From the NCBI RefSeq assembly GCF_058153355.1, contig NZ_CM177019.1: a stretch of DNA of 64,000 bases. One strand, given 5' to 3'. The notes beneath the pieces are model-generated. The model did no database searches. It was given only the letters and a program-made list of their open reading frames with translations, and was not told the DNA's origin. The position numbers and the translations under genes were made by a program. Of the stretch, positions 1-64,000 are shown one piece after another. Within the stretch, counting starts at the first letter, position 1, and each line of letters starts with the position of its first letter.

Positions 1-1
1 A

Positions 2-1651
2 GAAGGTGGTAAAGAGTACAACACCGTCGATATGAGTCCGCAGCGCCTGTTTAATGATTATATGCCGCCGTACAAAGCGGGGCTGGACGCAGGCAGCGGC
101 GCGGTGATGGTGGCGCTGAACTCGCTGAACGGCACGCCAGCCACCTCCGACTCCTGGCTGCTGAAAGATGTTCTGCGCGACCAGTGGGGCTTTAAAGGCA
201 TCACCGTTTCCGATCACGGCGCAATCAAAGAGCTGATTAAACATGGCACGGCGGCAGACCCGGAAGATGCGGTGCGCGTGGCACTGAAATCGGGCATCAA
301 CATGAGTATGAGCGACGAGTATTACTCGAAGTATCTGCCTGGGTTGATCAAATCCGGCAAAGTGACGATGGAAGAGCTGGATGACGCTGCCCGTCATGTA
401 CTGAACGTGAAATATGATATGGGGTTGTTTAACGACCCGTACAGCCATCTCGGTCCGAAAGAGTCTGACCCGGTGGATACCAATGCCGAAAGCCGCCTGC
501 ACCGCAAAGAAGCGCGTGAAGTGGCACGCGAAAGCCTGGTGTTGCTGAAAAACCGTCTCGAAACGTTACCGCTGAAAAAATCAGCCACCATTGCGGTGGT
601 TGGGCCACTGGCGGACAGCAAACGTGACGTGATGGGCAGCTGGTCCGCAGCCGGTGTTGCCGATCAATCCGTGACCGTACTGACCGGGATTAAAAATGCC
701 GTCGGTGAAAACGGTAAAGTGCTGTACGCCAAAGGGGCGAACGTTACCAGTGACAAAGGCATTATCGATTTCCTGAATCAGTATGAAGAGGCGGTCAAAG
801 TCGATCCGCGTTCGCCCCAAGAGATGATTGATGAAGCGGTGCAAACCGCGAAACAATCTGATGTGGTGGTGGTTGTGGTCGGTGAAGCTCAGGGGATGGC
901 GCACGAGGCTTCCAGCCGTACCGATATTACTATTCCGCAAAGCCAACGTGACTTGATTGCGGCGCTGAAAGCCACCGGTAAACCGCTGGTGCTGGTGCTG
1001 ATGAACGGACGTCCACTGGCGCTGGTGAAAGAAGATCAGCAGGCTGATGCGATTCTGGAAACCTGGTTTGCGGGGACTGAAGGCGGTAATGCGATTGCCG
1101 ATGTGTTGTTTGGCGATTACAACCCGTCGGGCAAGCTGCCGATGTCCTTCCCGCGTTCTGTCGGGCAGATCCCGGTGTACTACAGCCATCTGAATACCGG
1201 TCGGCCGTATAATGCCGACAAGCCGAACAAATACACTTCGCGTTATTTTGATGAAGCTAACGGGGCGCTGTATCCGTTCGGCTATGGTCTGAGCTATACC
1301 ACCTTCACCGTCTCTGATGTGAAACTTTCTGCGCCGACCATGAAGCGTGACGGCAAAGTGACCGCCAGTGTGCAGGTGACGAACACCGGTAAGCGCGAAG
1401 GGGCGACGGTAGTGCAGATGTACTTGCAGGATGTGACGGCTTCCATGAGTCGCCCGGTGAAGCAGCTGAAAGGCTTTGAGAAAATCACCCTGAAACCGGG
1501 CGAAACTCAGACCGTCAGCTTCCCGATTGATATCGAGGCGCTGAAGTTCTGGAATCAACAGATGAAATATGACGTCGAGCCTGGCAAGTTCAATGTCTTT
1601 ATCGGCACTGATTCCGCACGCGTTAAGAAAGGCGAGTTTGAGTTGCTGTAA
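2..1651 (+). CDS. bglX: periplasmic beta-glucosidase BglX (glycoside hydrolase family 3), 3' ~550 codons; the 5' end is off-window
   Basis: The frame is open from the window edge (nt 2) to TAA at 1649-1651. The translation is recognised as BglX, and the gene is syntenic with the downstream osmF-yehYXW. Confidence 0.9.
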   Translation, partial: EGGKEYNTVDMSPQRLFNDYMPPYKAGLDAGSGAVMVALNSLNGTPATSDSWLLKDVLRDQWGFKGITVSDHGAIKELIKHGTAADPEDAVRVALKSGINMSMSDEYYSKYLPGLIKSGKVTMEELDDAARHVLNVKYDMGLFNDPYSHLGPKESDPVDTNAESRLHRKEAREVARESLVLLKNRLETLPLKKSATIAVVGPLADSKRDVMGSWSAAGVADQSVTVLTGIKNAVGENGKVLYAKGANVTSDKGIIDFLNQYEEAVKVDPRSPQEMIDEAVQTAKQSDVVVVVVGEAQGMAHEASSRTDITIPQSQRDLIAALKATGKPLVLVLMNGRPLALVKEDQQADAILETWFAGTEGGNAIADVLFGDYNPSGKLPMSFPRSVGQIPVYYSHLNTGRPYNADKPNKYTSRYFDEANGALYPFGYGLSYTTFTVSDVKLSAPTMKRDGKVTASVQVTNTGKREGATVVQMYLQDVTASMSRPVKQLKGFEKITLKPGETQTVSFPIDIEALKFWNQQMKYDVEPGKFNVFIGTDSARVKKGEFELL

Positions 1652-1661
1652 TGCTTTAGTA

Positions 1662-1684
1662 AGGGCGCGACGTCTGCGCCCTTT

Positions 1685-1686
<2 letters not shown>
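1662..1686 (+). terminator. hairpin just after the bglX stop
   Basis: agggcgc-gacgtct-gcgccct forms a 7-bp GC-rich stem, followed by only a short ttg, so the T-tract is weak. Confidence 0.45.
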
Positions 1687-1782
<96 letters not shown>

Positions 1783-1923
1783 GAAACGCCGGGCAAAATA
1801 TGCCCTTTAAGTATTTATCTGATTCTGCAACTGAATCCTTCCGCTCAGGCTAACCCCGCCATTATCAACTATGCTTTTCTCTTAATTCGCTGAAAACAAC
1901 AGTAAAAGAATGAGGAAAGCATC

Positions 1924-2841
1924 ATGCCACTCTCAAAGCTCTGGGCAGGTTCACTGGTTTTGTTGGCAGCCGTGAGCCTGCCGCTACAGGCGGCTTCCCC
2001 CGTTAAAGTCGGTTCGAAAATCGATACCGAAGGCGCGCTACTCGGCAACATTATTTTGCAAGTGCTGGAAAGCCACGGCGTACCGACGGTGAATAAAGTC
2101 CAGTTGGGAACCACGCCGGTGGTGCGCGGGGCGATTACTTCCGGTGAACTGGATATCTATCCGGAATATACCGGCAATGGCGCGTTTTTCTTTAAAGATG
2201 AAAACGATGCGGCGTGGAAAAATGCCGGGCAAGGCTACGAGAAAGTCAAAAAGCTCGATGCAGAACAAAACAAGTTAATCTGGCTGACGCCTGCGCCTGC
2301 AAATAACACCTGGACCATCGCCGTGCGTCAGGATGTTGCAGAGAAAAACAAACTCACTTCGCTTGCCGACCTGAGTCGTTATCTGAAAGACGGTGGCACC
2401 TTCAAACTGGCGGCCTCAGCAGAGTTTATCGAACGCGCCGATGCCTTACCCGCTTTTGAAAAAGCCTATGGCTTTAAGCTCAGTCAGGATCAGTTGCTGT
2501 CACTGGCCGGTGGCGACACTGCGGTGACAATCAAAGCTGCTGCCCAGCAAACATCCGGCGTTAATGCGGCGATGGCTTACGGCACCGACGGCCCGGTCGC
2601 GGCGCTGGGGCTGCAAACCTTAAGCGATCCGCAAGGCGTGCAACCTATCTACGCGCCTGCACCAGTGGTGCGTGAATCGGTGTTGAAGGAGTATCCGCAA
2701 ATGGCACAGTGGCTACAGCCAGTCTTCGCCAGCCTCGATGCAAAAACATTGCAGCAACTGAATGCCAGCATTGCTGTGGAAGGACTGGATGCCAAAAAAG
2801 TGGCTGCCGACTACCTGAAACAAAAAGGGTGGACGAAGTAA
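1924..2841 (+). CDS. osmF: periplasmic glycine-betaine/osmoprotectant-binding protein of the YehZYXW ABC transporter
   Basis: 305-aa ORF with a signal peptide (…LLAAVSLPLQAASP). It is the first gene of a four-gene ABC operon, and the sequence is recognised as OsmF/YehZ. Confidence 0.9.
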   Translation: MPLSKLWAGSLVLLAAVSLPLQAASPVKVGSKIDTEGALLGNIILQVLESHGVPTVNKVQLGTTPVVRGAITSGELDIYPEYTGNGAFFFKDENDAAWKNAGQGYEKVKKLDAEQNKLIWLTPAPANNTWTIAVRQDVAEKNKLTSLADLSRYLKDGGTFKLAASAEFIERADALPAFEKAYGFKLSQDQLLSLAGGDTAVTIKAAAQQTSGVNAAMAYGTDGPVAALGLQTLSDPQGVQPIYAPAPVVRESVLKEYPQMAQWLQPVFASLDAKTLQQLNASIAVEGLDAKKVAADYLKQKGWTK

Positions 2842-2847
2842 TTTCCC

Positions 2848-4005
2848 GTGACTTATTTCCGTATTAATCCTGTTCTGGCGCTGCTGCTGTTGCTGACGGC
2901 AATCGCAGCGGCGCTGCCGTTTATCAGTTACGCGCCTAATCGTTTAGTCTCGGGTGAGGGGCGTCATCTCTGGCAGCTGTGGCCGCAAACGATCTGGATG
3001 CTGGTGGGCGTTGGTTGCGCCTGGCTGACCGCCTGTTTTATTCCCGGTAAAAAAGGCAGCATTTTTGCACTCATTCTGGCGCAATTCGTCTTCATATTGC
3101 TGGTGTGGGGCGCGGGAAAGGCGGCGACACAACTGGCGCAAAATGGCAGTGCGCTGGCGCGTACCAGCCTCGGCAGTGGTTTCTGGCTGGCTGCGGCGCT
3201 GGCATTGCTGGCCTGTAGCGATGCCATCCGCCGAATCTCCACGCATCCGCTGTGGCGCTGGTTGTTGCATATGCAGATTGCCATTATTCCGCTGTGGTTG
3301 CTGTACTCCGGTACGCTTAACGATCTTTCGCTAATGAAAGAATACGCCAACCGTCAGGATGTGTTTAATGACGCGCTGGCGCAACATCTGACGTTGCTGT
3401 TTGGTGCGGTGCTGCCTGCGTTAGTGATTGGTGTGCCGCTGGGCGTCTGGTGCTACTTTTCCACTGCGCGGCAGGGGGCGATTTTTTCTCTGCTGAATGT
3501 CATTCAGACCGTGCCTTCGGTGGCGCTCTTTGGCCTGTTGATTGCGCCGCTTGCCGCGCTGGTTACGGCCTTTCCGTGGCTGGGTAAGCTCGGCATAGCA
3601 GGAACCGGAATGACACCCGCACTGATTGCGCTGGTGCTCTATGCCTTGCTGCCGCTGGTGCGCGGTGTGGTAGTCGGCTTGAACCAGATCCCGCACGATG
3701 TGCTGGAGAGCGCCACAGCGATGGGCTTGAACGGAGCACAGCGATTCCTGCATGTGCAGCTACCGCTGGCGTTACCGGTATTTCTGCGCAGCCTGCGGGT
3801 GGTGATGGTGCAAACCGTCGGCATGGCGGTGATTGCGGCATTAATCGGCGCAGGTGGTTTTGGTGCGCTGGTTTTCCAGGGGCTGCTAAGCAGTGCCATT
3901 GATTTAGTGTTGCTGGGGGTGATCCCGGTAATCGTACTGGCGGTGCTGATCGACGCACTGTTCGATCTGGTTATCGCACTGCTGAAGGTGAAACGTAATG
4001 ATTGA
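2848..4005 (+). CDS. yehY: ABC transporter permease
   Basis: 385-aa polytopic hydrophobic ORF. It lies 6 nt after osmF and overlaps the yehX start by 8 nt. Confidence 0.9.
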
Positions 4006-4924
4006 ATTTAGCCATGTCAGCAAACTGTTCGGCACACAAAAAGCCGTTAACGATCTCAATCTCAATTTTCAGGAAGGGAGTTTTTCGGTGCTGATTGGTA
4101 CATCAGGCTCCGGTAAATCCACCACATTGAAAATGATCAACCGTCTGGTAGAGCATGACAGCGGAGTGATCCGCTTTGCCGGAGAAGAAATTCGCTCGCT
4201 GCCAGTGCTGGAGTTACGCCGCCGGATGGGCTATGCCATTCAATCTATTGGCCTGTTTCCCCACTGGAGCGTGGCGCAAAACATTGCTACTGTGCCGCAA
4301 TTACAAAAATGGTCGCGGGCGCGGATCGACGACCGTATCGACGAATTAATGGCGCTACTGGGGCTGGAGCCGAATTTGCGTGAGCGTTATCCGCATCAGC
4401 TTTCCGGCGGTCAGCAGCAACGTGTGGGAGTGGCCCGCGCACTGGCTGCCGATCCGCAAGTCTTACTGATGGATGAACCCTTTGGCGCACTGGACCCGGT
4501 AACGCGCGGCGCGTTGCAACAAGAGATGACGCGTATTCACCGTTTGTTAGGGCGCACCATTGTGCTGGTCACTCATGATATTGATGAGGCGCTACGGCTG
4601 GCAGAACATCTGGTATTGATGGATCACGGTGAAGTGGTGCAGCAGGGCAATCCGCTGACGATGCTGACTCGTCCGGCGAATGAATTTGTCCGCCAGTTTT
4701 TTGGCCGTAGTGAACTGGGTGTGCGCCTGCTTTCGTTACGTAGCGTGGCGGATTATGTGCGCCGCGAAGAGCGGGCTGAAGGTGAGGCGCTGGCAGAAGA
4801 AATGACGCTACGCGATGCGCTCTCCCTGTTTGTCGCGCGGGGATGCGAAGTGCTGCCGGTGGTGAACACGCAGGGCCAGCCTTGCGGTACGCTGCATTTT
4901 CAGGATCTGCTGGTGGAGGCGTAA
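3998..4924 (+). CDS. yehX: ABC transporter ATP-binding protein
   Basis: Contains Walker [10 protein letters not shown], the ABC signature LSGGQQQRV and Walker [12 protein letters not shown]. Confidence 0.92.
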
Positions 4925-4928
4925 GCGT

Positions 4929-5660
4929 ATGAAGATGTTGCGCGATCCGCTGTTCTGGCTCATTGCTCTGTTTGTGGCGCTGATTTTCTGGCTGCCTTAC
5001 AGCCAGCCGCTGTTTTCTGCCTTGTTCCCACAACTGCCACGACCCGTTTATCAGCAAGAAAGTTTTGCCGTCCTGGCGCTGGCCCATTTCTGGCTGGTGG
5101 GAATTTCGAGTTTGTTTGCTGTGATCATTGGCGTTGGTGCCGGAATTGCCGTCACTCGACCGTGGGGTGCGGAATTTCGCCCACTGGTAGAAACTATCGC
5201 TGCCGTTGGGCAGACTTTTCCGCCCGTCGCGGTGCTGGCGATTGCTGTTCCGGTGATGGGGTTTGGTCTGCAACCGGCGATTATCGCCTTGATCCTGTAC
5301 GGTGTGCTGCCCGTCCTGCAGGCGACACTTGCCGGGCTGGGATCGATTGATGCCAGCGTGACAGAAGTTGCTAAAGGTATGGGAATGAGCCGTGGTCAGC
5401 AACTGCGTAAGGTCGAGCTACCGCTGGCGGCTCCGGTGATTCTGGCGGGCGTGCGAACTTCGGTGATTATCAACATTGGTACGGCGACGATCGCCTCAAC
5501 GGTAGGGGCCAGCACGCTGGGTACGCCCATCATCATCGGGCTTAGCGGATTTAATACCGCGTATGTGATCCAGGGGGCGTTACTGGTGGCACTGGCGGCG
5601 ATCATCGCAGACCGCCTGTTTGAAAGGCTGGTGCAGGCGCTTAGCCAGCACGCAAAATAA
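4929..5660 (+). CDS. yehW: ABC transporter permease
   Basis: 243-aa hydrophobic ORF that starts 4 nt after the yehX stop. Confidence 0.9.
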
Positions 5661-5748
5661 AGGTATAACCTGCGAGCATGACGCCACCAATTCCGCCTAA
5701 CGCCATAAACAGGAACAGGGCGATGACCCCAATTTTAGCTATGCGCAT
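5641..5748 (-). CDS. yohO: 35-aa small membrane protein YohO
   Basis: Manual translation of the minus strand gives [35 protein letters not shown]. This ORF is below the cutoff of the ORF track. A GGAG lies upstream (aaggagtgcattATG). The sequence matches my memory of YohO. Its 3' end overlaps the yehW 3' end by 20 nt. Confidence 0.75.
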
Positions 5749-5807
5749 AATGCACTCCTTATGTTAACGAAAGGATTGTACAGTAAAGCGCATTTGTTAA
5801 CGAATCA

Positions 5808-6539
5808 TTAAATGCCGAGTGGGAAAATATCATGGCCTTGTTCCTGCCAACTGGTAAGTTGCTGCTGTTGGGCAGAGGTTCGATTTTCACCGCACCACAC
5901 CAGCAATGTACGGCCTTCGAACAGTTCAGGGCGTAGTTGATTGAGCGAGTGGGCGAGGACATCAATGCGCCAGCCCTGTTGACTGGCAATCCAGCCCTCT
6001 AGCCACAGACGGGTGGTATCCTGAATATTCCAGCCAACCACCAGCGCATCTTTACCCTGTTTTTTACGTGCCGAAGCCAGACAAATGGCGATGTAGTTGA
6101 TCAGTACGCCGTCGAGGATCGCCAGCAGCGCCTGGAGAGTCGGTTGTTGGCACTGAAGTCGTCGGCGCAGAGGAATAAACAGGTGCGTGGTGAGTGTCTG
6201 GGCGGGGTAATCCTGACCGCGCTCTTTGATCCACGTTCGCAGGCTATGCAGATTGCCGCTTTGCAGGTAAGTCAGTAATGTTTCTTGCTGATCGCGCCAG
6301 CCGTTCTGCACATCAACATTTTCATTACTGAGCAGCATTTTAACTTTGCTGACCTGCACGCCGTTGTCGATCCAGCGTTTGATCTCGCGGATCCGGTCAA
6401 TATCGGCATCATTGAACAGCCGATGACCGCCGTCTGTCCGTTGCGGTTTCAGCAATCCGTAACGCCTCTGCCACGCGCGTAACGTGACAGGGTTAATATC
6501 ACAAAGCAACGCCACTTCACCAATTGTGTAAAGCGCCAT
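5808..6539 (-). CDS. mlrA: MerR-family transcriptional activator of csgD/curli
   Basis: 243 aa with an N-terminal MerR HTH (MALYTIGEVALLCDINPVTLRAWQRRYGLL). Its position between yehW and btsS agrees with K-12. Confidence 0.9.
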   Translation of the reverse strand: MALYTIGEVALLCDINPVTLRAWQRRYGLLKPQRTDGGHRLFNDADIDRIREIKRWIDNGVQVSKVKMLLSNENVDVQNGWRDQQETLLTYLQSGNLHSLRTWIKERGQDYPAQTLTTHLFIPLRRRLQCQQPTLQALLAILDGVLINYIAICLASARKKQGKDALVVGWNIQDTTRLWLEGWIASQQGWRIDVLAHSLNQLRPELFEGRTLLVWCGENRTSAQQQQLTSWQEQGHDIFPLGI

Positions 6540-6760
6540 CGTCTCACCCTTGCTCGCGAGGTCCCAGTTTAACTTTAGACGCAGTTTTGCGAACCAGGTA
6601 GTTTTGCCCGTTTTTTGTTCATCTATAGGGTGATTTTATTTTTGCCAGGCGATTTTGAGTGATCGTACTCACGAATTCTCATTTTTTTGCAAGAGTTCAA
6701 AGAAAGTTAAACGCAGGCAATGTATGTTACGCGTTTTAAAGGGAAGTGTGGTTTGCGGGT

Positions 6761-8446
6761 ATGTACGATTTTAATCTGGTGTTGCTGCTGCTTCAGCAGA
6801 TGTGCGTTTTTTTAGTCATTGCGTGGTTAATGAGTAAAACGCCATTATTCATACCGTTAATGCAGGTCACGGTTCGTCTGCCGCATAAATTTCTCTGCTA
6901 CATCGTCTTTTCCATCTTCTGCATCATGGGCACTTGGTTTGGGCTGCACATTGACGATTCTATTGCCAATACCCGTGCGATTGGTGCGGTAATGGGCGGC
7001 TTACTCGGCGGTCCGGTCGTCGGTGGGCTGGTTGGTCTGACCGGCGGGTTACATCGATATTCGATGGGGGGCATGACCGCGCTAAGTTGCATGATCTCGA
7101 CCATCGTTGAAGGATTGCTCGGCGGCCTGGTACACAGCATCCTGATCCGTCGCGGGCGCACTGATAAAGTCTTTAACCCCATTACCGCCGGTGCCGTCAC
7201 GTTCGTCGCTGAAATGGTGCAAATGTTGATCATCCTGGCGATCGCCCGACCTTATGAAGATGCGGTGCGTCTGGTGAGTAATATTGCTGCGCCAATGATG
7301 GTCACCAATACCGTCGGCGCGGCGCTGTTTATGCGTATATTGCTCGATAAACGCGCGATGTTTGAAAAATACACTTCGGCTTTTTCTGCTACTGCGCTGA
7401 AAGTGGCTGCCTCGACGGAAGGCATTTTGCGCCAGGGGTTTAACGAAGTGAACAGCATGAAAGTGGCACAGGTGCTGTATCAGGAGCTGGATATTGGTGC
7501 AGTCGCGATTACCGATCGAGAGAAATTGCTGGCCTTTACCGGAATTGGTGACGACCACCATTTACCTGGTAAACCGATTTCTTCGACTTACACCTTAAAA
7601 GCGATTGAAACCGGTGAAGTGGTCTACGCCGATGGCAACGAAGTGCCTTACCGTTGCTCGTTGCATCCGCAATGCAAACTGGGTTCGACGCTGGTGATTC
7701 CGTTGCGTGGTGAAAATCAGCGGGTGATGGGCACCATCAAATTGTATGAAGCCAAAAACCGTTTGTTCAGTTCAATCAATCGCACGCTGGGCGAGGGGAT
7801 TGCGCAACTGCTTTCGGCGCAGATCCTCGCCGGGCAATATGAGCGGCAAAAAGCGATGCTCACCCAGTCAGAGATCAAACTGCTTCACGCTCAGGTGAAC
7901 CCCCATTTTTTGTTTAATGCGCTTAACACCATTAAAGCGGTGATCCGCCGCGACAGCGAACAGGCCAGCCAGCTGGTGCAGTATCTTTCCACTTTTTTCC
8001 GCAAAAACTTAAAGCGGCCTTCGGAGTTTGTTACTCTCGCCGACGAAATTGAACATGTGAACGCTTATCTGCAAATTGAAAAGGCGCGCTTCCAGTCGCG
8101 GTTGCAGGTCAGCATTGCTATTCCGCAAGAATTATCCCAGCAGCAATTGCCCGCGTTTACCCTGCAACCGATTGTGGAAAACGCCATTAAACATGGGACA
8201 TCACAACTGCTGGATACAGGGCGAGTAGCAATCAGCGCCCGACGTGAGGGGCAACATTTGATGCTGGAGATCGAAGACAATGCTGGCTTGTATCAACCGG
8301 TAACCAATGCCAGCGGGCTGGGGATGAATCTGGTGGATAAGCGTTTACGTGAACGGTTTGGCGATGACTATGGGATAAGCGTCGCCTGTGAACCTGATAA
8401 TTACACCCGAATAACGTTACGACTGCCATGGAGGGACGAGGCATGA
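6761..8446 (+). CDS. btsS: LytS-family sensor histidine kinase (pyruvate sensing)
   Basis: The ATG at 6761 gives [13 protein letters not shown]…. The protein has a 5TM-Lyt membrane domain, a GAF-like region and a His-kinase region (HFLFNALN, N-box, G-boxes). The track ORF begins 5 codons earlier at a GTG. Confidence 0.88.
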
Positions 8447-9162
8447 TTAAAGTCTTAATTGTCGATGACGAACCGTTAGCACGGGAGAACCTGCGCGTAT
8501 TTTTGCAGGAGCAGAGTGATATTGAAATTGTCGGCGAGTGTTCAAACGCTGTAGAAGGGATCGGCGCGGTGCATAAACTGCGCCCGGACGTGCTGTTCCT
8601 CGATATCCAGATGCCGCGCATCAGTGGTCTGGAAATGGTGGGAATGCTCGACCCGGAACATCGTCCGTATATCGTTTTTCTCACCGCGTTTGACGAATAC
8701 GCCATTAAAGCCTTTGAAGAACATGCATTTGATTATCTCCTGAAGCCAATTGATGAAGCGCGGCTGGAGAAAACGCTGGCGCGTTTGCGTCAGGAGCGCA
8801 GCAAGCAGGATGTTTCGCTGTTACCGGAAAATCAACAGGCGCTGAAATTTATCCCTTGTACGGGGCATAGTCGGATTTATTTGCTGCAAATGAGAGATGT
8901 AGCATTTGTCAGCAGTCGGATGAGCGGTGTCTACGTTACCAGCCACGAAGGGAAAGAAGGTTTTACCGAACTGACTTTGCGCACCCTGGAGAGCCGTACA
9001 CCACTACTGCGCTGCCATCGTCAGTACCTGGTTAACCTCGCGCATTTACAGGAGATTCGTCTGGAAGATAACGGCCAGGCCGAGTTGATTTTACGTAATG
9101 GCTTAACTGTTCCGGTCAGCCGCCGCTATCTGAAAAGTTTAAAAGAGGCGATTGGCCTGTAA
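8443..9162 (+). CDS. btsR: LytTR-family response regulator
   Basis: ATGA start/stop overlap with btsS. The receiver domain ([15 protein letters not shown]…FLDIQMP) is followed by a C-terminal LytTR domain. Confidence 0.88.
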
Positions 9163-9208
9163 AAGACTGCTAAAATGGTTTTTTGCCTCATCAACACCTG
9201 AAGGCCTC

Positions 9209-9679
9209 ATGCTAAGTAACGATATTCTGCGCAGCGTGCGCTACATTTTGAAAGCCAATAATAACGACTTGGTGCGCATTCTGGCGCTGGGTAATGTCGA
9301 AGCCACTGCGGAACAGATCGCCGTCTGGCTACGCAAAGAAGACGAAGAAGGGTTTCAGCGTTGTCCGGACATTGTTCTGTCTTCATTCCTGAATGGCCTG
9401 ATTTATGAAAAACGTGGCAAGGATGAGTCAGCTCCGGCACTGGAGCCGGAACGTCGCATTAATAACAACATCGTGCTGAAAAAATTACGTATCGCGTTTT
9501 CGCTGAAAACTGATGATATTCTGGCGATCCTTACCGAACAGCAGTTCCGCGTTTCGATGCCGGAAATTACGGCGATGATGCGTGCACCGGATCATAAAAA
9601 CTTTCGTGAATGCGGCGATCAATTCATGCGTTATTTTCTGCGTGGGCTGGCAGCGCGCCAGCATGTGAAGAAAAGCTAA
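9209..9679 (+). CDS. yehS: DUF1456-family protein YehS
   Basis: The ATG at 9209 gives MLSNDILRSVRYILK…, 156 aa, with an internally duplicated domain. The longer track ORF (from 9152) overlaps the btsR end. Confidence 0.8.
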   Translation: MLSNDILRSVRYILKANNNDLVRILALGNVEATAEQIAVWLRKEDEEGFQRCPDIVLSSFLNGLIYEKRGKDESAPALEPERRINNNIVLKKLRIAFSLKTDDILAILTEQQFRVSMPEITAMMRAPDHKNFRECGDQFMRYFLRGLAARQHVKKS

Positions 9680-9688
9680 GACGGGTAT

Positions 9689-9715
9689 GGCGGCCATGCG
9701 AAGAACATGGCCGCC
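9689..9715. terminator. GC-rich hairpin between convergent yehS and yehR
   Basis: ggcggccatg-cgaagaa-catggccgcc forms a 10-bp perfect stem. There is no clear T-tract on either strand. Confidence 0.4.
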
Positions 9716-9721
9716 GACAGA

Positions 9722-10183
9722 TTATTTCACTTCTTTAAAACCAGCGGCTTTCATCACCAGTTCCATTTGCGCCATAGTGATACCTTTTTTGGCATCTTCA
9801 GCAGAAACGTTGATACCTGAAATACCCTGCAGGGCTTTAAAATCAACTTTTTCCATATCGATAGTCACGTTTTCCTGAGCATAAGTATCGGTAAAGGTTA
9901 ATTTTTCTTCAACGCCAGGGATGTTTTTATATTTGGCACTTAACGGCTCAAGTGTCTTGGCAGCATCTTCTTTGGTGGTTGCACCAATGGAAGCAAATTG
10001 AATTTTGGTTTCAGAAGATTGCTTAAGAACCTTGTCACCTTTGTAGACATAGGTAATAGCAATTTCAGTACCGTTCAGATTAGCGCTAAATTTCTTCGAT
10101 TCTTCTTTGTCACCGCAGCCAGCAAGAGAGAAAACCAGAACAGATGCAACAACAAGGGAAAACAGCTTATTGAAAGCCTTCAT
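9722..10183 (-). CDS. yehR: lipoprotein YehR (DUF1307)
   Basis: MKAFNKLFSLVVASVLVFSLAGC carries a lipobox (LAGC). The start at 10183 is preferred over the track start at 10195. Confidence 0.85.
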   Translation of the reverse strand: MKAFNKLFSLVVASVLVFSLAGCGDKEESKKFSANLNGTEIAITYVYKGDKVLKQSSETKIQFASIGATTKEDAAKTLEPLSAKYKNIPGVEEKLTFTDTYAQENVTIDMEKVDFKALQGISGINVSAEDAKKGITMAQMELVMKAAGFKEVK

Positions 10184-10314
10184 GTAAAACTCCATTTTAT
10201 TTAATCAAGGAACTGGTGACCACACCAGGGGCCATATAGGATATGCCTAATACCTTGGCGTGAGCAGTCCGGAACTGGAGTAGAACTCTTTGTAAAAAGC
10301 ACTATTTGTCCTTG

Positions 10315-12306
10315 TTACTCAAGCAAGGTTAATAATTGTTCGCAAAGCAAAACGCAGTTATTCATTGCTTCTCCCCGTGCCTCGCCTTCTGTATTACGAA
10401 ATTGTCCCAACACATGTGCCAGCCGATAAAAACCCATCGCGGTGAGTTCATTGACCAGCAACTCTGACTGACTAATGGCACTCTGTTCCTGATAGCGCCA
10501 GCCATTATGGAGCAGTTGAATAAGCAACGCCTGACAGCGCATCAGTAACTGATGAGTGGTAGACGGTACAGGCAGAACGCTGGCAGAAGGTAGCGGTGCC
10601 ACAGGCGCAGTTTCTGCGTCCAGCGCCCAGGCGCGGGTTTTTGTCATCATCACCCGTGGTTCCAGTGTCAATTGCCCCTCTACAAAACTGACAAAGCCAG
10701 AAACCAGACTCACGGGGTCGTCTGTTTGTTGTAACAGAGCTGCCATGCGTTCAACGGCAAAAGGAGAACAGGCAGATGCCGGAAGGGATAACGTCAGCAC
10801 ATTATCGTCACCTTCGCCACTGATTACCTGCGCATCCAGTGTCTGCCGACTGCTGTCCCAACCGAGTGAAATGCACTCTTCTACTGGCAGAATAAATAAG
10901 TTATCGACCTGGTTAAGCTGTCGTATGGCGGCTGGCGGACGTTGGCGTAAATATTCCCGCAAAGCCACAATGCCCGGCTGGCGCAGTGGTGCGCTCAACA
11001 TTTGCCAGGCATCAGGCGACAGCGGAACAACACTGCTTAAGCGGTTGCGGGTAGCTAATAGCAACTCGCCATCAGCACTGCGTTTTGCTGCTTGTGAAAC
11101 AATTTGCCCACCCGCCAGCGCGCCAGCCTGAAAACTAAACAGCCGCCGTTTTGCCGCTGGAGAGTTATCCTGTTCACTTCTCGGCCAACTGCGCGAAAGA
11201 TGCAAAATACTGCCGGTGTCGGGATCGGTGAACCAGATGCGTAAACCATACCGCTCATTATCCTGCCAGCAACGCATACCTAGTGACACCAGCCGCAAAT
11301 GATCAAGCTTTGCTTCGCCAGCAATGCCTGCGCCAATGACCGTGCGCCACGGTATGGGCGGTACTTCACCGACACTGTCACGTCGCGCCATCTCTTGTGC
11401 ACTGTTCAAGCGACTGGTTAACGCCGCAAGCTGGCACAAGCATTTTCCGGCATGATAGTAGCTGGCGCGGGCGTGGAAGGCATCAACGCTTGCCCGTAGC
11501 TGTCGTAGTGATTCACTTACCCAACGCCAGTTGCAGCGTTCCGCCGCTTGCTGCGCGCGGCTGAAAGCGGCCTCGTAGTGGATTGACGGTTGGCTGATGC
11601 CTCCCAGCCATAATGCCTGACTTAATTGCTGAACATATTGACGACATGCTTTACCTTCGTCGCTGGAAAACGGATCGTCAGATGATGTGACGTGTTCACT
11701 GTGCATCTGCCAGATCAAATGAGTAAATTCTGCTTGTTGATTTTTGGCCTCGACGAAGGCCTGCACAGCCAGTGCTACGTGTTCACACAGCGTTCCTTCA
11801 ATACAATCACAACGGGCGAAACGAATGCTGCTGCGGGAATAAAAACGCACATCGCTCATCGGTAAGCGGGCAGAGGGAATTTCGCCCGGCGTGCAGAACA
11901 ACTCAATGGTGATGCCTTTAGCGACCAGCGCCTGCGCGCGTTTGCGCGTGGTATTGGGCAGGGTAGCCAGTTCTTCCTGCCAGATTGCCGGATCCCACTC
12001 TTCTTCTTTTTCCGTAGGCTGGGCGGTGGCACAAAGTCGTTGATAACTTAACACCAGCATCACGCGATGACGGCACATGCCGCTGGCCCCGCAGCTGCAT
12101 TGAGCCTCTTTCAGTGCCTGACTGTTCGCCAGCCGGGTACGGACACCGTCACTGAACGTGGCGATTAAAGCGCCGTTCTCATGGCAGATTTCCGGGACAT
12201 TGCCATTTTCCAGTTCCTTAAGGCTGCGCTTCACAAAACCAGCATTGCTTAACGCCGTCAGGGCCTGCGGTGTCAGTTCTAATAATTCCGGACGTAGTGA
12301 ATTCAT
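10315..12306 (-). CDS. yehQ: SWIM zinc-finger protein YehQ with two CxC…CxH motifs
   Basis: The ATG at 12306 overlaps the yehP TGA (ATGA). The SWIM signatures are CSCGASGMCRH and CDCIEGTLCEH. The track ORF extends upstream to 12411 inside yehP, and I treat that as a spurious extension. Confidence 0.8.
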   Translation of the reverse strand: MNSLRPELLELTPQALTALSNAGFVKRSLKELENGNVPEICHENGALIATFSDGVRTRLANSQALKEAQCSCGASGMCRHRVMLVLSYQRLCATAQPTEKEEEWDPAIWQEELATLPNTTRKRAQALVAKGITIELFCTPGEIPSARLPMSDVRFYSRSSIRFARCDCIEGTLCEHVALAVQAFVEAKNQQAEFTHLIWQMHSEHVTSSDDPFSSDEGKACRQYVQQLSQALWLGGISQPSIHYEAAFSRAQQAAERCNWRWVSESLRQLRASVDAFHARASYYHAGKCLCQLAALTSRLNSAQEMARRDSVGEVPPIPWRTVIGAGIAGEAKLDHLRLVSLGMRCWQDNERYGLRIWFTDPDTGSILHLSRSWPRSEQDNSPAAKRRLFSFQAGALAGGQIVSQAAKRSADGELLLATRNRLSSVVPLSPDAWQMLSAPLRQPGIVALREYLRQRPPAAIRQLNQVDNLFILPVEECISLGWDSSRQTLDAQVISGEGDDNVLTLSLPASACSPFAVERMAALLQQTDDPVSLVSGFVSFVEGQLTLEPRVMMTKTRAWALDAETAPVAPLPSASVLPVPSTTHQLLMRCQALLIQLLHNGWRYQEQSAISQSELLVNELTAMGFYRLAHVLGQFRNTEGEARGEAMNNCVLLCEQLLTLLE

Positions 12307-13439
12307 GACTGAAGATTCTCCGCAAGCCAGGTAGCCAGTTCGCCCGGCGTCATTGCGGCTATTTGTGCGCCGACATTTACCAGCGCCTGGGCTGTATCGC
12401 GGTCGTAGCAAGGTGTTGCGGTGCTATCGAGCGCTGCCAGTCCCAGCACTTTGATGCCGCTCTGGACACACTTTTTCACCTGATGCGTCAGCAATGATGA
12501 TGAACCCCCTTCATAAAAATCGCTCACGAGGATGATGACGCTTTTCGCTGGTTGTTCAATAAGTTGCCGACCATATTCCACGGCGCTGGCGATATTGGTC
12601 CCGCCATCCAGCTGTACTTTCATTAATAACTCTACCGGATCGGCAACGTCTGCCGTGAGATCGACGACGCTTGTGTCAAAAGCGACCAGATGGGTGCGGA
12701 TACCGGGTAACTGCCATAAACAGGCCGCCATCACCGCTGAGTGGATCACCGAATCGACCATTGAGCCGCTTTGATCAACCAGTAACACCAGCTGCCATTG
12801 TTCGCTATGGCGTTTAATTCGGCTGTTAAAGCGGGGGGATTCGATATACAACTTGCCGTGTTGCGGGTGCCAGTGTTGCAGGTTGGCGCGCAGAGTACTT
12901 TTGAAATCGAAATTACGTGCCAGTGGAATAAATGAGCGGCGACGGCGATCGCGGACACCTGAAAAAGCCTGACGAACTTCCTTTGCCAGTCGCGCCATAA
13001 TTTCTTCAACAACCTGGCGCACTATCCGGCGGGCGGCAGCCAGCACTTCGGGATTCATCAGATGTTTGGTGTGCAAAACGGCGCGTAGCAGGCTTTCAGA
13101 AGGCTGCATACGCTCCAGCACGTCGAGATTCGTCACCACATCTTCAATGCCGTAGCGCAGTACGGCATCGCTTTCCAGCCGCTCAATCACCCGTTGCGGA
13201 AATAGTGTGTGAATACTGTTGATCCACTCAGGGGTGGTGAGATTTGAGTCACCTAATCCACCGGAGCGTTCACCACGCTGGAGCCGTTCAGGATCGCGCC
13301 CATACAGCCACTCCAGCGCGTGGTCTATCTGCCGGGCATTGTCATCCAGCCCACAAAGCGTCGTTTCTGCCGCTTCGCCAAGAATTAATCGCCAGCGTTG
13401 TAGCTCACGAGTGGTCAGAAGATCGTTCAGTTCAGACAT
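12303..13439 (-). CDS. yehP: von Willebrand factor A (VWA) domain protein YehP
   Basis: The ATG at 13439 (MSELNDLLTTREL…) overlaps the yehM end by 8 nt. MIDAS-like residues are LLVDQSGSM … GGTNIASA … LVSDFYEG. Length is 378 aa. Confidence 0.85.
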   Translation of the reverse strand: MSELNDLLTTRELQRWRLILGEAAETTLCGLDDNARQIDHALEWLYGRDPERLQRGERSGGLGDSNLTTPEWINSIHTLFPQRVIERLESDAVLRYGIEDVVTNLDVLERMQPSESLLRAVLHTKHLMNPEVLAAARRIVRQVVEEIMARLAKEVRQAFSGVRDRRRRSFIPLARNFDFKSTLRANLQHWHPQHGKLYIESPRFNSRIKRHSEQWQLVLLVDQSGSMVDSVIHSAVMAACLWQLPGIRTHLVAFDTSVVDLTADVADPVELLMKVQLDGGTNIASAVEYGRQLIEQPAKSVIILVSDFYEGGSSSLLTHQVKKCVQSGIKVLGLAALDSTATPCYDRDTAQALVNVGAQIAAMTPGELATWLAENLQS

Positions 13440-15711
13440 GGAAAACTCCCCAGTGTTGCAGTGATGCCAGTGCCTGCTGTTCGAGTTGTTGATGATGTGC
13501 AATGGCTTGCGGTGGACAATGCAACGGCATTTGCAGCGCTGAAACGGGAAGCTGTGCGAGCTGGTAATGCTCAAGCACCTGATGCGCCAGCGTCCCGCGT
13601 TCTCGTGGTGGTAGCCAGGCCATCGCCGCGCGTAAATCGGGCAGGGCGTTAATAAAATCGTCGTCACTCAGTTGATTTAAATGACTACTGAAACCGGCGA
13701 TAAATGCCGGCTGACAGGCCAGTTGATGGCGGGCCAGCGCCAGCAAACCGTGCAGCGCCTCGCCAGATTGTGCCGGGGATAATTGTGCCAGCATCGTCAG
13801 CGCCGCTTCGGCACTGGCGTTGGGATGTTCCAGACGCATCAGCGCGCCAAGGGCCGCACCGCGATCCAGCGCTGGGGCATGAATCGCCTGACTGCGACGT
13901 TCCAGTAAGGCTACCGCCGCAGAAAGCGAAACGCCGGGTAAATTAACGCCGCTATTTAGATCGCGCAGGATATGGCAAAGCGCCTGCCAGCTATGCAGGT
14001 GAGCGTGAAACTCCTTCTCATCCGGCCTGCCGTTGGATTCACATAGCCACAGTGTGCGATCGATAGCCGCGTATAACGTCGTCTGTAATATCTGCGCGCC
14101 TTGCATACCGCTGATTTCATCGAGCTGCCACAAGGCGTAAAGCACTTCCAGCGCCTGGCCCATTTCGGCAAACTGATTTTCCTTGGCGATTAATAATGTG
14201 AGTTGTTCCAGTAATTGCTGACTGAAGGACGCCAGACCCGCTAACGCGGCCTGGCTAAGACATGTGGTGATGCCGCTGATTCCACCCGCGTCCAGCATAT
14301 CGGCTTCTAATTTATTGCGTGCGGCCTCCTGGAGTGTGGCACCAAAGCAGGCGGCTTCAATCAATGCCGCATGTTGGCTAAGTGGCTGGGTTAATGTCCA
14401 GCGTTCTTCACCGTTGCCCGCCAGCGTCAGTGTACTTCCTTGCTCGCGCACAATGCCGGGAATCTCCAGTATTACCAACTGATGTAGCACCTGACTTTGC
14501 GCCAGTCCATCGGGGGTAAAGCGATTTAAGGTAAGCTCCGCCGGAAGAGAGATTCCGGTACGTTCCAGTTCGTAGGTGACATCTTTTGGCAGAGGTGGCT
14601 GTGGCGTCGAGGGGGCAAGTTTACCGAATCCGTCACCTGCTAATGTGTCTATCAACGTTACCAGTATCGGATCGGTATCGGGATGAATAACGTCGCGATA
14701 GCTCCACGGCAACGGCGCATTCAAGGCTTCTTTAATCAGCGAGCCTGCTATGGCATCCAGCCAGTCAGTGCGTAACGGTAGTGTATGACCGCGCAACTGT
14801 GCCAGCGCCATCGCATGTAAATGAGCGGCAGCCATATCCGCGGTTGAAGCAGGCAATTTGTGCTGGCGCAAACGGGTAAGAACCGTTTTTAGTAGTTGTT
14901 CACCTGCCTGCTGCAAGCCCCACCGCCAGCACCAGTTTTGCCAGACCGGGGCAGGCATTCCTGAAAGGTATCCTGCCAGCACATCAAGGCGCTTTTCACT
15001 GTATGGCGTGAGATAGCAACCTGTAACGGCATCATCCTGTGAGAGCAATTCTGGCTTGTTAATTTCTTGCGGGCATTCGCGCCACATTTTTGCCAGTGCC
15101 GGAGCGTGCCAGCCTCCGCAGACGACTAATACGTCGCCATTATTTTGCTGCATCGCCCATGCAATCCAGCGGGCCATAAAGGCTTCGCGCTGACGATTGA
15201 GTGCATCGCCGGAGGCGTCGCCCCGCAGTTGTGCAAAATAGTGCGCCAGTGCAGAGGGTAATATAGTTTGCTGGCTTTCATCTTCGAACAAGTGATCCCA
15301 CAAGGTGTCGCTGTTATCCATGCGGGTGGCACGCAGCAGAAAGGCCTGGCTTTCCTCTTGCATATCAGGCGAATCATCCTCTTCTTCACTTTGTGCCCAG
15401 CAAGGCAAATCGATGAAGTAAGTTTGTGCCTGAATACGACGTGCGGCTTGTAGCGCCTGCCACTCCGGCGAAAATTCAGCAAATGGCGTCCAGGCACCAC
15501 GCCCGGGGGCCGCACCGTCCTGATACTGGCAATAACTGTAAATAGCTACCGGAAGCTGGTGGGCTAACAACAGTTCGTCTACCCGGTCATTAAAATCAGC
15601 CGGGCCTTCAATCAACACGTATCGTGGCCGCTGGCTTTCGATTAACGATTTCACCAGCCGGGCGCAGGCCGGACTATGATGCCGGATGCCGACAATTAAC
15701 GGCTCGCTCAT
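13432..15711 (-). CDS. yehM: 759-aa uncharacterised protein YehM (DUF5682-like, largely helical)
   Basis: The ATG at 15711 (MSEPLIVGIRHHSPACARL…) lies 10 nt after the yehL stop and is preceded by GAGGAAA. I recognise no catalytic motif. Confidence 0.8.
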   Translation of the reverse strand: MSEPLIVGIRHHSPACARLVKSLIESQRPRYVLIEGPADFNDRVDELLLAHQLPVAIYSYCQYQDGAAPGRGAWTPFAEFSPEWQALQAARRIQAQTYFIDLPCWAQSEEEDDSPDMQEESQAFLLRATRMDNSDTLWDHLFEDESQQTILPSALAHYFAQLRGDASGDALNRQREAFMARWIAWAMQQNNGDVLVVCGGWHAPALAKMWRECPQEINKPELLSQDDAVTGCYLTPYSEKRLDVLAGYLSGMPAPVWQNWCWRWGLQQAGEQLLKTVLTRLRQHKLPASTADMAAAHLHAMALAQLRGHTLPLRTDWLDAIAGSLIKEALNAPLPWSYRDVIHPDTDPILVTLIDTLAGDGFGKLAPSTPQPPLPKDVTYELERTGISLPAELTLNRFTPDGLAQSQVLHQLVILEIPGIVREQGSTLTLAGNGEERWTLTQPLSQHAALIEAACFGATLQEAARNKLEADMLDAGGISGITTCLSQAALAGLASFSQQLLEQLTLLIAKENQFAEMGQALEVLYALWQLDEISGMQGAQILQTTLYAAIDRTLWLCESNGRPDEKEFHAHLHSWQALCHILRDLNSGVNLPGVSLSAAVALLERRSQAIHAPALDRGAALGALMRLEHPNASAEAALTMLAQLSPAQSGEALHGLLALARHQLACQPAFIAGFSSHLNQLSDDDFINALPDLRAAMAWLPPRERGTLAHQVLEHYQLAQLPVSALQMPLHCPPQAIAHHQQLEQQALASLQHWGVFHV

Positions 15712-15721
15712 GCATCTTTCC

Positions 15722-16810
15722 TCACGGCAGGCGGTGGCGAGCTTGATAATAAGCCTGCCAGTGAGCTTCTTTATGTGTAGCGACACGTTGTTCGAAGTAA
15801 CGGCGCAGACGTGCGCGATCTTCTTCGTTATCTTTGACGATGGTTCCGGCAATACAGTCCACCAGGTCGGCTGGCTCCCCCGCGCGATTCGCTAAAAACC
15901 AGGCGCGGACGCCCACGGCGTGGGCCACGTTAACGGCTTCAGCGGTGGACATAATCGCTGTAAGGGTATCCATTGACGTTTTCTTTTCGCCGTTGGCACG
16001 CAGATCGCGGAAGGTGCGTACCAGTAACTCAAGTACCGCGTCAGGCACTTTATGCGGAATACCGCTATGGGCCAACAAACGCGCCGAAGCACTGGCGACC
16101 AGTTCCAGCTCCTGGGCGAAATCCATAATCGGAAAAACCGTTTCAAAATCGAATCGGCGTTTTAGTGCCGCGCTCATTTCATTAACGCCGCGATCGCGGG
16201 TATTGGCGGTGACAATAATATTAAAGCCTTCCCGCGCATAGAGCTGACTGGCTTCACCAGTGAGTTCCGGCACCGTCATAACCCTGTCAGAAAGCATACC
16301 TAACAGACAGTCTTGTACTTCCAGTGGTGTACGCGTTATCTCTTCAAAACGGACAATTTTGCCGTCGCGCATTCCCTGGTAGAGCGGGGCAGGGACCAGC
16401 GCTTCCGTTGACGGACCATGATTAATAAGCAGGGCGTAGTTCCAGCCGTACTTGATTTGATCTTCGGTGGTAGATGCGCCGCCCTGGATAGTTAACCCAG
16501 CATCGCCGCTAATAGCGGTTGCCAGTAATTCAGACAGGAGAGATTTTGCGGTGCCAGGTTCCCCCACCAACATCAAACCGCGCCCGGTAGCAAGAGTGAC
16601 TAACATGCGTTCGACAGCGGAGGGACTAATCACGACTTTACGGCTGATATTTTGCGCGCTATCGCCAAGAATAAAAGAACGGGCCGCAGGCAAACTTAAC
16701 TGCCAACCGGGCGGGCAAGGTGCGTTATCATTTTGCTTTAATTTTGCCAGTTCATCGGCGTATAACACAGCGGCAGGCGGACGCTGCAGATGATTATTCT
16801 GCGGTGACAT
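15722..16810 (-). CDS. yehL: MoxR-class AAA+ ATPase YehL
   Basis: Contains Walker A LMLVGEPGTAKS and a MoxR-like C-terminal segment of the AAA core (VTANTRDRGVNEMSAALKRRFDF). Length is 362 aa. Confidence 0.88.
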   Translation of the reverse strand: MSPQNNHLQRPPAAVLYADELAKLKQNDNAPCPPGWQLSLPAARSFILGDSAQNISRKVVISPSAVERMLVTLATGRGLMLVGEPGTAKSLLSELLATAISGDAGLTIQGGASTTEDQIKYGWNYALLINHGPSTEALVPAPLYQGMRDGKIVRFEEITRTPLEVQDCLLGMLSDRVMTVPELTGEASQLYAREGFNIIVTANTRDRGVNEMSAALKRRFDFETVFPIMDFAQELELVASASARLLAHSGIPHKVPDAVLELLVRTFRDLRANGEKKTSMDTLTAIMSTAEAVNVAHAVGVRAWFLANRAGEPADLVDCIAGTIVKDNEEDRARLRRYFEQRVATHKEAHWQAYYQARHRLP

Positions 16811-16921
16811 ATATTCATCCCTGAAATGTATTAATCAAATAAACGATATTTTACGCGCAATAAATGTTTGGCGCATTAGTTGTTTGAGCGGAAAATATCT
16901 GGAAAGCAGATCACAGTAAAT

Positions 16922-17002
16922 AAAAAAACCTGCTGGTGAGGCAGGTTCTTTTATTTACTACTTTGACGATAACTTGCTGATTGTGCAACATTTCGTACCA
17001 AC
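16922..17002 (-). ncRNA. orzO: Orz-like antitoxin sRNA (predicted ~81 nt)
   Basis: Minus-strand promoter: TTGCAA (17037-17032), 17-nt spacer, TATAAT (17014-17009). The predicted start is the G at 17002. The first 18 nt (complement of 16985-17002) pair with 17151-17168 of the zorO leader. The RNA ends at a stem aacctgc/gcaggtt followed by a U7 tract (16922-16947). Confidence 0.65.
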
Positions 17003-17008
17003 GAATGA

Positions 17009-17059
17009 ATTATAACCATATCCACATCCCGTTGCAATTCACTAAGCGAGATTTATAAT
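17009..17059. promoter_or_regulatory. back-to-back promoters of orz (-) and zor (+) sharing one palindromic -35 hexamer
   Basis: TTGCAA at 17032-17037 is its own reverse complement. A TATAAT lies 16 nt downstream on the plus strand (17054-17059) and another 17 nt downstream on the minus strand (17014-17009). Confidence 0.6.
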
Positions 17060-17150
17060 CGTGCCCGTTGGGAGGTTGTGCCGGATTGAACCAATTTCAA
17101 GTCCTGGCTGCCGGACGGGGGGTGCCGCAGGTGGTGCCCTGATCCGGAGA

Positions 17151-17168
17151 GCAACGTTTCGTACCAAC
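17151..17168 (+). promoter_or_regulatory. predicted Orz pairing site in the zorO 5' UTR
   Basis: gcaacGtttcgtaccaac is a direct repeat of gcaacAtttcgtaccaac (16985-17002). An RNA made from the opposite strand of the upstream copy pairs over 18 nt with one G-U wobble. Confidence 0.6.
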
Positions 17169-17240
17169 ATACGTAAACCAGTATCGACAGGCAGTGTAAG
17201 GGTAAGGTGCTGGTGTTGCGCTCCTTAATAAGGAGAGCGG

Positions 17241-17330
17241 ATGGACACGCTGACACAAAAGTCAACCGTGCTCATTGCCGTACTGGAGTTATTAGTGGCT
17301 CTGTTGCGGTTGATTGATTTGTTGAAGTAA
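17241..17330 (+). CDS. zorO: 29-aa hydrophobic type I toxin, ZorO-like
   Basis: Manual translation gives MDTLTQKSTVLIAVLELLVALLRLIDLLK*. A strong SD (AAGGAG) lies 5 nt upstream. The predicted leader is ~174 nt. The peptide is nearly identical to the EHEC ZorO peptide as I remember it. It is below the ORF-track cutoff. Confidence 0.7.
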   Translation: MDTLTQKSTVLIAVLELLVALLRLIDLLK

Positions 17331-17351
17331 CGGGCAAATTGAAACGCATCT

Positions 17352-17376
17352 AAGGGGGAATACCGTTTCCCCCTTT
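17352..17376. terminator. bidirectional hairpin between convergent zorO and yehK
   Basis: aagggggaa-taccgt-ttccccctt forms a 9-bp stem and is followed by ttaat on the plus strand. Confidence 0.5.
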
Positions 17377-17383
17377 AATAAAG

Positions 17384-17704
17384 CTATTTTTCTATTTGTT
17401 GGATGAATATATTTTGTAGTTCACGATTAAAAATTGCTATTACAGTTTTAGGTGATTCACCTCGTAATTTACGCTCATCAATAAATTCATCTCTTATATA
17501 AATCAACGCATCATTTATTAGCGGGTCGACATCTTCTCGATCACGTTGATGAAATGTTGGATGTAGCCGGAATCGCTCCAACCGGTAGACGGAACCAGTA
17601 AATAATTCAGAGCATTTATGGATCTCAAGTCTGAAGGAAAACGGATCTTCAGGTACAGGGACTTCATAATCATAAGTAGCGACCAGCTCTTTTTGCACGA
17701 TCAT
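17384..17704 (-). CDS. yehK: 106-aa uncharacterised protein YehK
   Basis: The ORF lies 60 nt downstream of yehI on the same strand. The sequence is recognised as YehK. I recognise no domain. Confidence 0.75.
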   Translation of the reverse strand: MIVQKELVATYDYEVPVPEDPFSFRLEIHKCSELFTGSVYRLERFRLHPTFHQRDREDVDPLINDALIYIRDEFIDERKLRGESPKTVIAIFNRELQNIFIQQIEK

Positions 17705-17764
17705 CGCTTTTCCCGGTGGTAAGTCGTGTTGATAACGGGCAGTCGCATCACTGCCCGCTGTGTT

Positions 17765-20700
17765 TTAATGGAAAATGACGTCAGGTGCGCTTAACGCTTC
17801 ACTCAAATCAAACGTATCGAGTTCGGCAAAAGTGACAGATTTATTGTCACGGTACACTCGAAGAGAACGGAAGCTCATTAGCGCTTTGCTATCAGCACTG
17901 TAGTGGTTAAAACCGGGTGAAAACTTAAGGACCAGCCGATACTCGCCCAGGTCATAGACACATGCGTCCTCAAAACCTGACTCCCAGCCTTTGTATCGCA
18001 TTCCCATAAGTTGCCCAACGGTTGCGGATTTACCTTCCCAGCGAGTCAGGCTGTTACTGGCTGACTCGTCAGGTGTGAGCAGCACTGTGCGCCGCATCAA
18101 CTGGCGAAAAGGCGGCATAATTTCGTAATCGGCAAAAACCTGTGCAAATTCACTGCGCATTTCTGCTGTCATTTCTAACGGGTGGGCAATGCCAATCAGA
18201 GCATCCGCAGGCAGGTCAATTGGCTCATCTTGTGCGTTGCAGAACTCCCCCTCAGCGGCCACGCGAAAGGCGTTGAGTAAACGACGCGGTTCATTTGCCG
18301 GATAAACCGCCCATATTAATCGCTGAGTAACCAGGCGAGTAAAGGGATGATTAACAAACAGAGAATGAAAATCTGCCAGCGACCAGCGTCGGGTGGTGCG
18401 TAGGGCAGTTTCAAGACGCGGGAGCAGGTTTTTGCTCACCTGAGTGGCATCTTTTTTTAGCCCTTTTAGTCGGGCCAGTGCCTCGGGTGCTTTCAGCTGA
18501 TCGTCATCGGCGCGCAACCGGGGAACACTTTTCTGGCGAACGTTTTGCTGATCAAAGATAACCGGGTTGAGGTTTTCATCGAAGCGAACGGTAAACTGCC
18601 GGGGTCCAAAATCAAATATCAACGCCTGCGGATCATCCAGGCCCAGTGTTGGGACTAATCTGTCCGCTAACTCTTCCTGGCTTAGTCCACGATTTTCTGC
18701 GACCACCTGAAGAAATTCCGCCGCGTTATCACGTAAGGGACGGGATTTCGCCCGTTGCGATATATGATGCAGCTGTATCAGCGCCATATCATTATTCATC
18801 AGGGTAAGTATGTTCAGGCCACTGACGGCGCGGGCAGATTTGCCTTCCTGTGGCCAGGCGAGGATCTGTGTTGTCAGATCCCGAGCCGTGCTTTCGTCAC
18901 CAAAGAGACTTAACGCCAAAAAAGCCCAGTTGTCTTTTGCGGGGGCGCCAGCCTGTTGCCAGGCGGTGAAGAGATCCCAGGCAAAAGCGGCCAGCGTTTG
19001 TGGCTGGCAGAACGTTTTCAGTTGTTCCAGCCCACAATAAAAACGTCCGCCCTGGGTAAAGCGCAGCATTTCGCCGATAATTTCCAGAGCATCATCAGTA
19101 ACATGTTGATTATTCGTGATAATTCTCGGTCTGGACCACATTGTCGGATGCCAGAAATCAGGGGCTTTGGGAATGCGTGCCGGGTAAATGTCCATTGGAC
19201 CCTGTTTAAGTAATTGCTCCAGGGCAGGCCATACATCTGTATGCTGCCAGCGGTTTGCCACGGTTTGCAGTAATTCGCCATGCCCTTGTTCATACAGTAA
19301 ACGCAGAGCGCTGAGTGCCGCTTCGCTGTTATCGCCAGACCTGGCAAAGATTAATGGGATCAGCGCCGTAGCCGTATGCTCCGGCCATTGTAAAATCCAC
19401 TGGCGAGCCAGATTACGCTGGCCCGCAAAACGATGCCAGACGCGGGCAACGGGCAGCGCCAGTTCTGTTGCGCCAAAATGAATCAGCAGCGGAAATATCT
19501 CTTTGGGATGTCGGGCAAAGGCGGTGATTAATCCGGGCAAAGCATCGGTACCCAGGACACTTAACAGATATTCTACCCCGGTGTAATGAAAATCAGCCGC
19601 GACAATTTGTTGCCAGCACGATACCGCCATTTCGCGCGGCATTTGCGCGATAAGATACAGGTTCCATACTCCCCAACGCTTTTCATCAGTGTAATTAAAT
19701 TTGCGTTGGAAAGTTCGCCACCCCTCCATCAACGCAACACTATCTTGTGCCAGTAATGCGCTGGCGGCCTCTTCCCGGTAGTGTTTATTTTCATTCTGTT
19801 TTGCCTGATAATTGAGCAATCTTCCTACTGAAGTATGTGTCTCTAGTTGATCGGTATCCAGAGCATCCAATTGTCCTTTGAGAATAAACTCATTAAACTT
19901 CCACCTGTGATCTTCAAAACCTAATTCCCGCAAGAAGGTATCCGCCCCTCTGTTAGCAAGACGTTCGTCAAAAGACATGGCGCTAAAATGGTCAATTGCA
20001 GTTTGCTGTTCCGGCGTCCAGTGTTTATTCGGCGACCTGTACGCTTGCGGTACAAGCGTAAGTTCAGGTAGCGAAAAGTGAGTTATGGAAGCCTTTTTCC
20101 TGCCACGCCACGGTGGTGAAACGAGGATTTCAGGCAGACTACTGTTATCGGTGCTATCAATAACCGGTTTTGGCGAAGCCGATAAATAACTATTCACCAC
20201 TGCCCGGGCTTGAGTACTTAACGACGGGATCACCTCTTCTGCCAGTTGTGGCTGCGATGCCATCAGCGTTTGTAACAGCGTACGCCAGTATTCATCACGT
20301 GCTTTTTGCTGTGCAGGCAGCTTTTTGTCTTCGATGATAGGATAACCAGGGCGCGTAGGGGGGGCTTTTAACGCCAGTAGTTCTGCCAGTGCGGCGAGCG
20401 TCGCATGGGGAAAGTTTTTACTGTATTTAGCCACACGCTGCAGGCTGGGTTTGTTTTTATCGGCAACTAACAGCAAGATGCGAATAACTTGCGGATGGTT
20501 AATTTGTACCAGCAGGCTACCGCAATCTTCTTTATGGGCATACATCGCGAGGCGTGGAACGGCTGCAATTCCTTGTTCGCGCAAAAGGGCGGCGCAGGCC
20601 GCGTAGCCGAAGTGGTTTTCATGCGACATGTAGCTGGCTTCGCGATCGCTAAATATATCCTGGCTCCAGTAGCGTTCGAGTTTTCTCACCGCTCTGGGGT

Positions 20701-21421
20701 CATTAGCAACAACTTTTAACCACTCCTTAGAATGAAAATGAGTCCGCGGGCATTCAAGGCCTACCAACTCATTGGCGATTTCTGGTTTCTCCGGGAGGAT
20801 GAGTGCAATAAAAGGACGGCGAACTTGGGGTAGTCCTGGCAGTGCGGCAATGAGTTTGTCGGCGCAACGCTGCCAGCAGCTTTCCTCTGCCAGAGAGAGA
20901 GGCTTACGCAGTCGGAGATCGAATTCGTTATAGGTTTCTGAGCGATAACCATAACCATAGCCATAGTCCTCCTTCTGATACTGCAATGTTACTACCAGAG
21001 GATCGTTCTCATAACACCGCGCAATAAACTGGCGTGCAATCACCACCTCAGTCGCATATTCCAGCCCCTCTTGTTGGACGATTTCGTCGAGCAACTGTTG
21101 GCTGTCATTTTGCGCGATACAGGCTAGCGCCGCCATTGTCCGGGCCGGAATTGAGGGTTTGTGCTCGCCGATCAAGTTGATGGCTTGCGTAATGGCCGAC
21201 TGCCACTCCAGTGAAAAATTTTCATAACGCCAGACAATGTTTTTTTTCTTCTCAGCAATGTGTAGCAATTTATCACCCAGTGTCTGGATGAGGCTTTCAG
21301 TGATAACAGGCACCGGTTCGCCCGGCCAATTGCGATGGCTGAGTGGTGTTTTGCCTTTTTTATATTTCAGTTCCAGTTGGGCGTTATCCGCCAGCCACGG
21401 TAATTCCTTGTCCATGCTCAT
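17765..21421 (-). CDS. yehI: YehI, a ~1,216-aa MolR-family protein with a DUF4132-type C-terminal region and no N-terminal WGR domain
   Basis: 1218-aa ORF (alternative ATG at 21415). The C-terminal block FDFGPRQFTVRFDENL…RRWSLADF…FADYEIMPPFRQL is shared with the two upstream paralogs. The start lies 3 nt after the upstream stop. Confidence 0.85.
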   Translation of the reverse strand: MSMDKELPWLADNAQLELKYKKGKTPLSHRNWPGEPVPVITESLIQTLGDKLLHIAEKKKNIVWRYENFSLEWQSAITQAINLIGEHKPSIPARTMAALACIAQNDSQQLLDEIVQQEGLEYATEVVIARQFIARCYENDPLVVTLQYQKEDYGYGYGYRSETYNEFDLRLRKPLSLAEESCWQRCADKLIAALPGLPQVRRPFIALILPEKPEIANELVGLECPRTHFHSKEWLKVVANDPRAVRKLERYWSQDIFSDREASYMSHENHFGYAACAALLREQGIAAVPRLAMYAHKEDCGSLLVQINHPQVIRILLLVADKNKPSLQRVAKYSKNFPHATLAALAELLALKAPPTRPGYPIIEDKKLPAQQKARDEYWRTLLQTLMASQPQLAEEVIPSLSTQARAVVNSYLSASPKPVIDSTDNSSLPEILVSPPWRGRKKASITHFSLPELTLVPQAYRSPNKHWTPEQQTAIDHFSAMSFDERLANRGADTFLRELGFEDHRWKFNEFILKGQLDALDTDQLETHTSVGRLLNYQAKQNENKHYREEAASALLAQDSVALMEGWRTFQRKFNYTDEKRWGVWNLYLIAQMPREMAVSCWQQIVAADFHYTGVEYLLSVLGTDALPGLITAFARHPKEIFPLLIHFGATELALPVARVWHRFAGQRNLARQWILQWPEHTATALIPLIFARSGDNSEAALSALRLLYEQGHGELLQTVANRWQHTDVWPALEQLLKQGPMDIYPARIPKAPDFWHPTMWSRPRIITNNQHVTDDALEIIGEMLRFTQGGRFYCGLEQLKTFCQPQTLAAFAWDLFTAWQQAGAPAKDNWAFLALSLFGDESTARDLTTQILAWPQEGKSARAVSGLNILTLMNNDMALIQLHHISQRAKSRPLRDNAAEFLQVVAENRGLSQEELADRLVPTLGLDDPQALIFDFGPRQFTVRFDENLNPVIFDQQNVRQKSVPRLRADDDQLKAPEALARLKGLKKDATQVSKNLLPRLETALRTTRRWSLADFHSLFVNHPFTRLVTQRLIWAVYPANEPRRLLNAFRVAAEGEFCNAQDEPIDLPADALIGIAHPLEMTAEMRSEFAQVFADYEIMPPFRQLMRRTVLLTPDESASNSLTRWEGKSATVGQLMGMRYKGWESGFEDACVYDLGEYRLVLKFSPGFNHYSADSKALMSFRSLRVYRDNKSVTFAELDTFDLSEALSAPDVIFH

Positions 21422-21424
21422 TCC

Positions 21425-24400
21425 TTATTCAAACAGGGCTTCGATGTCGTTAATTAACTCGCTAGCGGTGATGTCATCGAGTGCGGAGAACTGCGCTTCC
21501 TGTGTTGAATTAATCCCCCAGCCATAGCTTTCTGCTTTGCCTTCCCATAGCCACAGCTTGCTTAAGAGTTGCTCGGCACTGAGTTCGGCTGGCGACATAC
21601 CAACTGCAAATCCTTCATCGATTTCCATGATTAATGACCAGCGGCCCAGAGGTTTGATCATCCAGCCGATCCAGCCACCGTCCTGCGGTTCACCACGCAT
21701 CCAGCCTTTATTCGCCAGCCCCATTACCCGACCGCTCGGGCATTTTCTGCCTGCCCAGCGGGTCAATTCGCTGGCATTGCGCTCGGTTTCTGTCAGGGCG
21801 TAACTGTTACGGTCGAGCTGGCGGAACGGCGGTAGCAGTTCGTAGTCGGCAAAAAGCTGACCAAAGGCGGCAGCATCCGTGGGTGATATTTCCAGAACGT
21901 GAGGAATGCCAACAGAGATATCGCCTTCCGGCAGGGTGAAAAGATCATCGTCAGCGGTGCTGTAGCTGTTATCTTCCGCCACACGGAAGCACGCCAGTAA
22001 CTGGTTGTCTGCGCTATAAATGCCCCAAATCAGACGGCGGGTTAAGTGGCAGACCAGCGGATGCTCAACCAGAAAGAGCTGAAAGTTTTCTGGCGACCAG
22101 CGGCGGCGCAGGCACATGGCGGATTCCAGCCTTGCCACCTGCTGGGCGGCAACGGTACGCGCATCTTTTTTCAGCAGTTTGTAGCGGTTAACTGCATCGT
22201 TCGCTTGAGTTTCATCATCGCTTTTGTTCGGTTTAGGCAAGTCTTTCAGGCGGCTGCCGGAAGCATCACGCACAAACGGTTTTAAGGTTTCATCAAAGCT
22301 GACGGTGAACTGCCGTGGCCCGAAATCCAGCAGCAGCGAACCGTTATCATCCAGACCGAGATCCGGTGCTAACCGGTCTTCAAGCTCCGCCACCGTGAGT
22401 TCGCGGCTCTCGGCAATGTCGGCAATTTTTTCTTTTGCCCGCTCCTGTAATGCTTTGAATTTCAGTTTCTGGGCGATGCCGTTAAGCTGCATCAGGGCGA
22501 TATCACTACCGATAGCAGCGAGAATATCCAGCCCGACGGTGGCGCGTTTATGCTGGGATTCACCAGGCCAGGCGCGAATCAAAGGCGTCAGTTTGCGGGC
22601 GGTATCATCGTTGCCGAGAACACCTAACGCAGTGAACGCCCAGCTTTCTTTCGACGGTGCGCCAGCGGTCTGCCAGGCGGTAAACAGATCCCAGGCAAAT
22701 TCAGCCAGTGAGTCGGCGGTACAGGCATCTTTCACCTGCAATAACCCCGCATACAGAGCCTCTTCCTGAGGGAAGCGGAGCATTTCACCGAGGTGGAGGA
22801 GGGCGTTATCTGGCAGTGATTGGGCGTTTGCTTTTAATACCGGGCGTGTCCAGAGCGATGGCTGATAAAAGGCCGGAAGTGTCGGGATTTTAGTCGGGTG
22901 ATTATCTAAGGGATCGAGCGCAAGTAGAGCGTTCACCGCATCGGTTACTTCCGGCTGGTTATAACGCTGGGCGATTTCTTGCAGTAATGACGGATAACCA
23001 CTTTCAATCAACATACGTAAGGCGGCGCGGGCGTTATCCTGGGCTTCACCAGCTTTGCCGAGTGCCGCAGGCAACAGGCCGATAATGGCATGTTCCGGAT
23101 ATTTCAGCAGCCAGGTGCGGGCGTCTTGTCGTAGAGTTTTGAGTTTGTTAAAGGCGCGGGCGACGGCAGGAGCCAGTTCCGTTGCGGCAAAATAATTAGC
23201 AACCGCAAAACCTTCTTGAGGGTAGCGTGAAAACGAGTGTAGAAAACCACTCATACCTGCCAGTCGCAAATAAAGCATGACAGGTTTTACCGCGGTATGC
23301 GGCTCTTTGCTGAGAAACTCCCATAGTTTAATCGCTGTTTGCATAGGTAAAAAGGGAAGTGAGTTGAGATGCCACTCCCCCTGATACGGTGCATGGTGGG
23401 CTTTAAACATTTGGATGAGTGTAGCGAAGTCCTCACGTTCCCATGCGTCAATTGCCGAGTCAGAAGCGCCGATATATTTATATGTGTCAAAATCCCAGCG
23501 GCGATACCCCAGCGAGTAAAGGAAATCTTTAGCACCTTCACCTGGCTTATGCGATTCCCAGTCCCAATGAGTTTGAAACTCTTTTGCTTCTGTGTCGGTT
23601 ATTGTGCATATGGATTTGAGTTTGAGCGGTGCTAAATCCAACACCGGAATCGTCGATTTTTTCTTTTTCGAAAGCCAGGGAGGTAAGACTAATACGGCTG
23701 GCAGTAGAGCGGCGCAGGCATGGTTTGACGGTTGTATCAGTTGTTGCTGGCATGATTTCAGCACTTCAACTGCGGCTGTCGAGAGCCAGGGAGTGACCTG
23801 TTCTGCCAGTGCCGGTTGCGAGATAAGCATCGTCATTAGCATAATGCGCCAAGTATTCTCTTCTTTTTGCGCAAGAAGTTCCGCCAGTGCCGCCAGTGCT
23901 GCGTGTGGGAACGCAGCGCAAGCTTTCGTCATCCGATCGTGACAGCGTTTAGTTTGCCCGGCTACACGTATGAGCAGTGTTAATGCGAACGGATGATTGA
24001 TATGACGCAATACATCTGCGCAGTAGTCACTTGCGGCATAGGGAGCAAATCTGGGCAGGGCTGCAACACCTTGCTCCTGTAATACGGTGGCTGACAATAT
24101 CGCACCACAATAGTAATCATCAAAAATGGCATATGGCTCGTGATATTTTTCTAATGAGGCAAGAATGTGCTCATCAGTCGCCACTATTTTTAGCCACTCA
24201 AGCGAGGGTAATTTTTTTTTCCCCAGTAGACGCTGGGCAATTTCATGTGCAATTTCTGGTTTTTCGGGTAATAACAAAGCAATTAATGGTTGCCGCCATT
24301 CTGGAATATGTGGAATTGCGGCAATAAGTTTTTGTGCACATTTTTGCCAGAGAGACTCTTCCGCCAGTGATAAATGTTTCCGTAGGCGTAATTCAAAACT

Positions 24401-25213
24401 GGAATATTGCTGCAGGTTATCAGGTGCAATACCAGACGGCAGAATAATAATGGTATTATTCGCATAATCCCATTCAATATCAATCTGTTGAAGATGTATT
24501 ACTACATCAGTAGCATATTCCAGGCCACCTTCCTGAACGAGCTGATCCATAACATCCTCACGCTCTTTATATCTCGTGCACTTCAGTTCAAGTGCCGTGA
24601 GTACAGCCATTACTGGTGATGGTAACTGTGTTGTTTTCAGGCAGTCGATCTGACTGAGCGCCTGGGAGATGGCGTTTTGCCATTCTAAAGAACAGGCGCT
24701 GAAGTCAAATGTGGCTGTTTTATTATCCCGTTGCAACACGCTACAGGCTAAGCGGCGTAACTGGGTCAATTCGTCTGCTTGCTGAACAGGAACTCCGGGA
24801 AAGCGGCGATGGCTTAACGTGGTGTGTACAACTTCGGGCGGAAAAACGACAGCAATATCTTTCGCCAGCCACGGTAAAACATCATCTGTATTTTTGTCAG
24901 CCACACGGGCTTCTGCTACGCAAAAGGGTTGTTCCTGAATAATGGTGGATAAGGCCGCTACCTTGAGAGAATCCGTTACCGTTTGGGAAGGTTGCAAAGA
25001 ATTATCCTTCGCTTGCCCCACATACCCCTTCTTCACCTTCTCCGCAATCAGCCTCAGTTCCGCTTTTTCCGCCGCCGCAGCATCAGCAAAGCTTTTTACC
25101 TGGCTTTGCCCGTTGGTACTGACTTTGCCCCAACTAATATGCAGCTCGTTTCCCTGTTGCTCCACTGCCCAGAATTTATGTGATTTTTCGTCCTGATAAA
25201 TATAGGTTTTCAT
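21425..25213 (-). CDS. 1262-aa MolR/YehH-family protein: N-terminal WGR domain, helical-repeat middle, DUF4132-type C-terminus
   Basis: The N-terminus MKTYIYQDEKSHKFWAVEQQGNELHISWGKV…AEKVKKGY has the WGR signature. The C-terminal block LDFGPRQFTVSFDETLKP…RRWSPENF…FADYELLPPFRQL is conserved. The start lies 12 nt after the upstream paralog. Confidence 0.85.
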   Translation of the reverse strand: MKTYIYQDEKSHKFWAVEQQGNELHISWGKVSTNGQSQVKSFADAAAAEKAELRLIAEKVKKGYVGQAKDNSLQPSQTVTDSLKVAALSTIIQEQPFCVAEARVADKNTDDVLPWLAKDIAVVFPPEVVHTTLSHRRFPGVPVQQADELTQLRRLACSVLQRDNKTATFDFSACSLEWQNAISQALSQIDCLKTTQLPSPVMAVLTALELKCTRYKEREDVMDQLVQEGGLEYATDVVIHLQQIDIEWDYANNTIIILPSGIAPDNLQQYSSFELRLRKHLSLAEESLWQKCAQKLIAAIPHIPEWRQPLIALLLPEKPEIAHEIAQRLLGKKKLPSLEWLKIVATDEHILASLEKYHEPYAIFDDYYCGAILSATVLQEQGVAALPRFAPYAASDYCADVLRHINHPFALTLLIRVAGQTKRCHDRMTKACAAFPHAALAALAELLAQKEENTWRIMLMTMLISQPALAEQVTPWLSTAAVEVLKSCQQQLIQPSNHACAALLPAVLVLPPWLSKKKKSTIPVLDLAPLKLKSICTITDTEAKEFQTHWDWESHKPGEGAKDFLYSLGYRRWDFDTYKYIGASDSAIDAWEREDFATLIQMFKAHHAPYQGEWHLNSLPFLPMQTAIKLWEFLSKEPHTAVKPVMLYLRLAGMSGFLHSFSRYPQEGFAVANYFAATELAPAVARAFNKLKTLRQDARTWLLKYPEHAIIGLLPAALGKAGEAQDNARAALRMLIESGYPSLLQEIAQRYNQPEVTDAVNALLALDPLDNHPTKIPTLPAFYQPSLWTRPVLKANAQSLPDNALLHLGEMLRFPQEEALYAGLLQVKDACTADSLAEFAWDLFTAWQTAGAPSKESWAFTALGVLGNDDTARKLTPLIRAWPGESQHKRATVGLDILAAIGSDIALMQLNGIAQKLKFKALQERAKEKIADIAESRELTVAELEDRLAPDLGLDDNGSLLLDFGPRQFTVSFDETLKPFVRDASGSRLKDLPKPNKSDDETQANDAVNRYKLLKKDARTVAAQQVARLESAMCLRRRWSPENFQLFLVEHPLVCHLTRRLIWGIYSADNQLLACFRVAEDNSYSTADDDLFTLPEGDISVGIPHVLEISPTDAAAFGQLFADYELLPPFRQLDRNSYALTETERNASELTRWAGRKCPSGRVMGLANKGWMRGEPQDGGWIGWMIKPLGRWSLIMEIDEGFAVGMSPAELSAEQLLSKLWLWEGKAESYGWGINSTQEAQFSALDDITASELINDIEALFE

Positions 25214-25225
25214 TGCTAATTCCTT

Positions 25226-28200
25226 TTAATTAAACAGTGATTCAATGTCGTTAATCAGCTCGCTGGCGGTGATGTCGTCGAGTACGGAGAAAGTGGGTGA
25301 GGATTGCTTACCATAGCGATCATAAGGGGCGATGATTTTTACGCTTTCGACAGGCAGCAGGTCGCTATACCCCGTTTCGCCATAAATTAATGAAAAAGGT
25401 TCTGTTTCAAGTTCGAGAGCGCCATAAGGGGTAGATTTGCGCATCGCATAGACGCTGCCGCTTTCTTCCAGACGTTGCCAGCCTCTGCGTTCCAGCCCGA
25501 CAATGCGTCCGGCCTGGCAGAGACGTCCGTTCCAGCGTGACAATTCATGGACATTACGTTCGTTATCAGCAAGGTGGTAACTACCACGTTCGAGCTGTTG
25601 GAAGGGGGGAAGCAGTTCGTAATCAGCGTAAATTTGCCTGAATGCAGCGACAGATTCAGGGGGGATTTCCAGCATATGCGGAATACCGATGTTTCCTGCT
25701 GGTAGCGTGAATAGCTCATCCTGCATATCGCTGTAAGTGCTGTCTTCTGCGACCCGGAAGCAGGCAATCAGCGTGTTTTCCTCAGTATATACTCCCCATA
25801 ACAGCCGTCGGGTTAAGTGACGTACCAGCGGATGCTCCACCAGAAACAGGCGGAACTGTTCTGCCGTCCAGCGTCTGCGCTGGCACATAGCCTGCTCCAG
25901 ACGATCAATCTGCTGACTGGCAATGGCGCGCACATCTTTCTTCAATTGTTTGAAGAGGTTAACGGCGTCAGTTGCCAGTGTTTTATCATCGCTCTGATTT
26001 GGTTTGGGTAAATCTTTCAGGACTTTGCCGTTTGCATCGCGCACTACAGGTTTTAAGGTTTCGTCAAAACCAACGGTGAATTGACGTGGGCCGAAATCCA
26101 GTATCAGCGAGCCACTGCTATCAAGCCCTAAATCTGGAGCCAGGCGGTCTTCCAGTTCAGCCATTGTCAGTCCGCGATTTTCGGCGACCATATTGATTTT
26201 GTCGCGGGCGTGTTCCTGCAATGCTTTGAATTTAATTTTTTGTGCAATGCCATTAAGCAGCATCAGCGCAATATCGCTACCGATACTGGCTAACACATCC
26301 AGCCCAGAAACCGCACGTTTATGCTGGGATTCACCCGGCCAGACCCGGATAAGCGGGGTTAGTTTACGCGCGGTGTCGTCATTGCCTAAAATCCCCAGCG
26401 AGGTAAATGCCCAGTTTTCTTTTGCGGGCGCGCCAGATTCCATCCATGCCGTGTAGAGATCCCAGCCAAAGTCAGCCAGTGATTCCCGGGTGAAGGTCTC
26501 TTTGATGATCGCCAGCCCAGCGTAGGAGGTAATGTCGCGTGGAAAGCTCAATATTGTGCCCAGGTGGCGCATAGCGTCATCGGGCAGAGGCAGGTTGTTA
26601 CTTTTAAGCCGTGGTCTGCGCCATAAGGTGAACTGATAAAAGCCGGGCAGTGGGGCGATTTTTGCAGGATATTCTTCCAGTGGATCGCTATCGAACAATG
26701 TTGCCAGCGCAGCTAAAACATCAGGTTGATTATATCCCCGGGCGATTTCCTCAATCGTTTCTCGCTGGTTTAAATTCACCAGCAGGCGAAGCGCCTGGCG
26801 GGCACAATCACGATCTTTTCCTTTTTTGCCCAGGGCCACAGGAAGTAGCCCGGCGGCGGCATGGTGTGGGAAGTTAGCCAGCCATTTTCGGGCATCTTCA
26901 TAAGACATTTTTTTCTGTAATCGCTGCGCCATCGGTAATGCTAATTCGCTGACGCCCAGGAAAAGGGTGAATATCCACAACTGTTGTGGCTTACGTTGCA
27001 GACATTTCATAAACGCAGGAATGGCCGCATCACCAAAAATCGCCAGAATTTCTCTCTCGCCGGAGAATTGCTCTTCATTAATTATTTGATTGAGAAAAGA
27101 AATAGCATGCTGAGTGGGTAGGAAGCAGAGCGCGTACAACTGCCAGTGTCTGCTTCCTTTATTATGGTATTGCGCAAACTCTGCTTTCAGCGCGGGGAAA
27201 TCGAAACGTAACAGGGCCTCAACTGCGCTTTGTGGCATTATTTTTTTTTCGTATTGTTCTTCTCCGGTTCTGCTCCATTCCTTAAACCCCAGTCGCCAAA
27301 GGATTTGCTGTTCTGGCGTTAAAGGGATGAAAGACGTTTCCCAGCTTTCCTTTTCAATTAGTGGCAGATCGGTAAATAAGGTTTGCTGTGATGCCTGATA
27401 TTTCGCGATTTCACTGAATCTGGATATGTCAGTGTGACTGATTAACTCTGTAATTCCAGGTGTGATGTCAGTGACGGAAGGGATGGGAAGTACCGGTAAA
27501 TCAAATACGGGTATTACATTCTTTTTCTTATTTATTGCCCACGGTGGAGCGACAAGCAGTTCTGGCAACATATTCGCAGTGGCATACTCACATTCTTTAG
27601 CTACTGACTGAGGACGACATTCAGATAAGATGCCTGCCGCTTTAGCATTAACCCAGGGAATGACGTCGCGTACTAACTCTGGCGTGACGGTAACCAGTTT
27701 GACAAGCGCGTTGCGCCACTGTGCATCTTCATGTATTGCCAGCAAAGTAGCATAAGCGGCAATAGCCGCAGCGGGATGTTTTTGGCAGGCTTTGCTTAAG
27801 TATTCCAGGTGCTTTTTCTTGCCATTTACACCGAGGATCAGAATTTGAATCGCATCCGGGTGATTCGTTTTCCATAGCCATTTGACAAGATCTTCAGTCT
27901 CGCTGATGCGCTCGAAGAGATAAGTGGGATTGTCAGAATGCTCTTCCGTAAACTCAGTAAGTATCCGGCTTACACCGCGCCCCCCATTATTTGCCAGCAA
28001 CATTGCCAGATAAGCGCGAAAATCACGATACAACGGTGGGAAGTCGTATTTTTCTGCTGTAGTCAGAGCTATATCATCGGTTACTACCACTCTTAACCAG
28101 GTTATCGCCGGAACGTTTTGGTCTGCATAGCGTAGAGCCATAGCATTGGCAATATCCGGGCGTTCAGGGAGCAGTAACGCGGCAAAAGGTTGCCGTGCTG

Positions 28201-29023
28201 GGGATAGCGTCGGAATAGCAGTAAGCACTTTATCCACACAGCGTTGCCACTCATCTTCTGAAGCGAGTGAAAGATGATGACATAGACGTTGATGCCAACT
28301 CGGTAGCGATTCTGCTTCGTGATTAGGTGGAATGATGGTGGTTACTGCGCCTTTTACTGGTTTATATTTGAGTTGAAGAGCGAGAAGGGCGATTTCAACG
28401 GCACTTTCCAGACCACAGCGAATGACTAAGTCATCGACCAGTTCATCTTGAGAGTAAGAGTTCCAAAAGCCCCAGAGCAATGCCGCATCAGATTGCGCAC
28501 TCCCTGTCTGTTTATTACCCAGAATTCGCATTTGTACCTCAGCAAAAGCCTGCTGCCAGTTTTCTGGATAAGAACGGTAATTGTTGTCGGGGTCATATGC
28601 CCTGGTGTTATTCGCGATGCGCTTCCATATTTGACCATCTTTGTGCAGATAATTGATATCTCTGGGGCGAGAGCGATGTGGAAAAGCAAATCGGTTAATA
28701 TCGTCGGTTAGCGGAATGACTGCATCATCAGCCAGCCATGGGCGTTTGTTTTTACTCTCGGGTGAAGTTTTAACGTCAGGAGTGACTTTGGTGACGGGGG
28801 ATATATGCACGTTTGCCGAAGCGTCTTCCACATAGCCTTTTTTCGTTTTCTCTGCGATAAGCTTCAGTTCCGCTTTTTCCGCTGCTGCAGCATCAGCAAA
28901 ATTTTTTACCTGGCTTTGCCCTTGGGTACCAACTTTTCCCCAACTGATATGCAAATCGTTACCTTGCTGCTCCACCGCCCAGAATTTATGCGATTTTTCG
29001 TCCTGAAAGATAAAGTGTCTCAT
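25226..29023 (-). CDS. 1265-aa MolR/YehH-family protein: N-terminal WGR domain, helical-repeat middle, DUF4132-type C-terminus
   Basis: The N-terminus is MRHFIFQDEKSHKFWAVEQQGNDLHISWGKV…AEKTKKGY. The C-terminal block is LDFGPRQFTVGFDETLKP…RRWTAEQF…YADYELLPPFQQL. It is the first gene downstream of metG on the same strand. Confidence 0.85.
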   Translation of the reverse strand: MRHFIFQDEKSHKFWAVEQQGNDLHISWGKVGTQGQSQVKNFADAAAAEKAELKLIAEKTKKGYVEDASANVHISPVTKVTPDVKTSPESKNKRPWLADDAVIPLTDDINRFAFPHRSRPRDINYLHKDGQIWKRIANNTRAYDPDNNYRSYPENWQQAFAEVQMRILGNKQTGSAQSDAALLWGFWNSYSQDELVDDLVIRCGLESAVEIALLALQLKYKPVKGAVTTIIPPNHEAESLPSWHQRLCHHLSLASEDEWQRCVDKVLTAIPTLSPARQPFAALLLPERPDIANAMALRYADQNVPAITWLRVVVTDDIALTTAEKYDFPPLYRDFRAYLAMLLANNGGRGVSRILTEFTEEHSDNPTYLFERISETEDLVKWLWKTNHPDAIQILILGVNGKKKHLEYLSKACQKHPAAAIAAYATLLAIHEDAQWRNALVKLVTVTPELVRDVIPWVNAKAAGILSECRPQSVAKECEYATANMLPELLVAPPWAINKKKNVIPVFDLPVLPIPSVTDITPGITELISHTDISRFSEIAKYQASQQTLFTDLPLIEKESWETSFIPLTPEQQILWRLGFKEWSRTGEEQYEKKIMPQSAVEALLRFDFPALKAEFAQYHNKGSRHWQLYALCFLPTQHAISFLNQIINEEQFSGEREILAIFGDAAIPAFMKCLQRKPQQLWIFTLFLGVSELALPMAQRLQKKMSYEDARKWLANFPHHAAAGLLPVALGKKGKDRDCARQALRLLVNLNQRETIEEIARGYNQPDVLAALATLFDSDPLEEYPAKIAPLPGFYQFTLWRRPRLKSNNLPLPDDAMRHLGTILSFPRDITSYAGLAIIKETFTRESLADFGWDLYTAWMESGAPAKENWAFTSLGILGNDDTARKLTPLIRVWPGESQHKRAVSGLDVLASIGSDIALMLLNGIAQKIKFKALQEHARDKINMVAENRGLTMAELEDRLAPDLGLDSSGSLILDFGPRQFTVGFDETLKPVVRDANGKVLKDLPKPNQSDDKTLATDAVNLFKQLKKDVRAIASQQIDRLEQAMCQRRRWTAEQFRLFLVEHPLVRHLTRRLLWGVYTEENTLIACFRVAEDSTYSDMQDELFTLPAGNIGIPHMLEIPPESVAAFRQIYADYELLPPFQQLERGSYHLADNERNVHELSRWNGRLCQAGRIVGLERRGWQRLEESGSVYAMRKSTPYGALELETEPFSLIYGETGYSDLLPVESVKIIAPYDRYGKQSSPTFSVLDDITASELINDIESLFN

Positions 29024-29120
29024 TCTGCATCCCTGTAATTTTATCCAGTTGAATGCAGATGCTACCAGTATTTATGCGGGTTAGAGAGAGACAAAATCGC
29101 AAGAAAACAACTTTAGGAAT

Positions 29121-29154
29121 TTATAAAGAAAAGGCGCTGTCGATACAGCGCCTT
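29121..29154 (-). terminator. Rho-independent terminator of metG
   Basis: On the minus strand, aaggcgctgt-atcg-acagcgcctt forms a 10-bp stem followed by TTCTTTAT. Confidence 0.75.
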
Positions 29155-29163
29155 GAAAGGAGA

Positions 29164-31197
29164 TTATTTCACCTGATGACCCGGTTTAGCACCGGCATCC
29201 GGGCTTAGCAGGAAAATATCTTTCCCGCCAGGACCGGCAGCCATCACCATGCCTTCAGAGATACCGAAGCGCATTTTACGTGGTGCCAGGTTAGCCACCA
29301 TAATGGTGTGACGACCAATCAGTGCCTGCGGATCCGGGTAGGCAGAACGAATGCCGGAGAAGACATTGCGTTTTTCACCGCCGAGATCCAGCGTCAGGCG
29401 CAGCAGTTTGTCAGAACCTTCAACAAACTCTGCGTTTTCGATCAACGCCACGCGCAGGTCAACTTTGGCGAAGTCGTCAAAGGTGATGGTTTCCTGAATC
29501 GGATCATCTGCCAGCGGGCCAGTAACTGGTGCGGCAGTGGCTTTCACTTCTTCTTTAGATGCTTCCACCAGTGCTTCAACCTGCTTCATGTCAATACGGT
29601 TATACAGTGCTTTGAACGGATTCACTTTATGGCCCAGCAGCGGTTGCTGGATACCATCCCAGGTCAGTTCCGTATTCAGGAATGCTTCCGCTCGTTCAGT
29701 CAGTTTCGGCAGTACCGGTTTCAGGTAGGTCATCAGCACGCGGAACAGGTTAATGCCCATCGAGCAAATCGCCTGCAGATCGGCATCGCGACCTTCCTGC
29801 TTCGCCACCACCCACGGAGCCTGTTCATCGACATAGCGGTTAGCCAGATCAGCCAGCGCCATAATTTCGCGCACTGCTTTACCAAATTCGCGGCTTTCCC
29901 ATGCTTCACCAATCACTTCAGCGGCATCCGTGAAGGTTTTGTACAACTGCGGGTCAGCCAGTTCGCTTGCCAACACGCCGTCAAAACGCTTGTTGATAAA
30001 GCCCGCGTTACGGGATGCCAGGTTTACAACCTTATTAACGATATCGGCATTCACGCGCTGGACGAAATCCTCGAGATTGAGATCGATATCATCAATGCGC
30101 GAAGAGAGTTTCGCAGTGTAGTAGTAACGCAGGCTGTCAGCGTCAAAATGATTCAGCCAGGTGCTGGCTTTAATAAAGGTGCCGCGAGACTTGGACATCT
30201 TCGCGCCGTTCACCGTTACATAGCCGTGAACAAACAGGTTGGTCGGCTTGCGGAAGTTGCTACCTTCCAACATGGCAGGCCAGAACAGGCTGTGGAAGTA
30301 AACAATATCTTTACCGATGAAGTGGTACAGCTCGGCGGTGGAGTCTTTCTTCCAGTATTCATCGAAGCTTACGCTGTCGCCGCGCTTGTCACACAGATTC
30401 TTGAAAGAACCCATGTAGCCAATCGGTGCGTCCAGCCAGACGTAGAAATATTTGCCCGGCGCGTTCGGAATTTCAAAACCGAAGTACGGTGCATCGCGGG
30501 AGATATCCCATTGTTGCAGGCCAGATTCAAACCACTCCTGCATTTTGTTTGCCACCTGCTCCTGCAACGCACCGCTGCGGGTCCATGCCTGCAGCATTTC
30601 GCTGAAAGAGGGCAGATCAAAGAAGAAGTGTTCAGAATCACGCATTACCGGGGTAGCGCCAGAAACCACCGATTTCGGCTCGATCAATTCAGTCGGGCTA
30701 TATGTTGCGCCGCAGACTTCACAGTTATCGCCGTATTGATCCGGTGATTTACATTTCGGGCAGGTGCCTTTCACAAAACGGTCCGGCAGGAACATGCCTT
30801 TTTCCGGATCGTACAGTTGAGAGATGGTGCGGTTTTTAATAAAACCGTTTTCCTTCAGGCGAGTATAGATAAGTTCTGACAACTGGCGGTTCTCTTCGCT
30901 GTGCGTCGAGTGATAGTTGTCATAGCTGATGTTAAAGCCTGCAAAATCAGTCTGATGTTCCTGACTCATTTCGCCAATCATCTGCTCCGGAGTGATACCA
31001 AGCTGCTGAGCTTTCAGCATGATCGGTGTACCGTGGGCATCGTCGGCGCAGATGAAGTTGACCTCGTGGCCGCGCATTCGCTGGTAACGGACCCAGACAT
31101 CAGCCTGGATGTGCTCCAGCATATGGCCGAGGTGGATTGAGCCGTTAGCGTACGGCAGTGCGCACGTCACCAGAATTTTCTTCGCGACTTGAGTCAT
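29164..31197 (-). CDS. metG: methionyl-tRNA synthetase
   Basis: [25 protein letters not shown] carries the HIGH motif, and a KMSKS motif is present. The C-terminal tRNA-binding domain is also present. Length is 677 aa from the ATG at 31197. Confidence 0.97.
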
Positions 31198-31328
31198 AGT
31201 AGGCATTACTTCTTAATAGTGAAAAGGGGTTAGATAGTACCAAATGGGAAAATGTTAAGTAAGTACTTCTCTATATTCTTCAGGTAAACTATCAGCTGAT
31301 GGTTTATCTATACAAAAAAGGAGTCGGG

Positions 31329-32438
31329 ATGAACGAACAATCCCAGGCCAAATCACCAGAAGCCTTGCGCGCAATGGTCGCCGGGACACTGGCCAATTTT
31401 CAGCACCCAACCCTGAAGCATAACCTCACCACGCTGAAAGCGTTGCACCATGTCGCCTGGATGGACGACACGTTGCATGTGGAACTGGTTATGCCGTTTG
31501 TCTGGCATAGCGCGTTCGAAGAGTTAAAAGAGCAATGTAGCGCCGAACTGCTGCGCATCACCGGGGCGAAAGCTATCGACTGGAAACTGTCGCACAATAT
31601 CGCCACCTTAAAACGCGTGAAGAATCAGCCGGGAATTAACGGCGTGAAGAACATCATTGCGGTCAGCTCCGGTAAAGGCGGCGTGGGTAAATCCTCCACG
31701 GCGGTAAATCTGGCGCTGGCACTGGCGGCGGAAGGGGCGAAAGTCGGCATTCTGGACGCCGATATCTACGGCCCATCAATACCCACCATGCTGGGCGCAG
31801 AAAATCAGCGTCCAACTTCGCCGGACGGTACCCATATGGCACCGATTATGTCTCATGGACTGGCAACCAATTCAATTGGTTATCTGGTCACTGACGACAA
31901 TGCGATGGTGTGGCGTGGTCCGATGGCGAGCAAGGCGTTAATGCAGATGTTGCAGGAAACCTTGTGGCCGGATCTCGACTATCTGGTGCTTGATATGCCG
32001 CCAGGCACCGGTGACATTCAATTGACACTGGCACAAAATATTCCAGTAACTGGCGCGGTAGTGGTCACCACCCCGCAGGACATTGCGTTGATCGATGCGA
32101 AAAAAGGCATTGTGATGTTCGAGAAAGTCGAGGTTCCGGTGCTCGGTATTGTCGAGAACATGAGTGTGCATATTTGCAGTAACTGTGGTCACCATGAACC
32201 GATTTTCGGTACCGGTGGTGCAGAGAAACTGGCCGAGAAATACCACACGCAGTTGCTGGGGCAGATGCCGTTACACATTTCCTTACGTGAAGATCTCGAT
32301 AAAGGCACGCCAACAGTTATCAGCCGTCCGGAGAGCGAATTTACTGCTATCTACCGCCAGCTGGCTGACCGCGTTGCAGCCCAGCTTTATTGGCAGGGAG
32401 AAGTCATTCCTGGCGAGATTTCCTTCCGCGCGGTCTGA
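31329..32438 (+). CDS. mrp: Mrp/ApbC Fe-S cluster carrier ATPase
   Basis: MNEQSQAKSPE… with a deviant Walker A (SGKGGVGKSS) and a CxxC motif (CSNCGH). It is divergent from metG. Confidence 0.92.
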   Translation: MNEQSQAKSPEALRAMVAGTLANFQHPTLKHNLTTLKALHHVAWMDDTLHVELVMPFVWHSAFEELKEQCSAELLRITGAKAIDWKLSHNIATLKRVKNQPGINGVKNIIAVSSGKGGVGKSSTAVNLALALAAEGAKVGILDADIYGPSIPTMLGAENQRPTSPDGTHMAPIMSHGLATNSIGYLVTDDNAMVWRGPMASKALMQMLQETLWPDLDYLVLDMPPGTGDIQLTLAQNIPVTGAVVVTTPQDIALIDAKKGIVMFEKVEVPVLGIVENMSVHICSNCGHHEPIFGTGGAEKLAEKYHTQLLGQMPLHISLREDLDKGTPTVISRPESEFTAIYRQLADRVAAQLYWQGEVIPGEISFRAV

Positions 32439-32466
32439 CGCGCATTAACCTTTTTGGTTGTTTTTC

Positions 32467-32509
32467 ATACACCGCAGAGATGTTACATTGATGCGGTGTA
32501 TTTGTTTTT
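32467..32509 (+). terminator. Rho-independent terminator of mrp
   Basis: atacaccgca … tgcggtgtat forms a 10-bp stem followed by ttgttttt. Confidence 0.7.
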
Positions 32510-32700
32510 GCCGCATTAATGAACACTTATTTAATGCTGCGAATATTCTGCGGACCTTCGTCCGAAACTCTATAAAGTCGATTGATCGTACAGGCAATGC
32601 TTCATTATCATCCTTCGTGGCTGTGTAGTGGATGTACAGCTATAGTTTGTTATGCACTCATTCTATCCAGGCATAACCTTTACTACAGGGATAACGTTCA

Positions 32701-32982
32701 ATGAATAAGTACTGGCTGTCAGGAATTATTTTTCTTGCCTATGGAATGGCTTCTCCCGCGTTCTCTTCACAGACTGCCACATTAACGATTAATGGCAGGA
32801 TCAGTCCCCCAACATGCAGTATGGCTATGGTTAATGGTCAACCTCAACAGCATTGTGGTCAGTTAACGTATGATGTTGATACCCGTCATCAGGTTTCTTC
32901 GCCAGTCAAAGGTGTGACGACAGAAGTGGTTGTTGCAGGTAGTGATAGCAAACGTCGAATCGTGTTAAATCGCTACGATTAA
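32701..32982 (+). CDS. yehE: small secreted protein YehE (DUF2574)
   Basis: 93 aa with a signal peptide (…AYGMASPAFSSQ). It lies upstream of yehDCBA, as in K-12. Confidence 0.8.
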   Translation: MNKYWLSGIIFLAYGMASPAFSSQTATLTINGRISPPTCSMAMVNGQPQQHCGQLTYDVDTRHQVSSPVKGVTTEVVVAGSDSKRRIVLNRYD

Positions 32983-33277
32983 TTTGCCACCCTGGTTTTT
33001 TAAGCGGATTTAGAAAGCTGAAATCATTCGTGTGAATGATTTCAGCTTTTTTATTGATATTAATAATACCATTTAAAAAAATCTGCATTAATTAATAGAT
33101 GTGATAAATATTTAATATGCTTAAGTATTTGTTGTATTTATATTGCAATAGTTAATTTGTTTTAAATCAATAAAACAATATGTTTACATTGCGGCAACTT
33201 TTTTGATGTGAGAAATTTGTTTCCAAGAGATACAGACTCTTAACAACCAAAAAATAAATTTTATTAAGGAACATATT

Positions 33278-33820
33278 ATGAAACGTTCAATTATTGCTGC
33301 CGCTGTCTTTTCTTCTTTTTTTATGAGCGCTGGGGTATTTGCCGCAGACGTTGATACCGGAACATTAACCATTAAAGGGAATATTGCAGAATCTCCGTGT
33401 AAATTCGAAGCGGGTGGCGATTCAGTAAGTATTAATATGCCAACTGTACCAACCACTGTCTTTGAAGGTAAAGCTAAATACTCGACCTATGATGATGCAG
33501 TCGGTGTAACCAGCAGCATGTTAAAAATTAGCTGTCCGAAAGAAGTTGCTGGTGTAAAACTCTCGTTGATTACCAACGATAAAATAACCGGAAACGATAA
33601 GGCGATAGCCAGTAGCAACGATACCGTGGGGTACTATCTCTATTTAGGTGATAACAGCGATGTCCTGGATGTTTCTGCGCCTTTTAACATTGAAAGTTAT
33701 AAAACAGCGGAAGGTCAATATGCCATTCCGTTTAAAGCGAAATATCTGAAACTGACAGATAACTCAGTGCAATCAGGTGATGTGTTATCTTCTCTGGTTA
33801 TGCGTGTGGCGCAGGATTAA
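33278..33820 (+). CDS. yehD: fimbrial major subunit (type 1 pilin family)
   Basis: 180 aa with a signal peptide, a pilin Cys pair and a C-terminal beta-strand motif. It is the first gene of a chaperone-usher operon. Confidence 0.88.
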   Translation: MKRSIIAAAVFSSFFMSAGVFAADVDTGTLTIKGNIAESPCKFEAGGDSVSINMPTVPTTVFEGKAKYSTYDDAVGVTSSMLKISCPKEVAGVKLSLITNDKITGNDKAIASSNDTVGYYLYLGDNSDVLDVSAPFNIESYKTAEGQYAIPFKAKYLKLTDNSVQSGDVLSSLVMRVAQD

Positions 33821-33855
33821 TAAATAAAATTTCAAATTTCTCCAGGTAATAAACA

Positions 33856-33884
33856 TGGCCGCTATCCCCATGGCGGCCTTTTAA
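33856..33884 (+). terminator. intra-operon hairpin after the pilin gene (possible attenuator)
   Basis: ggccgc-N10-gcggcc is followed by ttttaattt. This placement after a major-subunit gene is typical of chaperone-usher operons. Confidence 0.45.
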
Positions 33885-33900
33885 TTTAAGAGGCATTAAG

Positions 33901-34575
33901 ATGAAAGGATTATTAGCTTTACTTATTTCTTCTATGGTCCTTCCTGCGCATGCCGGAATTGTTATCTACGGGACGCGCATTATTTACCCGGCAGAAAATA
34001 AAGAAGTGATGGTGCAGTTGATGAACCAGGGAAACCGTTCTTCGCTGCTGCAGGCGTGGATTGATGATGGCGATACGTCGTTACCACCAGAAAAAATTCA
34101 GGTTCCTTTCATGTTAACGCCACCAGTGGCAAAAATAGGGGCAAATTCCGGGCAGCAAGTAAAAATCAAAATTATGTCGAATAAACTGCCCACTAATAAA
34201 GAGAGCATTTTTTATCTGAATGTTCTGGATATTCCACCAAATAGTCCAGAGCAAGAGGGCAAGAATGCACTGAAATTTGCAATGCAAAACAGAATCAAAT
34301 TGTTTTACCGGCCTGCGGGTATTGCACCGGTAAATAAAGCGACATTTAAAAAGTTACTGGTAAATCGCAGTGGCAATGGATTGGTGATAAAAAATGACTC
34401 AGCAAATTGGGTAACGATTTCGGATGTCAAAGCTAATAATGTTAAAGTCAATTATGAAATTATCATGATTGCACCATTGGAAAGTCAGAGTGTTAATGTC
34501 AAAACTAATAATGCGAATAGCTGGCATCTGACCATTATCGATGACCATGGCAACTATATTAGTGACAAAATTTAA
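33901..34575 (+). CDS. yehC: periplasmic fimbrial chaperone (PapD family)
   Basis: 224 aa with a signal peptide and PapD-like motifs (IYGTRIIYP…, NRIKLFYRP). Confidence 0.88.
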   Translation: MKGLLALLISSMVLPAHAGIVIYGTRIIYPAENKEVMVQLMNQGNRSSLLQAWIDDGDTSLPPEKIQVPFMLTPPVAKIGANSGQQVKIKIMSNKLPTNKESIFYLNVLDIPPNSPEQEGKNALKFAMQNRIKLFYRPAGIAPVNKATFKKLLVNRSGNGLVIKNDSANWVTISDVKANNVKVNYEIIMIAPLESQSVNVKTNNANSWHLTIIDDHGNYISDKI

Positions 34576-34590
34576 TTGCAGGAGCTACCT

Positions 34591-37071
34591 ATGTTGAGAA
34601 TGACCCCACTTGCATCAGCAATCGTAGCGTTATTGCTTGGCATTGAAGCTTATGCGGCTGAAGAAACTTTTGATACTCATTTTATGATAGGTGGAATGAA
34701 AGACCAGCAGGTTGCAAATATTCGTCTTGATGATAATCAACCCTTGCCAGGGCAGTATGAAATCGATATTTATGTCAATAAGCAATGGCGAGGGAAATAC
34801 GAGGTTATCGTTAAAGATAATCACGAAGAAACATGCCTGGAAAGGGAAATTATAAAGCGATTGGGTTTTAATACCGATAACTTTGCCAGCGGTAAGCAAT
34901 GTTTAACATTTGAGCAACTTGTTCACGGTGGGAGCTATACCTGGGATATCGGAGTTTTTCGTCTCGATTTCAGTGTACCGCAGGCGTGGGTGGAAGAACT
35001 GGAAAGTGGCTATGTTCCACCGGAAAACTGGGAGCGGGGTATTAATGCGTTTTATACCTCTTATTATGTGAGTCAGTATTACAGCGACTATAAAGCGTCG
35101 GGTAATAGCAAGAGTACATATGTACGTTTTAACAGCGGGTTAAACTTACTGGGGTGGCAACTGCATTCTGATGCCAGTTTAAGTAAAACAAATAGCAATC
35201 CAGGGGTGTGGAAAAGCAATACCCTGTATCTGGAACGTGGATTTGCCCAACTTCTCGGCACGCTTCGCGTGGGTGATATGTACACATCAAGCGATATTTT
35301 TGATTCTGTTCGCTTCAGCGGTGTGCGGTTGTTTCGTGATATGCAGATGTTGCCTAACTCGAAACAAAATTTTACTCCACGGGTGCAGGGGATTGCTCAG
35401 AGTAACGCGCTGGTAACTATTGAACAGAACGGTTTTGTGGTTTATCAGAAAGAGGTTCCTCCTGGCCCGTTTGCGATTACAGATTTGCAGTTGGCCGGTG
35501 GTGGAGCAGATCTTGATGTCAGCGTGAAAGAGGCGGACGGTTCGGTAACCACCTATCTGGTGCCTTATGCAGCAGTGCCGAATATGCTGCAACCCGGCGT
35601 GTCGAAATATGATTTTGCGGCAGGTCGTAGCCATATTGAAGGGGCGAGCAAACAAAGTGATTTTGTTCAGGCGGGTTATCAGTATGGTTTTAATAACTTA
35701 TTGACGCTGTATGGCGGATCGATGGTCGCGAATAATTATTACGCGTTCACTTTGGGGACTGGCTGGAATACACGCATTGGTGCCATTTCCGTCGATGCCA
35801 CGAAGTCGCATAGTAAACAAGACAACGGCGATGTGTTTGACGGGCAAAGTTATCAAATTGCCTACAACAAATTTGTGAGCCAAACGTCGACGCGTTTTGG
35901 TCTGGCGGCCTGGCGTTATTCGTCGCGTGATTACCGGACATTTAACGATCACGTTTGGGCAAACAATAAAGATAATTATCGCCGTGATGAAAACGATATC
36001 TATGACATTGCCGATTATTACCAGAACGATTTTGGCCGTAAAAATAGCTTTTCTGCCAATATGAGCCAGTCATTGCCAGAAGGCTGGGGTTCTGTGTCTT
36101 TAAGTACGTTATGGCGAGATTACTGGGGGCGTAGCGGCAGCAGTAAGGATTATCAGTTGAGTTATTCCAACAACCTGCGACGGATAAGCTATACCCTCGC
36201 GGCAAGCCAGGCTTATGACGAGAATCATCATGAAGAGAAACGTTTTAATATTTTTATATCGATTCCCTTTGATTGGGGTGATGACGTTACGACGCCTCGT
36301 CGGCAAATATATATGTCTAACTCAACGACGTTTGATGATCAGGGTTTTGCCTCAAATAATACGGGATTATCGGGAACCTTTGGAAGCCGGGATCAATTTA
36401 ACTATGGGGTCAACCTGAGTCATCAGCATCAGGGAAATGAAACGACAGCTGGAGCGAATTTAACCTGGAACGCGCCGGTTGCGACAGTGAATGGCAGTTA
36501 TAGTCAGTCGAGTGCTTATCGACAAGCTGGAGCCAGTATTTCAGGGGGCATTGTCGCCTGGTCGGGTGGCGTTAATCTGGCGAACCGTCTTTCCGAAACG
36601 TTTGCTGTAATGAACGCACCTGGAATTAAAGATGCTTATGTCAATGGGCAAAAATATCGTACAACAAATCGTAATGGAGTGGTGGTATACGACGGAATGA
36701 CACCTTATCGGGAAAATCACCTGATGCTGGATGTGTCGCAAAGCGATAGTGAAACAGAATTACGTGGTAACCGGAAAATTGCCGCACCTTATCGCGGCGC
36801 GGTCGTACTGGTTAATTTTGATACCGATCAGCGCAAGCCCTGGTTTATAAAAGCGTTAAGAGCGGATGGGCAACCATTAACGTTTGGTTATGAAGTCAAT
36901 GATATCCACGGTCACAATATTGGTGTTGTCGGTCAGGGAAGCCAGTTATTTATTCGCACTAATGATGTACCGCCATCGGTTAATGTGGCAATTGATAAAC
37001 AACAAGGGCTCTCATGCACAATCACCTTCGGTAAAGAGATTGATGAAAATAGGAACTATATTTGCCAGTAA
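34591..37071 (+). CDS. yehB: outer-membrane fimbrial usher
   Basis: The ATG at 34591 follows GGAG (MLRMTPLASAIVALLLG…). Length is 826 aa, with usher-family features throughout. Confidence 0.9.
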   Translation: MLRMTPLASAIVALLLGIEAYAAEETFDTHFMIGGMKDQQVANIRLDDNQPLPGQYEIDIYVNKQWRGKYEVIVKDNHEETCLEREIIKRLGFNTDNFASGKQCLTFEQLVHGGSYTWDIGVFRLDFSVPQAWVEELESGYVPPENWERGINAFYTSYYVSQYYSDYKASGNSKSTYVRFNSGLNLLGWQLHSDASLSKTNSNPGVWKSNTLYLERGFAQLLGTLRVGDMYTSSDIFDSVRFSGVRLFRDMQMLPNSKQNFTPRVQGIAQSNALVTIEQNGFVVYQKEVPPGPFAITDLQLAGGGADLDVSVKEADGSVTTYLVPYAAVPNMLQPGVSKYDFAAGRSHIEGASKQSDFVQAGYQYGFNNLLTLYGGSMVANNYYAFTLGTGWNTRIGAISVDATKSHSKQDNGDVFDGQSYQIAYNKFVSQTSTRFGLAAWRYSSRDYRTFNDHVWANNKDNYRRDENDIYDIADYYQNDFGRKNSFSANMSQSLPEGWGSVSLSTLWRDYWGRSGSSKDYQLSYSNNLRRISYTLAASQAYDENHHEEKRFNIFISIPFDWGDDVTTPRRQIYMSNSTTFDDQGFASNNTGLSGTFGSRDQFNYGVNLSHQHQGNETTAGANLTWNAPVATVNGSYSQSSAYRQAGASISGGIVAWSGGVNLANRLSETFAVMNAPGIKDAYVNGQKYRTTNRNGVVVYDGMTPYRENHLMLDVSQSDSETELRGNRKIAAPYRGAVVLVNFDTDQRKPWFIKALRADGQPLTFGYEVNDIHGHNIGVVGQGSQLFIRTNDVPPSVNVAIDKQQGLSCTITFGKEIDENRNYICQ

Positions 37072-37086
37072 TAATCGGGTGGCTCT

Positions 37087-38121
37087 ATGAAAATTCGCAT
37101 AATGTTATTTATATTAATTATGATGGTAATGCCTGTGAGTTATGCAGCATGTTATGGAGAGTTATCTGCCCAGCATAATTTTGCTGTTCAGGGGGATTTT
37201 GCACTTACTCAAACACAAATGGCAACATATGAGCATAATTTTAATGATTCGTCATGCGTGAGTACAAATACTATCACCCCTATGAGCCCGTCGGATATTA
37301 TTGTTGGACTTTATAACGATACCATTAAATTAAATTTACATTTTGAATGGATCAATAAAAACAACATCACGTTGTCAAATAATCAGACCAGTTTCACCAA
37401 TGGTTATTCGGTAACGGTGACACCTGCGGCCAGTAATGCAAAAGTGAATGTTTCTGCGGGGGGCGGCGGTTCAGTGATGATTAATGGTGTTGCGACATTA
37501 TCCAGTGCTTCATCATCGACACGCGGGAGTGCTGCAGTACAATTTTTACTGTGTTTATTCGGTGGCAAGTCATGGGATGCATGTGTAAATAGCTACAGAA
37601 ATGCATTGGCACAAAATGCAGGTGTCTATTCCTTTAATCTGACATTGTCATACAACCCGATAACCACAACCTGCAAACCGGACGATTTATTAATTACTTT
37701 AGAGAGTATTCCCGTTTCACAATTACCAGCTACAGGTAACAAAGCAACAATAAATAGTAACAAAGGGGATATTGTTCTGCGTTGTAAAAACTTATTAGGT
37801 CAACAAAATCAAACATCACGGAAAATGCAGGTGTATTTATCAAGTTCTGACTTGTTAACCAACAGCAACACAATACTGAAAGGTGCGGAAGATAATGGCG
37901 TAGGATTTATTCTTGAAAGTAATGGTTCTCCAGTCACACTTTTAAATATCACTAACAGCAGTAAAGAATACACAAATTTAAAAGAAATTGCGGCAAAGTC
38001 AAAACTTACAGATACAACGGTTTCAATTCCGATAACTGCCAGTTACTACGTCTACGATACAAATAAAATTAAATCTGGCGCACTGGAGGCAACCGCATTA
38101 ATCAACGTGAAATACGACTAA
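37087..38121 (+). CDS. yehA: fimbrial tip adhesin-like subunit
   Basis: 344 aa with a signal peptide. It is the last gene of the operon and has the two-domain size typical of adhesins. Confidence 0.8.
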   Translation: MKIRIMLFILIMMVMPVSYAACYGELSAQHNFAVQGDFALTQTQMATYEHNFNDSSCVSTNTITPMSPSDIIVGLYNDTIKLNLHFEWINKNNITLSNNQTSFTNGYSVTVTPAASNAKVNVSAGGGGSVMINGVATLSSASSSTRGSAAVQFLLCLFGGKSWDACVNSYRNALAQNAGVYSFNLTLSYNPITTTCKPDDLLITLESIPVSQLPATGNKATINSNKGDIVLRCKNLLGQQNQTSRKMQVYLSSSDLLTNSNTILKGAEDNGVGFILESNGSPVTLLNITNSSKEYTNLKEIAAKSKLTDTTVSIPITASYYVYDTNKIKSGALEATALINVKYD

Positions 38122-38177
38122 TAACAAGCAAGACGAGCAAGTGGCTAATAATAAAAAATAACAAGGTGTCTGCATTT

Positions 38178-38204
38178 CCCCCTCATGATGAGGGGGCTTT
38201 TTTT
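38178..38204 (+). terminator. terminator of yehA (hairpin shared with the convergent rcnB end)
   Basis: ccccctc-atgat-gaggggg is followed by cttttttt. Confidence 0.75.
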
Positions 38205-38541
38205 AGCGATGATAAAAAATCTCACCATCGTAGGCTTTAATGATTTTACCGTCGGTGTCGCTGATCAACACGTACGCGCCACCCATATAGGTCCAGTGCG
38301 TCCCGGCATCAGGCGCGGGCAGGTTACGTAACTGCCACTGCTTAATGTTGTACTCATCGGTGCGGTACATCTCTGGGACGGTATCGCCTGGTTTGAAATG
38401 CTTAAAGTCAGCAATGAAACTGCTTAACTCATACTTAGAAATTCCCGAGGTATTGGTCGAACCCGCGGTGGCTGGTGCGGCCCAGGCGGCACTGGTAACC
38501 AGCAAAAGCACACCCAGCAACATCTTATTTTTAATGGTCAT
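38203..38541 (-). CDS. rcnB: periplasmic Ni/Co homeostasis protein RcnB
   Basis: The ATG at 38541 gives MTIKNKMLLGVLLLVTSAAWAAP…, 112 aa with a signal peptide. The track ORF is 5'-extended by 60 codons. Confidence 0.85.
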   Translation of the reverse strand: MTIKNKMLLGVLLLVTSAAWAAPATAGSTNTSGISKYELSSFIADFKHFKPGDTVPEMYRTDEYNIKQWQLRNLPAPDAGTHWTYMGGAYVLISDTDGKIIKAYDGEIFYHR

Positions 38542-38759
38542 AAACTCTCCACTTTGGGGATCTGTAATATCAGTCGCATATCTTTCCTGCCATACAATAT
38601 AACTGACAAGCGATATTTTGTTAGTGATCCCATGATTTCGTAAAAAGTGTAAATGAAAGGATGCCCTAAAAGCATCCTTAGCGAGCAGAGAGCCAGCGGA
38701 AATAGCTGATTTAAGAATCATCCTGGGCTGAAGATAACATGCAAGCCTAAAGGATTGAG

Positions 38760-39581
38760 TTATCGCATTATGCCCATAAAGCCATGTACGCCCATATACA
38801 CACCAACTAAGCCAATCAACAGACTGGAAAAATAGGGGGCGCGTTTAGCGAGAGTGTTAAATCCGCTCCAGCGTTTTGCGACCTGCTGAACGCTGATTGC
38901 TGCGCCAATGCCTACGGTGACCAGCGTTAACGCAAGGCCAATGCTGAAACTGACGACCAGTGTTGCGCCCAGTGTCAGGGCTTTCAACTGAATGCAAATC
39001 AACAGCACGGTAATTGCTGCCGGGCAGGGGATAAGGCCACCGGTTAAGCCAAATAACAAAATTTGCCAGTTGGTGACCTCTCTACCATCGAAGCGTCGTT
39101 TAATGTCATTGGCATGGGCTCGTGCATGAGCATCCTGATACTCCCCATGTTCGTGATGGTGATGATGTCCATGGTCGTGGTGATCTTCGTGATCGTGATG
39201 ATACTCATGATCATGCCCGTGCATATTCTCCAGCCAGTTGCGTTCGCCGCGCCAGGTACGCCAGAACATCCAGAACGCGGTGCCAATAATGATCACCGCG
39301 GAAATCAACTGGAGCCACGGTTCTGCAGATTGAGCAGTAAAACGTTTGCTGATCACCATCCCGCCAAAGGCAATCAACCAGACCACCGCGGTATGCGAAA
39401 TGGTTGCTGCCAGTCCGAGCATCACCGCCTGTTTAATGGTGCCTTTGATGGCGATGATAAACGCCGCCATCATCGTTTTTGAGTGCCCTGGTTCCAGGCC
39501 ATGAAGCGCACCAAGTAAGATGGCGCTGGGGATGAAGAACCAGGCATTTCCTTGCTGAAGAAGAGTGGTAAATTCGGTCAT
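38760..39581 (-). CDS. rcnA: Ni/Co efflux protein RcnA
   Basis: 273-aa membrane protein with a central His-rich loop (HGHDHEYHHDHEDHHDHGHHHHHEHGE). Confidence 0.92.
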   Translation of the reverse strand: MTEFTTLLQQGNAWFFIPSAILLGALHGLEPGHSKTMMAAFIIAIKGTIKQAVMLGLAATISHTAVVWLIAFGGMVISKRFTAQSAEPWLQLISAVIIIGTAFWMFWRTWRGERNWLENMHGHDHEYHHDHEDHHDHGHHHHHEHGEYQDAHARAHANDIKRRFDGREVTNWQILLFGLTGGLIPCPAAITVLLICIQLKALTLGATLVVSFSIGLALTLVTVGIGAAISVQQVAKRWSGFNTLAKRAPYFSSLLIGLVGVYMGVHGFMGIMR

Positions 39582-39618
39582 GATAATAATTCTTAGTATT
39601 AATTCGGCAATCCGATTC

Positions 39619-39652
39619 TACTCCCCCCCAGTACCTGATACTACCCCCAGTA
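39619..39652. promoter_or_regulatory. two RcnR operator sites (TACT-C/G tract-AGTA) in the rcnA-rcnR divergent promoter
   Basis: tactcccccccagta (39619-39633) and tactacccccagta (39639-39652) match the published TACT-G6-N-AGTA type operator as I recall it. Confidence 0.75.
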
Positions 39653-39700
39653 GAATAATAGTGCTATGATTTTTCATGTTCTTGTTAACCAGGTGTTGCC

Positions 39701-39973
39701 ATGTCTCATACAATCCGTGATAAACAGAAACTGAAAGCGCGTGCCAGTAAGATTCAGGGCCAGGTCGTGGCGCTCAAGAAAATGCTCGACGAGCCGCACG
39801 AATGCGCAGCTGTTCTACAACAGATTGCTGCTATCCGTGGCGCGGTAAACGGCCTGATGCGCGAAGTGATTAAGGGGCATCTGACGGAACACATCGTTCA
39901 CCAGGGGGATGAGCTAAAACGTGAAGAAGATCTGGATGTCGTTCTGAAGGTGCTGGATTCTTATATCAAATGA
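39701..39973 (+). CDS. rcnR: Ni/Co-responsive repressor RcnR (CsoR/RcnR family)
   Basis: 90 aa beginning [21 protein letters not shown]…, with a conserved Cys35 context (HECAAVLQQ). Confidence 0.92.
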
Positions 39974-40042
39974 AAGTGCCTAATATGGCCGTAGTTGAGG
40001 CAATAAATAGAGGGACAAGTGACGTTAAGCTGAATTAGAGTA

Positions 40043-40066
40043 AATGGCGTGAGGACACACGCCATT
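40043..40066. terminator. hairpin between convergent rcnR and the 104-aa gene
   Basis: aatggcgtg-aggaca-cacgccatt forms a 9-bp stem. The T-tracts are weak. Confidence 0.4.
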
Positions 40067-40082
40067 CGAGGATATAGTTTGA

Positions 40083-40397
40083 TTAATTTTCGAAAAATTG
40101 CTTCACAGCCCAGCCACCATGACCACCTGGAGTTATGAATGAAACAAAACCTTTGTCATCGACGCTCTGGATTTCTACTGTCATTGATTCATCTAACACG
40201 CGACATTTATTGGATGTAATGAGACTCAGCATAGCCTGTTGGTCATTGTCCTGGATGTAACTGATCATCTCGTAAAAGTCAGTTAACTTTTTACAGTTAA
40301 ATGTACCTTCTTTAAGTGTTGCGCTGTCTCCGTGACTTAGTGCGAATGCATTTGGCATCATTGCCACAAAGATGACGGTAACGAGTAGTTTTTTCAT
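40083..40397 (-). CDS. hypothetical secreted protein, 104 aa
   Basis: The ORF has a signal peptide (MKKLLVTVIFVAMMPNAFALS) and two Cys residues in the mature part. It lies in AT-rich DNA. I recognise no family. Confidence 0.6.
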   Translation of the reverse strand: MKKLLVTVIFVAMMPNAFALSHGDSATLKEGTFNCKKLTDFYEMISYIQDNDQQAMLSLITSNKCRVLDESMTVEIQSVDDKGFVSFITPGGHGGWAVKQFFEN

Positions 40398-40406
40398 TGT
40401 AGCCTC

Positions 40407-40754
40407 TTATAATTCAGAACATTCACTGATGTTGTAAGTGCCTTTTCTACCATCATCGTTTACGAGATGTAGCACGAAGATGATGGGATTGGCATCAATG
40501 AAAGATACAGAGACGTTCCCGCTTTCGGTGCTATACATCTTTGCAATCTGTTTTTCACCAATATATGAAAGATCCCAACTCACTCCGTTCAAGCTAAAAT
40601 GCATCTGTTTGCCGTCAATATCGATGGAGGATTGTGCCGTAACGGTTTTCCCATTGCTGCCAATTTGACCCTGCTGAAGAGCATCACATTTATAGGAGCT
40701 TGCATAAGTAAATAGAGGTAGTAGCAGAAGTGCAGCAAAAATTTTACTCTTCAT
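40407..40754 (-). CDS. hypothetical secreted protein, 115 aa
   Basis: The ORF has a signal peptide (MKSKIFAALLLLPLFTYASS) and two Cys residues in the mature part. It lies 9 nt upstream of the 104-aa gene, so the two likely form a bicistron. Confidence 0.6.
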   Translation of the reverse strand: MKSKIFAALLLLPLFTYASSYKCDALQQGQIGSNGKTVTAQSSIDIDGKQMHFSLNGVSWDLSYIGEKQIAKMYSTESGNVSVSFIDANPIIFVLHLVNDDGRKGTYNISECSEL

Positions 40755-41431
40755 ATTTTCCCTTTGCTTGGATTTGAGTTACCTATTTTGGGGTAGTCAT
40801 TATAAAACTATTAATTAGTAAAATGAACAAGTTTTCATTTGTTTAGTAATGGTATTGTTTAGGTTTGAAATTATTACGTACTTTCATAGCAATAGGTTGG
40901 ATAAACAGCAGTTCAGAGAACAAGTTGCACTATCTACATACTTTCCCGCTTTCCATTGTATGTTAGGTAATAGATAGCCTTTGCCCGTAAGACTAAAAAT
41001 ATTAGAAATGACTCATTCGAATACCTTCTATTCACCTTAATATAGGTTTGATTATTGTAATCGTTTAATGTGTCTTATGGATTTTTTCCTACTTTTCATT
41101 TGCATAATATAGGGGGCACAGCATGCTCTTGAAATTAATTATTAAGATATTTAAATTTTACAGCACACAACTACTTTTCGTTGTCTTATGTGTTGAACGT
41201 ACTTCGAGTATAGGTAGGGTTGTATATATATTGCGTGGGTAGAGTTAGAATAGAGGAGGCATCATTTATAGAATATTCAAGAACGTTAACCTGTGATCAA
41301 TAAATAAAAATATCAAATGGTGTTCAAACATATTTTTCTATGAAAAATCCAGCCATCTATGATGAATTTTTAGATCCATTTTAATTAAAGTATGATTATG
41401 AACCAATATTTAGCCAAGAATGGTGGTATAG

Positions 41432-41671
41432 CGCGTATCCAATGACACCGGAAAACGCATCTATGAAGTCCTTGTTTATCTCTATAAGAGGAAATCAACA
41501 CTAATAAAATATAGTGATGTAACACATCGAGCAGGTTGCTCTGATGCTGGTCTTCAACTGTGGCTTAAACAGCTATCAAACTTCGGTGTTATTGAGATGA
41601 AAGAATTATCTTTCTCAACTTTCAATCTCAAAAAGCTAGAGGAAATAGACCTTAATTATTCCACTCTCTAA
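41432..41671 (+). pseudogene. start-less open frame resembling a winged-helix DNA-binding domain (decayed gene fragment)
   Basis: Manual translation gives …IYEVLVYLYKRKSTLIKYSDVTHRAGCSDAGLQLWLKQLSNFGVIEMKE…STL*. The frame has no upstream ATG. Adjacent frames hold short fragments (MKNPAIYDEFLDPF*, KYDYEPIFSQEWWYSAYPMTPENA…), which suggests stop and frameshift decay. Confidence 0.3.
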
Positions 41672-41807
41672 ACTTATCTCTTTATTTAAAGTAAAAATGA
41701 AAATATTATGGTATCAGCTACGTGGTGGTAACTGGTGTTTATGATCATAGGTACACATATACAGGGAACCCTGGAAAACAAAAGTAATATATTGATGATT
41801 TCGTTTG

Positions 41808-42047
41808 TTATAACTTCGTGGTATCAAGTCCGGCGGCTTTGAGTCGCTCGGTAAGATTTCTCATTTTGCTGAACTCTGTACCAAAGCTGGCTTTAAGTCC
41901 TACACCTTCGCAAAACTCTTTTGCCGTGACGTTTTTAAGATGGTCAGCGTATTTGATCATCTGGAGGTGCATTTCCATCGTTTGGCTATTTCGTGGTGCG
42001 CTGCTAATGGCTTGCTTAATGTTCTCGTAGATCTGGGTTTCTGTCAT
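41808..42047 (-). CDS. hypothetical 79-aa helical protein
   Basis: The ORF is MTETQIYENIKQAISS…AGLDTTKL. A direct-repeat motif lies just upstream. I recognise no family with confidence. Confidence 0.5.
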   Translation of the reverse strand: MTETQIYENIKQAISSAPRNSQTMEMHLQMIKYADHLKNVTAKEFCEGVGLKASFGTEFSKMRNLTERLKAAGLDTTKL

Positions 42048-42068
42048 TTTTTATCTCACCTATCAAAT

Positions 42069-42098
42069 TTAGATAAATAATATAAATTAGATAAATAA
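42069..42098. repeat. two 12-bp direct repeats (ttagataaataa) 18 bp apart, upstream of the 79-aa gene
   Basis: Exact copies lie at 42069-42080 and 42087-42098, 22-51 nt upstream of the start codon at 42047. Confidence 0.6.
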
Positions 42099-42261
42099 GA
42101 TAATCAATAGTTTTTACCATATGAATAATGGATGTGGATTGTTTCTTTTTCATTTCTGATATGGAGTACAAAATGGGGTCACAATGAAGAAGCGATGAAT
42201 GGAGGCGAGCTTGCATCTGCAAGCCTCTTCCCCTAATCTGGCACAAAATATAGAGATTCAA

Positions 42262-42392
42262 CCAAACGACTCGGGGTGCCCTTCTGCGTGAAGGCTGAGA
42301 AATACCCGTATCACCTGATCTGGATAATGCCAGCGTAGGGAAGTCACGGACCACCAGGTCATTGCTTCTTCACGTTATGGCAGGAGCAAACT
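42262..42392 (+). promoter_or_regulatory. TPP (THI-box) riboswitch controlling thiM translation
   Basis: ccaaacgactcggggtgcccttctgcgtgaaggctgagaaatacccgtatcacctgatctggataatgccagcgtagggaagtc… contains the conserved CUGAGA and ACCUGAUCUGGAUAAUGCCAGCG elements. The SD (ggcaggag) is adjacent to the anti-SD segment. Confidence 0.95.
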
Positions 42393-43181
42393 ATGCAAGT
42401 CGACCTGCTGAGTTCCGCGCAATCTGCGCACGCGTTACACCTTTTTCACCAACATTCCCCTCTTGTGCATTGCATGACCAATGATGTGGTGCAAACCTTT
42501 ACTGCCAATACCTTGCTGGCGCTCGGTGCATCGCCAGCGATGGTTATCGAAACCGAAGAAGCCAGTCAGTTTGCGGCTATCGCCAGTGCCTTGCTAATTA
42601 ACGTCGGCACGCAGACGCAGCCACGCGCACAGGCGATGCGTGCTGCCGTTGAACAGGCAACACACTCTCAAACCCCCTGGACGCTTGATCCGGTCGCGGT
42701 TGGCGCACTCGATTATCGTCGCCGTTTTTGTCATGAACTTTTATCTTTTAAACCGGCAGCGATACGTGGTAATGCTTCGGAAATCATGGCATTAGCTGGC
42801 GTTGCTAATGGTGGACGGGGAGTGGACACCACTGACGCCGCAGCTAATGCGATACCCGCTGCACAAACACTGGCACGGGAAACTGGCGCAATCGTCGTGG
42901 TCACAGGCGAGGTGGATTATGTTACCGATGGTCGTCGCACCGTTGGCATTCACGGCGGCAATCCGTTAATGACCAAAGTGGTAGGAACTGGCTGTGCATT
43001 ATCGGCAGTTGTCACTGCCTGTTGCGCATTACCAGGCGATATGCTGGAAAATATCGCATCTGCCTGTCACTGGATGAAACAAGCCGGAGAACGCGCCGTC
43101 GCCAGAAGTGAAGGGCCTGGCAGTTTTGTTCCCCATTTTCTTGATGCGCTCTGGCAATTGACGAAGGAGGTGCAGGCATGA
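42393..43181 (+). CDS. thiM: hydroxyethylthiazole kinase
   Basis: 262 aa, recognised as ThiM and preceded by the TPP riboswitch. Confidence 0.93.
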
Positions 43182-43978
43182 AACGGATTAACGCTCTGAC
43201 AATTGCAGGCACTGATCCCAGTGGTGGTGCGGGGATTCAGGCAGATCTCAAAACGTTCTCGGCACTTGGTGCTTATGGTTGCTCAGTGATTACTGCACTG
43301 GTGGCGCAAAATACCCGTGGCGTACAGTCGGTGTATCGCATTGAGCCTGATTTTGTCGCCGCCCAGCTCGATTCGGTGTTCAGCGATGTGCGAATCGACA
43401 CCACTAAAATCGGTATGTTGGCGGAAACCGATATTGTTGAAGCGGTGGCAGAACGGTTGCAACATTATCAGATCCAAAACGTGGTACTCGACACCGTTAT
43501 GCTGGCAAAAAGCGGCGACCCTCTGCTTTCACCTTCGGCGGTTGCCACGCTGCGCAGTCGATTATTGCCACAGGTTTCATTAATAACGCCAAACTTGCCC
43601 GAAGCAGCTGCCTTGCTCGACGTGCCACACGCGCGCAACGAACAGGAAATGCTGGAACAAGGACGAGCGCTGTTAGCGATGGGCTGTGGCGCAGTGCTGA
43701 TGAAAGGCGGTCATCTGGATGATGAGCAAAGCCCGGACTGGCTGTTTACCCGAGAGGGGGAACAACGGTTTACTGCACCGCGCATTATGACCAAAAACAC
43801 CCACGGCACTGGTTGTACGATCTCTGCGGCGTTGGCTGTACTACGCCCGCGCCATACAAACTGGGCTGACACCGTTCAGGAGGCAAAAAGCTGGCTTTCA
43901 TCGGCGTTAGCCCAGGCCGACACGCTGGAAGTTGGTCACGGTATTGGTCCGGTTCACCACTTCCACGCGTGGTGGTGA
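43178..43978 (+). CDS. thiD: hydroxymethylpyrimidine / phosphomethylpyrimidine kinase
   Basis: ATGA overlap with thiM. Length is 266 aa, with ribokinase-family motifs ([22 protein letters not shown]). Confidence 0.93.
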
Positions 43979-44033
43979 GCACCTTACTATAGCTGCTTTG
44001 GTTATTGTCAGTATTTGGCGCTGACATTCAGGG

Positions 44034-44861
44034 ATGAAACCAATGCAGCTGAGAATCACCAGTCGAAAAAAATTCACCGCTTTATTATGCGCTCTTGGGC
44101 TAATTTCCATCGTTGCAATTTATCCGCGTCAGACGGTGAATTTTTTCTATTCGACAGCTATTCAGATTAAAGACTACATCCACTTCTACGGTTATCGCCC
44201 GGTTAAATCTTTCGCTATTCGCATTCCTGCCAGTTACACCATTCACGGAATAGATGTTTCGCGCTGGCAGGAGCGGATCGACTGGCAGCGGGTGGCTAAA
44301 ATGCGCGATAACGGTATTCGCTTGCAATTTGCCTTTATCAAGGCGACGGAAGGCGAAAAGCTGGTGGACCCGTATTTTTCGCGTAACTGGCAACTAAGCC
44401 GCGAAAATGGCCTGTTGCGTGGGGCGTATCATTATTTTTCCCCGTCGGTATCCGCCTCAGTTCAGGCGCGATTATTTCTGCAAACGGTGGATTTCTCACA
44501 AGGCGATCTCCCTGCCGTGCTGGACGTAGAAGAACGGGGAAAATTATCGGCAAAAGAATTACGCAAGCGGGTAAGTCAGTGGCTAAAAATGGTCGAAAAA
44601 CGCACGGGAAAAAAGCCGATTATTTACTCAGGAGCCGTTTTTTATCACACCAATCTGGCGGGCTATTTCAATGAATATCCGTGGTGGGTGGCTCACTATT
44701 ATCAACGTCGTCCGGACAATGACGGCATGGCCTGGCGCTTCTGGCAGCATTCCGACCGTGGACAGGTAGATGGCATTAATGGTCCGGTGGATTTTAATGT
44801 GTTTAATGGCACGGTGGAGGAGTTGCAGGCATTCGTTGGTGGGATTAAAGAAACGCCTTAA
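44034..44861 (+). CDS. yegX: glycoside hydrolase family 25 (lysozyme-like) protein
   Basis: 275-aa ORF with an alternative ATG at 44043. It has an N-terminal membrane anchor and GH25-like motifs (GIDVSRWQ, FAFIKATEG). Confidence 0.8.
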   Translation: MKPMQLRITSRKKFTALLCALGLISIVAIYPRQTVNFFYSTAIQIKDYIHFYGYRPVKSFAIRIPASYTIHGIDVSRWQERIDWQRVAKMRDNGIRLQFAFIKATEGEKLVDPYFSRNWQLSRENGLLRGAYHYFSPSVSASVQARLFLQTVDFSQGDLPAVLDVEERGKLSAKELRKRVSQWLKMVEKRTGKKPIIYSGAVFYHTNLAGYFNEYPWWVAHYYQRRPDNDGMAWRFWQHSDRGQVDGINGPVDFNVFNGTVEELQAFVGGIKETP

Positions 44862-44912
44862 ATAAGAAGCAGTGATATACTCCCACCAGACTCCCTGGCA
44901 GGAAAAAGACAA

Positions 44913-45659
44913 ATGGAACAAGCGCATACCCAGCTGATTGCCCAACTGAACGAACGTATTTTAGCGGCGGATAACACGCCGCTTTATATTAAGTTTGCCG
45001 AAACGGTGAAAAATGCCGTGCGCAGCGGGGTGCTGGAACATGGCAATATTTTACCCGGCGAGCGCGATTTAAGTCAGTTAACCGGCGTTTCGCGTATTAC
45101 GGTGCGCAAGGCGATGCAGGCGCTGGAAGAAGAGGGCGTGGTGACACGTTCGCGCGGCTACGGCACGCAGATTAATAACATCTTTGAATACTCGTTAAAA
45201 GAAGCGCGAGGATTTTCTCAGCAGGTGGTGTTGCGCGGGAAAAAGCCCGATACGCTATGGGTTAACAAGCGAATGGTTAAATGCCCTGAAGAGGTGGCGC
45301 AGCAATTGGCGGTCGAAGCGGGTAGTGATGTCTTTTTGCTTAAGCGTATTCGCTATGTTGATGAAGAAGCGGTCTCTATTGAGGAGTCGTGGGTTCCGGC
45401 GCATTTAATTCATGATGTTGATGCCATCGGAATCTCTCTTTATGACTACTTCCGCAGTCAGCATATTTTTCCAAAGCGTACCCGTTCCCGCGTTAGCGCC
45501 CGGATGCCGGATGCCGAGTTTCAGTCACATATTCAATTAGATAGTAAAATACCGGTGCTGGTGATCAAGCAAGTGGCGCTTGACCAACAGCAACGGCCTA
45601 TTGAGTACAGCATCAGCCACTGTCGCAGTGATCTATACGTTTTTGTGTGTGAGGAGTAG
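44913..45659 (+). CDS. yegW: GntR/HutC-family transcriptional regulator
   Basis: 248 aa with an N-terminal wHTH (LPGERDLSQLTGVSRITVRKAMQALEEEG) and a UTRA-type C-terminal domain. Confidence 0.88.
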   Translation: MEQAHTQLIAQLNERILAADNTPLYIKFAETVKNAVRSGVLEHGNILPGERDLSQLTGVSRITVRKAMQALEEEGVVTRSRGYGTQINNIFEYSLKEARGFSQQVVLRGKKPDTLWVNKRMVKCPEEVAQQLAVEAGSDVFLLKRIRYVDEEAVSIEESWVPAHLIHDVDAIGISLYDYFRSQHIFPKRTRSRVSARMPDAEFQSHIQLDSKIPVLVIKQVALDQQQRPIEYSISHCRSDLYVFVCEE

Positions 45660-46598
45660 TTCCTCGCGGGTTGGCGCGCAATCACCGCCGCGATGCCCGA
45701 CAACCCACGACGCCACTGCATTGCCCAGCAATACGGCATCCGCCAGTGGCAAACCAGAGGCCAGTCCAGCTAATACGCCACCTGCATGACTGTCGCCCGC
45801 CCCAATGGTGTCTACAACTTGCGTTGGAAATGCCGGGATGCAGCCAGAAGCGTTATTGCTGAAATACCATGCGCCTTCTTTATCCAGACGGACGATCAAC
45901 GACGCGGCAAATTTCTCCTGCCATTGTTTGCCAAGTGTTGTTATCTCTGCGGATAAAGCAAAACGTTCGGCGGCAATCTCAGCCTCTTGACGATTGAGTG
46001 ACACTAAAGGTCGACAGGCCATGATCCGCGCCAGTAATGCATCCGGGATATCGCCAATACGTGGGCCAAAATCGATGAACGGCGTCACGTCTTGCAGACT
46101 CTCCAGCCATTCCACTAATAATTCACCGCAGGGCGAGGCCAGTTGATAACCGGAAAAATAGAGCAGGCTGCCAGGCGCAACGGTTAATCGCGCCAACCAT
46201 TCGCGATTCCACTGATTTTCCACACCACTGAACGACATAAACGTGCGTTCACCATCAGGCTCAACCAGCGCCAGACACCAGCCGTTATCGCCTTCGGCGT
46301 TATCGATGAGGCTGATTAATCCTTCTTTCGCCATCCGGTTACGAATAATTTCCGCCCACACACCCTGGCCGAGCGGCAGGGCATTACCCGCTTCGATACC
46401 GAGGCGATTTAACGCCACGGCAATATTCAGTGCACAGCCGCCAACGTTAACGCTCTGCTGTTTCAGTTCGATATCGCACCCACGCCAGGGTAGGGCATAA
46501 GCGTCGGCGATCACATCAATGACCGCCGCGCCGACGACCATCACCGGCTGACGCGTGGTTAATTCAGGCAGCAGCGTGTGTAATCGAGCGCCGCTCAT
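45633..46598 (-). CDS. yegV: PfkB-family sugar/nucleoside kinase
   Basis: 321 aa with the C-terminal PfkB signature (DTIGAGDSHAGG). Its 3' end overlaps the yegW 3' end by 27 nt. Confidence 0.85.
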   Translation of the reverse strand: MSGARLHTLLPELTTRQPVMVVGAAVIDVIADAYALPWRGCDIELKQQSVNVGGCALNIAVALNRLGIEAGNALPLGQGVWAEIIRNRMAKEGLISLIDNAEGDNGWCLALVEPDGERTFMSFSGVENQWNREWLARLTVAPGSLLYFSGYQLASPCGELLVEWLESLQDVTPFIDFGPRIGDIPDALLARIMACRPLVSLNRQEAEIAAERFALSAEITTLGKQWQEKFAASLIVRLDKEGAWYFSNNASGCIPAFPTQVVDTIGAGDSHAGGVLAGLASGLPLADAVLLGNAVASWVVGHRGGDCAPTREELLLTHKNV

Positions 46599-47599
46599 AC
46601 CGCCTCCCGTTGTTGGCGATACTTCGCCAGCGCCGTGGCGTAATGATTAAAATCAAGCTGATTTACCGCATCCAGCTCCGTCTTAAACGCAGGATCGATA
46701 GCGTTAACGCCATGCAATGCGCCGCAAATCGCCGTCGCCATAGCGCCGATGGTGTCTGTGTCGCCGCCAAGATTGGCGCACAGAATGGCGCAGCGATTCG
46801 GGTCGGTTTGTGCCAGTTCAACCAGCGCAATGGCGCACGGAACGGACTCAATAGTGCTGGTACCTGCGCCAATGACCTGGTAAAGCTGTTCGCTGGCGGA
46901 TTCGGTGCCGTCGGCATTGCGCACAATTTTCAGCGCAATCTCCAGACGTGCTGCCAGTGAGGCGCTGAAGGTAGTGATGCGTTTTTGCTGTGCATGTCGC
47001 GCAATTGAAGGCAGTGAATCAACAATCGCTGACCAGCTTTCTCCGTCAATGGCACGAGAAACCGCCCATGCGATGACTACCGCGCCTGCCACCGCCAGAT
47101 CGGATTTATGAGTCGGGCTGGACGCCAGCGCTACATCATCAATAAAGGAATCAACATCACGCGCCGGAAGCAAACAACCTAATGGCGAGACGCGCATCGC
47201 TGCGCCGTTAGTCACGCCATTGTTTTCCAGTTCAGCAACGGGTTTACCGTCGCGAATGGCGTTAAGCGCAATCTTCGAAGTTGGGCCAAGCACGTTTTTG
47301 TTAAAGGCGTTGAAACGCAGCGCCCAGTCGAGAATATTACGCCCAATCAGATCCGGATCGATCTCGCCTTCACGTTCCAGTAACGCATCCGCCAGACACA
47401 GCGCCATTGAGGTATCGTCGGTGAATTCGGCGCGGTTAAAATAACAGGCCGCGTTATTCTCCTTTGGTCCAGGCAGAAAACGGTCAATCCAGCCAAAGTG
47501 TGCTTTAACGCGGCTGCGTGGCCAAAGCTCGGAGGGCATCCCCATCGCATCCCCTAACGCCTGCCCATAAAGAGCACCGAGAATACGTTCTGTTTTCAT
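46595..47599 (-). CDS. yegU: ADP-ribosylglycohydrolase-family protein
   Basis: 334 aa with the N-terminal motif GALYGQALGDAMGMP. It overlaps yegV by 4 nt. Confidence 0.85.
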   Translation of the reverse strand: MKTERILGALYGQALGDAMGMPSELWPRSRVKAHFGWIDRFLPGPKENNAACYFNRAEFTDDTSMALCLADALLEREGEIDPDLIGRNILDWALRFNAFNKNVLGPTSKIALNAIRDGKPVAELENNGVTNGAAMRVSPLGCLLPARDVDSFIDDVALASSPTHKSDLAVAGAVVIAWAVSRAIDGESWSAIVDSLPSIARHAQQKRITTFSASLAARLEIALKIVRNADGTESASEQLYQVIGAGTSTIESVPCAIALVELAQTDPNRCAILCANLGGDTDTIGAMATAICGALHGVNAIDPAFKTELDAVNQLDFNHYATALAKYRQQREAV

Positions 47600-48873
47600 T
47601 TAACTTCCCCTTGTGTCAACGCAATATCGCGATCATCGACCTTGATAGCCGTAATTTCGTTGTCGGATTCGCGGAAAAAAATCATGAACAGCACGGCGAT
47701 AATGGCAATCATCACCGCGCCGAAAGTCCACATCCCGGACCAGTTGAAAGTCAGTCCGTTTACCGGTTCCGGATAAGCGAACATTTTCTCCATCATCACA
47801 CCGCCAAGACGATAGCCGAGCAAACTGCCGAATCCCTGGCAGCAGAGCGTGATCAGCCCCTGCGCAGCGGTACGCATATGCACGGGGGCTTTTTTATCGA
47901 CATAGATGTAAGCGGTAACGTAGTAAAAATCGTAACTTACTCCATGCAGCAAAATGCCAAGGAACAGTAACGCGTAGGTGAAATATTCATCCGCACTACC
48001 GTAAATAAAGAAGCCATAGCGGATCGCAGCGGTGACCAGACCAAGTAATAATACCTTTTTGATACCAAAGCGTTTGGTAAAAAACGGCAATGCCAGCATA
48101 AAGAAGATTTCAGAGAACTGGCCGAGCGTCATCCAGCCGGTGGCGTTTTTCATGCCGACTTCTGTCAGATAACCGTTGGCAAAGATGTAATAGAACGCCA
48201 GTGGCATCGCAAACAGGAATGAACAGAAGAAAAAGACGAGGAAGTTTTTATCGCGCAGCAGGATCAGCGCATCCAGGCCTAGCATGACTTTAATGTCCAT
48301 TTTGCCGGTGCTTTTTGGCGGCGTGTCGGGCAGGAAAAACGCAAACACACCGAGTAATGCGGAGCTTCCGGCGGTAATTAATAGTGGAATATTGGTCGGT
48401 GAGATATCGTCATATCCCAGCATCTGAGGCAGGAATCCGCAGACCAGGCCAGAGGCAATCCAGCCTATAGTCCCCAGTACGCGAATGCGCGGAAAATCGC
48501 GCTCCACATCCGGGACGTTAGCAAACGCGATGCTGTTAGTCAGCGCAATGGTCGGCATATAGGTCAATGAGTAGGCCAGCAGTAACGGGAAGAACCCGGC
48601 AAAAGTAGTCTGTTGCGCAGCGAAATACATCAGCACCGCACCAGCGAACATCAATACCGCCAGCACTTTCTGCGCCGAGAAAAAGCGGTCAGTGATGGAG
48701 CCAACCAGAATTGGCGACAGGATCGCCGCAATGGCGGTACAGGCATACGACCAGCCAATTTCCCCGGCACTAAAACCGCTTTTACTTAACCACAACCACA
48801 ATGGCACAAACCACGCGCCCCAGATAAACCATTCAACAAACATCATGAACGACAGCTTTGCTGTTGTTTTCAT
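47596..48873 (-). CDS. yegT: MFS nucleoside transporter (NupG/XapB family)
   Basis: 425 aa with 12 predicted TM segments. It overlaps yegU by 4 nt. Confidence 0.88.
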   Translation of the reverse strand: MKTTAKLSFMMFVEWFIWGAWFVPLWLWLSKSGFSAGEIGWSYACTAIAAILSPILVGSITDRFFSAQKVLAVLMFAGAVLMYFAAQQTTFAGFFPLLLAYSLTYMPTIALTNSIAFANVPDVERDFPRIRVLGTIGWIASGLVCGFLPQMLGYDDISPTNIPLLITAGSSALLGVFAFFLPDTPPKSTGKMDIKVMLGLDALILLRDKNFLVFFFCSFLFAMPLAFYYIFANGYLTEVGMKNATGWMTLGQFSEIFFMLALPFFTKRFGIKKVLLLGLVTAAIRYGFFIYGSADEYFTYALLFLGILLHGVSYDFYYVTAYIYVDKKAPVHMRTAAQGLITLCCQGFGSLLGYRLGGVMMEKMFAYPEPVNGLTFNWSGMWTFGAVMIAIIAVLFMIFFRESDNEITAIKVDDRDIALTQGEVK

Positions 48874-49129
48874 CTTTTAATTCCTTCATGACAGGTAATG
48901 TAAGGTACGCGATGACAATACCATTTAATAATACCTTTTAAATACCTTTGCGGTGAAAACTTGACCGCGGTAACATTTTTTCTGATGAATCGAGCCAACA
49001 GAAAACGCTGAAAAAACATCCAAAAGATGGAAAAACTCGCCTGTAACGACCAGGATTATGATTGCCCGCAAAAGGCGGGCCAGGACAATCCATAGCCGAT
49101 ATCCAATCGGAATTTACGGGAGCATAGTA

Positions 49130-50182
49130 ATGACAGATATTGCGCAGTTGCTTGGCAAAGACGCCGACAACCTTTTACAGCACCGTTGTATGACTATTCC
49201 TTCTGACCAGCTTTATCTCCCCGGACATGACTACGTAGACCGCGTGATGATTGACAATAATCGCCCGCCAGCGGTGTTACGTAATATGCAGACGTTGTAC
49301 AACACCGGGCGCCTGGCTGGCACAGGATATCTTTCTATTCTGCCGGTTGACCAGGGCGTTGAGCACTCTGCCGGAGCTTCATTTGCCGCTAACCCGCTCT
49401 ACTTTGACCCGAAAAACATTGTTGAACTGGCGATCGAAGCGGGCTGTAACTGTGTGGCGTCAACCTACGGCGTGCTGGCATCGGTATCGCGGCGTTACGC
49501 GCATCGCATTCCATTCCTCGTCAAACTTAATCACAACGAGACGCTAAGTTACCCGAATACCTACGATCAAACGCTGTATGCCAGCGTGGAGCAGGCGTTC
49601 AACATGGGCGCGGTGGCGGTTGGCGCGACCATCTATTTTGGCTCGGAAGAGTCACGTCGCCAGATTGAAGAAATTTCTGCGGCCTTTGAACGTGCGCACG
49701 AACTGGGCATGGTGACCGTGCTGTGGGCCTATTTGCGTAACTCCGCCTTTAAGAAAGATGGCGTTGATTACCATGTTTCCGCCGACCTGACAGGTCAGGC
49801 GAACCATCTGGCGGCAACCATAGGTGCAGATATCGTCAAACAAAAAATGGCGGAAAATAACGGCGGTTATAAAGCGATTAATTACGGTTATACCGACGAT
49901 CGCGTGTACAGCAAGTTGACCAGCGAAAACCCGATTGATCTGGTGCGTTATCAGTTAGCTAACTGCTATATGGGCCGGGCAGGGTTGATAAACTCCGGCG
50001 GTGCTGCAGGCGGTGAAACTGACCTCAGCGATGCAGTGCGTACTGCGGTCATCAACAAACGCGCTGGCGGAATGGGGCTGATTCTTGGACGTAAGGCGTT
50101 CAAGAAATCGATGGCTGACGGCGTGAAACTGATTAACGCCGTGCAGGACGTTTATCTCGATAGCAAAATTACTATCGCCTGA
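49130..50182 (+). CDS. fbaB: class I fructose-bisphosphate aldolase
   Basis: The ATG at 49130 gives [20 protein letters not shown]…, 350 aa. The track ORF is 5'-extended by 24 codons. Confidence 0.92.
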
Positions 50183-50209
50183 TACGCCTCATACGAACAG
50201 CACTACCCC

Positions 50210-50335
50210 GTAGGGCGGATAAGGCGTTCACACCGCATCCGGCAACCTATGCCTGATGCGACGCTGAAGCGTCTTATCATGCCTACACAGCGCTGCCACG
50301 TATGCCGGATAAGGCGTTTACGTTGCATCTGGCAT
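50210..50335. repeat. BIME: three REP units
   Basis: The three units are gtagggcggataaggcgttcacaccgcatccggcaac, atgcctgatgcgacgctgaagcgtcttatcatgcctac and tatgccggataaggcgtttacgttgcatctggcat. Confidence 0.88.
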
Positions 50336-50356
50336 AAAAACACGCGCACTTCGTTA

Positions 50357-50384
50357 CGGCTTCCCCCGGGAGGCCGTTTTTTTT
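50357..50384 (+). terminator. Rho-independent terminator after fbaB and the BIME
   Basis: cggcttccc…gggaggccg forms a stem followed by T8. Confidence 0.75.
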
Positions 50385-50442
50385 ACCTGTCATTCTGATT
50401 AATTTTCATATTGTCGTTTTTGTGATCGTTATCTCGACATTT

Positions 50443-51366
<924 letters not shown>

Positions 51367-51367
51367 A

Positions 51368-52644
<1,277 letters not shown>

Positions 52645-52653
52645 GGACGGTAT

Positions 52654-53103
52654 ATGACTAACCTGTTTGTTCGTAGCGGAATTTCTTTTGTCGATCGTAG
52701 CGAAGTTTTAACCCATATCGGTAATGAGATGATCGCGAAAGGTGTGGTTCATGAAACCTGGCCACAGGCATTAATTGCCAGAGAAGCAGAATTCCCCACC
52801 GGGATAATGCTTGAACAGCACGCCATTGCAATACCGCATTGTGAGGCGATTCATGCTAAGTCGTCAGCTATTTATCTGTTAAGACCGGCGAATAAAATAA
52901 AGTTTCAGCAAGCTGATGATGATAACGACGTGGCGGTGTCGTTGATTATCGCGCTGATTGTCGAAAATCCGCAGCAGCAACTGAAGCTTTTGCGGTGCTT
53001 ATTTGGCAAGTTGCAGCAACCAGATATCGTTGAAACGCTAATCACCATTTCTGAATCGCAATTAAAGGAATATTTCACACAGCATATTTTAGATTCCGAA
53101 TAA
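52654..53103 (+). CDS. gatA: galactitol PTS EIIA
   Basis: 149 aa of the PTS EIIA-2 family (the active-site His lies in AIAIPHCEA). Confidence 0.9.
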   Translation: MTNLFVRSGISFVDRSEVLTHIGNEMIAKGVVHETWPQALIAREAEFPTGIMLEQHAIAIPHCEAIHAKSSAIYLLRPANKIKFQQADDDNDVAVSLIIALIVENPQQQLKLLRCLFGKLQQPDIVETLITISESQLKEYFTQHILDSE

Positions 53104-53137
53104 CCAAAAACCTCTGTACCAATAAAAAGGATTGATT

Positions 53138-53428
53138 ATGAAACGCAAGATAATTGTCGCTTGCGGAGGCGCGGTTGCGACCTCTACGATGGCGGCGGAA
53201 GAAATTAAAGAGTTGTGCCATAGCCATAATATCCCCGTTGAAGTAATCCAGTGTCGGGTTAATGATAATGAAATAGAAACCTATATGGATGGCGTACATC
53301 TTATTTGTACTACCGCCAGAGTTGACCGCAGTTTTGGCGATATTCCGTTAGTTCACGGCATGCCTTTTGTTTCTGGTGTCGGTATCGAAGCATTACAAAA
53401 TAAAATTCTGACTATCTTACAGGGGTGA
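53138..53428 (+). CDS. gatB: galactitol PTS EIIB
   Basis: [22 protein letters not shown]… has the active-site Cys in VACGG. Confidence 0.9.
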
Positions 53429-53431
53429 CCT

Positions 53432-54787
53432 ATGTTTTCAGAAGTCATGCGTTATATTCTCGACCTCGGCCCTACGGTCATGTTGCCGATTGTCATCATT
53501 ATTTTTTCTAAGATATTAGGCATGAAGGCAGGCGATTGCTTTAAAGCGGGTCTGCATATCGGGATTGGCTTTGTTGGTATCGGCCTGGTGATTGGCTTAA
53601 TGCTGGATTCCATTGGCCCGGCGGCGAAAGCAATGGCGGAAAATTTCGACCTGAATCTGCATGTGGTCGATGTCGGCTGGCCGGGCTCTTCACCAATGAC
53701 CTAGGCGTCGCAAATTGCGCTGGTGGCGATTCCGATTGCGATTCTGGTTAACGTGGCGATGCTACTGACCCGTATGACGCGGGTGGTAAATGTTGATATA
53801 TGGAATATCTGGCATATGACCTTCACCGGCGCATTGCTGCATCTGGCAACCGGTTCATGGATGATAGGGATGGCGGGTGTGGTAATTCACGCGGCGTTTG
53901 TTTATAAGCTCGGCGACTGGTTTGCCCGCGATACCCGAAATTTCTTTGAGCTGGAAGGCATTGCTATTCCGCACGGTACGTCGGCGTATCTGGGGCCAAT
54001 TGCGGTGCTGGTCGATGTTATCATCGAGAAAATCCCAGGGGTTAACCGTATTAAATTTAGCGCCGACGATATTCAGCGCAAATTTGGCCCATTTGGCGAA
54101 CCTGTCACCGTGGGCTTTGTGATGGGGCTGATTATCGGCATCCTCGCGGGTTACGATGTCAAAGGTGTATTACAGCTGGCGGTAAAAACGGCGGCAGTTA
54201 TGCTGCTGATGCCACGGGTGATTAAACCCATCATGGATGGTTTAACGCCCATCGCTAAGCAGGCCCGTAGTCGTTTACAGGCGAAGTTCGGCGGTCAGGA
54301 GTTCCTGATTGGCCTTGATCCGGCGTTGCTGCTGGGGCATACGGCGGTGGTATCGGCAAGCCTGATTTTTATCCCGCTCACCATTTTAATTGCTGTTTGT
54401 GTTCCGGGTAATCAGGTACTGCCGTTTGGCGACCTTGCCACCATCGGCTTCTTTGTTGCGATGGCAGTTGCCGTGCATCGTGGAAATCTGTTCCGCACCT
54501 TAATCTCGGGTGTCATCATTATGAGCATCACCCTGTGGATCGCGACGCAAACTATTGGTTTGCACACCCAACTGGCGGCTAATGCTGGGGCGTTAAAAGC
54601 CGGGGGCATGGTGGCTTCAATGGATCAGGGCGGTTCTCCCATTACCTGGTTACTGATTCAGGTTTTCTCCCCGCAAAATATTCCCGGTTTCATTATTATC
54701 GGTGCCATTTATCTTACCGGTATTTTCATGACCTGGCGTAGAGCGCGCGGCTTTATTAAACAAGAGAAAGCCGTTCTCGCAGAATAA
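53432..54787 (+). pseudogene. gatC: galactitol PTS EIIC interrupted by an in-frame TAG (codon 91)
   Basis: The two track ORFs (53432-53704 and 53723-54787) are in the same reading frame. Reading through the TAG at 53702-53704 gives …GWPGSSPMT*ASQIALVAIPIAIL…, a continuous EIIC. The intact protein has Trp (TGG) at this position, as I recall. Confidence 0.85.
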
Positions 54788-55326
54788 TTTTTACCTGAGG
54801 GGGAGTTTATCCCCCTTAATAATCAGGAGTTTTTATGAAATCAGTGGTGAATGATACTGATGGTATCGTACGCGTTGCCCAACGAGTCATTCCTGAAATT
54901 AAACATCAGGATGAGGTGCGGGTAAAAATTGCCAGCTCGGGATTATGTGGTTCCGATTTACCCAGAATTTTTAAAAATGGTGCACATTATTATCCAATAA
55001 CGTTAGGCCATGAATTTAGCGGCTATATTGATGCTGTGGGATCCGGTGTTGATGATTTACATCCTGGCGATGCGGTTGCCTGTGTGCCGTTATTACCCTG
55101 TTTTACTTGTCCAGAGTGTCTGAAAGGGTTTTATTCCCAGTGCGCAAAATATGATTTTATTGGCTCACGGCGTGATGGTGGGTTTGCCGAATATATTGTC
55201 GTTAAGCGGAAAAATGTCTTTGCTCTACCTGCGCATATGCCTATTGAGGATGGGGCTTTTATTGAACCGATTACCGTTGGCCTGCATGCTTTCCATTTAG
55301 CGCAAGGTTGTGAGAATAAAAACGTT

Positions 55327-55339
55327 ATTATTATTGGTG
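55327..55339. repeat. IS4 target-site duplication, left copy (attattattggtg)
   Basis: An identical 13-mer lies at 56766-56778, immediately outside the right IR. Confidence 0.85.
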
Positions 55340-56765
55340 TAATGCCAGTCAGTTAAGCAACTGACTGGCTCTTTTTCGGGGCTGTGGGGTATTTCCAGGG
55401 CCTCTCCTTTACCACTCTCGGGAAGGCCCTTTCCCTTCTTGTCGGTAATTTCACAAGTTGTCCCATACTTGCAAGATCGCGCATCAGCTCCGGTATACGT
55501 CCCGGTGAAGCGCCCTGCAATGTCATCAGCATTCTCATCACCATTCCGCATGATTCTGAGAAACTCAGTTGATTCGGCCAGTAACCTTTCAGATGTTCCG
55601 CCATTTTAATCATCTGATATCTCACCAGATTATAAGCCAGTAAGACACCCCACAGCTCTTGCTCCACAAGCTCCGGCTTTTTACTTCTCAGCGTCAGCCT
55701 GCTCAGTTGCATCGTCTGTTTTATCTCCCTGTATCCCAGTTCGATTTCCCAGCGATGACTGTACAGATCCGCCATTTCTCCTCCGGGGAAGCGCATGGCG
55801 TCCGTCATCGACGTCAGCAGATGGCAGACTTTTCCTTTGCGCGTCACGGTCAGCAGGCGGGCTGTCACTTCATTTCCCAGTCCCGGCCACTTTTTTCGTG
55901 CCTGCGGGCTGGTTTTCAGCTTCACCAGATGATCGCCTTTACCCAGTTTTCTGATCTCTTCATATTGCGCTCCCTTTCTGAGAGGTATCATCCAGTGGCG
56001 GTGTTCTCCCGCCAGGCTCCAGGCATTTAACAGTCCCAGTGAGTAATAACCTTTATCCATTAACGTCAGAGTGTTATCGCCGGTTTGTTCTATAAGTTGC
56101 TCAGCAAGCTCATTTTCGCTGTTCTTCATCGTGCCGAAGGCTGCAGCCGTCAGCAGATGGCTGGTCAGTTCCATCTGGCAGACCATTTTGACCTGCGGGT
56201 AGAGCGCCGGGTTCCCGGCATGTGTCTGGCGGGGGAAGGCTGCATCGTTCTCTGGTGTATCCGGTGTGCGCCAGAACACACCATCGATGGCCAGCAGGGT
56301 CAGGCCGCACCAGTGCGGATGCGGCGTGGCGTTATGCCAGAGCTGCGCTGTTTTCGTGAACACGCGGCGGACAGCCTCACTTCCCAGGCGCTGGCGGGCC
56401 TGAATAACGGCACTGGGGGCAACGAAGGGGCGATTGCCCGGCAGCATGATGTCCAGGCGATTCACAATCTGGTGAAGAGGTTCTTTACGCTCAAGCGCCA
56501 TGCCAACAATACACCAGACCATCATTTCGAGGGGAAGACGGCGCTTGCGTAGCGTTACAGTACCTGATTCGGCAAGGCAACGAGAGATGAGTTCGGGGTC
56601 GAGGTAATCCCCCAGAGAAGTCAGTGGGTTACGCAGAGAATCGTAACGGGATACCAGATCAAGAGCCTGTCCAATGTGCATAAAAAAATCCGGAAACAAG
56701 TGAGCGTTTCCGGATTCTTACACAGCCACTGGATCGGTCAACTGATCCTTAACTGATCGGCATTA
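55340..56765 (-). mobile_element. IS4 insertion sequence, complete (1,426 bp)
   Basis: The terminal inverted repeats are taatgccagtcagttaag (left) and taatgccgatcagttaag (right, reverse complement). They match at 16 of 18 positions. The element is flanked by a 13-bp direct duplication, and its length equals the IS4 length I remember. Confidence 0.93.
55353..56681 (-). CDS. insG: IS4 transposase (DDE, InsG)
   Basis: [35 protein letters not shown]… through …YREIK…, 442 aa from the ATG at 56681. Confidence 0.93.
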
Positions 56766-56778
56766 ATTATTATTGGTG
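56766..56778. repeat. IS4 target-site duplication, right copy (attattattggtg)
   Basis: An identical 13-mer lies at 55327-55339. Confidence 0.85.
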
Positions 56779-57419
56779 CCGGAACCATTGGCCTGCTGGC
56801 CATTCAGTGCGCTGTCGCGCTGGGAGCAAAGAGTGTGACGGCTATCGACATTAGCTCAGAAAAACTGGCACTGGCAAAATCTTTCGGTGCGATGCAAACA
56901 TTTAACAGCCTTGAAATGAGCGCGCCGCAAATGCAGCCCGTTTTACGCGAGCTGCGCTTTAATCAGCTTATCCTCGAGACGGCTGGCGTCCCGCAAACCG
57001 TCGAACTGGCGGTAGAGATTGCCGGGCCTCATGCCCAGCTGGCGCTGGTGGGCACGTTGCATCAGGATCTGCATTTAACATCGACAACGTTTGGCAAAAT
57101 ATTACGTAAAGAGCTGACGGTTATCGGCAGTTGGATGAACTACTCCAGCCCTTGGCCGGGGCAGGAGTGGGAAACGGCGAGCCGGTTGCTGACAGAACGT
57201 AAGTTAAGCCTGGAGCCATTAATCGCTCACCGTGGAAGCTTTGAAAGCTTCGCCCAGGCGGTGCGTGACATCGCTCGTAATGCTATGCCGGGCAAAGTGT
57301 TGCTTATTCCCTGAAACCGCGGGCCAGCGTGATGCTGGCCCGGTATTGTGCAAAACAGATCATTCACCAATGGTCCCCCTTCGTTTACACTAGCCACAAT
57401 TGAATATGGGTAAATGACG

Positions 57420-58193
57420 ATGAATTCATTCGAGCGAAGGAATAAGATCATCCAATTAGTGAATGAACAGGGAACCGTGCTTGTTCAGGATCTGGCGGGA
57501 GTATTTGCTGCCTCGGAAGCGACAATCCGTGCCGATTTGCGCTTTCTCGAACAAAAAGGCGTGGTTACGCGCTTTCATGGCGGTGCGGCGAAAATAATGT
57601 CCGGTAATAATGAAACCGAGACCCAGGAAGTCGGGTTTAAAGAGCGATTTCAGCTCGCCAGCGCGCCGAAAAACAGAATAGCGCAGGCGGCAGTCAAAAT
57701 GATCCACGAAGGGATGACCGTTATTCTCGACAGCGGAAGTACGACAATGCTTATCGCCGAAGGTTTAATGACCGCCAAAAATATCACGGTGATTACCAAC
57801 AGTCTCCCGGCGGCGTTTGCCCTTTCCGAAAATAAAGACATTACTCTGGTCGTCTGTGGTGGCACGGTCCGCCATAAAACGCGCTCGATGCATGGCTCCA
57901 TTGCCGAGCGTTCATTGCAGGATATTAATGCCGATTTAATGTTTGTCGGTGCTGATGGTATTGATGCGGTTAATGGTATTACGACCTTTAATGAAGGTTA
58001 TTCGATTAGCGGTGCGATGGTCACAGCCGCTAATAAAGTGATTGCCGTTCTCGATTCATCGAAATTTAACCGTCGCGGTTTTAATCAGGTACTGCCAATC
58101 GAAAAAATTGACATTATTATTACTGATGATGCCGTGTCAGAGGTGGATAAACTGGCATTGCAGAAAACACGGGTGAAATTAATTACGGTGTAG
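57420..58193 (+). CDS. gatR: DeoR-family repressor of the gat operon, apparently intact
   Basis: MNSFERRNKIIQLVNEQGTVLVQDLA… has a DeoR HTH and a sugar-binding domain. An alternative ATG lies at 57414. The reading frame is uninterrupted. Confidence 0.88.
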   Translation: MNSFERRNKIIQLVNEQGTVLVQDLAGVFAASEATIRADLRFLEQKGVVTRFHGGAAKIMSGNNETETQEVGFKERFQLASAPKNRIAQAAVKMIHEGMTVILDSGSTTMLIAEGLMTAKNITVITNSLPAAFALSENKDITLVVCGGTVRHKTRSMHGSIAERSLQDINADLMFVGADGIDAVNGITTFNEGYSISGAMVTAANKVIAVLDSSKFNRRGFNQVLPIEKIDIIITDDAVSEVDKLALQKTRVKLITV

Positions 58194-58204
58194 CATTGTT
58201 CTTT

Positions 58205-58237
58205 ATGCCGGATAAGGTGTGTACACCGAATCCGGCA
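58205..58237. repeat. single REP element
   Basis: atgccggataaggtgtgtacaccgaatccggca. Confidence 0.8.
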
Positions 58238-58274
58238 ACACTGATACTCCCTGAATTAAGAAAGGGAAATTTGA

Positions 58275-59174
58275 TTAACGCAATAATGGACAATCCGGTG
58301 GTAATCGACAGCGCAATGCTGCCGGAAGTATTTCAATATGGAAGTTTTGTCCACTCAACGGTTCGCCATCAAGATTAAAGGTAATTTCGTGTGGCGCTTG
58401 TATATCGAACCACGCCGAAGCACCTTCGATAATATTCGGGTTATCTTCGTCAGATTTTAAGGTTGATACGAGAGCCGGAAGAATTTCATCGCCGGTGAAA
58501 ATGCGTAGTTGCAGCAAGCCGTCGTTAATTAATGCGTTCGGGCACAATTGCTGACCGCCACCTGCCTGACGGCCGTTACCAATACCAATGACTAGTGCGT
58601 CACCTTGCCAGTGAAAGTTTTCACCGCGGATTTCACAACGGTCCGGTTGCAGTGTATCCATGCGCATTAAGCCGTGAATGATGTAAGAGACGCCACCCAG
58701 CGCGGCTTTTAATTTTTCCGGCGTTTCTGTGGTAATACGTGTCCCAAACCCACCCGTTGCCATATTAATAAAACAGGTTTTTTTGTTGACCTGCGCCATA
58801 TCAATCGCAATAGCATCACCAGCAATTGCTAGTTTCAGCGCCTTATCCAGTGCCTCAGGTATACCCACGCTGGTCGCGAAATCGTTCGCTGTACCTAGTG
58901 GCAAAATCCCCAGCGCGGGTATGTCATCGCCCTCACACTGAATCAGCGCCGAGGAAACTTCATTAATAGTGCCATCGCCGCCACCGGCAATTACCGTTGC
59001 GACGCCCAGCTTCCGGGCCTCTTCTACAAATCGGGCGGCATCGCCTTTCTCCCAGGTGACCCGCACATGGATCGTCATTCCTTCCTCGCGCAACAGCATA
59101 ATTGCTTCGCGCAAGGGTTGATTGTCAGTACTTTTGCCGTTAAGAATCAGTAAGCTGGCGGGAAATTCTGCCAT
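58275..59174 (-). CDS. yegS: lipid kinase YegS (DAG-kinase-like fold)
   Basis: 299 aa beginning [15 protein letters not shown]…, with a GGDGT motif ([11 protein letters not shown]). Confidence 0.9.
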
Positions 59175-59259
59175 AATCGTATGCCTTTATGATTGGTCTG
59201 TAGATAGTGTAGAGCAGAAAAGAAAAGGCGGAGTCAGAACAGGATGAAAATCGGAGGAT

Positions 59260-59475
59260 AAAAAATCAGTTCAAGGATGGGGAATTCAGTGGTTACCAGT
59301 AAGGGGGGCAACGGTACACTCGGTTTTTATCGGCATAAATGATCACTGAAAGCACTTAAGCATTATTTTACTGTGGATTCAGCGTGGCAGCGAACATTAA
59401 CGGTAGTCAGGGACAAACTTCAAAAGAGCATATGCATCATATTCAACAAAGCAATGGCATCCTCAATGTACGATT
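59260..59475 (-). mobile_element. degenerate P2-family attachment core, P'-arm and integrase 3'-end remnant
   Basis: aaaaaatcagttcaaggatggggaatt (59260-59286) matches the P2 core at 60323-60349 in 18 of 27 positions by manual count. The next ~110 bp align to the arm between the P2 core and int. The minus strand then encodes …YIEDAIALLNMMHMLF*, compared with the P2 Int C-terminus …EYLQDAISLNPL…. Confidence 0.6.
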
Positions 59476-59656
59476 CCAATTATATTAAATAATTCCTATG
59501 AGGTTATCTGTGATAGGCCTCCATGTCTGTATTTCCTACTTATGTAGGAAATTCTGCACAAAACATTTATTATAATCCTATTCAATAATGACAATGATGT
59601 CATTATTATATTTCAACACTAGAGAGTGTCGTTGGTGTTTAATGGGGGAAGGTGAG

Positions 59657-59974
59657 ATGAAAAAGACAGTTGCTATATCATTAATTAGTGTTTTTCTTAT
59701 GTCTGGTTGTGCTGTGCATAATGATGAGACAAGTATCGGTAAATTCGGTCTTGCCTATAAAAGTAATATCCAGCGTAAACTCGATAACCAATACTACACT
59801 GAAGCCGAAGCATCTTTAGCCAGGGGCAGAATATCTGGTGCGGAAAATATAGTGAAAAATGATGCAGCTAATTTCTGTGTTACTCAGGGCAAAAAAATGC
59901 AGATAGTTAACCTGAAGACTGAAGGGGCAGGATTACATGGCGTCGCGCGTCTGACATTCAAATGTGGAGAGTGA
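59657..59974 (+). CDS. yegR: lipoprotein YegR, 105 aa
   Basis: The ATG at 59657 follows GGAAGGTGAG. MKKTVAISLISVFLMSGCAVHND carries a lipobox (MSGC). The track ORF is 5'-extended. Confidence 0.75.
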   Translation: MKKTVAISLISVFLMSGCAVHNDETSIGKFGLAYKSNIQRKLDNQYYTEAEASLARGRISGAENIVKNDAANFCVTQGKKMQIVNLKTEGAGLHGVARLTFKCGE

Positions 59975-60322
59975 GAATAGATTCAAGACTACCATGGACA
60001 CATCCATTTTTATCTCTGATAAGGTATTCTTCAACACCATTATTGAATGTGAGTAATAATGACAAGCAGATAGATGAAACTACAGCAGAATTTTTATTTT
60101 ATGCGGCTATCAGAAAATGATGGCATAAATATTCCTATGCTTTAGCTTCATTTTTTGTAAGCGTCAAACATGCGCGTTCTGGCTGTGCGTAGCCGGACCC
60201 TGTGCGAGCACGATGCCGTTAAGTGAAAGGCATCGTGCTATGAAGGGGAATTCTATCGATATGGTCAATGGAAGGAGGTAACCAGGTATGAATCCTTCCT
60301 TCTGTTTCATTGAATTACGCAT

Positions 60323-60349
60323 AAAAAATAAGCCCGTGTAAGGGAGATT
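60323..60349. other. P2 attachment-site core (prophage/host junction on the int side)
   Basis: aaaaaataagcccgtgtaagggagatt is the 27-nt P2 att core as I remember it. It lies 80 nt from the int stop. Confidence 0.8.
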
Positions 60350-60428
60350 TAGGGTGTCACCAGTAGGGGCTTTCAACGGTACAATGCGGGTTTGAGCGGC
60401 ATAAATTACCACTGAAAGCCCTTAAACG

Positions 60429-61442
60429 TTACTCTACTGTGGACACTGTGTGGACACTCTCGGCCTCAGTACCACCTCTTAGCGGATTAAGAGAAATGGC
60501 GTCCTGAAGGTACTCTGGCGCAAAGTGAGCGTAAACCATAGTTTGCTCAATCCGCGTGTGACCTAGTATCCGTTGTAGCGTGATAATACTTCCTCCATTA
60601 ATCATGAAATGAGTGGCAAAGCTGTGCCTTAGTGCATGTGTGGCTTGCCCCATTGGCAAATCCGGTTTTATTGCTTTCATTGTTCGTCTGAAGCGAGGGT
60701 AATCAGCATCAGGGAATAAAAAACCTCGTTTGTTATCCGCGATCATTTTGGCAACAGCCTCTGAGATCGGGACGGTGCGTGGTTTGTTTGTTTTCGTTTT
60801 AACAAACGTGACGCGGTTATGGATGATATTTTCTGCTTTCAAACGAGCTGCTTCTCCCCAACGTGCTCCAGTACTCAGGCAAAGAATCGCAATCTTTTTA
60901 TTGTCGCCGTCAAGAGCAGCAAGCAGTAAGGCAATTTCTTCCTGCGTGAGATAGCCTGTGTCTGGTTTTTCCTCCTTAAGCCTTTTTGTCCCTCTGATAG
61001 GGTGCTCACCAAAGAATAACTCCGCTTCAATCAGGGCTGTAAACATGCCGCTAATACATGTTAAATCACGATTGATACTCGAAGGTTTAATACCCTGACT
61101 TCTTCGGGTGGCGCAGTACTGGCTGATAAGCGATTTCGTAATTTGAAATGCGCATGGGTCATTCGTTATTTTTGTGAAGATTTCAATTTTTCCAAGATTA
61201 GATTTCCCATGCTCTTCGTGTTTACCCTTTAAATCCCACCAGATCTGTGTCAGCTCCGACAGACGTCGCTTGTCTGTTGGTTTTGATAGCCATTCTTTAT
61301 TGTGGTGGTTGTACAACGTGTATTTCTCGAAAGCGACAGCTTCGCTTTTCTTATCAAACTTCCTACGGATGCGTTTTCCATTACGTCCAGTAGGGCGGAT
61401 GTCCACTTCATATCGACCATCATCGAGTTTTTTGATTGCCAT
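60429..61442 (-). CDS. int: P2 integrase (tyrosine recombinase)
   Basis: 337 aa beginning MAIKKLDDGRYEVDIRPTGRNGKR…. The catalytic residue contexts are TGARWGE, HALRHSF and MVYAHF. Confidence 0.95.
   Translation of the reverse strand: MAIKKLDDGRYEVDIRPTGRNGKRIRRKFDKKSEAVAFEKYTLYNHHNKEWLSKPTDKRRLSELTQIWWDLKGKHEEHGKSNLGKIEIFTKITNDPCAFQITKSLISQYCATRRSQGIKPSSINRDLTCISGMFTALIEAELFFGEHPIRGTKRLKEEKPDTGYLTQEEIALLLAALDGDNKKIAILCLSTGARWGEAARLKAENIIHNRVTFVKTKTNKPRTVPISEAVAKMIADNKRGFLFPDADYPRFRRTMKAIKPDLPMGQATHALRHSFATHFMINGGSIITLQRILGHTRIEQTMVYAHFAPEYLQDAISLNPLRGGTEAESVHTVSTVE
60438..60457. promoter_or_regulatory. tandem tgtggacac repeats, candidate Int arm-type binding sites
   Basis: tgtggacac occurs at 60438-60446 and 60449-60457 (11-bp phasing), inside the 3' end of int next to the att arm. 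Confidence 0.5.
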
Positions 61443-61557
61443 CAGAAAACCCTCCGAGTGGTGTGTTTTTTGGCGACTACTAATCGCTTTTTTCGTGGTG
61501 GCTGAAATTTAGCCACCAATAGTAGGCACTTGTGATGAATATATTCACGATGAATTG

Positions 61558-61857
61558 TTAACCAGTCTTTTGACCGGAGTGGGGCGACGTTGTTTCGTTT
61601 TGCCCAAAGTGTGCGAGAGCGGGCGCAATTTGCCCGGACTCAGGAGCGATCTGATTGGTCATGAACCATAAAGTGTATTTGGTGAATTGTGGGGTCTGCA
61701 GGATGTTCATCATGACATCTGTTGGAGGTGTTGAACGACCACTTTCATAGTAACTCAGCGTGCCATACGGAACCCCTGTTAAATCAGCAAGTTGTTGTCT
61801 GCTCAAATACTCTGATTTTCGCATTAAGACTATCTTCTCGCTTATCGTGTTTGACAT
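61558..61857 (-). CDS. C: P2 immunity repressor C
   Basis: 99 aa with an HTH (LSRQQLADLTGVPYGTLSYYESG). It is divergent from cox. Confidence 0.92.
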   Translation of the reverse strand: MSNTISEKIVLMRKSEYLSRQQLADLTGVPYGTLSYYESGRSTPPTDVMMNILQTPQFTKYTLWFMTNQIAPESGQIAPALAHFGQNETTSPHSGQKTG

Positions 61858-61860
61858 GGT

Positions 61861-61890
61861 GTTTAGATCTCAATAGTATTTAGTTTAGAT
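61861..61890. promoter_or_regulatory. C-repressor operator half-sites (direct repeats gtttagat, 22 bp apart) in the Pe/Pc switch region
   Basis: gtttagat occurs at 61861-61868 and 61883-61890, between C and cox. I recall P2 C binding direct repeats that flank the Pe -10 region. Confidence 0.6.
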
Positions 61891-61971
61891 GTAGATTGTT
61901 TAGTGCTTGGATGTGGGCACTAAAAGGCATTATAAGGCATTAAACGCAATTCATGAGGGCTGGAGGACGAC

Positions 61972-62247
61972 ATGAGCAAGCAAGTAACACTCATGACTGA
62001 TGCGATTCCTTATCAGGAGTTCGCAAAACTAATAGGAAAATCGACAGGAGCGGTTCGTCGGATGATCGATAAAGGAAAGCTGCCTGTAATTGATATGACC
62101 GATCCACAATCAGCTTCAGGTCGTGCAGGTGAATATTGGGTATACCTTCCGGCATGGAATAACGGACTAAAACTGGCTTATGAAAGCCGCCCTAAAGAGA
62201 TTCGTGACGGCTGGTTGATGTGGTTAGGTCTCGGTGAACCACGTTAA
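61972..62247 (+). CDS. cox: P2 Cox (excisionase / Pc repressor)
   Basis: 91 aa beginning MSKQVTLMTDAIPYQEFAKLIGKSTGAVRRMIDKGKLPV…. Confidence 0.92.
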   Translation: MSKQVTLMTDAIPYQEFAKLIGKSTGAVRRMIDKGKLPVIDMTDPQSASGRAGEYWVYLPAWNNGLKLAYESRPKEIRDGWLMWLGLGEPR

Positions 62248-62257
62248 GGAGAACCGT

Positions 62258-62428
62258 ATGAATGAGCCTCGTTGTATTGCTCAGTTACTGCGTAACGAAA
62301 GCCCCAGGGCGATTGACTTCAACATCACCCACGGTAAGGGGCGTAAGGGAATCATTATCCGCACCAAAAAACAGAGTCCGTTAAAAAAGGCTCTGACCTT
62401 TCTGAAAAGCCGGAGGGTATGGAAATGA
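62258..62428 (+). CDS. P2 orf78-like small protein
   Basis: The ATG at 62258 follows AAGGAG (MNEPRCIAQLLRNESPRAIDF…). Confidence 0.7.
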   Translation: MNEPRCIAQLLRNESPRAIDFNITHGKGRKGIIIRTKKQSPLKKALTFLKSRRVWK

Positions 62429-62925
62429 CAGTGATGACGCTCAATCTCGTTGAAAAACAGCCAGCAACTATGCGCCGGATAATTGGTAAGCATCTGGCCG
62501 TCCCTCGCTGGCAGGAGACATGCGATTATTATAATCAGATGATGGAACGTGAACGGCTAACGGTTTGCTTCCATGCGCAGTTAAAACAGCGTCACGCAAC
62601 GATGCGTTTTGAAGAAATGAACGACGTCGAACGTGAACGACTGGTATGTGCAATTGATGAATTGCGTGGGGCATTCTCAAAACGCCGTCAGGTTGGCGCA
62701 AGTGAGTATGCATATATTAGTTTTTTAACAGTCAGTCAGCGTCGCACTTTATTTATGCACGCACGACTGACAGAAAAAGAATTTAACCAGCCATACTGGC
62801 GAATTAATGAAGAATCATGTTACTGGCGTGATGCTTTATTCCGTGCATTACGTGAATTATTCAGTCTGTTTGAGTATGCACCGACAATTCTGACGTCGGT
62901 AAAACCAGAGCAATATCTGCATTAA
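62419..62925 (+). CDS. B: P2 gpB (replication, helicase-loader-like)
   Basis: The protein begins MEMTVMTLNLVEKQPATMRRIIGKHLAVPRW…. An alternative ATG lies at 62425. Confidence 0.88.
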   Translation: MEMTVMTLNLVEKQPATMRRIIGKHLAVPRWQETCDYYNQMMERERLTVCFHAQLKQRHATMRFEEMNDVERERLVCAIDELRGAFSKRRQVGASEYAYISFLTVSQRRTLFMHARLTEKEFNQPYWRINEESCYWRDALFRALRELFSLFEYAPTILTSVKPEQYLH

Positions 62926-62988
62926 GTAATTAACCAGAGTTTTTAACGCACTTAATTGTGCGGGGCTTCTTTTTGCCTGGAGAAAGTC

Positions 62989-63213
62989 ATGCATACAGTT
63001 TCTGAAAATCAGTGCGGTATATACGCATTACTGCTGCAACAGGCCAGAACCGAAGCACAGGCTGACGCTGCGACGCGCTTTTCTTCTCATCTTGACGCCA
63101 TGATTCGCCACATCACAAAGGCGGAGTTATCCCGCGTGGAGATAGTCGAGCTGCTCAGTCAGGAGTCGGAAAAATTTCACAATATCGGATTGTCTCGTGG
63201 GGAGGTGCTTTGA
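62989..63213 (+). CDS. P2 orf80-like protein
   Basis: The ATG at 62989 follows GGAGAAAG ([18 protein letters not shown]…). Confidence 0.7.
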
Positions 63214-63515
63214 TGTCCTGTTCTCATTCAGTTGTATTACTGAATAACGCCTTAAAAATCGCCGTTATGGAAAATGGCGATTTGTCTCTTATTCAACTTG
63301 GTCTTGATAAAGAAAAGCGCGACATAACTGAATCTGTTATCGCGATTTATCAGAGCGAATTAAACCTCCTGTCTGATGTGATCAATTTACTTGTGAAACG
63401 CGCTGTATTTCACAAGCAAATTTCCTCAGTGGATGAACTGACAAAATTAACGACAGAACTCGCCAGCTATTGCGCTGATGAATTTAAGAAACTGAACGAC
63501 AAAAGGAACTGGTAA
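63210..63515 (+). CDS. P2 orf81-like protein
   Basis: 101 aa, with a 4-nt overlap with orf80. Confidence 0.7.
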
Positions 63516-63739
63516 TGCCGGACAACGTAGATTTCATTCAGGAACAACAGGCTGAATTACTGGAGCGCCAGATTAACGCGGCAAGGGTAAAACATTGCGG
63601 TGCTTCTGCGCTGGTTTGCGAAGAGTGTGACGCGCCAATACCTGCTGCCCGTCGTGCGGCTTATCCGTCAGCCACGCGTTGTGTTTCCTGTCAGTCAGTC
63701 TTTGAAGCAAAAAACAAACATTACCGGAGAACGGCATGA
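63515..63739 (+). CDS. P2 orf82-like DksA/TraR-type C4 zinc-finger protein
   Basis: 74 aa with CEECDAPI…CVSCQ (CxxC-N17-CxxC). Confidence 0.8.
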   Translation: MPDNVDFIQEQQAELLERQINAARVKHCGASALVCEECDAPIPAARRAAYPSATRCVSCQSVFEAKNKHYRRTA

Positions 63740-64000
63740 GTATTCGTATTGAAATTGGCGAACGTTATGTCGTTACCAGTGACAGCTTCCAGTTTATTCT
63801 CCACGAGAAAAAGAGAGCGGAAAGCGGTAAAAACGCCGGTCAGGAATGGCTGGCGGTGGTTGGTTATTACCCGAAATTAAGCCAGCTCGTTTCCGGCCTG
63901 ATGCATCACGATATTCTGACCGGAAGCGCAAAGTCTTTTGCTGATTTAAACGCGCAGGTTGAGCAACTCAGCAAGCGTTGTTCAGAGGCTTTTGGCTCAT
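63736..64000 (+). CDS. P2 orf83-like protein, 3' end off-window
   Basis: Manual translation gives MSIRIEIGERYVVTSDSFQFILHEKKRAESGKNAGQEW…. There is an ATGA overlap with orf82, and the frame is open to the window edge. Confidence 0.7.
   Translation, partial: MSIRIEIGERYVVTSDSFQFILHEKKRAESGKNAGQEWLAVVGYYPKLSQLVSGLMHHDILTGSAKSFADLNAQVEQLSKRCSEAFGS

Follow-up and report, generated by a model that had tools for sequence, protein, structure and literature searches.

A conserved cassette of a MoxR-class ATPase, a VWA protein, a SWIM protein, a DUF5682 protein and DUF4132 giants at the Escherichia molR–yehLMPQ locus, with a possible link to DNA damage

The window, a stretch of 64,000 nucleotides from contig NZ_CM177019.1 (RefSeq assembly GCF_058153355.1), contains the Escherichia molR/yehF-H–yehI–yehK–yehLMPQ locus, into which a zor-orz toxin–antitoxin element is inserted. 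An earlier note, made from the DNA letters alone, had reported eight genes running on the minus strand from position 29023 down to 10315, and all eight were recovered at these coordinates, together with the gaps and overlaps described for them. The G1 transcription unit is bounded upstream by the metG terminator (29131..29154, minus strand), a hairpin with a 10-pair stem and a T run behind it. G1 (25226..29023, minus strand, 1265 aa) corresponds to yehF/molR, which is broken in K-12 but intact here, and has a WGR domain at residues 5-69 and DUF4132 at residues 999-1182 (Pfam, 1.5e-18 and 6e-51, respectively). After 12 nt it is followed by the yehH-like G2 (21425..25213, minus strand, 1262 aa) and this, after 3 nt, by G3 (17765..21421, minus strand, 1218 aa), the orthologue of yehI, the name under which its counterpart is annotated in K-12. 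The description of these paralogs of about 1,200 residues as WGR giants applies to G1 and G2, which have WGR and DUF4132, but not to G3, which has DUF4132 without WGR. The 60-nt gap before yehK does contain the expected hairpin (17736..17757; 8-pair stem, 6 G-C pairs). The 106-residue product of yehK (17384..17704, minus strand) has no family match and is the exception to the claim that every product has recognizable domains, which Pfam bears out for the other seven proteins. Since tblastn places yehK only in the Escherichia loci (L001-L005) among those compared, it probably lies outside the conserved cassette.

The spacer between yehK and yehL, previously put at about 570 nt, varies in length between strains (here, 573 nt; K-12, 306 nt; EC42405, 1186 nt), and in the window it holds a zor-orz type I toxin–antitoxin element (16922..17330) that is an insert in the spacer and not a cassette component. 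The element includes the OrzO-P antitoxin RNA (16922-16995, minus strand; Rfam RF02083, 90.6 bits) and a ZorO-like ORF of 29 aa (17241-17330, plus strand; MDTLTQKSTVLIAVLELLVALLRLIDLLK), with divergent promoter-like sites between them at 17009-17059. Beyond it lie yehL, yehM, yehP and yehQ: 10 nt separate yehL from yehM, yehM and yehP overlap by 8 nt, and yehP and yehQ share an ATGA. In K-12, yehLMPQ is silenced by H-NS, and yehL and yehM are separately under H-NS control (PMC3686432); behind the toxin–antitoxin insert, yehLMPQ may be transcribed separately.

YehL (15722..16810, minus strand, 362 aa) is a MoxR-class AAA+ ATPase (Pfam AAA_5, 6.5e-34) in which a motif scan confirmed the Walker A sequence GEPGTAKS at residue 83. 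It represents one of seven recognized MoxR subfamilies, and the earlier statement that this subfamily has no known role agrees with the literature (PMC3893208). YehP (12303..13439, minus strand, 378 aa) is a VWA protein of the CoxE type (Pfam VWA_CoxE, 1.4e-71) with the DxSxS MIDAS motif, as DQSGS, at residue 222, and also gives a weak cobaltochelatase-subunit match. YehL is 72-76% identical to its homologs in most Betaproteobacteria, 60% in Streptomyces, and 47% in Bacillus; the identity of YehL and YehP across phyla is 57-62%. YehQ (10315..12306, minus strand, 663 aa) has CxC...CxH motifs at residues 70 and 166 (Pfam SWIM, 3.3e-07); the Cys/His motif of both proposed SWIM fingers is present, but the second finger falls below the Pfam threshold (E 0.09). 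The C-terminal region of YehQ, about 480 aa, has no family match, and YehQ is just 27-37% identical to most homologs outside Enterobacterales.

YehM (13432..15711, minus strand, 759 aa) belongs to DUF5682 (Pfam). Its N-terminal ∼240 residues appear to adopt a hydrolase fold like that of Tiki, TraB, ChaN, and EreA, in which the putative active site, made up of His, Glu, and Arg, is invariant. The assignment is taken from the predicted structure, for which ChaN is among the top fold matches; no TraB-type Pfam match was found, even at E ≤ 10. The remaining C-terminal ∼500 residues are predicted to form a HEAT-like solenoid. The pattern RHH...E...SPE...D...E...RE is invariant in the DUF5682 proteins of both cassette types, in five phyla, and every compared sequence that extends to the G(G/A)xH site retains it. 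In S. atratus, the VWA domain is fused to the C terminus of DUF5682, in effect a YehM-YehP fusion; within the DUF5682 family, which comprises 3416 clusters, 5 of 8 long representatives have such a fusion. The putative hydrolase fold is new in this analysis and absent from the earlier note.

The giants appear to be non-enzymatic HEAT-like scaffolds in which the C-terminal module is constant, the middle diverges fast, and the N-terminal head can be exchanged. G1 has a WGR head, a variable helical middle and a conserved C-terminal HEAT-like plus DUF4132 module. Between G2 and G1, the identity is 48% overall and 71% within WGR, but only 22-44% over alignment columns 100-800, as compared with 50-77% in the C-terminal third. 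In the AF2 model of G2 residues 650-1262 (pLDDT 93.5), a HEAT-like solenoid is joined to an alpha/beta module; the modeled C-terminal half has no enzyme-like fold match, and Pfam detects no CobN/BchH or other enzyme domain in the giants. The C-terminal 423 residues are 54-63% identical to proteobacterial homologs outside Enterobacteriaceae and 47% identical to those of Streptomyces. The head is usually WGR, which by extrapolation from PARPs may bind nucleic acid; it is present in the giants of Serratia, Lysobacter, Streptomyces, and Sinorhizobium and absent from the tested giants of Variovorax, Burkholderia, and Bacillus. This predicted three-part organization, with HEAT plus DUF4132 as its constant tail, has been recognized in the present analysis. 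The number of giants per locus varies from 1 to 4; among 5426 E. coli genomes, G1 is present at ≥80% coverage in 1629 (30%), G2 in 4008 (74%), and G3 in 5213 (∼96%), with yehLMPQ also in ∼96%.

The earlier note had proposed a gene-neighborhood survey and had suggested that SWIM, AAA, DUF5682, VWA, and DUF4132 genes are neighbors in actinomycetes. A YehM-anchored scan with one genome per species gave 80 loci, 77 of them with enough flank, and a DUF4132 giant adjoins yehL-yehM-yehP-yehQ in 75 of these 77 informative proteobacterial loci; the proteobacterial spread takes in Alpha-, Beta-, Gamma- and "Delta"-proteobacteria. The suggestion was correct: all five genes occur in the same order in Streptomyces and Dactylosporangium, and also in Bacillus mycoides, on plasmids or chromosomes. 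The modules co-occur outside Enterobacteriaceae in Proteobacteria, Actinomycetota, and Bacillota, and the five-gene cassette is found in at least four bacterial phyla. In Streptomyces, the giant and AAA genes overlap by 4 nt. The order is permuted in Sinorhizobium, in which the giant lies between the DUF5682 and VWA genes, and in Burkholderia, in which it follows yehQ. YehL, YehP, YehM, YehQ, and one to four DUF4132 giants are inherited together across phyla, and these adjacencies, permutations, and fusions support the earlier view that the two modules form one unit. The cassette is, with high confidence, one conserved functional unit, and no description of it was found in the searchable literature. 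A giant-less variant (SWIM, DUF5691, AAA, DUF5682, and VWA), which the earlier note had missed, occurs in Deinococcus, Hymenobacter, and Rhizobium, and DUF4132 giants without the cassette are found in Rhodococcus, Acetobacter, Chondrinema, Kitasatospora, and two further contigs.

A LexA (SOS) box-like site, AACTGGATAAAATTACAGGG, at 29031..29050 (minus strand) precedes the G1 start codon by 8-27 nt and has the same sequence as the one before yehF/molR in K-12; molR is a LexA-regulated gene with a known SOS box (PMC6590174). A similar box is present at −24 in K. grimontii, but none other that is promoter-proximal was detected in the 24 loci with a scannable region upstream of the first giant (including Erwinia, Serratia, and Betaproteobacteria), so that the LexA-like box is limited to Escherichia and one Klebsiella. 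In D. radiodurans, the WGR protein DR2173 and the DUF4132 protein DRA0166 are, as individual genes, targets of DdrO, and their induction by mitomycin C is IrrE-dependent (PMC8533742). The D. taeanensis cassette, the one locus at which an RDRM accompanies a complete cassette, has this motif just downstream of the −10 element of a predicted promoter; it is the sole RDRM match in the 25 kb, in which 0.05 would be expected. The Bacillus locus has a Cheo-like box with one mismatch (∼0.16 expected by chance), and no such damage-type box was found at the Streptomyces locus. The LexA-like and RDRM sites suggest regulation by DNA damage in some species, a feature, including the Deinococcus RDRM, that is new here and had escaped the earlier note.

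The mechanism and role of the cassette are much less certain than its unity. The reading that we tentatively prefer is a damage-linked MoxR–VWA remodeling or processing machine, directed to nucleic acid-associated targets by interchangeable giant adaptors. YehL would be an ATP-driven ring acting as the motor, YehP an adaptor that couples this ring through its MIDAS site, and YehM, bound to YehP, both a scaffold and the catalytic (hydrolytic) subunit. The giants would dock by their constant tails as interchangeable adaptors or clients, and the WGR head and variable middle would recognize a nucleic acid-associated target, to which the motor and hydrolase would be brought. DNA damage would raise the expression of the targeting parts through LexA in Escherichia and DdrO/RDRM in Deinococcus; given such damage-raised expression and nucleic acid targeting, the likeliest job would be damage-linked remodeling or processing of a DNA- or RNA-bound protein. 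It should be noted that the giants also occur alone and that the giant-less variant dispenses with them, which were counted against this mechanism.

The conflict system proposed in the earlier note received no positive evidence. It is possible, but rather unlikely, that the cassette is an anti-phage or anti-mobile-element system in which the giants sense invader molecules and the MoxR-VWA motor then activates a YehM effector, leading to abortive infection or breakdown of an invader protein. Toxins and prophage-linked genes, too, are commonly under SOS control, the Tiki/RRSP/HopBA1-type fold occurs in toxins, and a type I toxin–antitoxin element lies inside the locus. The variable copy number and rapidly diverging middle of the giants, the patchy distribution of G1 and G2 in E. 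coli, and the insertion hotspot that this region constitutes in ST131 (PMC9334617) would also fit such a role, but yehLMPQ and G3 are near-universal in the same species, and the ∼60% identity of YehL and YehP between Escherichia and Streptomyces is unlike that of fast-evolving immune genes. None of the eight proteins matches any of the 5027 PADLOC models, and phages yielded no giant homolog; their one YehM match is doubtful and lies on a metagenomic contig that has no annotation. Some loci are on plasmids or beside integrases, toxin–antitoxin genes, RHS/immunity genes, or Wadjet, and a few flanking ORFs have strong PADLOC matches (MzaA, SspH, RT_UG29), but the flanks are stable and syntenic within genera (Variovorax, Massilia, Lysobacterales, Paracidovorax, and Klebsiella), and of the ten largest flanking ORFs, 7 are housekeeping (TonB receptor, FtsX/ABC, RpoD, FtsK, and others) and 3 have no family match.

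A chaperone dedicated to maturation or cofactor insertion, on the model of CoxD/CoxE, NorQ/NorD, CbbQ/CbbO or CobN-S-T/BchH-I-D, with the giants as clients or substrate carriers, seems improbable. A partner of ∼1250 aa with an AAA_5 and a VWA protein formally mirrors CobN/CobS/CobT. The CoxE-type VWA of YehP and its cobaltochelatase-subunit match, the AAA_5 MoxR character of YehL, heme binding by ChaN, the stable chromosomal position and highly conserved motor, and the old name "molybdate metabolism regulator" are in keeping with this role, and all characterized MoxR-VWA pairs are such remodelers (PMC3893208). However, the neighbors vary by genus and include no conserved candidate client enzyme, the giants lack enzyme domains and an enzyme-like fold, and broken giants are tolerated by K-12; tandem diversifying paralogs with a DNA-binding head and SOS/RDR control would be unexpected in a metalloenzyme chaperone, and in Deinococcus the molybdenum genes did not respond with the WGR/DUF4132 homologs (PMC8533742). 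Very improbable is an accidental juxtaposition in Escherichia of independent yehLMPQ with giants that are stand-alone MolR-type regulators, although the 573-nt spacer with its insert and yehK separate the two blocks, yehL and yehM have their own H-NS control, lone giants and giant-less DUF5691 cassettes exist, and the literature describes WGR proteins as MolR-like transcription factors (PMC7824862). Against this stand the adjacency across Proteobacteria, Actinomycetota, and Bacillota, with tight gaps, its persistence through rearrangement in Sinorhizobium and Burkholderia, and a C-terminal module of the giants conserved to the degree expected of a docking surface.

Among known systems, the MoxR/VWA pairs RavA-ViaA, CbbQ-CbbO, NorQ-NorD, and CoxD-CoxE share with the cassette an AAA_5 MoxR protein encoded beside a VWA protein whose MIDAS is intact, but the cassette adds the predicted hydrolase-fold DUF5682 protein (often fused to VWA), the SWIM protein, and the DUF4132 giants, all obligatory, and no client enzyme is encoded nearby. 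In contrast to CobN-CobS-CobT and BchH-BchI-BchD, the cassette giants have no CobN/Mg-chelatase domain and are instead modeled as a HEAT-like solenoid with DUF4132; they are also, unlike class I chelatases, tandemly duplicated, with putative DNA-binding heads. The MoxR-vWA "ternary" NTP-dependent conflict systems, which underlie the reading in the earlier note, combine MoxR and VWA with sensor-like partners, as does the cassette, which differs in having a bpMoxR match below threshold (18.6 bits, cut-off 27) and no β-propeller partner, recognized effector domain, or PADLOC match. The likeness of YehM to Tiki, TraB-PrgY, ChaN, erythromycin esterase, RRSP, and HopBA1 is one of predicted fold; in sequence it matches none of the corresponding Pfam families, and the YehM domain differs from that superfamily in being fused to a HEAT-like arm of ∼500 aa and in lying inside a MoxR-VWA operon. 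PARP-type WGR domains and bacterial WGR-repeat proteins (Protein Data Bank 2ra8 and Leptospira LIC_11051) match the N-terminal WGR of G1 and G2 (2ra8, E 2e-19; NF047464), and in bacterial WGR-repeat proteins WGR likewise heads a repeat scaffold, but in the giants a HEAT-like scaffold with DUF4132 takes the place of the LRR or the PARP catalytic domain, and G3 and some β-proteobacterial and Bacillus giants do without WGR. The best solved sequence relatives of the YehL AAA module are those of midasin/Rea1 (E 2.7e-08). Midasin, a six-module AAA ring, is an AAA_5 motor that extracts assembly factors from a nucleoprotein particle by means of a MIDAS domain; no ribosome link is known for the cassette, and whereas midasin is a single polypeptide of 4700-4900 residues, the motor, MIDAS protein, and adaptors of the cassette are separate.

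The window is a segment of an Escherichia chromosome with 92-96% identity to E. coli, and the annotation of E. coli EC42405 and K-12 gives the gene order btsSR-yehS-yehR, yehQ-yehP-yehM-yehL, yehK, three giant genes, and metG-apbC. The minus strand between 10315 and 29023 holds eight open reading frames, those of three DUF4132 giants, G1 (25226-29023), G2 (21425-25213), and G3 (17765-21421), followed by yehK, yehL, yehM, yehP, and yehQ. These lie exactly where an earlier note, made from the sequence alone, had placed them, and the junctions (gaps of 12, 3, 60, 573, and 10 nt, an 8-nt overlap, and an ATGA overlap) and protein motifs that it quoted are borne out. Its statement that every product has recognizable domains holds for seven proteins, which have profile matches (AAA_5 in YehL, DUF5682 in YehM, VWA_CoxE in YehP, and SWIM in YehQ), but not for YehK, which matches nothing; similarly, its description of the giants as WGR/DUF4132 proteins fits G1 and G2, but G3 matches DUF4132 alone.

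The yehK-yehL spacer contains a single copy of a zor-orz type I toxin-antitoxin locus (16922-17330), with an OrzO-P antitoxin RNA (RF02083, 90.6 bits against a gathering score of 60) and a divergent open reading frame for a small hydrophobic toxin of 29 residues, MDTLTQKSTVLIAVLELLVALLRLIDLLK, which we take to be ZorO. Because the spacer measures 306 nt in K-12, 1186 nt in EC42405, and 573 nt in the window, the element is an insert outside the cassette system, with a copy number that varies at exactly this site. Elsewhere in the window, the G+C content falls from about 0.50 to 0.36-0.44 at 32000-43000; synteny with E. coli suggests that this stretch, which lies downstream of apbC, is the yehE/yehD/yehC fimbrial region.

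When one genome per bacterial species was scanned with YehM, the most specific marker, as the anchor, 80 loci were returned, onto which all eight proteins of the window were mapped. Of the 77 loci with sufficient flanking sequence, 75 have between one and four DUF4132 giants immediately adjacent to yehL-yehM-yehP-yehQ and in the same orientation; their usual place is upstream of yehL, and in six Burkholderia species the giant comes after yehQ. YehK was found among these 80 loci in Escherichia only. Other phyla were reached by tblastn of annotated plasmids: Streptomyces sp. NBC_00073 has the order DUF4132-AAA-DUF5682-VWA-YehQ homologue with 4-nt overlaps, Bacillus mycoides p322 has the identical five genes in the identical order, Dactylosporangium also has the five-gene set, and in Sinorhizobium the giant is placed between the DUF5682 and VWA genes. 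Co-inheritance of the five components extends over at least four phyla, and the co-occurrence of the two modules beyond Enterobacteriaceae, including the actinomycete neighborhood mentioned in the earlier note, is confirmed. Since adjacency is kept through rearrangement, it points to function rather than history. The case for one unit is strengthened by gene fusion: in the DUF5682 family (3416 clusters at 50% identity), five of eight long representatives are DUF5682-VWA_CoxE fusions; the DUF5682 protein of S. atratus carries an entire VWA at its C terminus, and counterparts of YehM and YehP are single polypeptides in many lineages.

In addition to the cassette with giants (type I), there is a giant-less variant (type II) with the architecture SWIM (∼460 aa)-DUF5691-AAA-DUF5682-VWA, which is present in Deinococcus, Hymenobacter, Rhizobium, and Methylosinus (loci including L084, L085, L088, and L089); in Hymenobacter, it has one 1009-aa protein with DUF5691 in the C-terminal half and no separate SWIM gene. 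The type II SWIM protein is shorter than YehQ. The idea that the C terminus of YehQ is a fused DUF5691 is not supported, as a 24-sequence YehQ alignment, compared by hhalign with four DUF5691 proteins, gave a probability of 0.1%, although from shallow alignments; the value for YehQ against the type II SWIM proteins, also from shallow alignments, was 5.4%, and YehQ has no match among PDB sequences. Both cassette types occur in Nonomuraea gerenzanensis. The Deinococcus and Hymenobacter variants have a small extra open reading frame (78-203 aa) between their AAA and DUF5682 genes, and in a metagenomic chromosome (L094, 18883-20888), a two-gene insert separates the DUF5682 and VWA genes; one gene of the insert encodes an AAA_15/AAA_21 (SMC_N-like) ATPase and the other, on the opposite strand, a 272-aa partner, an arrangement reminiscent of small defence-type gene pairs.

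YehL is a single AAA_5 module (Pfam, 6.5e-34 across the full profile) with an intact Walker A motif, GEPGTAKS, at residues 83-90, and its closest solved relatives by sequence are the AAA modules of midasin. It represents a named MoxR subfamily whose role is not known (PMC3893208). The yehP gene lies two genes downstream in the window and encodes a complete VWA_CoxE domain (1.4e-71, profile positions 1-222 of 222) with the MIDAS (DxSxS) sequence DQSGS at residue 222; the pairing of yehL with a VWA gene is kept in every locus that reaches far enough to include the latter. Identities of YehL and YehP between Escherichia and Streptomyces or Sinorhizobium are 57-62%, so that both proteins are unusually conserved. 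Within yehP, at 12566-12581 on the minus strand, the window has GTGGAATATGGTCGGC, one base off the K-12 yehP cassette GTGGAGTATGGTCGGC, which has been reported to promote +1 ribosomal frameshifting, with a product 75 aa shorter as the result (PMC2790909); the GAG to GAA change in the window weakens the Shine-Dalgarno-like stimulator.

A search of PDB sequences with a YehM profile found no solved relative, and at E ≤ 10, the N-terminal 260 residues matched only DUF5682 in Pfam, apart from one spurious match to CBM46; none of TraB_PrgY_gumN, Erythro_esteras, and Cofac_haem_bdg was matched. A TraB/Tiki-type fold was predicted because of the invariant motifs GxRHHSPxC, IEGPxDFN, and CGGxHxP, and in a structural model, the N-terminal domain shares its three-dimensional fold with the Tiki/TraB/ChaN/EreA hydrolase superfamily, whereas the rest of the modeled protein matches the HEAT-like proteins symplekin, TAF6, PP2A-A, and Vps35. 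The catalytic pattern of this superfamily is GxxH...E...GxxH. The YehM residues G8-x-R-H11-H12 and E35 do not vary between the two cassette types or among five phyla, and the sequence G(G/A)xH at H202 is kept in seven of the seven compared sequences that cover the site. As modeled, YehM thus combines a hydrolase-type fold and a putative active site whose residues are invariant, so that the cassette probably contains an enzyme.

The giants have the nature of scaffolds and are conserved in a modular pattern. The identity between G1 and G2 is 71% in the WGR head, 22-44% over alignment columns ∼100-800, and 50-77% in the C-terminal third; the last 423 residues of the giant are 54-63% identical with proteobacterial homologues outside Enterobacteriaceae and 47% identical with Streptomyces. 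In a model of G2 residues 650-1262 (pLDDT 93.5), a helical-repeat solenoid is followed by an α/β region. Nothing beyond generic repeat-protein matches was obtained for this model, with no significant hit in Foldseek, and the middle of the giants has no Pfam match even at E ≤ 10. The WGR head is found in Serratia, Lysobacter, Streptomyces, and Sinorhizobium giants, but neither G3 nor the tested giants of Variovorax, Burkholderia, and Bacillus have one. The N terminus of one Burkholderia giant (L037, 16541-20386) has a weak, sub-threshold match to a GntR-type winged helix (E 8.5e-4), a hint that different DNA-binding heads have been swapped onto one giant scaffold. The giants can be pictured as a recognition body that varies, placed between a DNA-binding head that can be swapped and a docking tail that stays constant. 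When a protein database with a stated clustering level of 90% was searched with full-length G2, more than 120 distinct clusters were returned, nearly all single-member, all from E. coli, and ∼93% identical to the query, which reflects either very high allelic diversity or an artefact of clustering long proteins. A profile of diverse giant C-terminal modules retrieved homologues with a bias to fragments of less than 770 aa, and in this fragment-biased sample, stand-alone giant-like proteins were seen in Rhodococcus, Acetobacter, Chondrinema, Kitasatospora, and two other contigs; the reverse association, from giants to the rest of the cassette, is weaker. On a plasmid of Rhodococcus sp. USK13, about 2 kb separate a split lone DUF4132 giant from a Wadjet (JetABCD-like) operon that is complete, and genes for a GIY-YIG nuclease and a zeta toxin are also near.

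A predicted LexA (SOS) box, the 20-mer AACTGGATAAAATTACAGGG (29031-29050), is present upstream of G1, 8-27 nt from the start codon; its core has one mismatch to CTGT-N8-ACAG, and it is identical to the sequence upstream of K-12 yehF/molR. It should be noted that molR is among the LexA targets with a known SOS box (PMC6590174). In a scan from -300 to +30 of the first giant in 24 loci with a placeable start, a one-mismatch box was found in four and an exact box in none; only that of K. grimontii is positioned as in Escherichia, and the scanned loci beyond these two have no promoter-proximal box. SOS control is therefore limited to certain lineages rather than a trait of the family. The Streptomyces locus has no LexA site, and a one-mismatch Cheo (LexA) box on Bacillus mycoides p322 (AAACGTATGTTCG, ∼7247-7260 of that locus), ∼155 nt upstream of the DUF4132 gene, is too weak to be evidence by itself, with a chance expectation of ∼0.16. 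In Deinococcus radiodurans, DdrO targets include a WGR protein, DR2173, and a DUF4132 protein, DRA0166, both of which mitomycin C induces in an IrrE-dependent manner (PMC8533742). In PLSDB, the cassette is found on one Deinococcus plasmid only, that of D. taeanensis, where an RDRM-like palindrome, TTACGCCAGAAACATAA (7723-7739 of locus L084), stands at the head of the type II cassette, directly after a TTGACA-17-TACAAT promoter and ∼20 nt upstream of the first gene; it is the single match to the RDRM pattern in 25 kb, against 0.05 expected. The LexA and DdrO/RDRM evidence thus indicates that two unrelated damage regulons touch the family.

Among 5426 complete E. coli genomes (coverage ≥80%), yehLMPQ is present in 5202 (96%), G3 in 5213 (96%), G2 in 4008 (74%), and G1 in 1629 (30%). 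G1 is the most variable gene, its copies in E. coli being mostly 80-90% identical. In EC42405, the G2 protein is identical to that of the window, but G1 is only 88% identical, a contrast that suggests mosaic exchange within the giant array. In an ST131 sublineage, a blaCTX-M-15 transposon is inserted in this region (PMC9334617). The K-12 locus (2196474-2210944) is degraded, yehF being a 274-aa WGR fragment and yehH a pseudogene, although yehI is intact; YehQ is annotated as 614 aa, compared with 663 aa in the window, and yehL and yehM are silenced by H-NS in K-12 (PMC3686432). Because the K-12 giants are broken and its YehQ is shorter, null phenotypes from K-12 libraries may not be informative, and knock-outs in K-12 collections may under-report the system.

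The earlier note proposed that the cassette is an NTP-dependent sensing or conflict system. This is possible, if unlikely, but it is not the reading best supported by the data. The variable and diversifying giants speak for it; a core that is near-universal in E. coli and a motor with very strong conservation speak against it. Some copies lie on plasmids or beside mobile elements, and some plasmid loci are rich in the latter, whereas the flanks are syntenic between species within a genus, seven of the ten largest flanking open reading frames being housekeeping and three having no family match, and phage copies were not found except for one doubtful match to YehM. None of the eight proteins matches a PADLOC-DB v2 defence model (E ≤ 0.01), although a rough comparison of 127 flanking open reading frames alone with PADLOC gave strong matches to MzaA (two), SspH (one), and RT_UG29 (one), the remaining matches looking like ABC-ATPase noise. 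If the conflict interpretation were true, the cassette would exemplify a new kind of immune architecture, one whose sensors are HEAT-repeat proteins.

The reading that we favor, though with limited confidence, is a damage-linked MoxR-VWA machine that acts on proteins bound to nucleic acid. By analogy with characterized MoxR-VWA pairs, the YehL ring and the MIDAS protein YehP would form the motor; YehM, bound to YehP, would supply a catalytic head and a HEAT arm, and the giants would dock by way of the constant tail, serving either as interchangeable adaptors or as clients, with the WGR head steering them to nucleic acid. Induction by damage points to DNA- or RNA-bound proteins as the targets. 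In a more specific version, which is improbable, the cassette would be a bacterial machine, induced by DNA damage and powered by ATP, for the extraction or cleavage of proteins that have become trapped on nucleic acid, such as DNA-protein crosslinks or stalled nucleoprotein complexes. WGR-headed giants would then locate the lesion or structure and choose the target, the YehL/YehP motor would unfold or pull it, and the Tiki-like head of YehM would hydrolyze it. If the damage link is true, the cassette would represent a new class of SOS/RDR effector, and a string of y-genes is in any event turned into a concrete, testable hypothesis.

E. coli K-12 has only two MoxR ATPases, of which YehL stands for a whole MoxR subfamily with no assigned role, and DUF4132, DUF5682, and DUF5691 are uncharacterized families. 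The searchable literature contains no papers on DUF5682, names DUF4132 and yehLMPQ only in passing, and nowhere links SWIM, MoxR, VWA, and WGR; the five-part cassette, the YehM fold, the giant architecture, the DUF5691 variant, and the damage link are undescribed there. Early surveys of MoxR and SWIM proteins reportedly noted parts of the neighborhood. The MoxR-VWA principle is itself already known. The cassette differs from the MoxR-vWA-β-propeller ternary systems in that the bpMoxR match is sub-threshold (18.6 bits against a cut-off of 27) and profile searches found no β-propeller domain in any cassette gene. The class I chelatases CobN/S/T and BchH/I/D are a precedent for an AAA+/VWA motor that acts on a partner of ∼1250 aa, but the giants match WGR and DUF4132 only and have no homology to the CobN/BchH large subunit. 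If proteins trapped on nucleic acid were indeed the substrate, the cassette would be a functional analogue of eukaryotic p97/Cdc48 with SPRTN/Wss1, assembled from unrelated parts.

What the first reader, a model, noticed from the sequence alone, without database searches (positions are those of the whole stretch)
10315..16810. yehL-yehM-yehP-yehQ is tightly translationally coupled, implying a stoichiometric complex
Directly visible:
- The yehL stop (15722) and yehM ATG (15711) are 10 nt apart, with GAGGAAA between them.
- The yehP ATG (13439) lies 8 nt inside the yehM 3' end.
- The yehQ ATG (12306) overlaps the yehP TGA as ATGA.

The longer Met-initiated ORFs in the six-frame track (806, 454 and 698 aa) would each overlap the preceding gene by 100-230 nt, so they are probably artefactual. 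YehL has an atypical acidic pair after the hydrophobic strand (IVRFEEITR) where Walker B is expected. YehM (759 aa) has no motif I can recognise, yet it sits between the ATPase and its VWA partner.
Basis: partly seen in the sequence, partly recalled or inferred. Interest (0 to 1): 0.6.

Follow-up and report, generated by a model that had tools for sequence, protein, structure and literature searches.

The report
Coupled yehLMPQ MoxR–VWA operon

Summary
The yehL-yehM gap is 10 nt, the yehM/yehP overlap is 8 nt (ATGTCTGA) and the yehP/yehQ overlap is 4 nt (ATGA). RefSeq annotates the same starts in the closest genome and in K-12, so this part is not new.

The arrangement is old. In about 70 loci from Proteobacteria, Myxococcota, Actinomycetota and Acidobacteriota the order is DUF4132(YehI)-YehL-YehM-YehP-YehQ. 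Junctions are tight in 60/73, 65/72 and 63/69 cases, mostly a 4-nt overlap. A distant clade appears to fuse YehM and YehP into one protein.

Co-function and physical association are therefore well supported. "Stoichiometric" is not. The E. coli MoxR-VWA pair ravA-viaA overlaps by 7 nt, yet about 350 RavA and 90 ViaA molecules per cell are reported.

New points:
- YehM (DUF5682) models as an N-terminal TIKI/TraB/ChaN/EreA-type domain plus a helical solenoid. Its GxxH...E...R...GxxH residues are invariant.
- The YehL Walker B "VRFEE" is invariant in 74 orthologs.
- The YehP metal-binding (MIDAS) site is invariant.
In Escherichia, yehK and a zor-orz toxin-antitoxin insert separate them from yehL.

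Function remains inferred. Interest is moderate.

The parts
15722..16810 (-). yehL, 362 aa, MoxR-type AAA+ ATPase (YehL subfamily)
   Evidence: Pfam AAA_5 at 117 bits against a cutoff of 22. Same CDS annotated. Named as a MoxR subfamily in PMC3893208.
16541..16564 (-). YehL Walker A, GEPGTAKS (residues 83-90)
   Evidence: Read. Invariant in 74 orthologs.
16340..16354 (-). YehL variant Walker B, V-R-F-E-E (residues 153-157): Glu-Glu in place of Asp-Glu
   Evidence: Aligns to the midasin 'DE'. V, R, F, E and E are each 74/74 in orthologs.
15709..15724 (-). yehL-yehM junction: TGA, 10-nt spacer, ATG. The GAGG Shine-Dalgarno motif overlaps the stop codon.
   Evidence: Same geometry in K-12. Tight in 60/73 orthologous loci.
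15721..15765 (-). Predicted mRNA hairpin that pairs the yehL stop and the yehM Shine-Dalgarno motif with upstream yehL coding sequence
   Evidence: MFE -39.7 kcal/mol, z = -2.86. 88% of cells pair across 9 Enterobacterales, but there is no covariation. Suggestive only.
13432..15711 (-). yehM, 759 aa, DUF5682
   Evidence: Pfam DUF5682 at 323 bits. AF2 model with pLDDT 83.5 and pTM 0.74.
14992..15711 (-). YehM N-terminal alpha/beta domain (about residues 1-240), TIKI/TraB/ChaN/EreA-like, with invariant R10, H11, E35, E83, R175 and H202
13432..14991 (-). YehM C-terminal region: a small alpha/beta insert and a helical HEAT/ARM-like solenoid. Boundaries are approximate.
13432..13439 (-). yehM/yehP 8-nt overlap, ATGTCTGA. 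GGAG lies 6 nt upstream of the ATG.
   Evidence: Overlapping in 63/72 orthologous loci, 53 of them by 4 nt.
12303..13439 (-). yehP, 378 aa, CoxE-type VWA protein
   Evidence: Pfam VWA_CoxE at 241 bits.
12762..12776 (-). YehP MIDAS motif D222-x-S224-x-S226, completed by T281 and D307
   Evidence: All five residues are 74/74 in orthologs.
12303..12306 (-). yehP/yehQ 4-nt overlap, ATGA
   Evidence: The 4-nt overlap occurs in 58/69 orthologous loci.
10315..12306 (-). yehQ, 663 aa: two SWIM zinc fingers, helical bundles and a beta-rich region
12067..12099 (-). YehQ SWIM finger 1, C70-x-C72...C78-x-H80
   Evidence: Conserved in 68-69 of 70 orthologs.
11779..11811 (-). YehQ SWIM finger 2, C166-x-C168...C174-x-H176
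   Evidence: Conserved in about 52 of 70 orthologs.
17765..21421 (-). yehI, 1218 aa, DUF4132.
   Evidence: Pfam DUF4132. Lies directly upstream of yehL in most of the 80 loci. YehI-YehL junction is tight in 27/60, with 11 at -4.
21425..29023 (-). Two further intact paralogs carrying WGR + DUF4132 (21425-25213 and 25226-29023)
   Evidence: Gaps of 3 and 12 nt between the three large genes.

Best explanation
yehL-yehM-yehP-yehQ is one transcription unit. Its internal starts lie at or within 10 nt of the preceding stop, so ribosomes finishing one gene can start the next.

The four proteins, together with the DUF4132/WGR proteins encoded upstream, are parts of one conserved MoxR-type machine:
- YehL is the AAA+ ATPase. 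It has an invariant Glu-Glu Walker B.
- YehP is its VWA partner. Its intact MIDAS site would grip an acidic group on a client.
- YehM supplies a helical scaffold and a TIKI/TraB-type domain with a complete set of catalytic-type residues. It probably cleaves or otherwise hydrolyses something on the client.
- YehQ (two SWIM fingers, possibly OB-like barrels) and the WGR/DUF4132 proteins are the likely client, sensor or targeting parts.

Shown here: the gene geometry, its conservation, the domain identities and the residue conservation. Inferred: actual coupling, physical assembly, hydrolase activity and the client. Subunit ratios cannot be read from the junctions.
For: - Junction geometry. The same starts appear in independent annotations.
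- No sigma70-like promoter on the coding strand inside 10315-16810.
- Gene order I-L-M-P-Q holds in the genome loci (L003-L082) and the metagenome loci (L085-L102).
- Tight junctions in 60/73, 65/72 and 63/69 loci.
- The overlap length differs between lineages (-8, -1, -16 or -1, -4), so the tightness is kept rather than a particular sequence.
- DUF5682-VWA_CoxE fusion proteins P0231, P0267 and P0168. Two of them are seen in two assemblies each. P0231 and P0267 are 42% identical over their full length and share a linker of about 40 aa.
- YehL catalytic motifs, including VRFEE, are invariant. YehP MIDAS is invariant.
- YehM fold and motifs. Family definition from PMC6254334.
- MoxR-VWA pairing, and stimulation of RavA by ViaA: PMC3893208.
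- A MoxR-vWA pair in which the vWA protein carries a peptidase has been described in jumbo phages: PMC7824862.
Against: - No expression, ribosome-profiling or interaction data exist for these proteins. Only three papers in the searchable library name two or more of the genes, and none studies their function.
- The locus is H-NS/StpA-silenced in K-12 (PMC3686432). It decays in some lineages: K-12 yehQ is truncated and yehH is a pseudogene, and the Shigella flexneri locus is shattered (L050).
- Four-nt overlaps are the commonest junction in bacterial operons in general, so they do not by themselves prove a complex.
- Start codons in the orthologous loci were chosen by my own heuristic.
- The fusions were not checked at DNA level. 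Their closest metagenomic relatives are unfused.
- The TIKI assignment rests on fold and motifs. No sequence-profile method linked YehM to that superfamily.
- A Shine-Dalgarno motif is not enriched at L-M junctions in orthologs (17% against 12% background).
Confidence: 0.6

Rival explanations
1. The tight junctions are ordinary operon compaction. The four proteins act in one pathway but not as a stable complex, and the overlaps do not set their relative amounts.
For: - ravA-viaA overlap by 7 nt, yet RavA and ViaA are reported at about 350 and 90 molecules per cell (PMC3893208 abstract).
- Some orthologous loci have loose junctions: L-M gaps of 144-437 nt in some Variovorax and Burkholderia, and M-P gaps of 79-781 nt in L029, L065, L035 and L074.
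- Each window start has its own GGAG or GAGG, so independent initiation is possible.
Against: - The order and tightness are kept across at least four phyla while the sequence of the junction changes.
- YehM-YehP fusion proteins exist.
- MoxR ATPases are known to bind their VWA partners (PMC3893208).
Confidence: 0.2
2. The module is a nucleic-acid-sensing conflict or defence system. The tandem, variable WGR/DUF4132 proteins and the SWIM/OB protein sense foreign or damaged nucleic acid. MoxR-VWA acts as the switch and the TIKI domain of YehM is the proteolytic effector.
For: - One to three tandem DUF4132 paralogs per locus, several with WGR.
- SWIM fingers and OB-like matches in YehQ.
- MoxR-vWA pairs are core parts of predicted conflict systems and of an experimentally supported threat-sensing pathway (bioRxiv 10.64898/2026.09.08.750141).
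- A toxin-antitoxin insert lies next to yehL.
Against: - No PADLOC match for any of the six proteins.
- The bpMoxR model scores below its cutoff (18.6 against 27 bits).
- The locus is nearly universal and chromosomal in E. coli, in 5353 of 5426 genomes.
- It is essentially absent from viral contigs and rare on plasmids.
- Its flanks are housekeeping genes.
- The eLife 2020 survey of MoxR-vWA conflict systems does not mention SWIM, WGR or YehL.
- The YehQ model is only moderately confident in its beta region.
Confidence: 0.12
3. The module is a maturation or metal-cofactor insertion chaperone for a specific enzyme, in the manner of CoxD/CoxE, NorQ/NorD, CbbQ/CbbO or the AAA+/VWA chelatases. In this reading the YehM domain binds a cofactor, as ChaN binds haem, and is not a hydrolase.
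For: - YehP belongs to the CoxE-type VWA family.
- The upstream paralogs correspond to MolR, a gene first defined by a molybdate-utilisation phenotype (Lee et al. 1990, as cited in PMC7824862).
- MoxR proteins are generally described as maturation factors (PMC3893208).
Against: - No candidate client enzyme is conserved next to the module. The flanks differ between genera.
- YehM keeps the full 2His/Glu/Arg set that marks the enzymatically active TIKI members.
- No chelatase family was detected by sequence.
Confidence: 0.08

Closest known systems
RavA-ViaA (the other E. coli MoxR-VWA pair)
   Same: An AAA+ MoxR ATPase gene followed by a VWA gene in one operon with overlapping ends (7 nt). The VWA protein binds and stimulates the ATPase (PMC3893208).
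   Different: - It has two genes, not four or five.
- It has no DUF5682, SWIM or DUF4132 partners.
- YehL belongs to a different MoxR subfamily and has Glu-Glu in place of Asp-Glu in Walker B.
- In yehLMPQ a large gene lies between the ATPase and the VWA gene.
CoxD-CoxE, NorQ-NorD and CbbQ-CbbO type MoxR/VWA maturation systems (properties from my own knowledge)
   Same: YehP hits the CoxE-type VWA family and has an intact MIDAS site. The likely logic is that the MIDAS site grips a client and the ATPase remodels it.
   Different: - No client enzyme is encoded nearby.
- There is an extra subunit with a hydrolase-like TIKI domain.
- As I recall, the known complexes are about six ATPase subunits to one VWA protein, not equimolar.
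TIKI / TraB / PrgY / GumN / ChaN / erythromycin-esterase superfamily
   Different: - No sequence-profile method links DUF5682 to these families.
- The domain is fused to a helical solenoid of about 500 aa.
- It is always encoded between a MoxR gene and a VWA gene.
MoxR-vWA-beta-propeller ternary conflict systems (Kaur et al. 2020; the Esr pathway, bioRxiv 2026)
   Same: A MoxR-vWA pair is combined with large, variable partner proteins.
   Different: - The bpMoxR model scores below its threshold.
- No beta-propeller, kinase or FHA parts are present.
- The locus is chromosomal and nearly universal in E. coli.
- The system is not mentioned in that survey.
Jumbo-phage MoxR plus peptidase-vWA pair (PMC7824862)
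   Same: A MoxR ATPase is paired with a vWA protein that carries a peptidase domain. The fused YehM-YehP clade is laid out the same way.
   Different: The peptidase type is different and the context is viral. There are no SWIM or DUF4132 partners.

Membership tests
MoxR / AAA_5 AAA+ ATPase (YehL) | Scores above the curated threshold of the family model | tested here: met
   AAA_5 at 117.3 bits against a cutoff of 22.
MoxR / AAA_5 AAA+ ATPase (YehL) | Walker A GxxGxGK[ST] | tested here: met
   GEPGTAKS, 74/74 in orthologs.
MoxR / AAA_5 AAA+ ATPase (YehL) | Acidic Walker B pair after a hydrophobic strand (canonically hhhhDE) | tested here: inconclusive
   An acidic pair is present and aligns to the midasin 'DE'. 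However it is E-E, not D-E, and an Arg sits in the strand (V-R-F-E-E). The motif is invariant in 74 orthologs. Whether it supports hydrolysis needs an assay.
MoxR / AAA_5 AAA+ ATPase (YehL) | A neighbouring VWA gene | tested here: met
   yehP lies two genes downstream here and in all loci with enough flank.
MoxR / AAA_5 AAA+ ATPase (YehL) | Hexameric ring with ATPase activity | not testable with these tools
   Needs purified protein.
VWA / MIDAS protein, CoxE type (YehP) | Family model above threshold, and the MIDAS residues DxSxS...T...D | tested here: met
   VWA_CoxE at 240.9 bits against a cutoff of 26.4. D222, S224, S226, T281 and D307 are each 74/74.
TIKI/TraB/ChaN/EreA superfamily (YehM N-terminal domain) | Parallel beta-sheet core flanked by helices (the TIKI fold) | tested here: met
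   [not shown]
TIKI/TraB/ChaN/EreA superfamily (YehM N-terminal domain) | 2His/2Glu catalytic set plus a conserved basic residue | tested here: inconclusive
   H11, H202, E35, E83 and R175 are invariant in 95 homologs of 29-64% identity. Their order and spacing match YbaP.
TIKI/TraB/ChaN/EreA superfamily (YehM N-terminal domain) | Detectable by sequence models of the member families | tested here: not met
   No TraB, ChaN or Ere Pfam hit at E <= 10. No PDB sequence hit with a profile. hhalign against YbaP gave nothing. I therefore file the domain as TIKI-like by fold and motif, not as a member of any existing sequence family.
SWIM zinc finger (YehQ) | The CxCxnCxH signature, and the family model above threshold | tested here: met
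   SWIM at 30.1 bits against a cutoff of 19.6. There are two copies: the first is conserved in 68-69 of 70 orthologs and the second in about 52 of 70.
Translationally coupled operon | The downstream start overlaps or lies within a few bases of the upstream stop, on the same strand | tested here: met
   Spacings of +10, -8 and -4 nt. Conserved in orthologs.
Translationally coupled operon | No internal promoters or terminators | tested here: inconclusive
   A consensus scan found no sigma70-like promoter on the minus strand inside the cluster. Terminator-like hits are weak and not above the shuffled expectation (22 against 14 +/- 4). A consensus scan cannot exclude weak or non-sigma70 promoters.
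Translationally coupled operon | Translation of the downstream gene depends on translation of the upstream gene | not testable with these tools
   Needs nonsense-mutation and reporter experiments. The predicted hairpin over the yehM Shine-Dalgarno motif lacks covariation.
Known anti-phage defence systems (PADLOC 2023) | Any component matches a defence-system model | tested here: not met
   No hits for YehL, YehM, YehP, YehQ, YehK or YehI.
MoxR-vWA-beta-propeller ternary systems | bpMoxR model above threshold, and a beta-propeller partner | tested here: not met
   bpMoxR at 18.6 bits against a cutoff of 27. No beta-propeller partner is encoded.

The most novel reading that the evidence does not exclude
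YehL, YehM, YehP and YehQ, together with the WGR/DUF4132 proteins, form a previously unrecognised kind of ATP-driven protease machine. A MoxR ring and a MIDAS adaptor would deliver a client to a TIKI-type active site on YehM. Targeting or triggering would come from nucleic-acid-binding modules: WGR, SWIM and OB-like barrels. That would give at least five y-genes, found in nearly every E. coli genome, a mechanism. It would also add a regulated protease class unrelated to Clp, Lon or FtsH.
Probability: 0.2. Interest if true: 0.7.

Novelty: new variant of a known kind. Interest (0 to 1): 0.4.

Why it matters
The coupling observation adds nothing to the existing annotation. The locus does matter, though. 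It is one of only two MoxR systems in E. coli (PMC3893208), it is present in 5353 of 5426 complete E. coli genomes, and the same five-gene module occurs in several phyla, yet I found no published function for it.

Three results give concrete, cheap experiments for at least five genes of unknown function:
- DUF5682 carries a TIKI-type domain with an intact catalytic-type residue set.
- The YehL Walker B is an invariant Glu-Glu.
- YehM and YehP appear fused in a distant clade.

The ravA-viaA comparison also warns against reading subunit ratios from gene overlaps.

Tried and rejected
- PADLOC on six proteins gave nothing. NCBIfam has no curated family for YehM, YehP, YehQ, YehI or YehK.
- I searched metagenome contigs for the fused YehM-YehP form. 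All 18 relatives found were unfused, or fragments too short to tell, so the fusion stays unverified at DNA level.
- I tested whether an mRNA hairpin hides the yehM Shine-Dalgarno motif. It folds well in the window. RNAalifold did not recover it, and it shows no compensatory changes.
- Shine-Dalgarno enrichment at orthologous junctions is clear only for M-P.
- Viral contigs and plasmids gave no sign of a mobile element.
- The eLife 2020 conflict-system survey does not cover this architecture.
- One look-up of a Massilia homolog's contig found nothing on record.

Full report
WHAT IS THERE

On the minus strand, yehL runs from ATG 16810 to TGA 15724-15722. yehM starts at ATG 15711, ten bases after the yehL stop. 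A GAGG overlaps the stop codon and ends 8 nt before the ATG. yehM ends at TGA 13434-13432. yehP starts at ATG 13439 inside ATGTCTGA, an 8-nt overlap, with GGAG 6 nt upstream. yehP ends at TGA 12305-12303. yehQ starts at ATG 12306, the ATGA overlap, with GGAG 11 nt upstream, and ends at 10315.

They begin with TTG, GTG and TTG, and they overlap the preceding gene by 131, 236 and 109 nt.

The window is an Escherichia genome that is 90-95% identical to most E. coli over this stretch. The best match is 97.8%. PGAP annotates exactly the short starts in that best match. K-12 MG1655 has the same +10 / -8 / -4 geometry.

ARE THE SHORT STARTS RIGHT?

Yes, on present evidence.
- In an alignment of 26 YehM homologs called by other annotators, Met1 is invariant and conservation starts at residue 6.
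- Across orthologous loci, the frame upstream of the short start closes before the length of the window's extension in 29/73 (YehM), 27/72 (YehP) and 22/69 (YehQ) cases. In 15 loci fewer than 10 codons are open upstream of yehM.
- In Serratia fonticola, NCBI's independent gene calls give gaps of 12, -1 and -4 nt.

IS THE TIGHT PACKING MORE THAN LOCAL CHANCE?

A scan of one genome per species with a YehM profile returned 80 loci. They come from:
- Enterobacterales, Burkholderiales, Xanthomonadales-type Gammaproteobacteria and a Desulfuromonadaceae MAG;
- Myxococcota;
- Actinomycetota;
- Acidobacteriota.

Six-frame ORFs searched with the window's proteins show the same order almost everywhere: one to three DUF4132 genes, then YehL, YehM, YehP and YehQ. 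Eighteen further metagenome loci show the same order wherever enough flanking sequence is held.

I chose start codons by nearness to the position projected from the alignment. This is my own heuristic and is a caveat. Escherichia loci and two damaged loci were left out. The junctions then fall within -30 to +20 nt as follows:
- YehL-YehM: 60/73 (fifteen at -4, eleven at -1, eight at +10).
- YehM-YehP: 65/72 (53 at -4).
- YehP-YehQ: 63/69 (58 at -4).
- YehI-YehL: 27/60 (eleven at -4).

The M-P overlap is 8 nt in Escherichia, 1 nt in Klebsiella and 4 nt in most other lineages. So tightness is retained, not a particular sequence.

Exceptions exist. L-M gaps of 144-437 nt occur in some Variovorax and Burkholderia. 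M-P gaps of 79-781 nt occur in a few loci.

DOES THIS IMPLY A STOICHIOMETRIC COMPLEX?

Co-function and physical association are well supported.
- MoxR ATPases are known to pair with a neighbouring VWA protein, and ViaA binds and stimulates RavA (PMC3893208).
- YehL is the named type of one of the seven MoxR subfamilies (same paper).
- Among 2263 DUF5682 clusters, three distant representatives (P0168, P0231, P0267) are DUF5682-VWA_CoxE fusions of about 1120-1180 aa.
- Two of these fusions are each seen in two assemblies.
- P0231 and P0267 are only 42% identical, yet both are fused through a linker of about 40 aa. That is longer than a simple frameshift across an overlap would give.

I could not verify the fusions at DNA level. 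Their closest metagenomic relatives are unfused.

The word "stoichiometric" is not justified. The other E. coli MoxR-VWA pair, ravA-viaA, overlaps by 7 nt, yet about 350 RavA and 90 ViaA molecules per cell are reported (PMC3893208 abstract). From my own knowledge, CbbQ-CbbO-type machines are about six ATPase subunits to one VWA protein.

Coupling itself is inferred from geometry.
- A consensus scan finds no sigma70-like promoter on the coding strand inside the cluster.
- A hairpin that pairs the yehL stop and the yehM GAGG with upstream coding sequence folds better than shuffles, with z = -2.86.
- That hairpin is pairable in 88% of cells across nine Enterobacterales, but it shows no compensatory change and was not recovered by RNAalifold.
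- In orthologs, a Shine-Dalgarno-like motif is enriched before yehP (57% against 11% background). Enrichment is weaker before yehQ (25% against 10%) and absent before yehM (17% against 12%).

THE PARTS

YehL. It scores 117 bits on AAA_5. Its GKIVRFEEITR aligns to the Walker B 'DE' of the midasin AAA modules. In 74 orthologs from all the phyla above, these motifs are invariant:
- GEPGTAKS (Walker A);
- V-R-F-E-E-(I/V/L)-T-R, where the sixth position varies conservatively (I 68, V 5, L 1);
- T-A-N-T-R-D;
- K-R-R.

The Glu-Glu Walker B is therefore a fixed signature of the subfamily, not a local defect. Whether it hydrolyses ATP needs an assay.

YehP. It is a CoxE-type VWA protein. Its MIDAS residues D222, S224, S226, T281 and D307 are invariant.

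YehM. It is Pfam DUF5682.
- An AlphaFold2 model from 26 homologs has pLDDT 83.5 and pTM 0.74.
[quoted passage not shown] It defines active members by a parallel-sheet core, a 2His/2Glu set and a conserved basic residue.
- In 95 DUF5682 proteins of 29-64% identity, the invariant polar residues lie almost all in the N-terminal domain: R10, H11, E35, H51, E83, D101, R175 and H202.
- They form G8-x-x-H11 ... E35 ... R175 ... G199-x-x-H202. This is the same order and nearly the same spacing as GSIH ... E ... R ... GALH in the E. coli TraB-family protein YbaP.
- Sequence-profile methods did not link the families, and I could not inspect the model's coordinates.

I therefore call the domain TIKI-like by fold and motif. 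I predict, but have not shown, a hydrolase (peptidase or esterase). The remaining 500 or so residues are mostly a HEAT/ARM-like solenoid, which is a typical scaffold.

YehQ.
- It has two SWIM fingers. The first is conserved in 68-69 of 70 orthologs and the second in about 52 of 70.
- A moderately confident model (pLDDT 76.6, pTM 0.41) adds helical bundles and a beta-rich middle region.

Upstream genes.
- Three intact large genes lie upstream with gaps of 3 and 12 nt. Two of them carry WGR + DUF4132, and the third is yehI.
- In Escherichia they are cut off from yehL by yehK, which has no homolog in the other genera, and by a zor-orz type I toxin-antitoxin insert.

HOW IT MOST LIKELY WORKS (INFERENCE)

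By analogy with other MoxR-VWA machines, the YehP MIDAS site grips an acidic group on a client and the YehL ring remodels it using ATP. YehM scaffolds the assembly and acts on the client through its TIKI-type site. YehQ and the WGR/DUF4132 proteins are the client, sensor or targeting parts.

A MoxR-vWA pair in which the vWA protein carries a peptidase has been described in jumbo phages (PMC7824862). The fused YehM-YehP clade is laid out the same way.

There are two functional rivals.
- A nucleic-acid-sensing conflict system. For: the WGR, SWIM and OB-like modules and the tandem variable paralogs. Against: no PADLOC hit; the locus is present in 5353 of 5426 E. coli genomes; it is essentially absent from viral contigs and rare on plasmids; and it has housekeeping flanks.
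- A cofactor or metal insertion chaperone. For: the CoxE-type VWA domain, the ChaN-like fold and the old molR phenotype. Against: no conserved client gene, and an intact catalytic-type residue set in YehM.

STATE OF KNOWLEDGE AND VERDICT

I found almost no literature. Only three papers in the searchable library name two or more of the genes.
- yehL and yehM are de-repressed in an hns/stpA mutant (PMC3686432).
- yehL appears in an in-vitro transcription table (PMC3141248).
- K-12 yehP contains a sequence that promotes +1 frameshifting in reporters (PMC2790909).

What is worth following up is the machine itself: an old, conserved and unstudied variant of the MoxR-VWA theme with a probable hydrolase subunit.

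Noticed in passing
window 16922-16995 (-) and 17241-17330 (+): The yehK-yehL spacer is 573 nt here, 306 nt in K-12 and 1185 nt in the closest genome. It holds one zor-orz type I toxin-antitoxin copy. There is an OrzO-P sRNA (Rfam RF02083, 90.6 bits) with its own promoter-like site at 17037-17009 and a terminator hairpin at 16947-16927. On the other strand lies a 29-aa toxin ORF, MDTLTQKSTVLIAVLELLVALLRLIDLLK. This matches the location reported by Fozo et al. 2010 (PMC2887945). The terminator lies about 110 nt upstream of the yehL ATG, so yehL must have its own promoter.
   Followed up: yes
window 17765-29023 (-): Three intact tandem DUF4132 genes of 1265, 1262 and 1218 aa, the first two with an N-terminal WGR domain, lie 12 and 3 nt apart. 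In K-12 the first two correspond to the fragment yehF and the pseudogene yehH (the old 'molR').
   Followed up: partly
window 12606-12608 (-), YehP residue 278: This genome has Asp in the loop LDGGT, next to the MIDAS threonine. All 73 other orthologs aligned, K-12, three other Escherichia genomes checked and the 97.8%-identical closest genome have Gly. This could be a damaging change or a sequencing error.
   Followed up: partly
window 12566-12581 (-): [quoted passage not shown] The change weakens the internal Shine-Dalgarno-like GGAG that the paper treats as the stimulator.
   Followed up: partly
L002 (K-12) 19101-20945; L050 (Shigella flexneri); L005; L004: The locus decays in some Escherichia and Shigella lineages. 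K-12 YehQ is 614 aa against 663 here, which is a C-terminal truncation that would remove part of the last helical bundle. E. coli YehQ clusters range from about 416 to 709 aa. The S. flexneri locus is broken into many short ORFs. One E. coli genome has a shattered yehI and another has a split yehM.
   Followed up: partly
window 17384-17704 (-), yehK: YehK (106 aa) has no Pfam, NCBIfam or PADLOC hit. It was found only in the Escherichia and Shigella loci. In Klebsiella, Serratia and all other genera yehI is followed directly by yehL. It looks like a lineage-specific insert into the old yehI-yehL junction.
   Followed up: partly
window 15721-15765 (-): A 12-bp hairpin (CUCAC-U-GGCAGGC / GCCUGCC-GUGAG) covers the yehL stop codon and the start of the yehM Shine-Dalgarno motif. 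Its z-score against shuffles is -2.86. The inner 7 bp are kept in nine Enterobacterales, with only G-U changes and no covariation.
   Followed up: yes
[not shown]
   Followed up: no

What the first reader, a model, noticed from the sequence alone, without database searches (positions are those of the whole stretch)
16922..17376. Unannotated type I toxin-antitoxin (zorO-orzO-like) wedged between yehL and yehK
No ORF in the supplied track covers this locus. The plus strand has a perfect SD (AAGGAG, 5-nt spacer) and a 29-codon ORF, MDTLTQKSTVLIAVLELLVALLRLIDLLK*, which is a single hydrophobic helix with a charged tail, as expected for a type I toxin.

An 18-nt direct repeat (16985-17002 versus 17151-17168, one A/G difference) means that an RNA transcribed from the minus strand of the upstream copy is complementary to the toxin leader, with one G-U pair. 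A consensus promoter and a stem plus U7 terminator delimit an ~81-nt minus-strand RNA that begins exactly at the repeat. The predicted toxin leader is ~174 nt.

This matches what I remember of the EHEC zor-orz family (Fozo and colleagues), which is absent from K-12. It sits inside the otherwise continuous yeh cluster, so transcription through it could affect yehL expression.
Basis: partly seen in the sequence, partly recalled or inferred. Interest (0 to 1): 0.6.

Follow-up and report, generated by a model that had tools for sequence, protein, structure and literature searches.

The report
Known zorO-orzO toxin-antitoxin locus
This stretch is a single intact copy of the well-studied zorO-orzO small-toxin/antisense-RNA pair at its usual place between yehL and yehK, ordinary except for one strain-private base change that turns toxin residue 8 from leucine to serine.

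Summary

- **Antitoxin RNA:** Rfam's OrzO-P model hits 16922-16995(-) at 90.6 bits, against a gathering score of 60.
- **Toxin:** the 29-residue ORF is 28/29 identical to published ZorO.
- **Published landmarks:** promoter hexamers, AAGGAG ribosome site at +164..+169, 174-nt leader, EAP region, OrzO "GAA" V1 triplet and 18-nt pairing box all fall at the published positions. They match the O-type unit of an O157:H7-lineage strain.

The family has been dissected experimentally since 2010 and surveyed in more than 2,000 E. coli genomes, so nothing here is new in kind.

Corrections:
- yehK-yehL is the universal home of this locus, not an insertion site.
- K-12 lacks only the toxin and keeps an orz antitoxin gene.
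- The G-U pair is also present in the reference.

One small curiosity remains. Leu8Ser comes from a single base (17263). That base is one of only four differences in 20.3 kb from a near-identical public assembly, and I did not see it in any other sequence I could check. Its effect on toxicity is untested.

The parts
16922..17002 (-). orz antitoxin sRNA gene, O-type, predicted 81 nt
   Evidence: Rfam OrzO-P RF02083 hits 16922-16995(-) at 90.6 bits (GA 60), E=1.2e-14. The model starts 7 nt inside the RNA. A start at 17002 puts GAA at +9..+11, which is the published OrzO V1 triplet.
16922..16947 (-). Orz intrinsic terminator: stem AACCUGC/GCAGGUU followed by U7
   Evidence: Inverted repeat I1. 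The terminator scan reports the same stem on the + strand. The Orz MFE fold shows a 12-bp 3' hairpin.
16985..17002 (-). Orz 5' seed, first 18 nt: GUUGGUACGAAAUGUUGC
   Evidence: Direct repeat D1. Single-stranded at the 5' end in the MFE fold. Pairs 18/18 with 17151-17168, as 17 Watson-Crick pairs plus one G-U at Orz +13.
17009..17014 (-). orz -10 hexamer TATAAT
   Evidence: Promoter scan. Same hexamer as published for EDL933 (Table 3 of PMC11264685).
17032..17037 (.). Palindromic TTGCAA that serves as the -35 of both divergent promoters
   Evidence: The promoter scan reports the same six bases for both strands. TTGCAA is the published -35 for both zor and orz.
17054..17059 (+). zor -10 hexamer TATAAT
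   Evidence: Promoter scan and published hexamer.
17067..17240 (+). zor 5' UTR, 174 nt. The predicted processing site after +28 lies at 17094/17095.
   Evidence: A start at 17067 reproduces the published 174-nt UTR and puts the RBS at +164..+169. There are no indels relative to the O157-type unit. The start site itself is inferred by homology and was not mapped here.
17139..17168 (+). EAP (exposed after processing) region, +73..+102. It includes the standby-like GGAGAG at 17145-17150.
   Evidence: Coordinates transferred from PMC5397157. The conserved GGAG(T/A)G motif is from PMC11264685. Predicted unpaired probability of the target rises from 0.36 in the full-length RNA to 0.53 in the delta-28 RNA.
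17151..17168 (+). Orz target site in the zor leader: GCAACGUUUCGUACCAAC
   Evidence: [quoted passage not shown]
17218..17238 (+). Hairpin that sequesters the Shine-Dalgarno AAGGAG (17230-17235)
   Evidence: Inverted repeat I7. Predicted unpaired probability of the SD is 0.07-0.17 in both mRNA forms. A sequestered RBS is published.
17241..17330 (+). zor toxin ORF, 29 codons plus stop: ZorO with Leu8Ser
   Evidence: ORF list. 28/29 identical to the synthetic ZorO peptide sequence in PMC6669753.
17263..17263 (+). Private substitution: C here, T in relatives (TTA Leu8 -> TCA Ser8)
   Evidence: It is one of only 3 substitutions plus one 2-nt indel in 20.3 kb against GCA_043012465.1. The Ser8 peptide is absent from the protein collection. 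No complete E. coli genome matches the ORF region at 100%.
17352..17376 (+). zor terminator hairpin (GGGGGAA / UUCCCCC) followed by UUUAAUAAA. It ends 8 nt before the convergent yehK stop codon.
   Evidence: MFE fold. It gives a 310-nt transcript, or 282 nt after processing, matching the published ~310 and ~280 nt bands. The U-tract is weak, and the terminator scan did not call it.

Best explanation

Proposed mechanism:
1. Two back-to-back sigma-70 promoters share one palindromic -35 hexamer. One drives an 81-nt antitoxin RNA (Orz) on the minus strand. The other drives a ~310-nt toxin mRNA (zor) on the plus strand.
2. The zor mRNA has a 174-nt leader that folds so that the ribosome-binding site sits in a hairpin.
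3. Removal of the first 28 nt opens an upstream region (EAP, 17139-17168). That region acts as a ribosome standby site and boosts translation.
4. [quoted passage not shown] This blocks ribosome loading and triggers RNase III cleavage, so little toxin is made.
5. If Orz falls, the 29-residue hydrophobic peptide is made. It inserts into the inner membrane, depolarises it, drains ATP and stops growth.

What is shown here: the sequence features, their exact register with the published ones, the specific complementarity, and family membership. What is inferred from experiments on the EDL933 orthologue: the transcription start sites, the processing step, RNase III dependence and toxicity.

The toxin in this window carries a strain-private Leu8Ser change whose effect is unknown. 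Published N-terminal deletions of 8 or 13 residues stay toxic, so the peptide probably still works.
For: - **Rfam:** OrzO-P scores 90.6 bits against GA 60, and again on the whole window.
- **Peptide:** 28/29 identical to published ZorO. ZorO's ALLRL motif and all six charged residues are retained.
- **Unit alignment:** 95.4% to the O-type unit of O157:H7-lineage strain 112, against 88% to the P-type unit, with identical seed and target boxes.
- **Register check:** P-type Orz pairs with 15 nt of the O target in my matrix, exactly as published.
- **Specificity:** cognate duplexes are -26 to -28 kcal/mol, non-cognate ones -12 to -22.
- **Repression rule:** the pair has 18 continuous pairs counting the G-U, or 12+5 around one non-Watson-Crick position. 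That meets the published rule of 15 continuous, or 17 with one internal mismatch.
- **Published landmarks reproduced to the base:** promoters TTGCAA/TATAAT, RBS AAGGAG at +164..+169, EAP +73..+102, V1 GAA at +9..+11, 174-nt UTR, transcripts of 310 and 282 nt.
- **Location:** the same site as in 5231 of 5426 complete E. coli genomes.
Against: - Nothing contradicts the identification.
- No expression or toxicity data exist for this strain.
- The Leu8Ser change puts a polar residue at the start of the hydrophobic helix. GRAVY falls from 1.40 to 1.24. Another N-terminal change, K7E, abolished toxicity at low induction, so attenuation cannot be excluded.
- The thermodynamic prediction that the EAP region opens after processing is only modest: 0.36 to 0.53.
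- The zor terminator has a weak U-tract.
Confidence: 0.92

Rival explanations
1. The locus is zorO-orzO in sequence, but the toxin has just been attenuated or inactivated by the private Leu8Ser change. That would be an early step towards the toxin-less, orz-only state seen in about a third of E. coli.
For: - Base 17263 is one of only four differences in 20.3 kb from a near-identical assembly. About 1.8% of such differences would be expected to land in the 90-nt ORF, and the change is non-synonymous.
- The Ser8 peptide is not in the 15-billion-protein collection, whereas ZorO is on at least 1000 contigs.
- No complete E. coli genome matches the ORF region at 100%.
- Toxin loss is common: about 1838 of 5426 genomes match only the orz half, and about 30% are published as orz-only.
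- The same base change turns a G-U into a G-C in a hairpin just after the AUG, worth -2.2 kcal/mol.
Against: - Deletions of the first 8 or 13 residues of ZorO remain toxic (PMC6669753), so residue 8 is not essential.
- The ALLRL motif and all charged residues are intact.
- Predicted SD and AUG accessibility do not change.
- The 1.8% figure is post hoc and rests on four differences.
- Small ORFs are often not called, so absence from the protein collection is weak evidence.
- The JGI metagenome contigs do not hold this lineage's haplotype with either allele. The zero hits for the Ser8 allele there are therefore uninformative.
Confidence: 0.15
2. The C at 17263 is a sequencing or assembly error, and the strain encodes plain wild-type ZorO.
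For: It is a singleton. The sister assembly and every other unit examined have T.
Against: Three other differences from the sister assembly lie within the same 20 kb. The two genomes therefore differ at a low real rate, and a true SNP is equally plausible. No read data are available.
Confidence: 0.12
3. The Orz RNA is the functionally important product, regulating something other than zor, and the toxin is incidental.
For: Orz genes with fully conserved promoters persist and are expressed in strains with no toxin, K-12 included (PMC11264685).
Against: The only match to the seed's target sequence in the 64-kb window, at up to 3 mismatches, is the zor leader. No other target is known. In this window the cognate toxin gene and all its control elements are intact.
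Confidence: 0.05
4. A chance small ORF and a chance repeat in an ordinary intergenic spacer.
For: None beyond the small size of the ORF.
Against: Rfam E=1.2e-14. The repeat is expected 0.08 times in the window. The whole unit is conserved across thousands of genomes.
Confidence: 0.005

Closest known systems
zorO-orzO of E. coli O157:H7 EDL933 (Fozo et al. 2010; Wen, Won & Fozo 2014, PMC3919570; Wen, Harp & Fozo 2017, PMC5397157)
   Same: - Same chromosomal site.
- Same divergent layout, promoter hexamers and RBS.
- Same 174-nt leader, EAP region and 18-nt pairing boxes, including the G-U at Orz +13.
- Same V1 triplet GAA.
- Same 29-residue toxin apart from one residue.
- 95.4% DNA identity over 455 nt to the O-type unit of an O157:H7-lineage strain.
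   Different: - Single copy here. O157:H7-lineage strain 112 has a zorP-orzP unit on the yehL side and zorO-orzO on the yehK side.
- Leu8Ser in the toxin.
- The host backbone is a divergent Escherichia lineage, 92-95% identical to K-12.
zorP-orzP and zorQ-orzQ paralogue types (PMC11264685)
   Same: Same architecture and nearly the same toxin (ZorP = T3S, ZorQ = A20S).
   Different: Their seed and target boxes differ. The window's Orz pairs with only 14 of 18 positions of the P-type target, at -16.9 kcal/mol against -28.1 for its own target. The window's unit is 88% identical to P-type units.
orz-only locus of E. coli K-12 (OrzPmg, PMC11264685)
   Same: Same yehK-yehL spacer, same orz promoter and terminator.
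   Different: K-12 has lost the toxin ORF and all but the first part of the leader. The window keeps the complete pair.
tisB-istR1, shoB-ohsC and dinQ-agrB type I systems of E. coli
   Same: - Divergently encoded sRNA whose 5' end pairs far upstream of a structurally sequestered RBS.
- mRNA activated by 5' processing, with a standby-site logic.
- Small membrane-depolarising peptide.
   Different: Unrelated sequences and different loci. The Rfam ohsC model reaches only 28.5 bits against GA 50 on this RNA.

Membership tests
zor-orz type I toxin-antitoxin family (O type) | Orz antitoxin sRNA matches the curated OrzO-P covariance model above its gathering score | tested here: met
   RF02083 scores 90.6 bits against 60, with full model coverage 1-76.
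zor-orz type I toxin-antitoxin family (O type) | 29-residue hydrophobic Zor ORF homologous to ZorO, preceded by RBS AAGGAG | tested here: met
   28/29 identity to published ZorO. AAGGAG lies at 17230-17235, 5 nt before the ATG. GRAVY is 1.24.
zor-orz type I toxin-antitoxin family (O type) | Divergent promoters with -35 TTGCAA and -10 TATAAT for both genes | tested here: met
   These are the hexamers listed as conserved in at least 99% of loci.
zor-orz type I toxin-antitoxin family (O type) | Orz 5' end complementary to the zor 5' UTR: at least 15 continuous pairs, or 17 with one internal mismatch | tested here: met
   18 pairs, 17 Watson-Crick plus one G-U, at -28.1 kcal/mol. Identical to the O157-type pair.
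zor-orz type I toxin-antitoxin family (O type) | O-type specificity: V1 triplet GAA at Orz +9..+11 | tested here: met
   GUUGGUAC-GAA-AUGUUGC, counted from 17002.
zor-orz type I toxin-antitoxin family (O type) | 174-nt leader with RBS at +164..+169 in a stem, and the EAP region at +73..+102 containing GGAG(T/A)G and the Orz site | tested here: met
   The coordinates map exactly with a start at 17067. The SD is predicted paired. GGAGAG lies at 17145-17150.
zor-orz type I toxin-antitoxin family (O type) | Chromosomal position between yehK and yehL | tested here: met
   The flanking ORFs are yehL (15722..16810) and yehK (17384..17704). The neighbours are the same in every E. coli locus fetched.
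zor-orz type I toxin-antitoxin family (O type) | Both RNAs are transcribed from the predicted starts, and the zor mRNA is processed at +28 | not testable with these tools
   Needs northern blots, 5' RACE or dRNA-seq on this strain. Inferred from EDL933 data.
zor-orz type I toxin-antitoxin family (O type) | Overproduced Zor is toxic, and Orz rescues in a partly RNase III-dependent way | not testable with these tools
   Published for EDL933 ZorO. The Ser8 allele has not been tested.
shoB-ohsC type I system | sRNA matches the ohsC covariance model | tested here: not met
   28.5 bits against a gathering score of 50. The match is driven by the terminator hairpin.

The most novel reading that the evidence does not exclude
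The single base that turns toxin residue Leu8 into Ser8 was recently selected rather than neutral. It is one of only four differences in 20 kb from a sister genome and was not found in any other sequence checked. On this reading it retunes or disarms ZorO, giving a snapshot of how type I toxins are lost while their antitoxin RNAs persist.
Probability: 0.12. Interest if true: 0.3.

Novelty: already known. Interest (0 to 1): 0.1.

Why it matters
It matters little for discovery. zor-orz is an experimentally dissected type I toxin-antitoxin family, and its distribution, copy number and sequence variants have been surveyed in more than 2,000 E. coli genomes.

The practical points are about annotation:
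- RefSeq's pipeline leaves both genes unannotated in nearly every genome.
- Neither Pfam nor NCBIfam has a model for the toxin.
- A reader of raw sequence will therefore keep 'rediscovering' this locus.

The Leu8Ser allele is a ready-made natural variant for anyone studying which ZorO residues matter for toxicity.

Tried and rejected
- **Protein family scans.** Pfam and NCBIfam scans of the Zor peptide, the 70-aa antisense ORF (17053..17265 -) and the 55-aa leader ORF (17061..17228 +) gave no hits. Nothing supports a protein gene other than zor.
- **Supplementary tables of PMC11264685.** I searched for the Ser8 variant and found nothing, but the stored file is truncated.
- **GTDB species representatives.** A scan with a 24-nt invariant leader core gave only three loci: two Shigella flexneri and E. 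whittamii. None belongs to the window's lineage. E. whittamii is about 90% identical.
- **JGI metagenome contigs.** Two scans found nothing: one for the Ser8 allele, one for the lineage haplotype with either allele. The first null therefore says nothing about allele frequency.
- **Other contigs with identical YehK or YehL.** Four further contigs exist, but the tool collapses them into one place, so I could not see their allele at 17263.
- **Weaker Rfam hits on the same RNA.** ohsC, STnc370, Thr and Trp leaders are all below gathering score and are driven by the terminator hairpin. Rejected.

Full report
**1.

Window 16811-17383 is the 573-bp spacer between yehL (15722..16810, minus) and yehK (17384..17704, minus).

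- **ORF.** A 29-codon ORF at 17241..17330(+) encodes MDTLTQKSTVLIAVLELLVALLRLIDLLK. AAGGAG sits 5 nt upstream of the ATG.
- **Repeat.** An 18-nt direct repeat lies at 16985-17002 and 17151-17168 with one A/G difference. These are the only two matches in the whole window at up to 3 mismatches, against 0.08 expected from shuffles.
- **Promoters.** Two divergent promoter-like sites each match 10/12 of consensus. Their -35 hexamers are the same six palindromic bases, TTGCAA at 17032-17037.
- **Minus-strand RNA.** A hairpin plus U7 delimits an 81-nt RNA, 17002->16922.

**2. What it is**

Rfam's OrzO-P antitoxin model (RF02083) matches 16922-16995(-) over its full length. It scores 90.6 bits against a gathering score of 60, E=1.2e-14. 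It is one of only three gathering-level RNA hits in the window.

The peptide differs at one position (Leu8Ser) from the ZorO sequence printed in PMC6669753, MDTLTQKLTVLIAVLELLVALLRLIDLLK.

I aligned the unit with units taken from the same spacer in other genomes:

| Compared unit | Identity to the window's unit |
|---|---|
| First unit of E. coli R32_14_1F | 98.7% |
| O-type unit of strain 112 | 95.4% |
| P-type units | ~88% |

Strain 112 belongs to the O157:H7 lineage. It shares its YehL and YehK proteins and a yehM internal stop with O157:H7 strain PV15-279. Its other unit encodes ZorP (T3S).

The seed box (GCAACATTTCGTACCAAC) and target box (GCAACGTTTCGTACCAAC) are identical to the O157-type zorO-orzO boxes.

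**3. Register with the published anatomy**

- **Orz.** With the start at 17002, positions +9..+11 read GAA. This is the V1 triplet that distinguishes OrzO from OrzP, which has ACG (PMC3919570).
- **zor.** With the start at 17067:
  - the leader is 174 nt;
  - AAGGAG falls at +164..+169;
  - the EAP region (+73..+102) is 17139-17168, with the Orz site at its 3' end, 61 nt before the RBS.
- **Transcript sizes.** The transcript is 310 nt to the terminator and 282 nt after removal of 28 nt. All of these values match PMC5397157 and PMC3919570.
- **Standby motif.** The conserved standby-like motif GGAG(T/A)G (PMC11264685) is GGAGAG at 17145-17150.
- **Internal check.** P-type Orz pairs with 15 positions of the O target in my matrix, the number the paper gives.

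**4. Mechanism**

*Shown here*
- The Orz 5' end is predicted single-stranded, followed by two hairpins.
- It forms an 18-pair duplex with the leader at -28 to -30 kcal/mol, against -13.5 +/- 2.1 for shuffled seeds.
- Cognate seed/target pairs from four specificity types score -26 to -28 kcal/mol. Non-cognate pairs score -12 to -22, so the boxes co-vary unit by unit.
- The SD is predicted to be paired in both the full-length and processed mRNA, with unpaired probability 0.07-0.17.
- The target site is predicted somewhat more open after processing, 0.36 to 0.53.

*Inferred from experiments on the EDL933 orthologue*
- 5' processing activates translation through the EAP standby region.
- Orz blocks that region and triggers RNase III cleavage, without needing Hfq.
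- ZorO inserts in the inner membrane, depolarises it, depletes ATP and arrests growth.

**5. Context and distribution**

| Measure, out of 5426 complete E. coli genomes | Genomes |
|---|---|
| Any match to this spacer | 5231 |
| At least 80% of the spacer covered (toxin plus antitoxin) | 3393 |
| Only the orz half matched (about a third) | ~1838 |
| zor ORF region present (median 2 copies per genome, maximum 4) | 3394 |

These figures agree with the published survey of 2,212 genomes: 25% one copy, 42% two copies, about 30% orz-only, 3% none.

K-12 MG1655 has a 306-bp yehK-yehL spacer containing orz only. So 'absent from K-12' applies to the toxin alone.

Almost no RefSeq record annotates either gene, and Pfam and NCBIfam have no Zor model. 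The name ZORO_ECO57 does exist in UniProt-derived data.

The window's backbone is not EHEC:
- metG is 94.6% and the yeh genes 92-93% identical to K-12.
- yehM-yehL is at most 98.0% identical to any complete E. coli genome.
- The region is about 90% identical to E. whittamii.

The source appears to be a divergent Escherichia lineage. I could not name it.

**6. The one unusual thing**

A public assembly contig (GCA_043012465.1, DAXYJU010000009.1) is identical to the window over 6,321 bp around the locus except for one base. Window 17263 is C where the contig has T. This is exactly the change that turns Leu8 (TTA) into Ser8 (TCA).

Over 20.3 kb the two sequences differ by three substitutions (9269, 17263, 24820) and one 2-nt indel. 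About 1.8% of such differences would be expected to fall in the 90-nt ORF. That figure is post hoc.

How widespread is Ser8?
- The Ser8 peptide is absent from the 15-billion-protein collection. ZorO is there on at least 1000 contigs, ZorP on 457 and the A20S variant on 326.
- No complete E. coli genome matches the ORF region at 100%. The best is 98.6%.
- The metagenome collection holds neither allele of this lineage's haplotype, so it is uninformative.

What might it do?
- Deletions of the first 8 or 13 residues leave ZorO toxic, which argues the change is tolerated.
- K7E, next door, abolishes toxicity at low induction, so attenuation is not excluded.
- The same base also converts a G-U to a G-C in a hairpin just after the AUG, worth -2.2 kcal/mol, without changing predicted SD or AUG accessibility.
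- I cannot distinguish a real neutral SNP, an attenuating SNP and a sequencing error.

**7. Verdict**

The finding is an already known system at its known locus, missed only because annotation pipelines skip it.

The idea that it influences yehL expression is untested. Orz is co-directional with yehL and ends in a strong terminator 111 nt upstream of the yehL start. zor converges on yehK.

Interest is low. The only residual curiosity is the private toxin allele.

Noticed in passing
window 17331-17383; compare L001 5185-5384, the L004 spacer tail, the L011 spacer tail and L002 (K-12) 9291-9596: Other E. coli carry an ERIC/IRU-like repeat of about 60-200 bp between the zor terminator and yehK. 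It contains near-exact copies of the ERIC primer sequences; I recognised it from memory. The window has none. In K-12 the remnant of the zor leader runs straight into the end of that repeat (...TTGAATTATTTAGAGTATA), so the toxin deletion junction abuts the repeat.
   Followed up: partly
window 21425-25213 (-) and 25226-29023 (-): Two long intact ORFs (1262 and 1265 aa) lie upstream of yehI. In the sister contig the 1265-aa product carries WGR and DUF4132 domains. K-12 has only a yehH pseudogene and a short yehF here. The near-identical sister contig has a 2-nt deletion near window 24825, and no gene is called there.
   Followed up: partly
window 17032-17037: The six bases TTGCAA are a palindrome and serve as the -35 hexamer of both divergent promoters, zor and orz. 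The two promoters may therefore compete for one RNA polymerase contact.
   Followed up: no
window 42262-42358 (+) and 50213-50283 (+): Rfam gathering-level hits: a TPP riboswitch (71.2 bits) and naRNA4/CssrE (60.0 bits, against a gathering score of 59.5).
   Followed up: no
window 7384-30497: The backbone is 92-95% identical to K-12, including metG at 94.6%. The yehM-yehL segment (13432-16810), the only part compared with all complete E. coli genomes, is at most 98.0% identical to any of them. The source looks like a divergent Escherichia lineage rather than typical E. coli or O157:H7. I did not identify the species.
   Followed up: partly
L001 4001-5386, L003 1501-2740, L009 1501-2646: The order and type of tandem zor-orz units differ between lineages. 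The O-type unit is next to yehL in R32_14_1F and PK-F-10122, but next to yehK in the O157-lineage strain. Further seed/target types exist (GGGGCGCC and GAGATGCC seeds). This suggests unit shuffling by unequal recombination.
   Followed up: partly

Follow-up and report, generated by a model that had tools for sequence, protein, structure and literature searches.

A palindromic −35 hexamer predicted to serve both divergent promoters of an Escherichia coli zorO-orzO locus

The locus described here lies in a 64-kb stretch of DNA that was analysed as a whole (the window), between yehL and yehK, and is zorO-orzO, a type I toxin–antitoxin pair already known from E. coli. On one side it is flanked by yehL and yehM, and on the other by yehK and yehI. 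An earlier, sequence-only reading had assigned the two promoters of this region to a toxin and its antitoxin, and both genes could now be named, zorO as the toxin and orzO as the antitoxin, from an Rfam match, an open reading frame (ORF) of 29 amino acids, and the yehL/yehK flanks. The zor-orz system has been described in several studies (Fozo 2010, PMC2887945; Wen 2014, PMC3919570; Wen 2017, PMC5397157; mSystems 2024, PMC11264685). In the RefSeq annotation of K-12, no feature is placed in the gap between yehK and yehL. Elsewhere in the window, Rfam returned a TPP riboswitch (42262–42358, plus strand, 71.2 bits) and a naRNA4/CssrE element (50213–50283, plus strand), the latter at 60 bits and barely over its gathering score.

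The antitoxin sRNA OrzO, of ~81–85 nt, is encoded on the minus strand at 16918–17002. The full Rfam model OrzO-P (RF02083, model positions 1–76) aligned from 16995 down to 16922 with a score of 90.6 bits (gathering score, 60). A scan for terminator-like hairpins found its intrinsic terminator, a stem at 16927–16947 on the minus strand followed by a U-run; the distance from G 17002, the first nucleotide of the transcript, to this U-run is 81–85 nt, and the size given for OrzO in the literature is ~85 nt. In the terminator region (16915–16959), the hairpin lies between an A-run and a T-run, so a terminator is scored on either strand, and this two-sided hairpin also accounts for a spurious weak match to OrzO-P on the plus strand. 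Of the matches of the Thr and Trp leaders, STnc370, and rliD to orzO, none reached its gathering score, and all are due to the terminator hairpin alone.

Divergent from orz, the zor ORF (17241–17330, plus strand) encodes a hydrophobic peptide of 29 aa, MDTLTQKSTVLIAVLELLVALLRLIDLLK, which shares 28 of its 29 residues with ZorO of other loci. As is characteristic of the zor-orz family, it is preceded by a long 5′ UTR, here of 174 nt (17067–17240, plus strand), which begins with G 17067 directly after the discriminator CGTGCCC. Codon 8 of the window toxin (17262–17264) specifies Ser (MDTLTQKS...), and Leu8 was found in all 13 of the other intact copies collected; Ser8 places a polar side chain where the predicted membrane helix of Zor begins. 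Downstream of the ORF, a probable terminator hairpin, AGGGGGAA-TACCGT-TTCCCCCT followed by TT, was read at 17353–17376 of the plus strand. It would end a zorO transcript of ~310 nt, the size published for the mRNA. The toxicity of Zor and its rescue by Orz have been demonstrated in the literature for the EDL933 alleles.

Primer extension has located the 5′ ends of the two toxin mRNAs and the two sRNAs in EDL933, where the zorO UTR measures 174 nt with the ribosome binding site (RBS) at +164 to +169. In the window, AAGGAG stands at 17230–17235 and the ATG at 17241, and because of the UTR length and the RBS position, the zorO +1 is placed at G 17067, 8 nt past the −10. OrzO pairs with zorO through its first 18 nt; the corresponding 18-nt repeat ends at 17002, which puts the OrzO +1 at G 17002, 7 nt past its −10. 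The distance between the two starts is 65 bp. Thus, the 5′ ends published for EDL933 fit both of the starts predicted from the promoters, and do not lie elsewhere.

The repeat in question (16985–17002 and 17151–17168) is a direct repeat of 18 nt with one difference (94% identity) and, as OrzO is transcribed from the minus strand, it gives 17 Watson–Crick pairs and one G-U. The target site (17151–17168, plus strand) lies within the EAP region of the zorO 5′ UTR. Pairs of zor and orz have been defined by complementarity over a minimum of 15 uninterrupted nt, or over 17 nt if one mismatch is allowed (PMC11264685), and the 5′ end of OrzO and the zor 5′ UTR of the window are complementary to this extent. 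The zorO 5′ UTR is predicted to fold (z-score only −1.6) with its nucleotides 1–5 paired to CCAAC at 17164–17168. The 5′ GUUGG of OrzO targets these same bases, so the 5′ end of the toxin mRNA mimics the antitoxin. A second direct repeat joins 17137–17152 and 17223–17238 (16 nt, 75% identity); the EAP/standby region, CCCTGATCCGGAGAGC, is similar to the true RBS region, CCTTAATAAGGAGAGC, in keeping with the published proposal that the standby site is RBS-like. According to the literature, the main control of ZorO is post-transcriptional and involves an inert full-length 5′ UTR, pairing with OrzO, and RNase III.

Between the two genes, the hexamer TTGCAA (17032–17037) reads identically on both strands and stands as the predicted −35 of each promoter. 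On the plus strand it is followed by a spacer of 16 nt (17038–17053) and the predicted zorO −10, TATAAT (17054–17059); on the minus strand, a spacer of 17 nt (17015–17031) leads to the predicted orzO −10, also TATAAT (17009–17014, ATTATA on the top strand). The palindrome, the two TATAAT boxes, and the spacings of 16 and 17 nt had all been reported in the sequence-only reading, and direct inspection and a consensus scan confirmed them. Both promoters match the consensus at 10 of 12 positions, and the scan found no other promoter-like site in 15500–18500. The arrangement is not explained by chance: ATTATA-N16-18-TTGCAA-N16-18-TATAAT occurred once in the 64-kb window but never in 100 dinucleotide shuffles. 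Over the same 64 kb, zorO/orzO was the sole back-to-back pair of promoter-like sites with −35 hexamers overlapping by at least 4 bp, and 100 first-order Markov shuffles of the window yielded no pair in which both promoters matched at 10 or more of the 12 positions. The symmetry reaches past the hexamers, as CCAACG (16998–17003) is inverted relative to CGTTGG (17065–17070), and therefore both transcripts start with 5′-GUUGG.

Other registers were considered for the −35 boxes. With a spacer of 17 nt, the zorO −35 would be GTTGCA, which matches the consensus at three of six positions and whose extra base varies among copies. For orzO, a spacer of 18 nt gives ATTGCA (only 3/6) and one of 16 nt gives TGCAAC (only 2/6). 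TTGCAA itself occurs only once between the two −10 boxes, and the extended −10 TG motif is absent from both promoters. Because the shifted registers reach at most 3/6 and draw on non-conserved bases, and because there is no TG motif, both promoters most probably depend on the single TTGCAA, as judged from the sequence.

To follow the arrangement across strains, copies of the locus were gathered without conditioning on the promoter, both by the toxin ORF and by BLAST with the orzO-to-zorO segment. The resulting 23 copies come from E. coli, Shigella, E. whittamii, and two further Escherichia species, and cover O-, P-, and Q-like variants as well as "orz-only" loci. Among them, ATTATA-17-TTGCAA-16-TATAAT was found in every copy with an intact toxin and in every orz-only copy; TTGCAA was invariant in all copies collected, and each −10 in the intact ones. 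When the nine distinct cores were compared, none of the 18 hexamer columns varied, against 22 of the 33 spacer columns (Fisher p = 2.4e-6). The varying columns numbered 8 of 16 in the zorO spacer, where the initial TT and the final GAGATT were invariant and the middle 8 nt variable, and 14 of 17 in the orzO spacer, which on the minus strand ends in GGT and so places a G at −14; the length of both spacers was constant. Deviations, in the form of spacer indels or an altered −10, were restricted to both copies of L007 and one copy of L008. A single zor ORF was picked up in L007, and it is also disrupted. These deviant copies are either pseudogenes (Shigella) or assembly errors; their indels, around 5419–5607 in L008, are of 2–3 nt and some fall in homopolymer-like runs.

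The same picture emerges from larger collections. In a published survey of 2,439 loci, TTGCAA was the −35 in 99.4% for both Zor and Orz, and TATAAT the −10 in 100% for zor and 99.8% for orz (PMC11264685, Table 3). The intergenic region of the window was matched in 5,231 of 5,426 complete E. coli genomes, and its 91-bp promoter segment in 5,023 (~93%). The range of the family was surveyed with a degenerate search for the toxin C-terminus in one genome per bacterial species, and it was seen only in Escherichia and Shigella; two contigs from Bacilli (L009 and L010) were chance matches to the pattern, with neither a Zor-like ORF start nor the promoter core. Because the copies are closely related, part of this conservation comes from shared ancestry; the variable spacers argue against ancestry as the full explanation. 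To judge from these alignments, the architecture is under selection and clearly functional.

The orz-only loci (L004, 1701–1760; L017; L018), which are of the MG1655 type, have lost the toxin and still carry ATTATA-17-TTGCAA-16-TATAAT complete. There, the orphan toxin promoter aims antisense into the 3′ end of yehK, ~50 nt off, and the toxin −10 falls at −52 to −57 relative to the orz start, where UP elements are located. These loci might keep the toxin −10 as UP-like DNA, or merely because the deletion is recent.

A perfect TATAAT −10 lowers the dependence of a promoter on its −35. For this reason, TTGCAA could be used by only one of the two promoters, with the other running on its −10 and the sharing a by-product, of no mechanistic significance, of fitting two promoters into a small cassette; the −35 boxes are predictions in the literature too. 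However, neither promoter has an extended −10 TG to compensate, and both spacer lengths are invariant although the sequences vary at 8/16 and 14/17 positions, spacer indels being confined to L007, where the zor ORF is damaged, and to the one copy of L008. We regard use by a single promoter as distinctly unlikely.

The −35 consensus for sigma-70 is TTGACA, which no palindromic hexamer can match at more than four of six positions. Among palindromic hexamers, only TTGCAA retains TTG on both strands, and moving position 4 or 5 toward the consensus for one promoter costs the other its G3 or T2. As part of the explanation that we favor overall, and with the same somewhat better than even confidence, TTGCAA would thus be a zero-sum compromise between the two promoters, held by selection. 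Such a trade-off would be reason sufficient for the near-invariance of the hexamer. A perfect palindrome within an invariant block that extends to TTGCAATT could also suggest the operator core of a dimeric regulator of both genes, conserved mainly for that role. This we consider very improbable: conservation is asymmetric about the dyad (the left flank varies, and the TT on the right is fixed), no regulator has been reported for zor-orz, the regulation of which, according to a 2025 review, remains to be deciphered, and promoter function alone accounts for the conservation.

In promoter complexes, the recognition helix of sigma region 4 occupies the major groove over the −35 hexamer. Two holoenzymes cannot hold TTGCAA together, since the dyad-related second sigma region 4 would need the same groove. 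The earlier statement that two polymerases cannot share one −35 is therefore sound, as inferred from the established structure of RNAP on promoters. With the usual RNAP footprint of −55 to +20, polymerases at zorO (17012–17087) and orzO (16982–17057) would, moreover, overlap over ~46 bp (17012–17057). The RNAP sites of two divergent promoters thus overlap by geometry, the activity of the promoters being taken from the literature and from homology. A holoenzyme bound in one orientation would shut out the other until promoter escape. As exclusion is limited to the interval between binding and escape, it would matter only at high occupancy and, as it ends at escape, the damping of one promoter would equal the fraction of time for which the other is occupied.

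The two sides of the hexamer are not equivalent. At the orzO promoter, the spacer has the optimal length of 17 nt, position −14 is a conserved G, and the discriminator (TCATTC) is AT-rich; the zorO promoter has a spacer of 16 nt, no TG motif, and a conserved GC-rich discriminator (CGTGCCC). Because of the differences in spacer, −14 base, and discriminator, the orzO promoter would, by consensus rules only, be the stronger one, binding RNAP better, holding it longer, and out-firing zorO. The most likely consequences would be a built-in bias of antitoxin over toxin and a modest reduction of zorO initiation, in one direction only, that scales with how far RNAP occupies PorzO. The two genes would also be coupled genetically: a mutation in the −35 would weaken zorO and orzO together and, because it hits both, the toxin could not be left expressed alone. 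In the literature, OrzO is abundant in exponential phase, with a strong band, and ZorO-FLAG protein was undetected in MG1655 when encoded in single chromosomal copy by the 5′-truncated Δ28 zorO under native promoter elements. Both observations are consistent with a stronger antitoxin promoter. On balance, and with rather more confidence than doubt, we favor an explanation in which the shared −35 imposes exclusion between polymerases, the antitoxin promoter is the stronger, zorO is damped modestly and one-sidedly, and no toggle switch results.

A GC-rich discriminator renders a promoter sensitive to supercoiling, and that of zorO is both GC-rich and conserved. The two promoters could then be coupled positively through topology, with negative supercoils in the 65-bp interval allowing the firing of orzO to help melt zorO, so that both are co-activated. 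Coupling of divergent bacterial promoters by transcription-driven supercoiling has been documented (PMC5175336), although the documented case has non-overlapping promoters. At zor-orz, the second polymerase must wait for the first to leave, so any benefit from supercoiling would have to outlast escape, and we think such co-activation rather unlikely.

The sequence-only reading had pointed in the opposite direction and proposed that mutually exclusive initiation makes the locus a built-in competitive switch. The exclusion stands, as an inference from geometry; the switch is not supported, the precedents calling for an aggressive or activated promoter. In the work of Bendtsen et al. (2011; PMC3167631), overlapping promoters interfered only if one of them was "aggressive", and interference was abolished by a 2-bp mutation in the −35, or a 1-bp mutation in the −10, of the aggressive partner. 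The −35 result bears on zor-orz because TTGCAA likewise departs from the consensus by 2 bp. At five of five natural bidirectional promoters with a shared −10, basal activity was too low for polymerases to compete, and competition emerged only after strong activation (Warman et al. 2026; PMC12825309); the same conclusion, that there is no basal RNAP competition, has been reached for torS/torT.

A strong switch, with toxin and antitoxin initiation anticorrelated on each chromosome copy and perhaps heterogeneity in ZorO from cell to cell, would nevertheless have some points in its favor. Co-occupancy is geometrically impossible, and with two consensus −10 boxes, occupancy may be above average. 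According to the literature, OrzO drops in stationary phase, which could free PzorO, and at shared −10 promoters, strong activity in one direction does lead to competition and does affect noise (PMC12825309). However, interference needs high occupancy; it was lost after a 2-bp departure in the synthetic test, and competition was absent at basal activity from all five natural bidirectional promoters. A switch also requires feedback, of which the DNA shows no sign, and no known regulator would flip the balance. We judge a strong switch to be unlikely. The layout is probably not a toggle switch, and its competitive effect is probably weak. Because both −10 boxes are perfect, and the zor-orz promoters maybe stronger than those studied by Warman et al., competition could exceed the level assumed here. 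The most far-reaching reading is a new bidirectional class built on a shared palindromic −35, in which the A/T-rich −10 region of each promoter doubles as UP-like DNA for the other, exclusion between polymerases makes toxin and antitoxin bursts anticorrelated on each chromosome, and rare cells with a transient excess of zorO mRNA over OrzO would provide bet-hedging in transcription on top of the control by RNA; it seems to us quite doubtful.

The zor-orz system, its hexamers, and the concept of polymerases competing at overlapping divergent promoters are known. The supposition that the shared box had not been pointed out before holds insofar as none of the accessible texts calls the hexamer shared or palindromic, and fails insofar as the hexamers themselves are already in PMC3919570 and PMC11264685. 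In Figure 1A of Wen et al. (2014; PMC3919570), boxes mark the predicted −35 and −10 elements, and Table 3 of PMC11264685 has one row "-35 (TTGCAA)" with the same percentages for Zor and Orz, as would be expected from scoring one hexamer twice. The 2025 review notes that divergent type I toxin–antitoxin promoters may meet "competition for transcription" and "promoter interference". In the main text of the accessible zor-orz papers, the box is nowhere described as shared or as a palindrome, nor is interference put to a test. What is added here is a discussion of the −35-sharing geometry, the zero-sum logic, and the 16/17 asymmetry.

Even without competition, the layout would account for a hexamer that is almost never mutated, changes being zero-sum between the genes, and for an excess of antitoxin with identical boxes through a spacer difference of 1 bp. 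If the −35 measurably couples the promoters, a layer of control at the level of transcription would be added to a system accounted for until now by RNA structure, sRNA pairing, and RNase III only, and the recent rules of bidirectional promoters with a shared −10 would extend to pairs with a shared −35. The region is a naturally balanced bidirectional promoter of ~65 bp, highly conserved and present in ~93% of complete E. coli genomes; being so small, conserved, and widespread, it is easy to test.

The closest known relatives are the zorO-orzO and zorP-orzP loci of EDL933, which agree with the window in their genes, the position between yehL and yehK, hexamers, spacings, and the logic of OrzO-zorO pairing. 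The window differs from them in having a single zor-orz copy instead of a tandem pair, and Ser8 in place of Leu8 in the toxin. Its spacers are a rare variant; identity is 98.8% with one goat isolate and ~91% with most strains. The closest relative (L001, 98.8% identical) itself carries two tandem zor-orz copies, compared with the one in the window.

Among bidirectional promoters, those of Warman et al. (for example, acrR/acrA and torS/torT) resemble zor-orz in having one symmetric sigma-70 element, exclusion between polymerases, and a proposal of competition. There, however, the shared element is a pseudo-symmetric −10 and the starts are 18 bp apart, whereas zor-orz shares a −35 and its starts are 65 bp apart. 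The window has neither the shared or overlapping −10 nor the start distance of ~18 bp that define bidirectionality in that work, and it falls outside the class because "separate divergent promoters" are treated there as free of clashes (PMC12825309). In aroP P1/P3, the synthetic P/PREV of Bendtsen et al., and P22 Pant/Pmnt, as proposed for zor-orz, a polymerase at one promoter hinders the other, but these cases have regulators that shift the balance (TyrR, LacI, and Arc/Mnt) and none is known for zor-orz. The exact coincidence of a palindromic −35 is absent from the accessible texts on these three cases.

Similar gene arrangements are found in shoB-ohsC and tisB-istR-1, the other divergent type I toxin–antitoxin loci of E. 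coli, in which an sRNA encoded divergently from the toxin uses its 5′ end to pair, over 18–21 nt, with the long 5′ UTR of the toxin mRNA. The Rfam model for OhsC gave only a weak match on orzO, of 28.5 bits and under its gathering score. The promoters of these systems are organized differently: shoB/ohsC of MG1655 has separate −35 boxes, GTGACC and TTGTAA, ~70 bp apart, with starts ~140 bp apart, and tisAB/istR has distinct −35 boxes together with a LexA site. Because the boxes are separate in both, the shared −35 is peculiar to zor-orz among these divergent toxin–antitoxin pairs.
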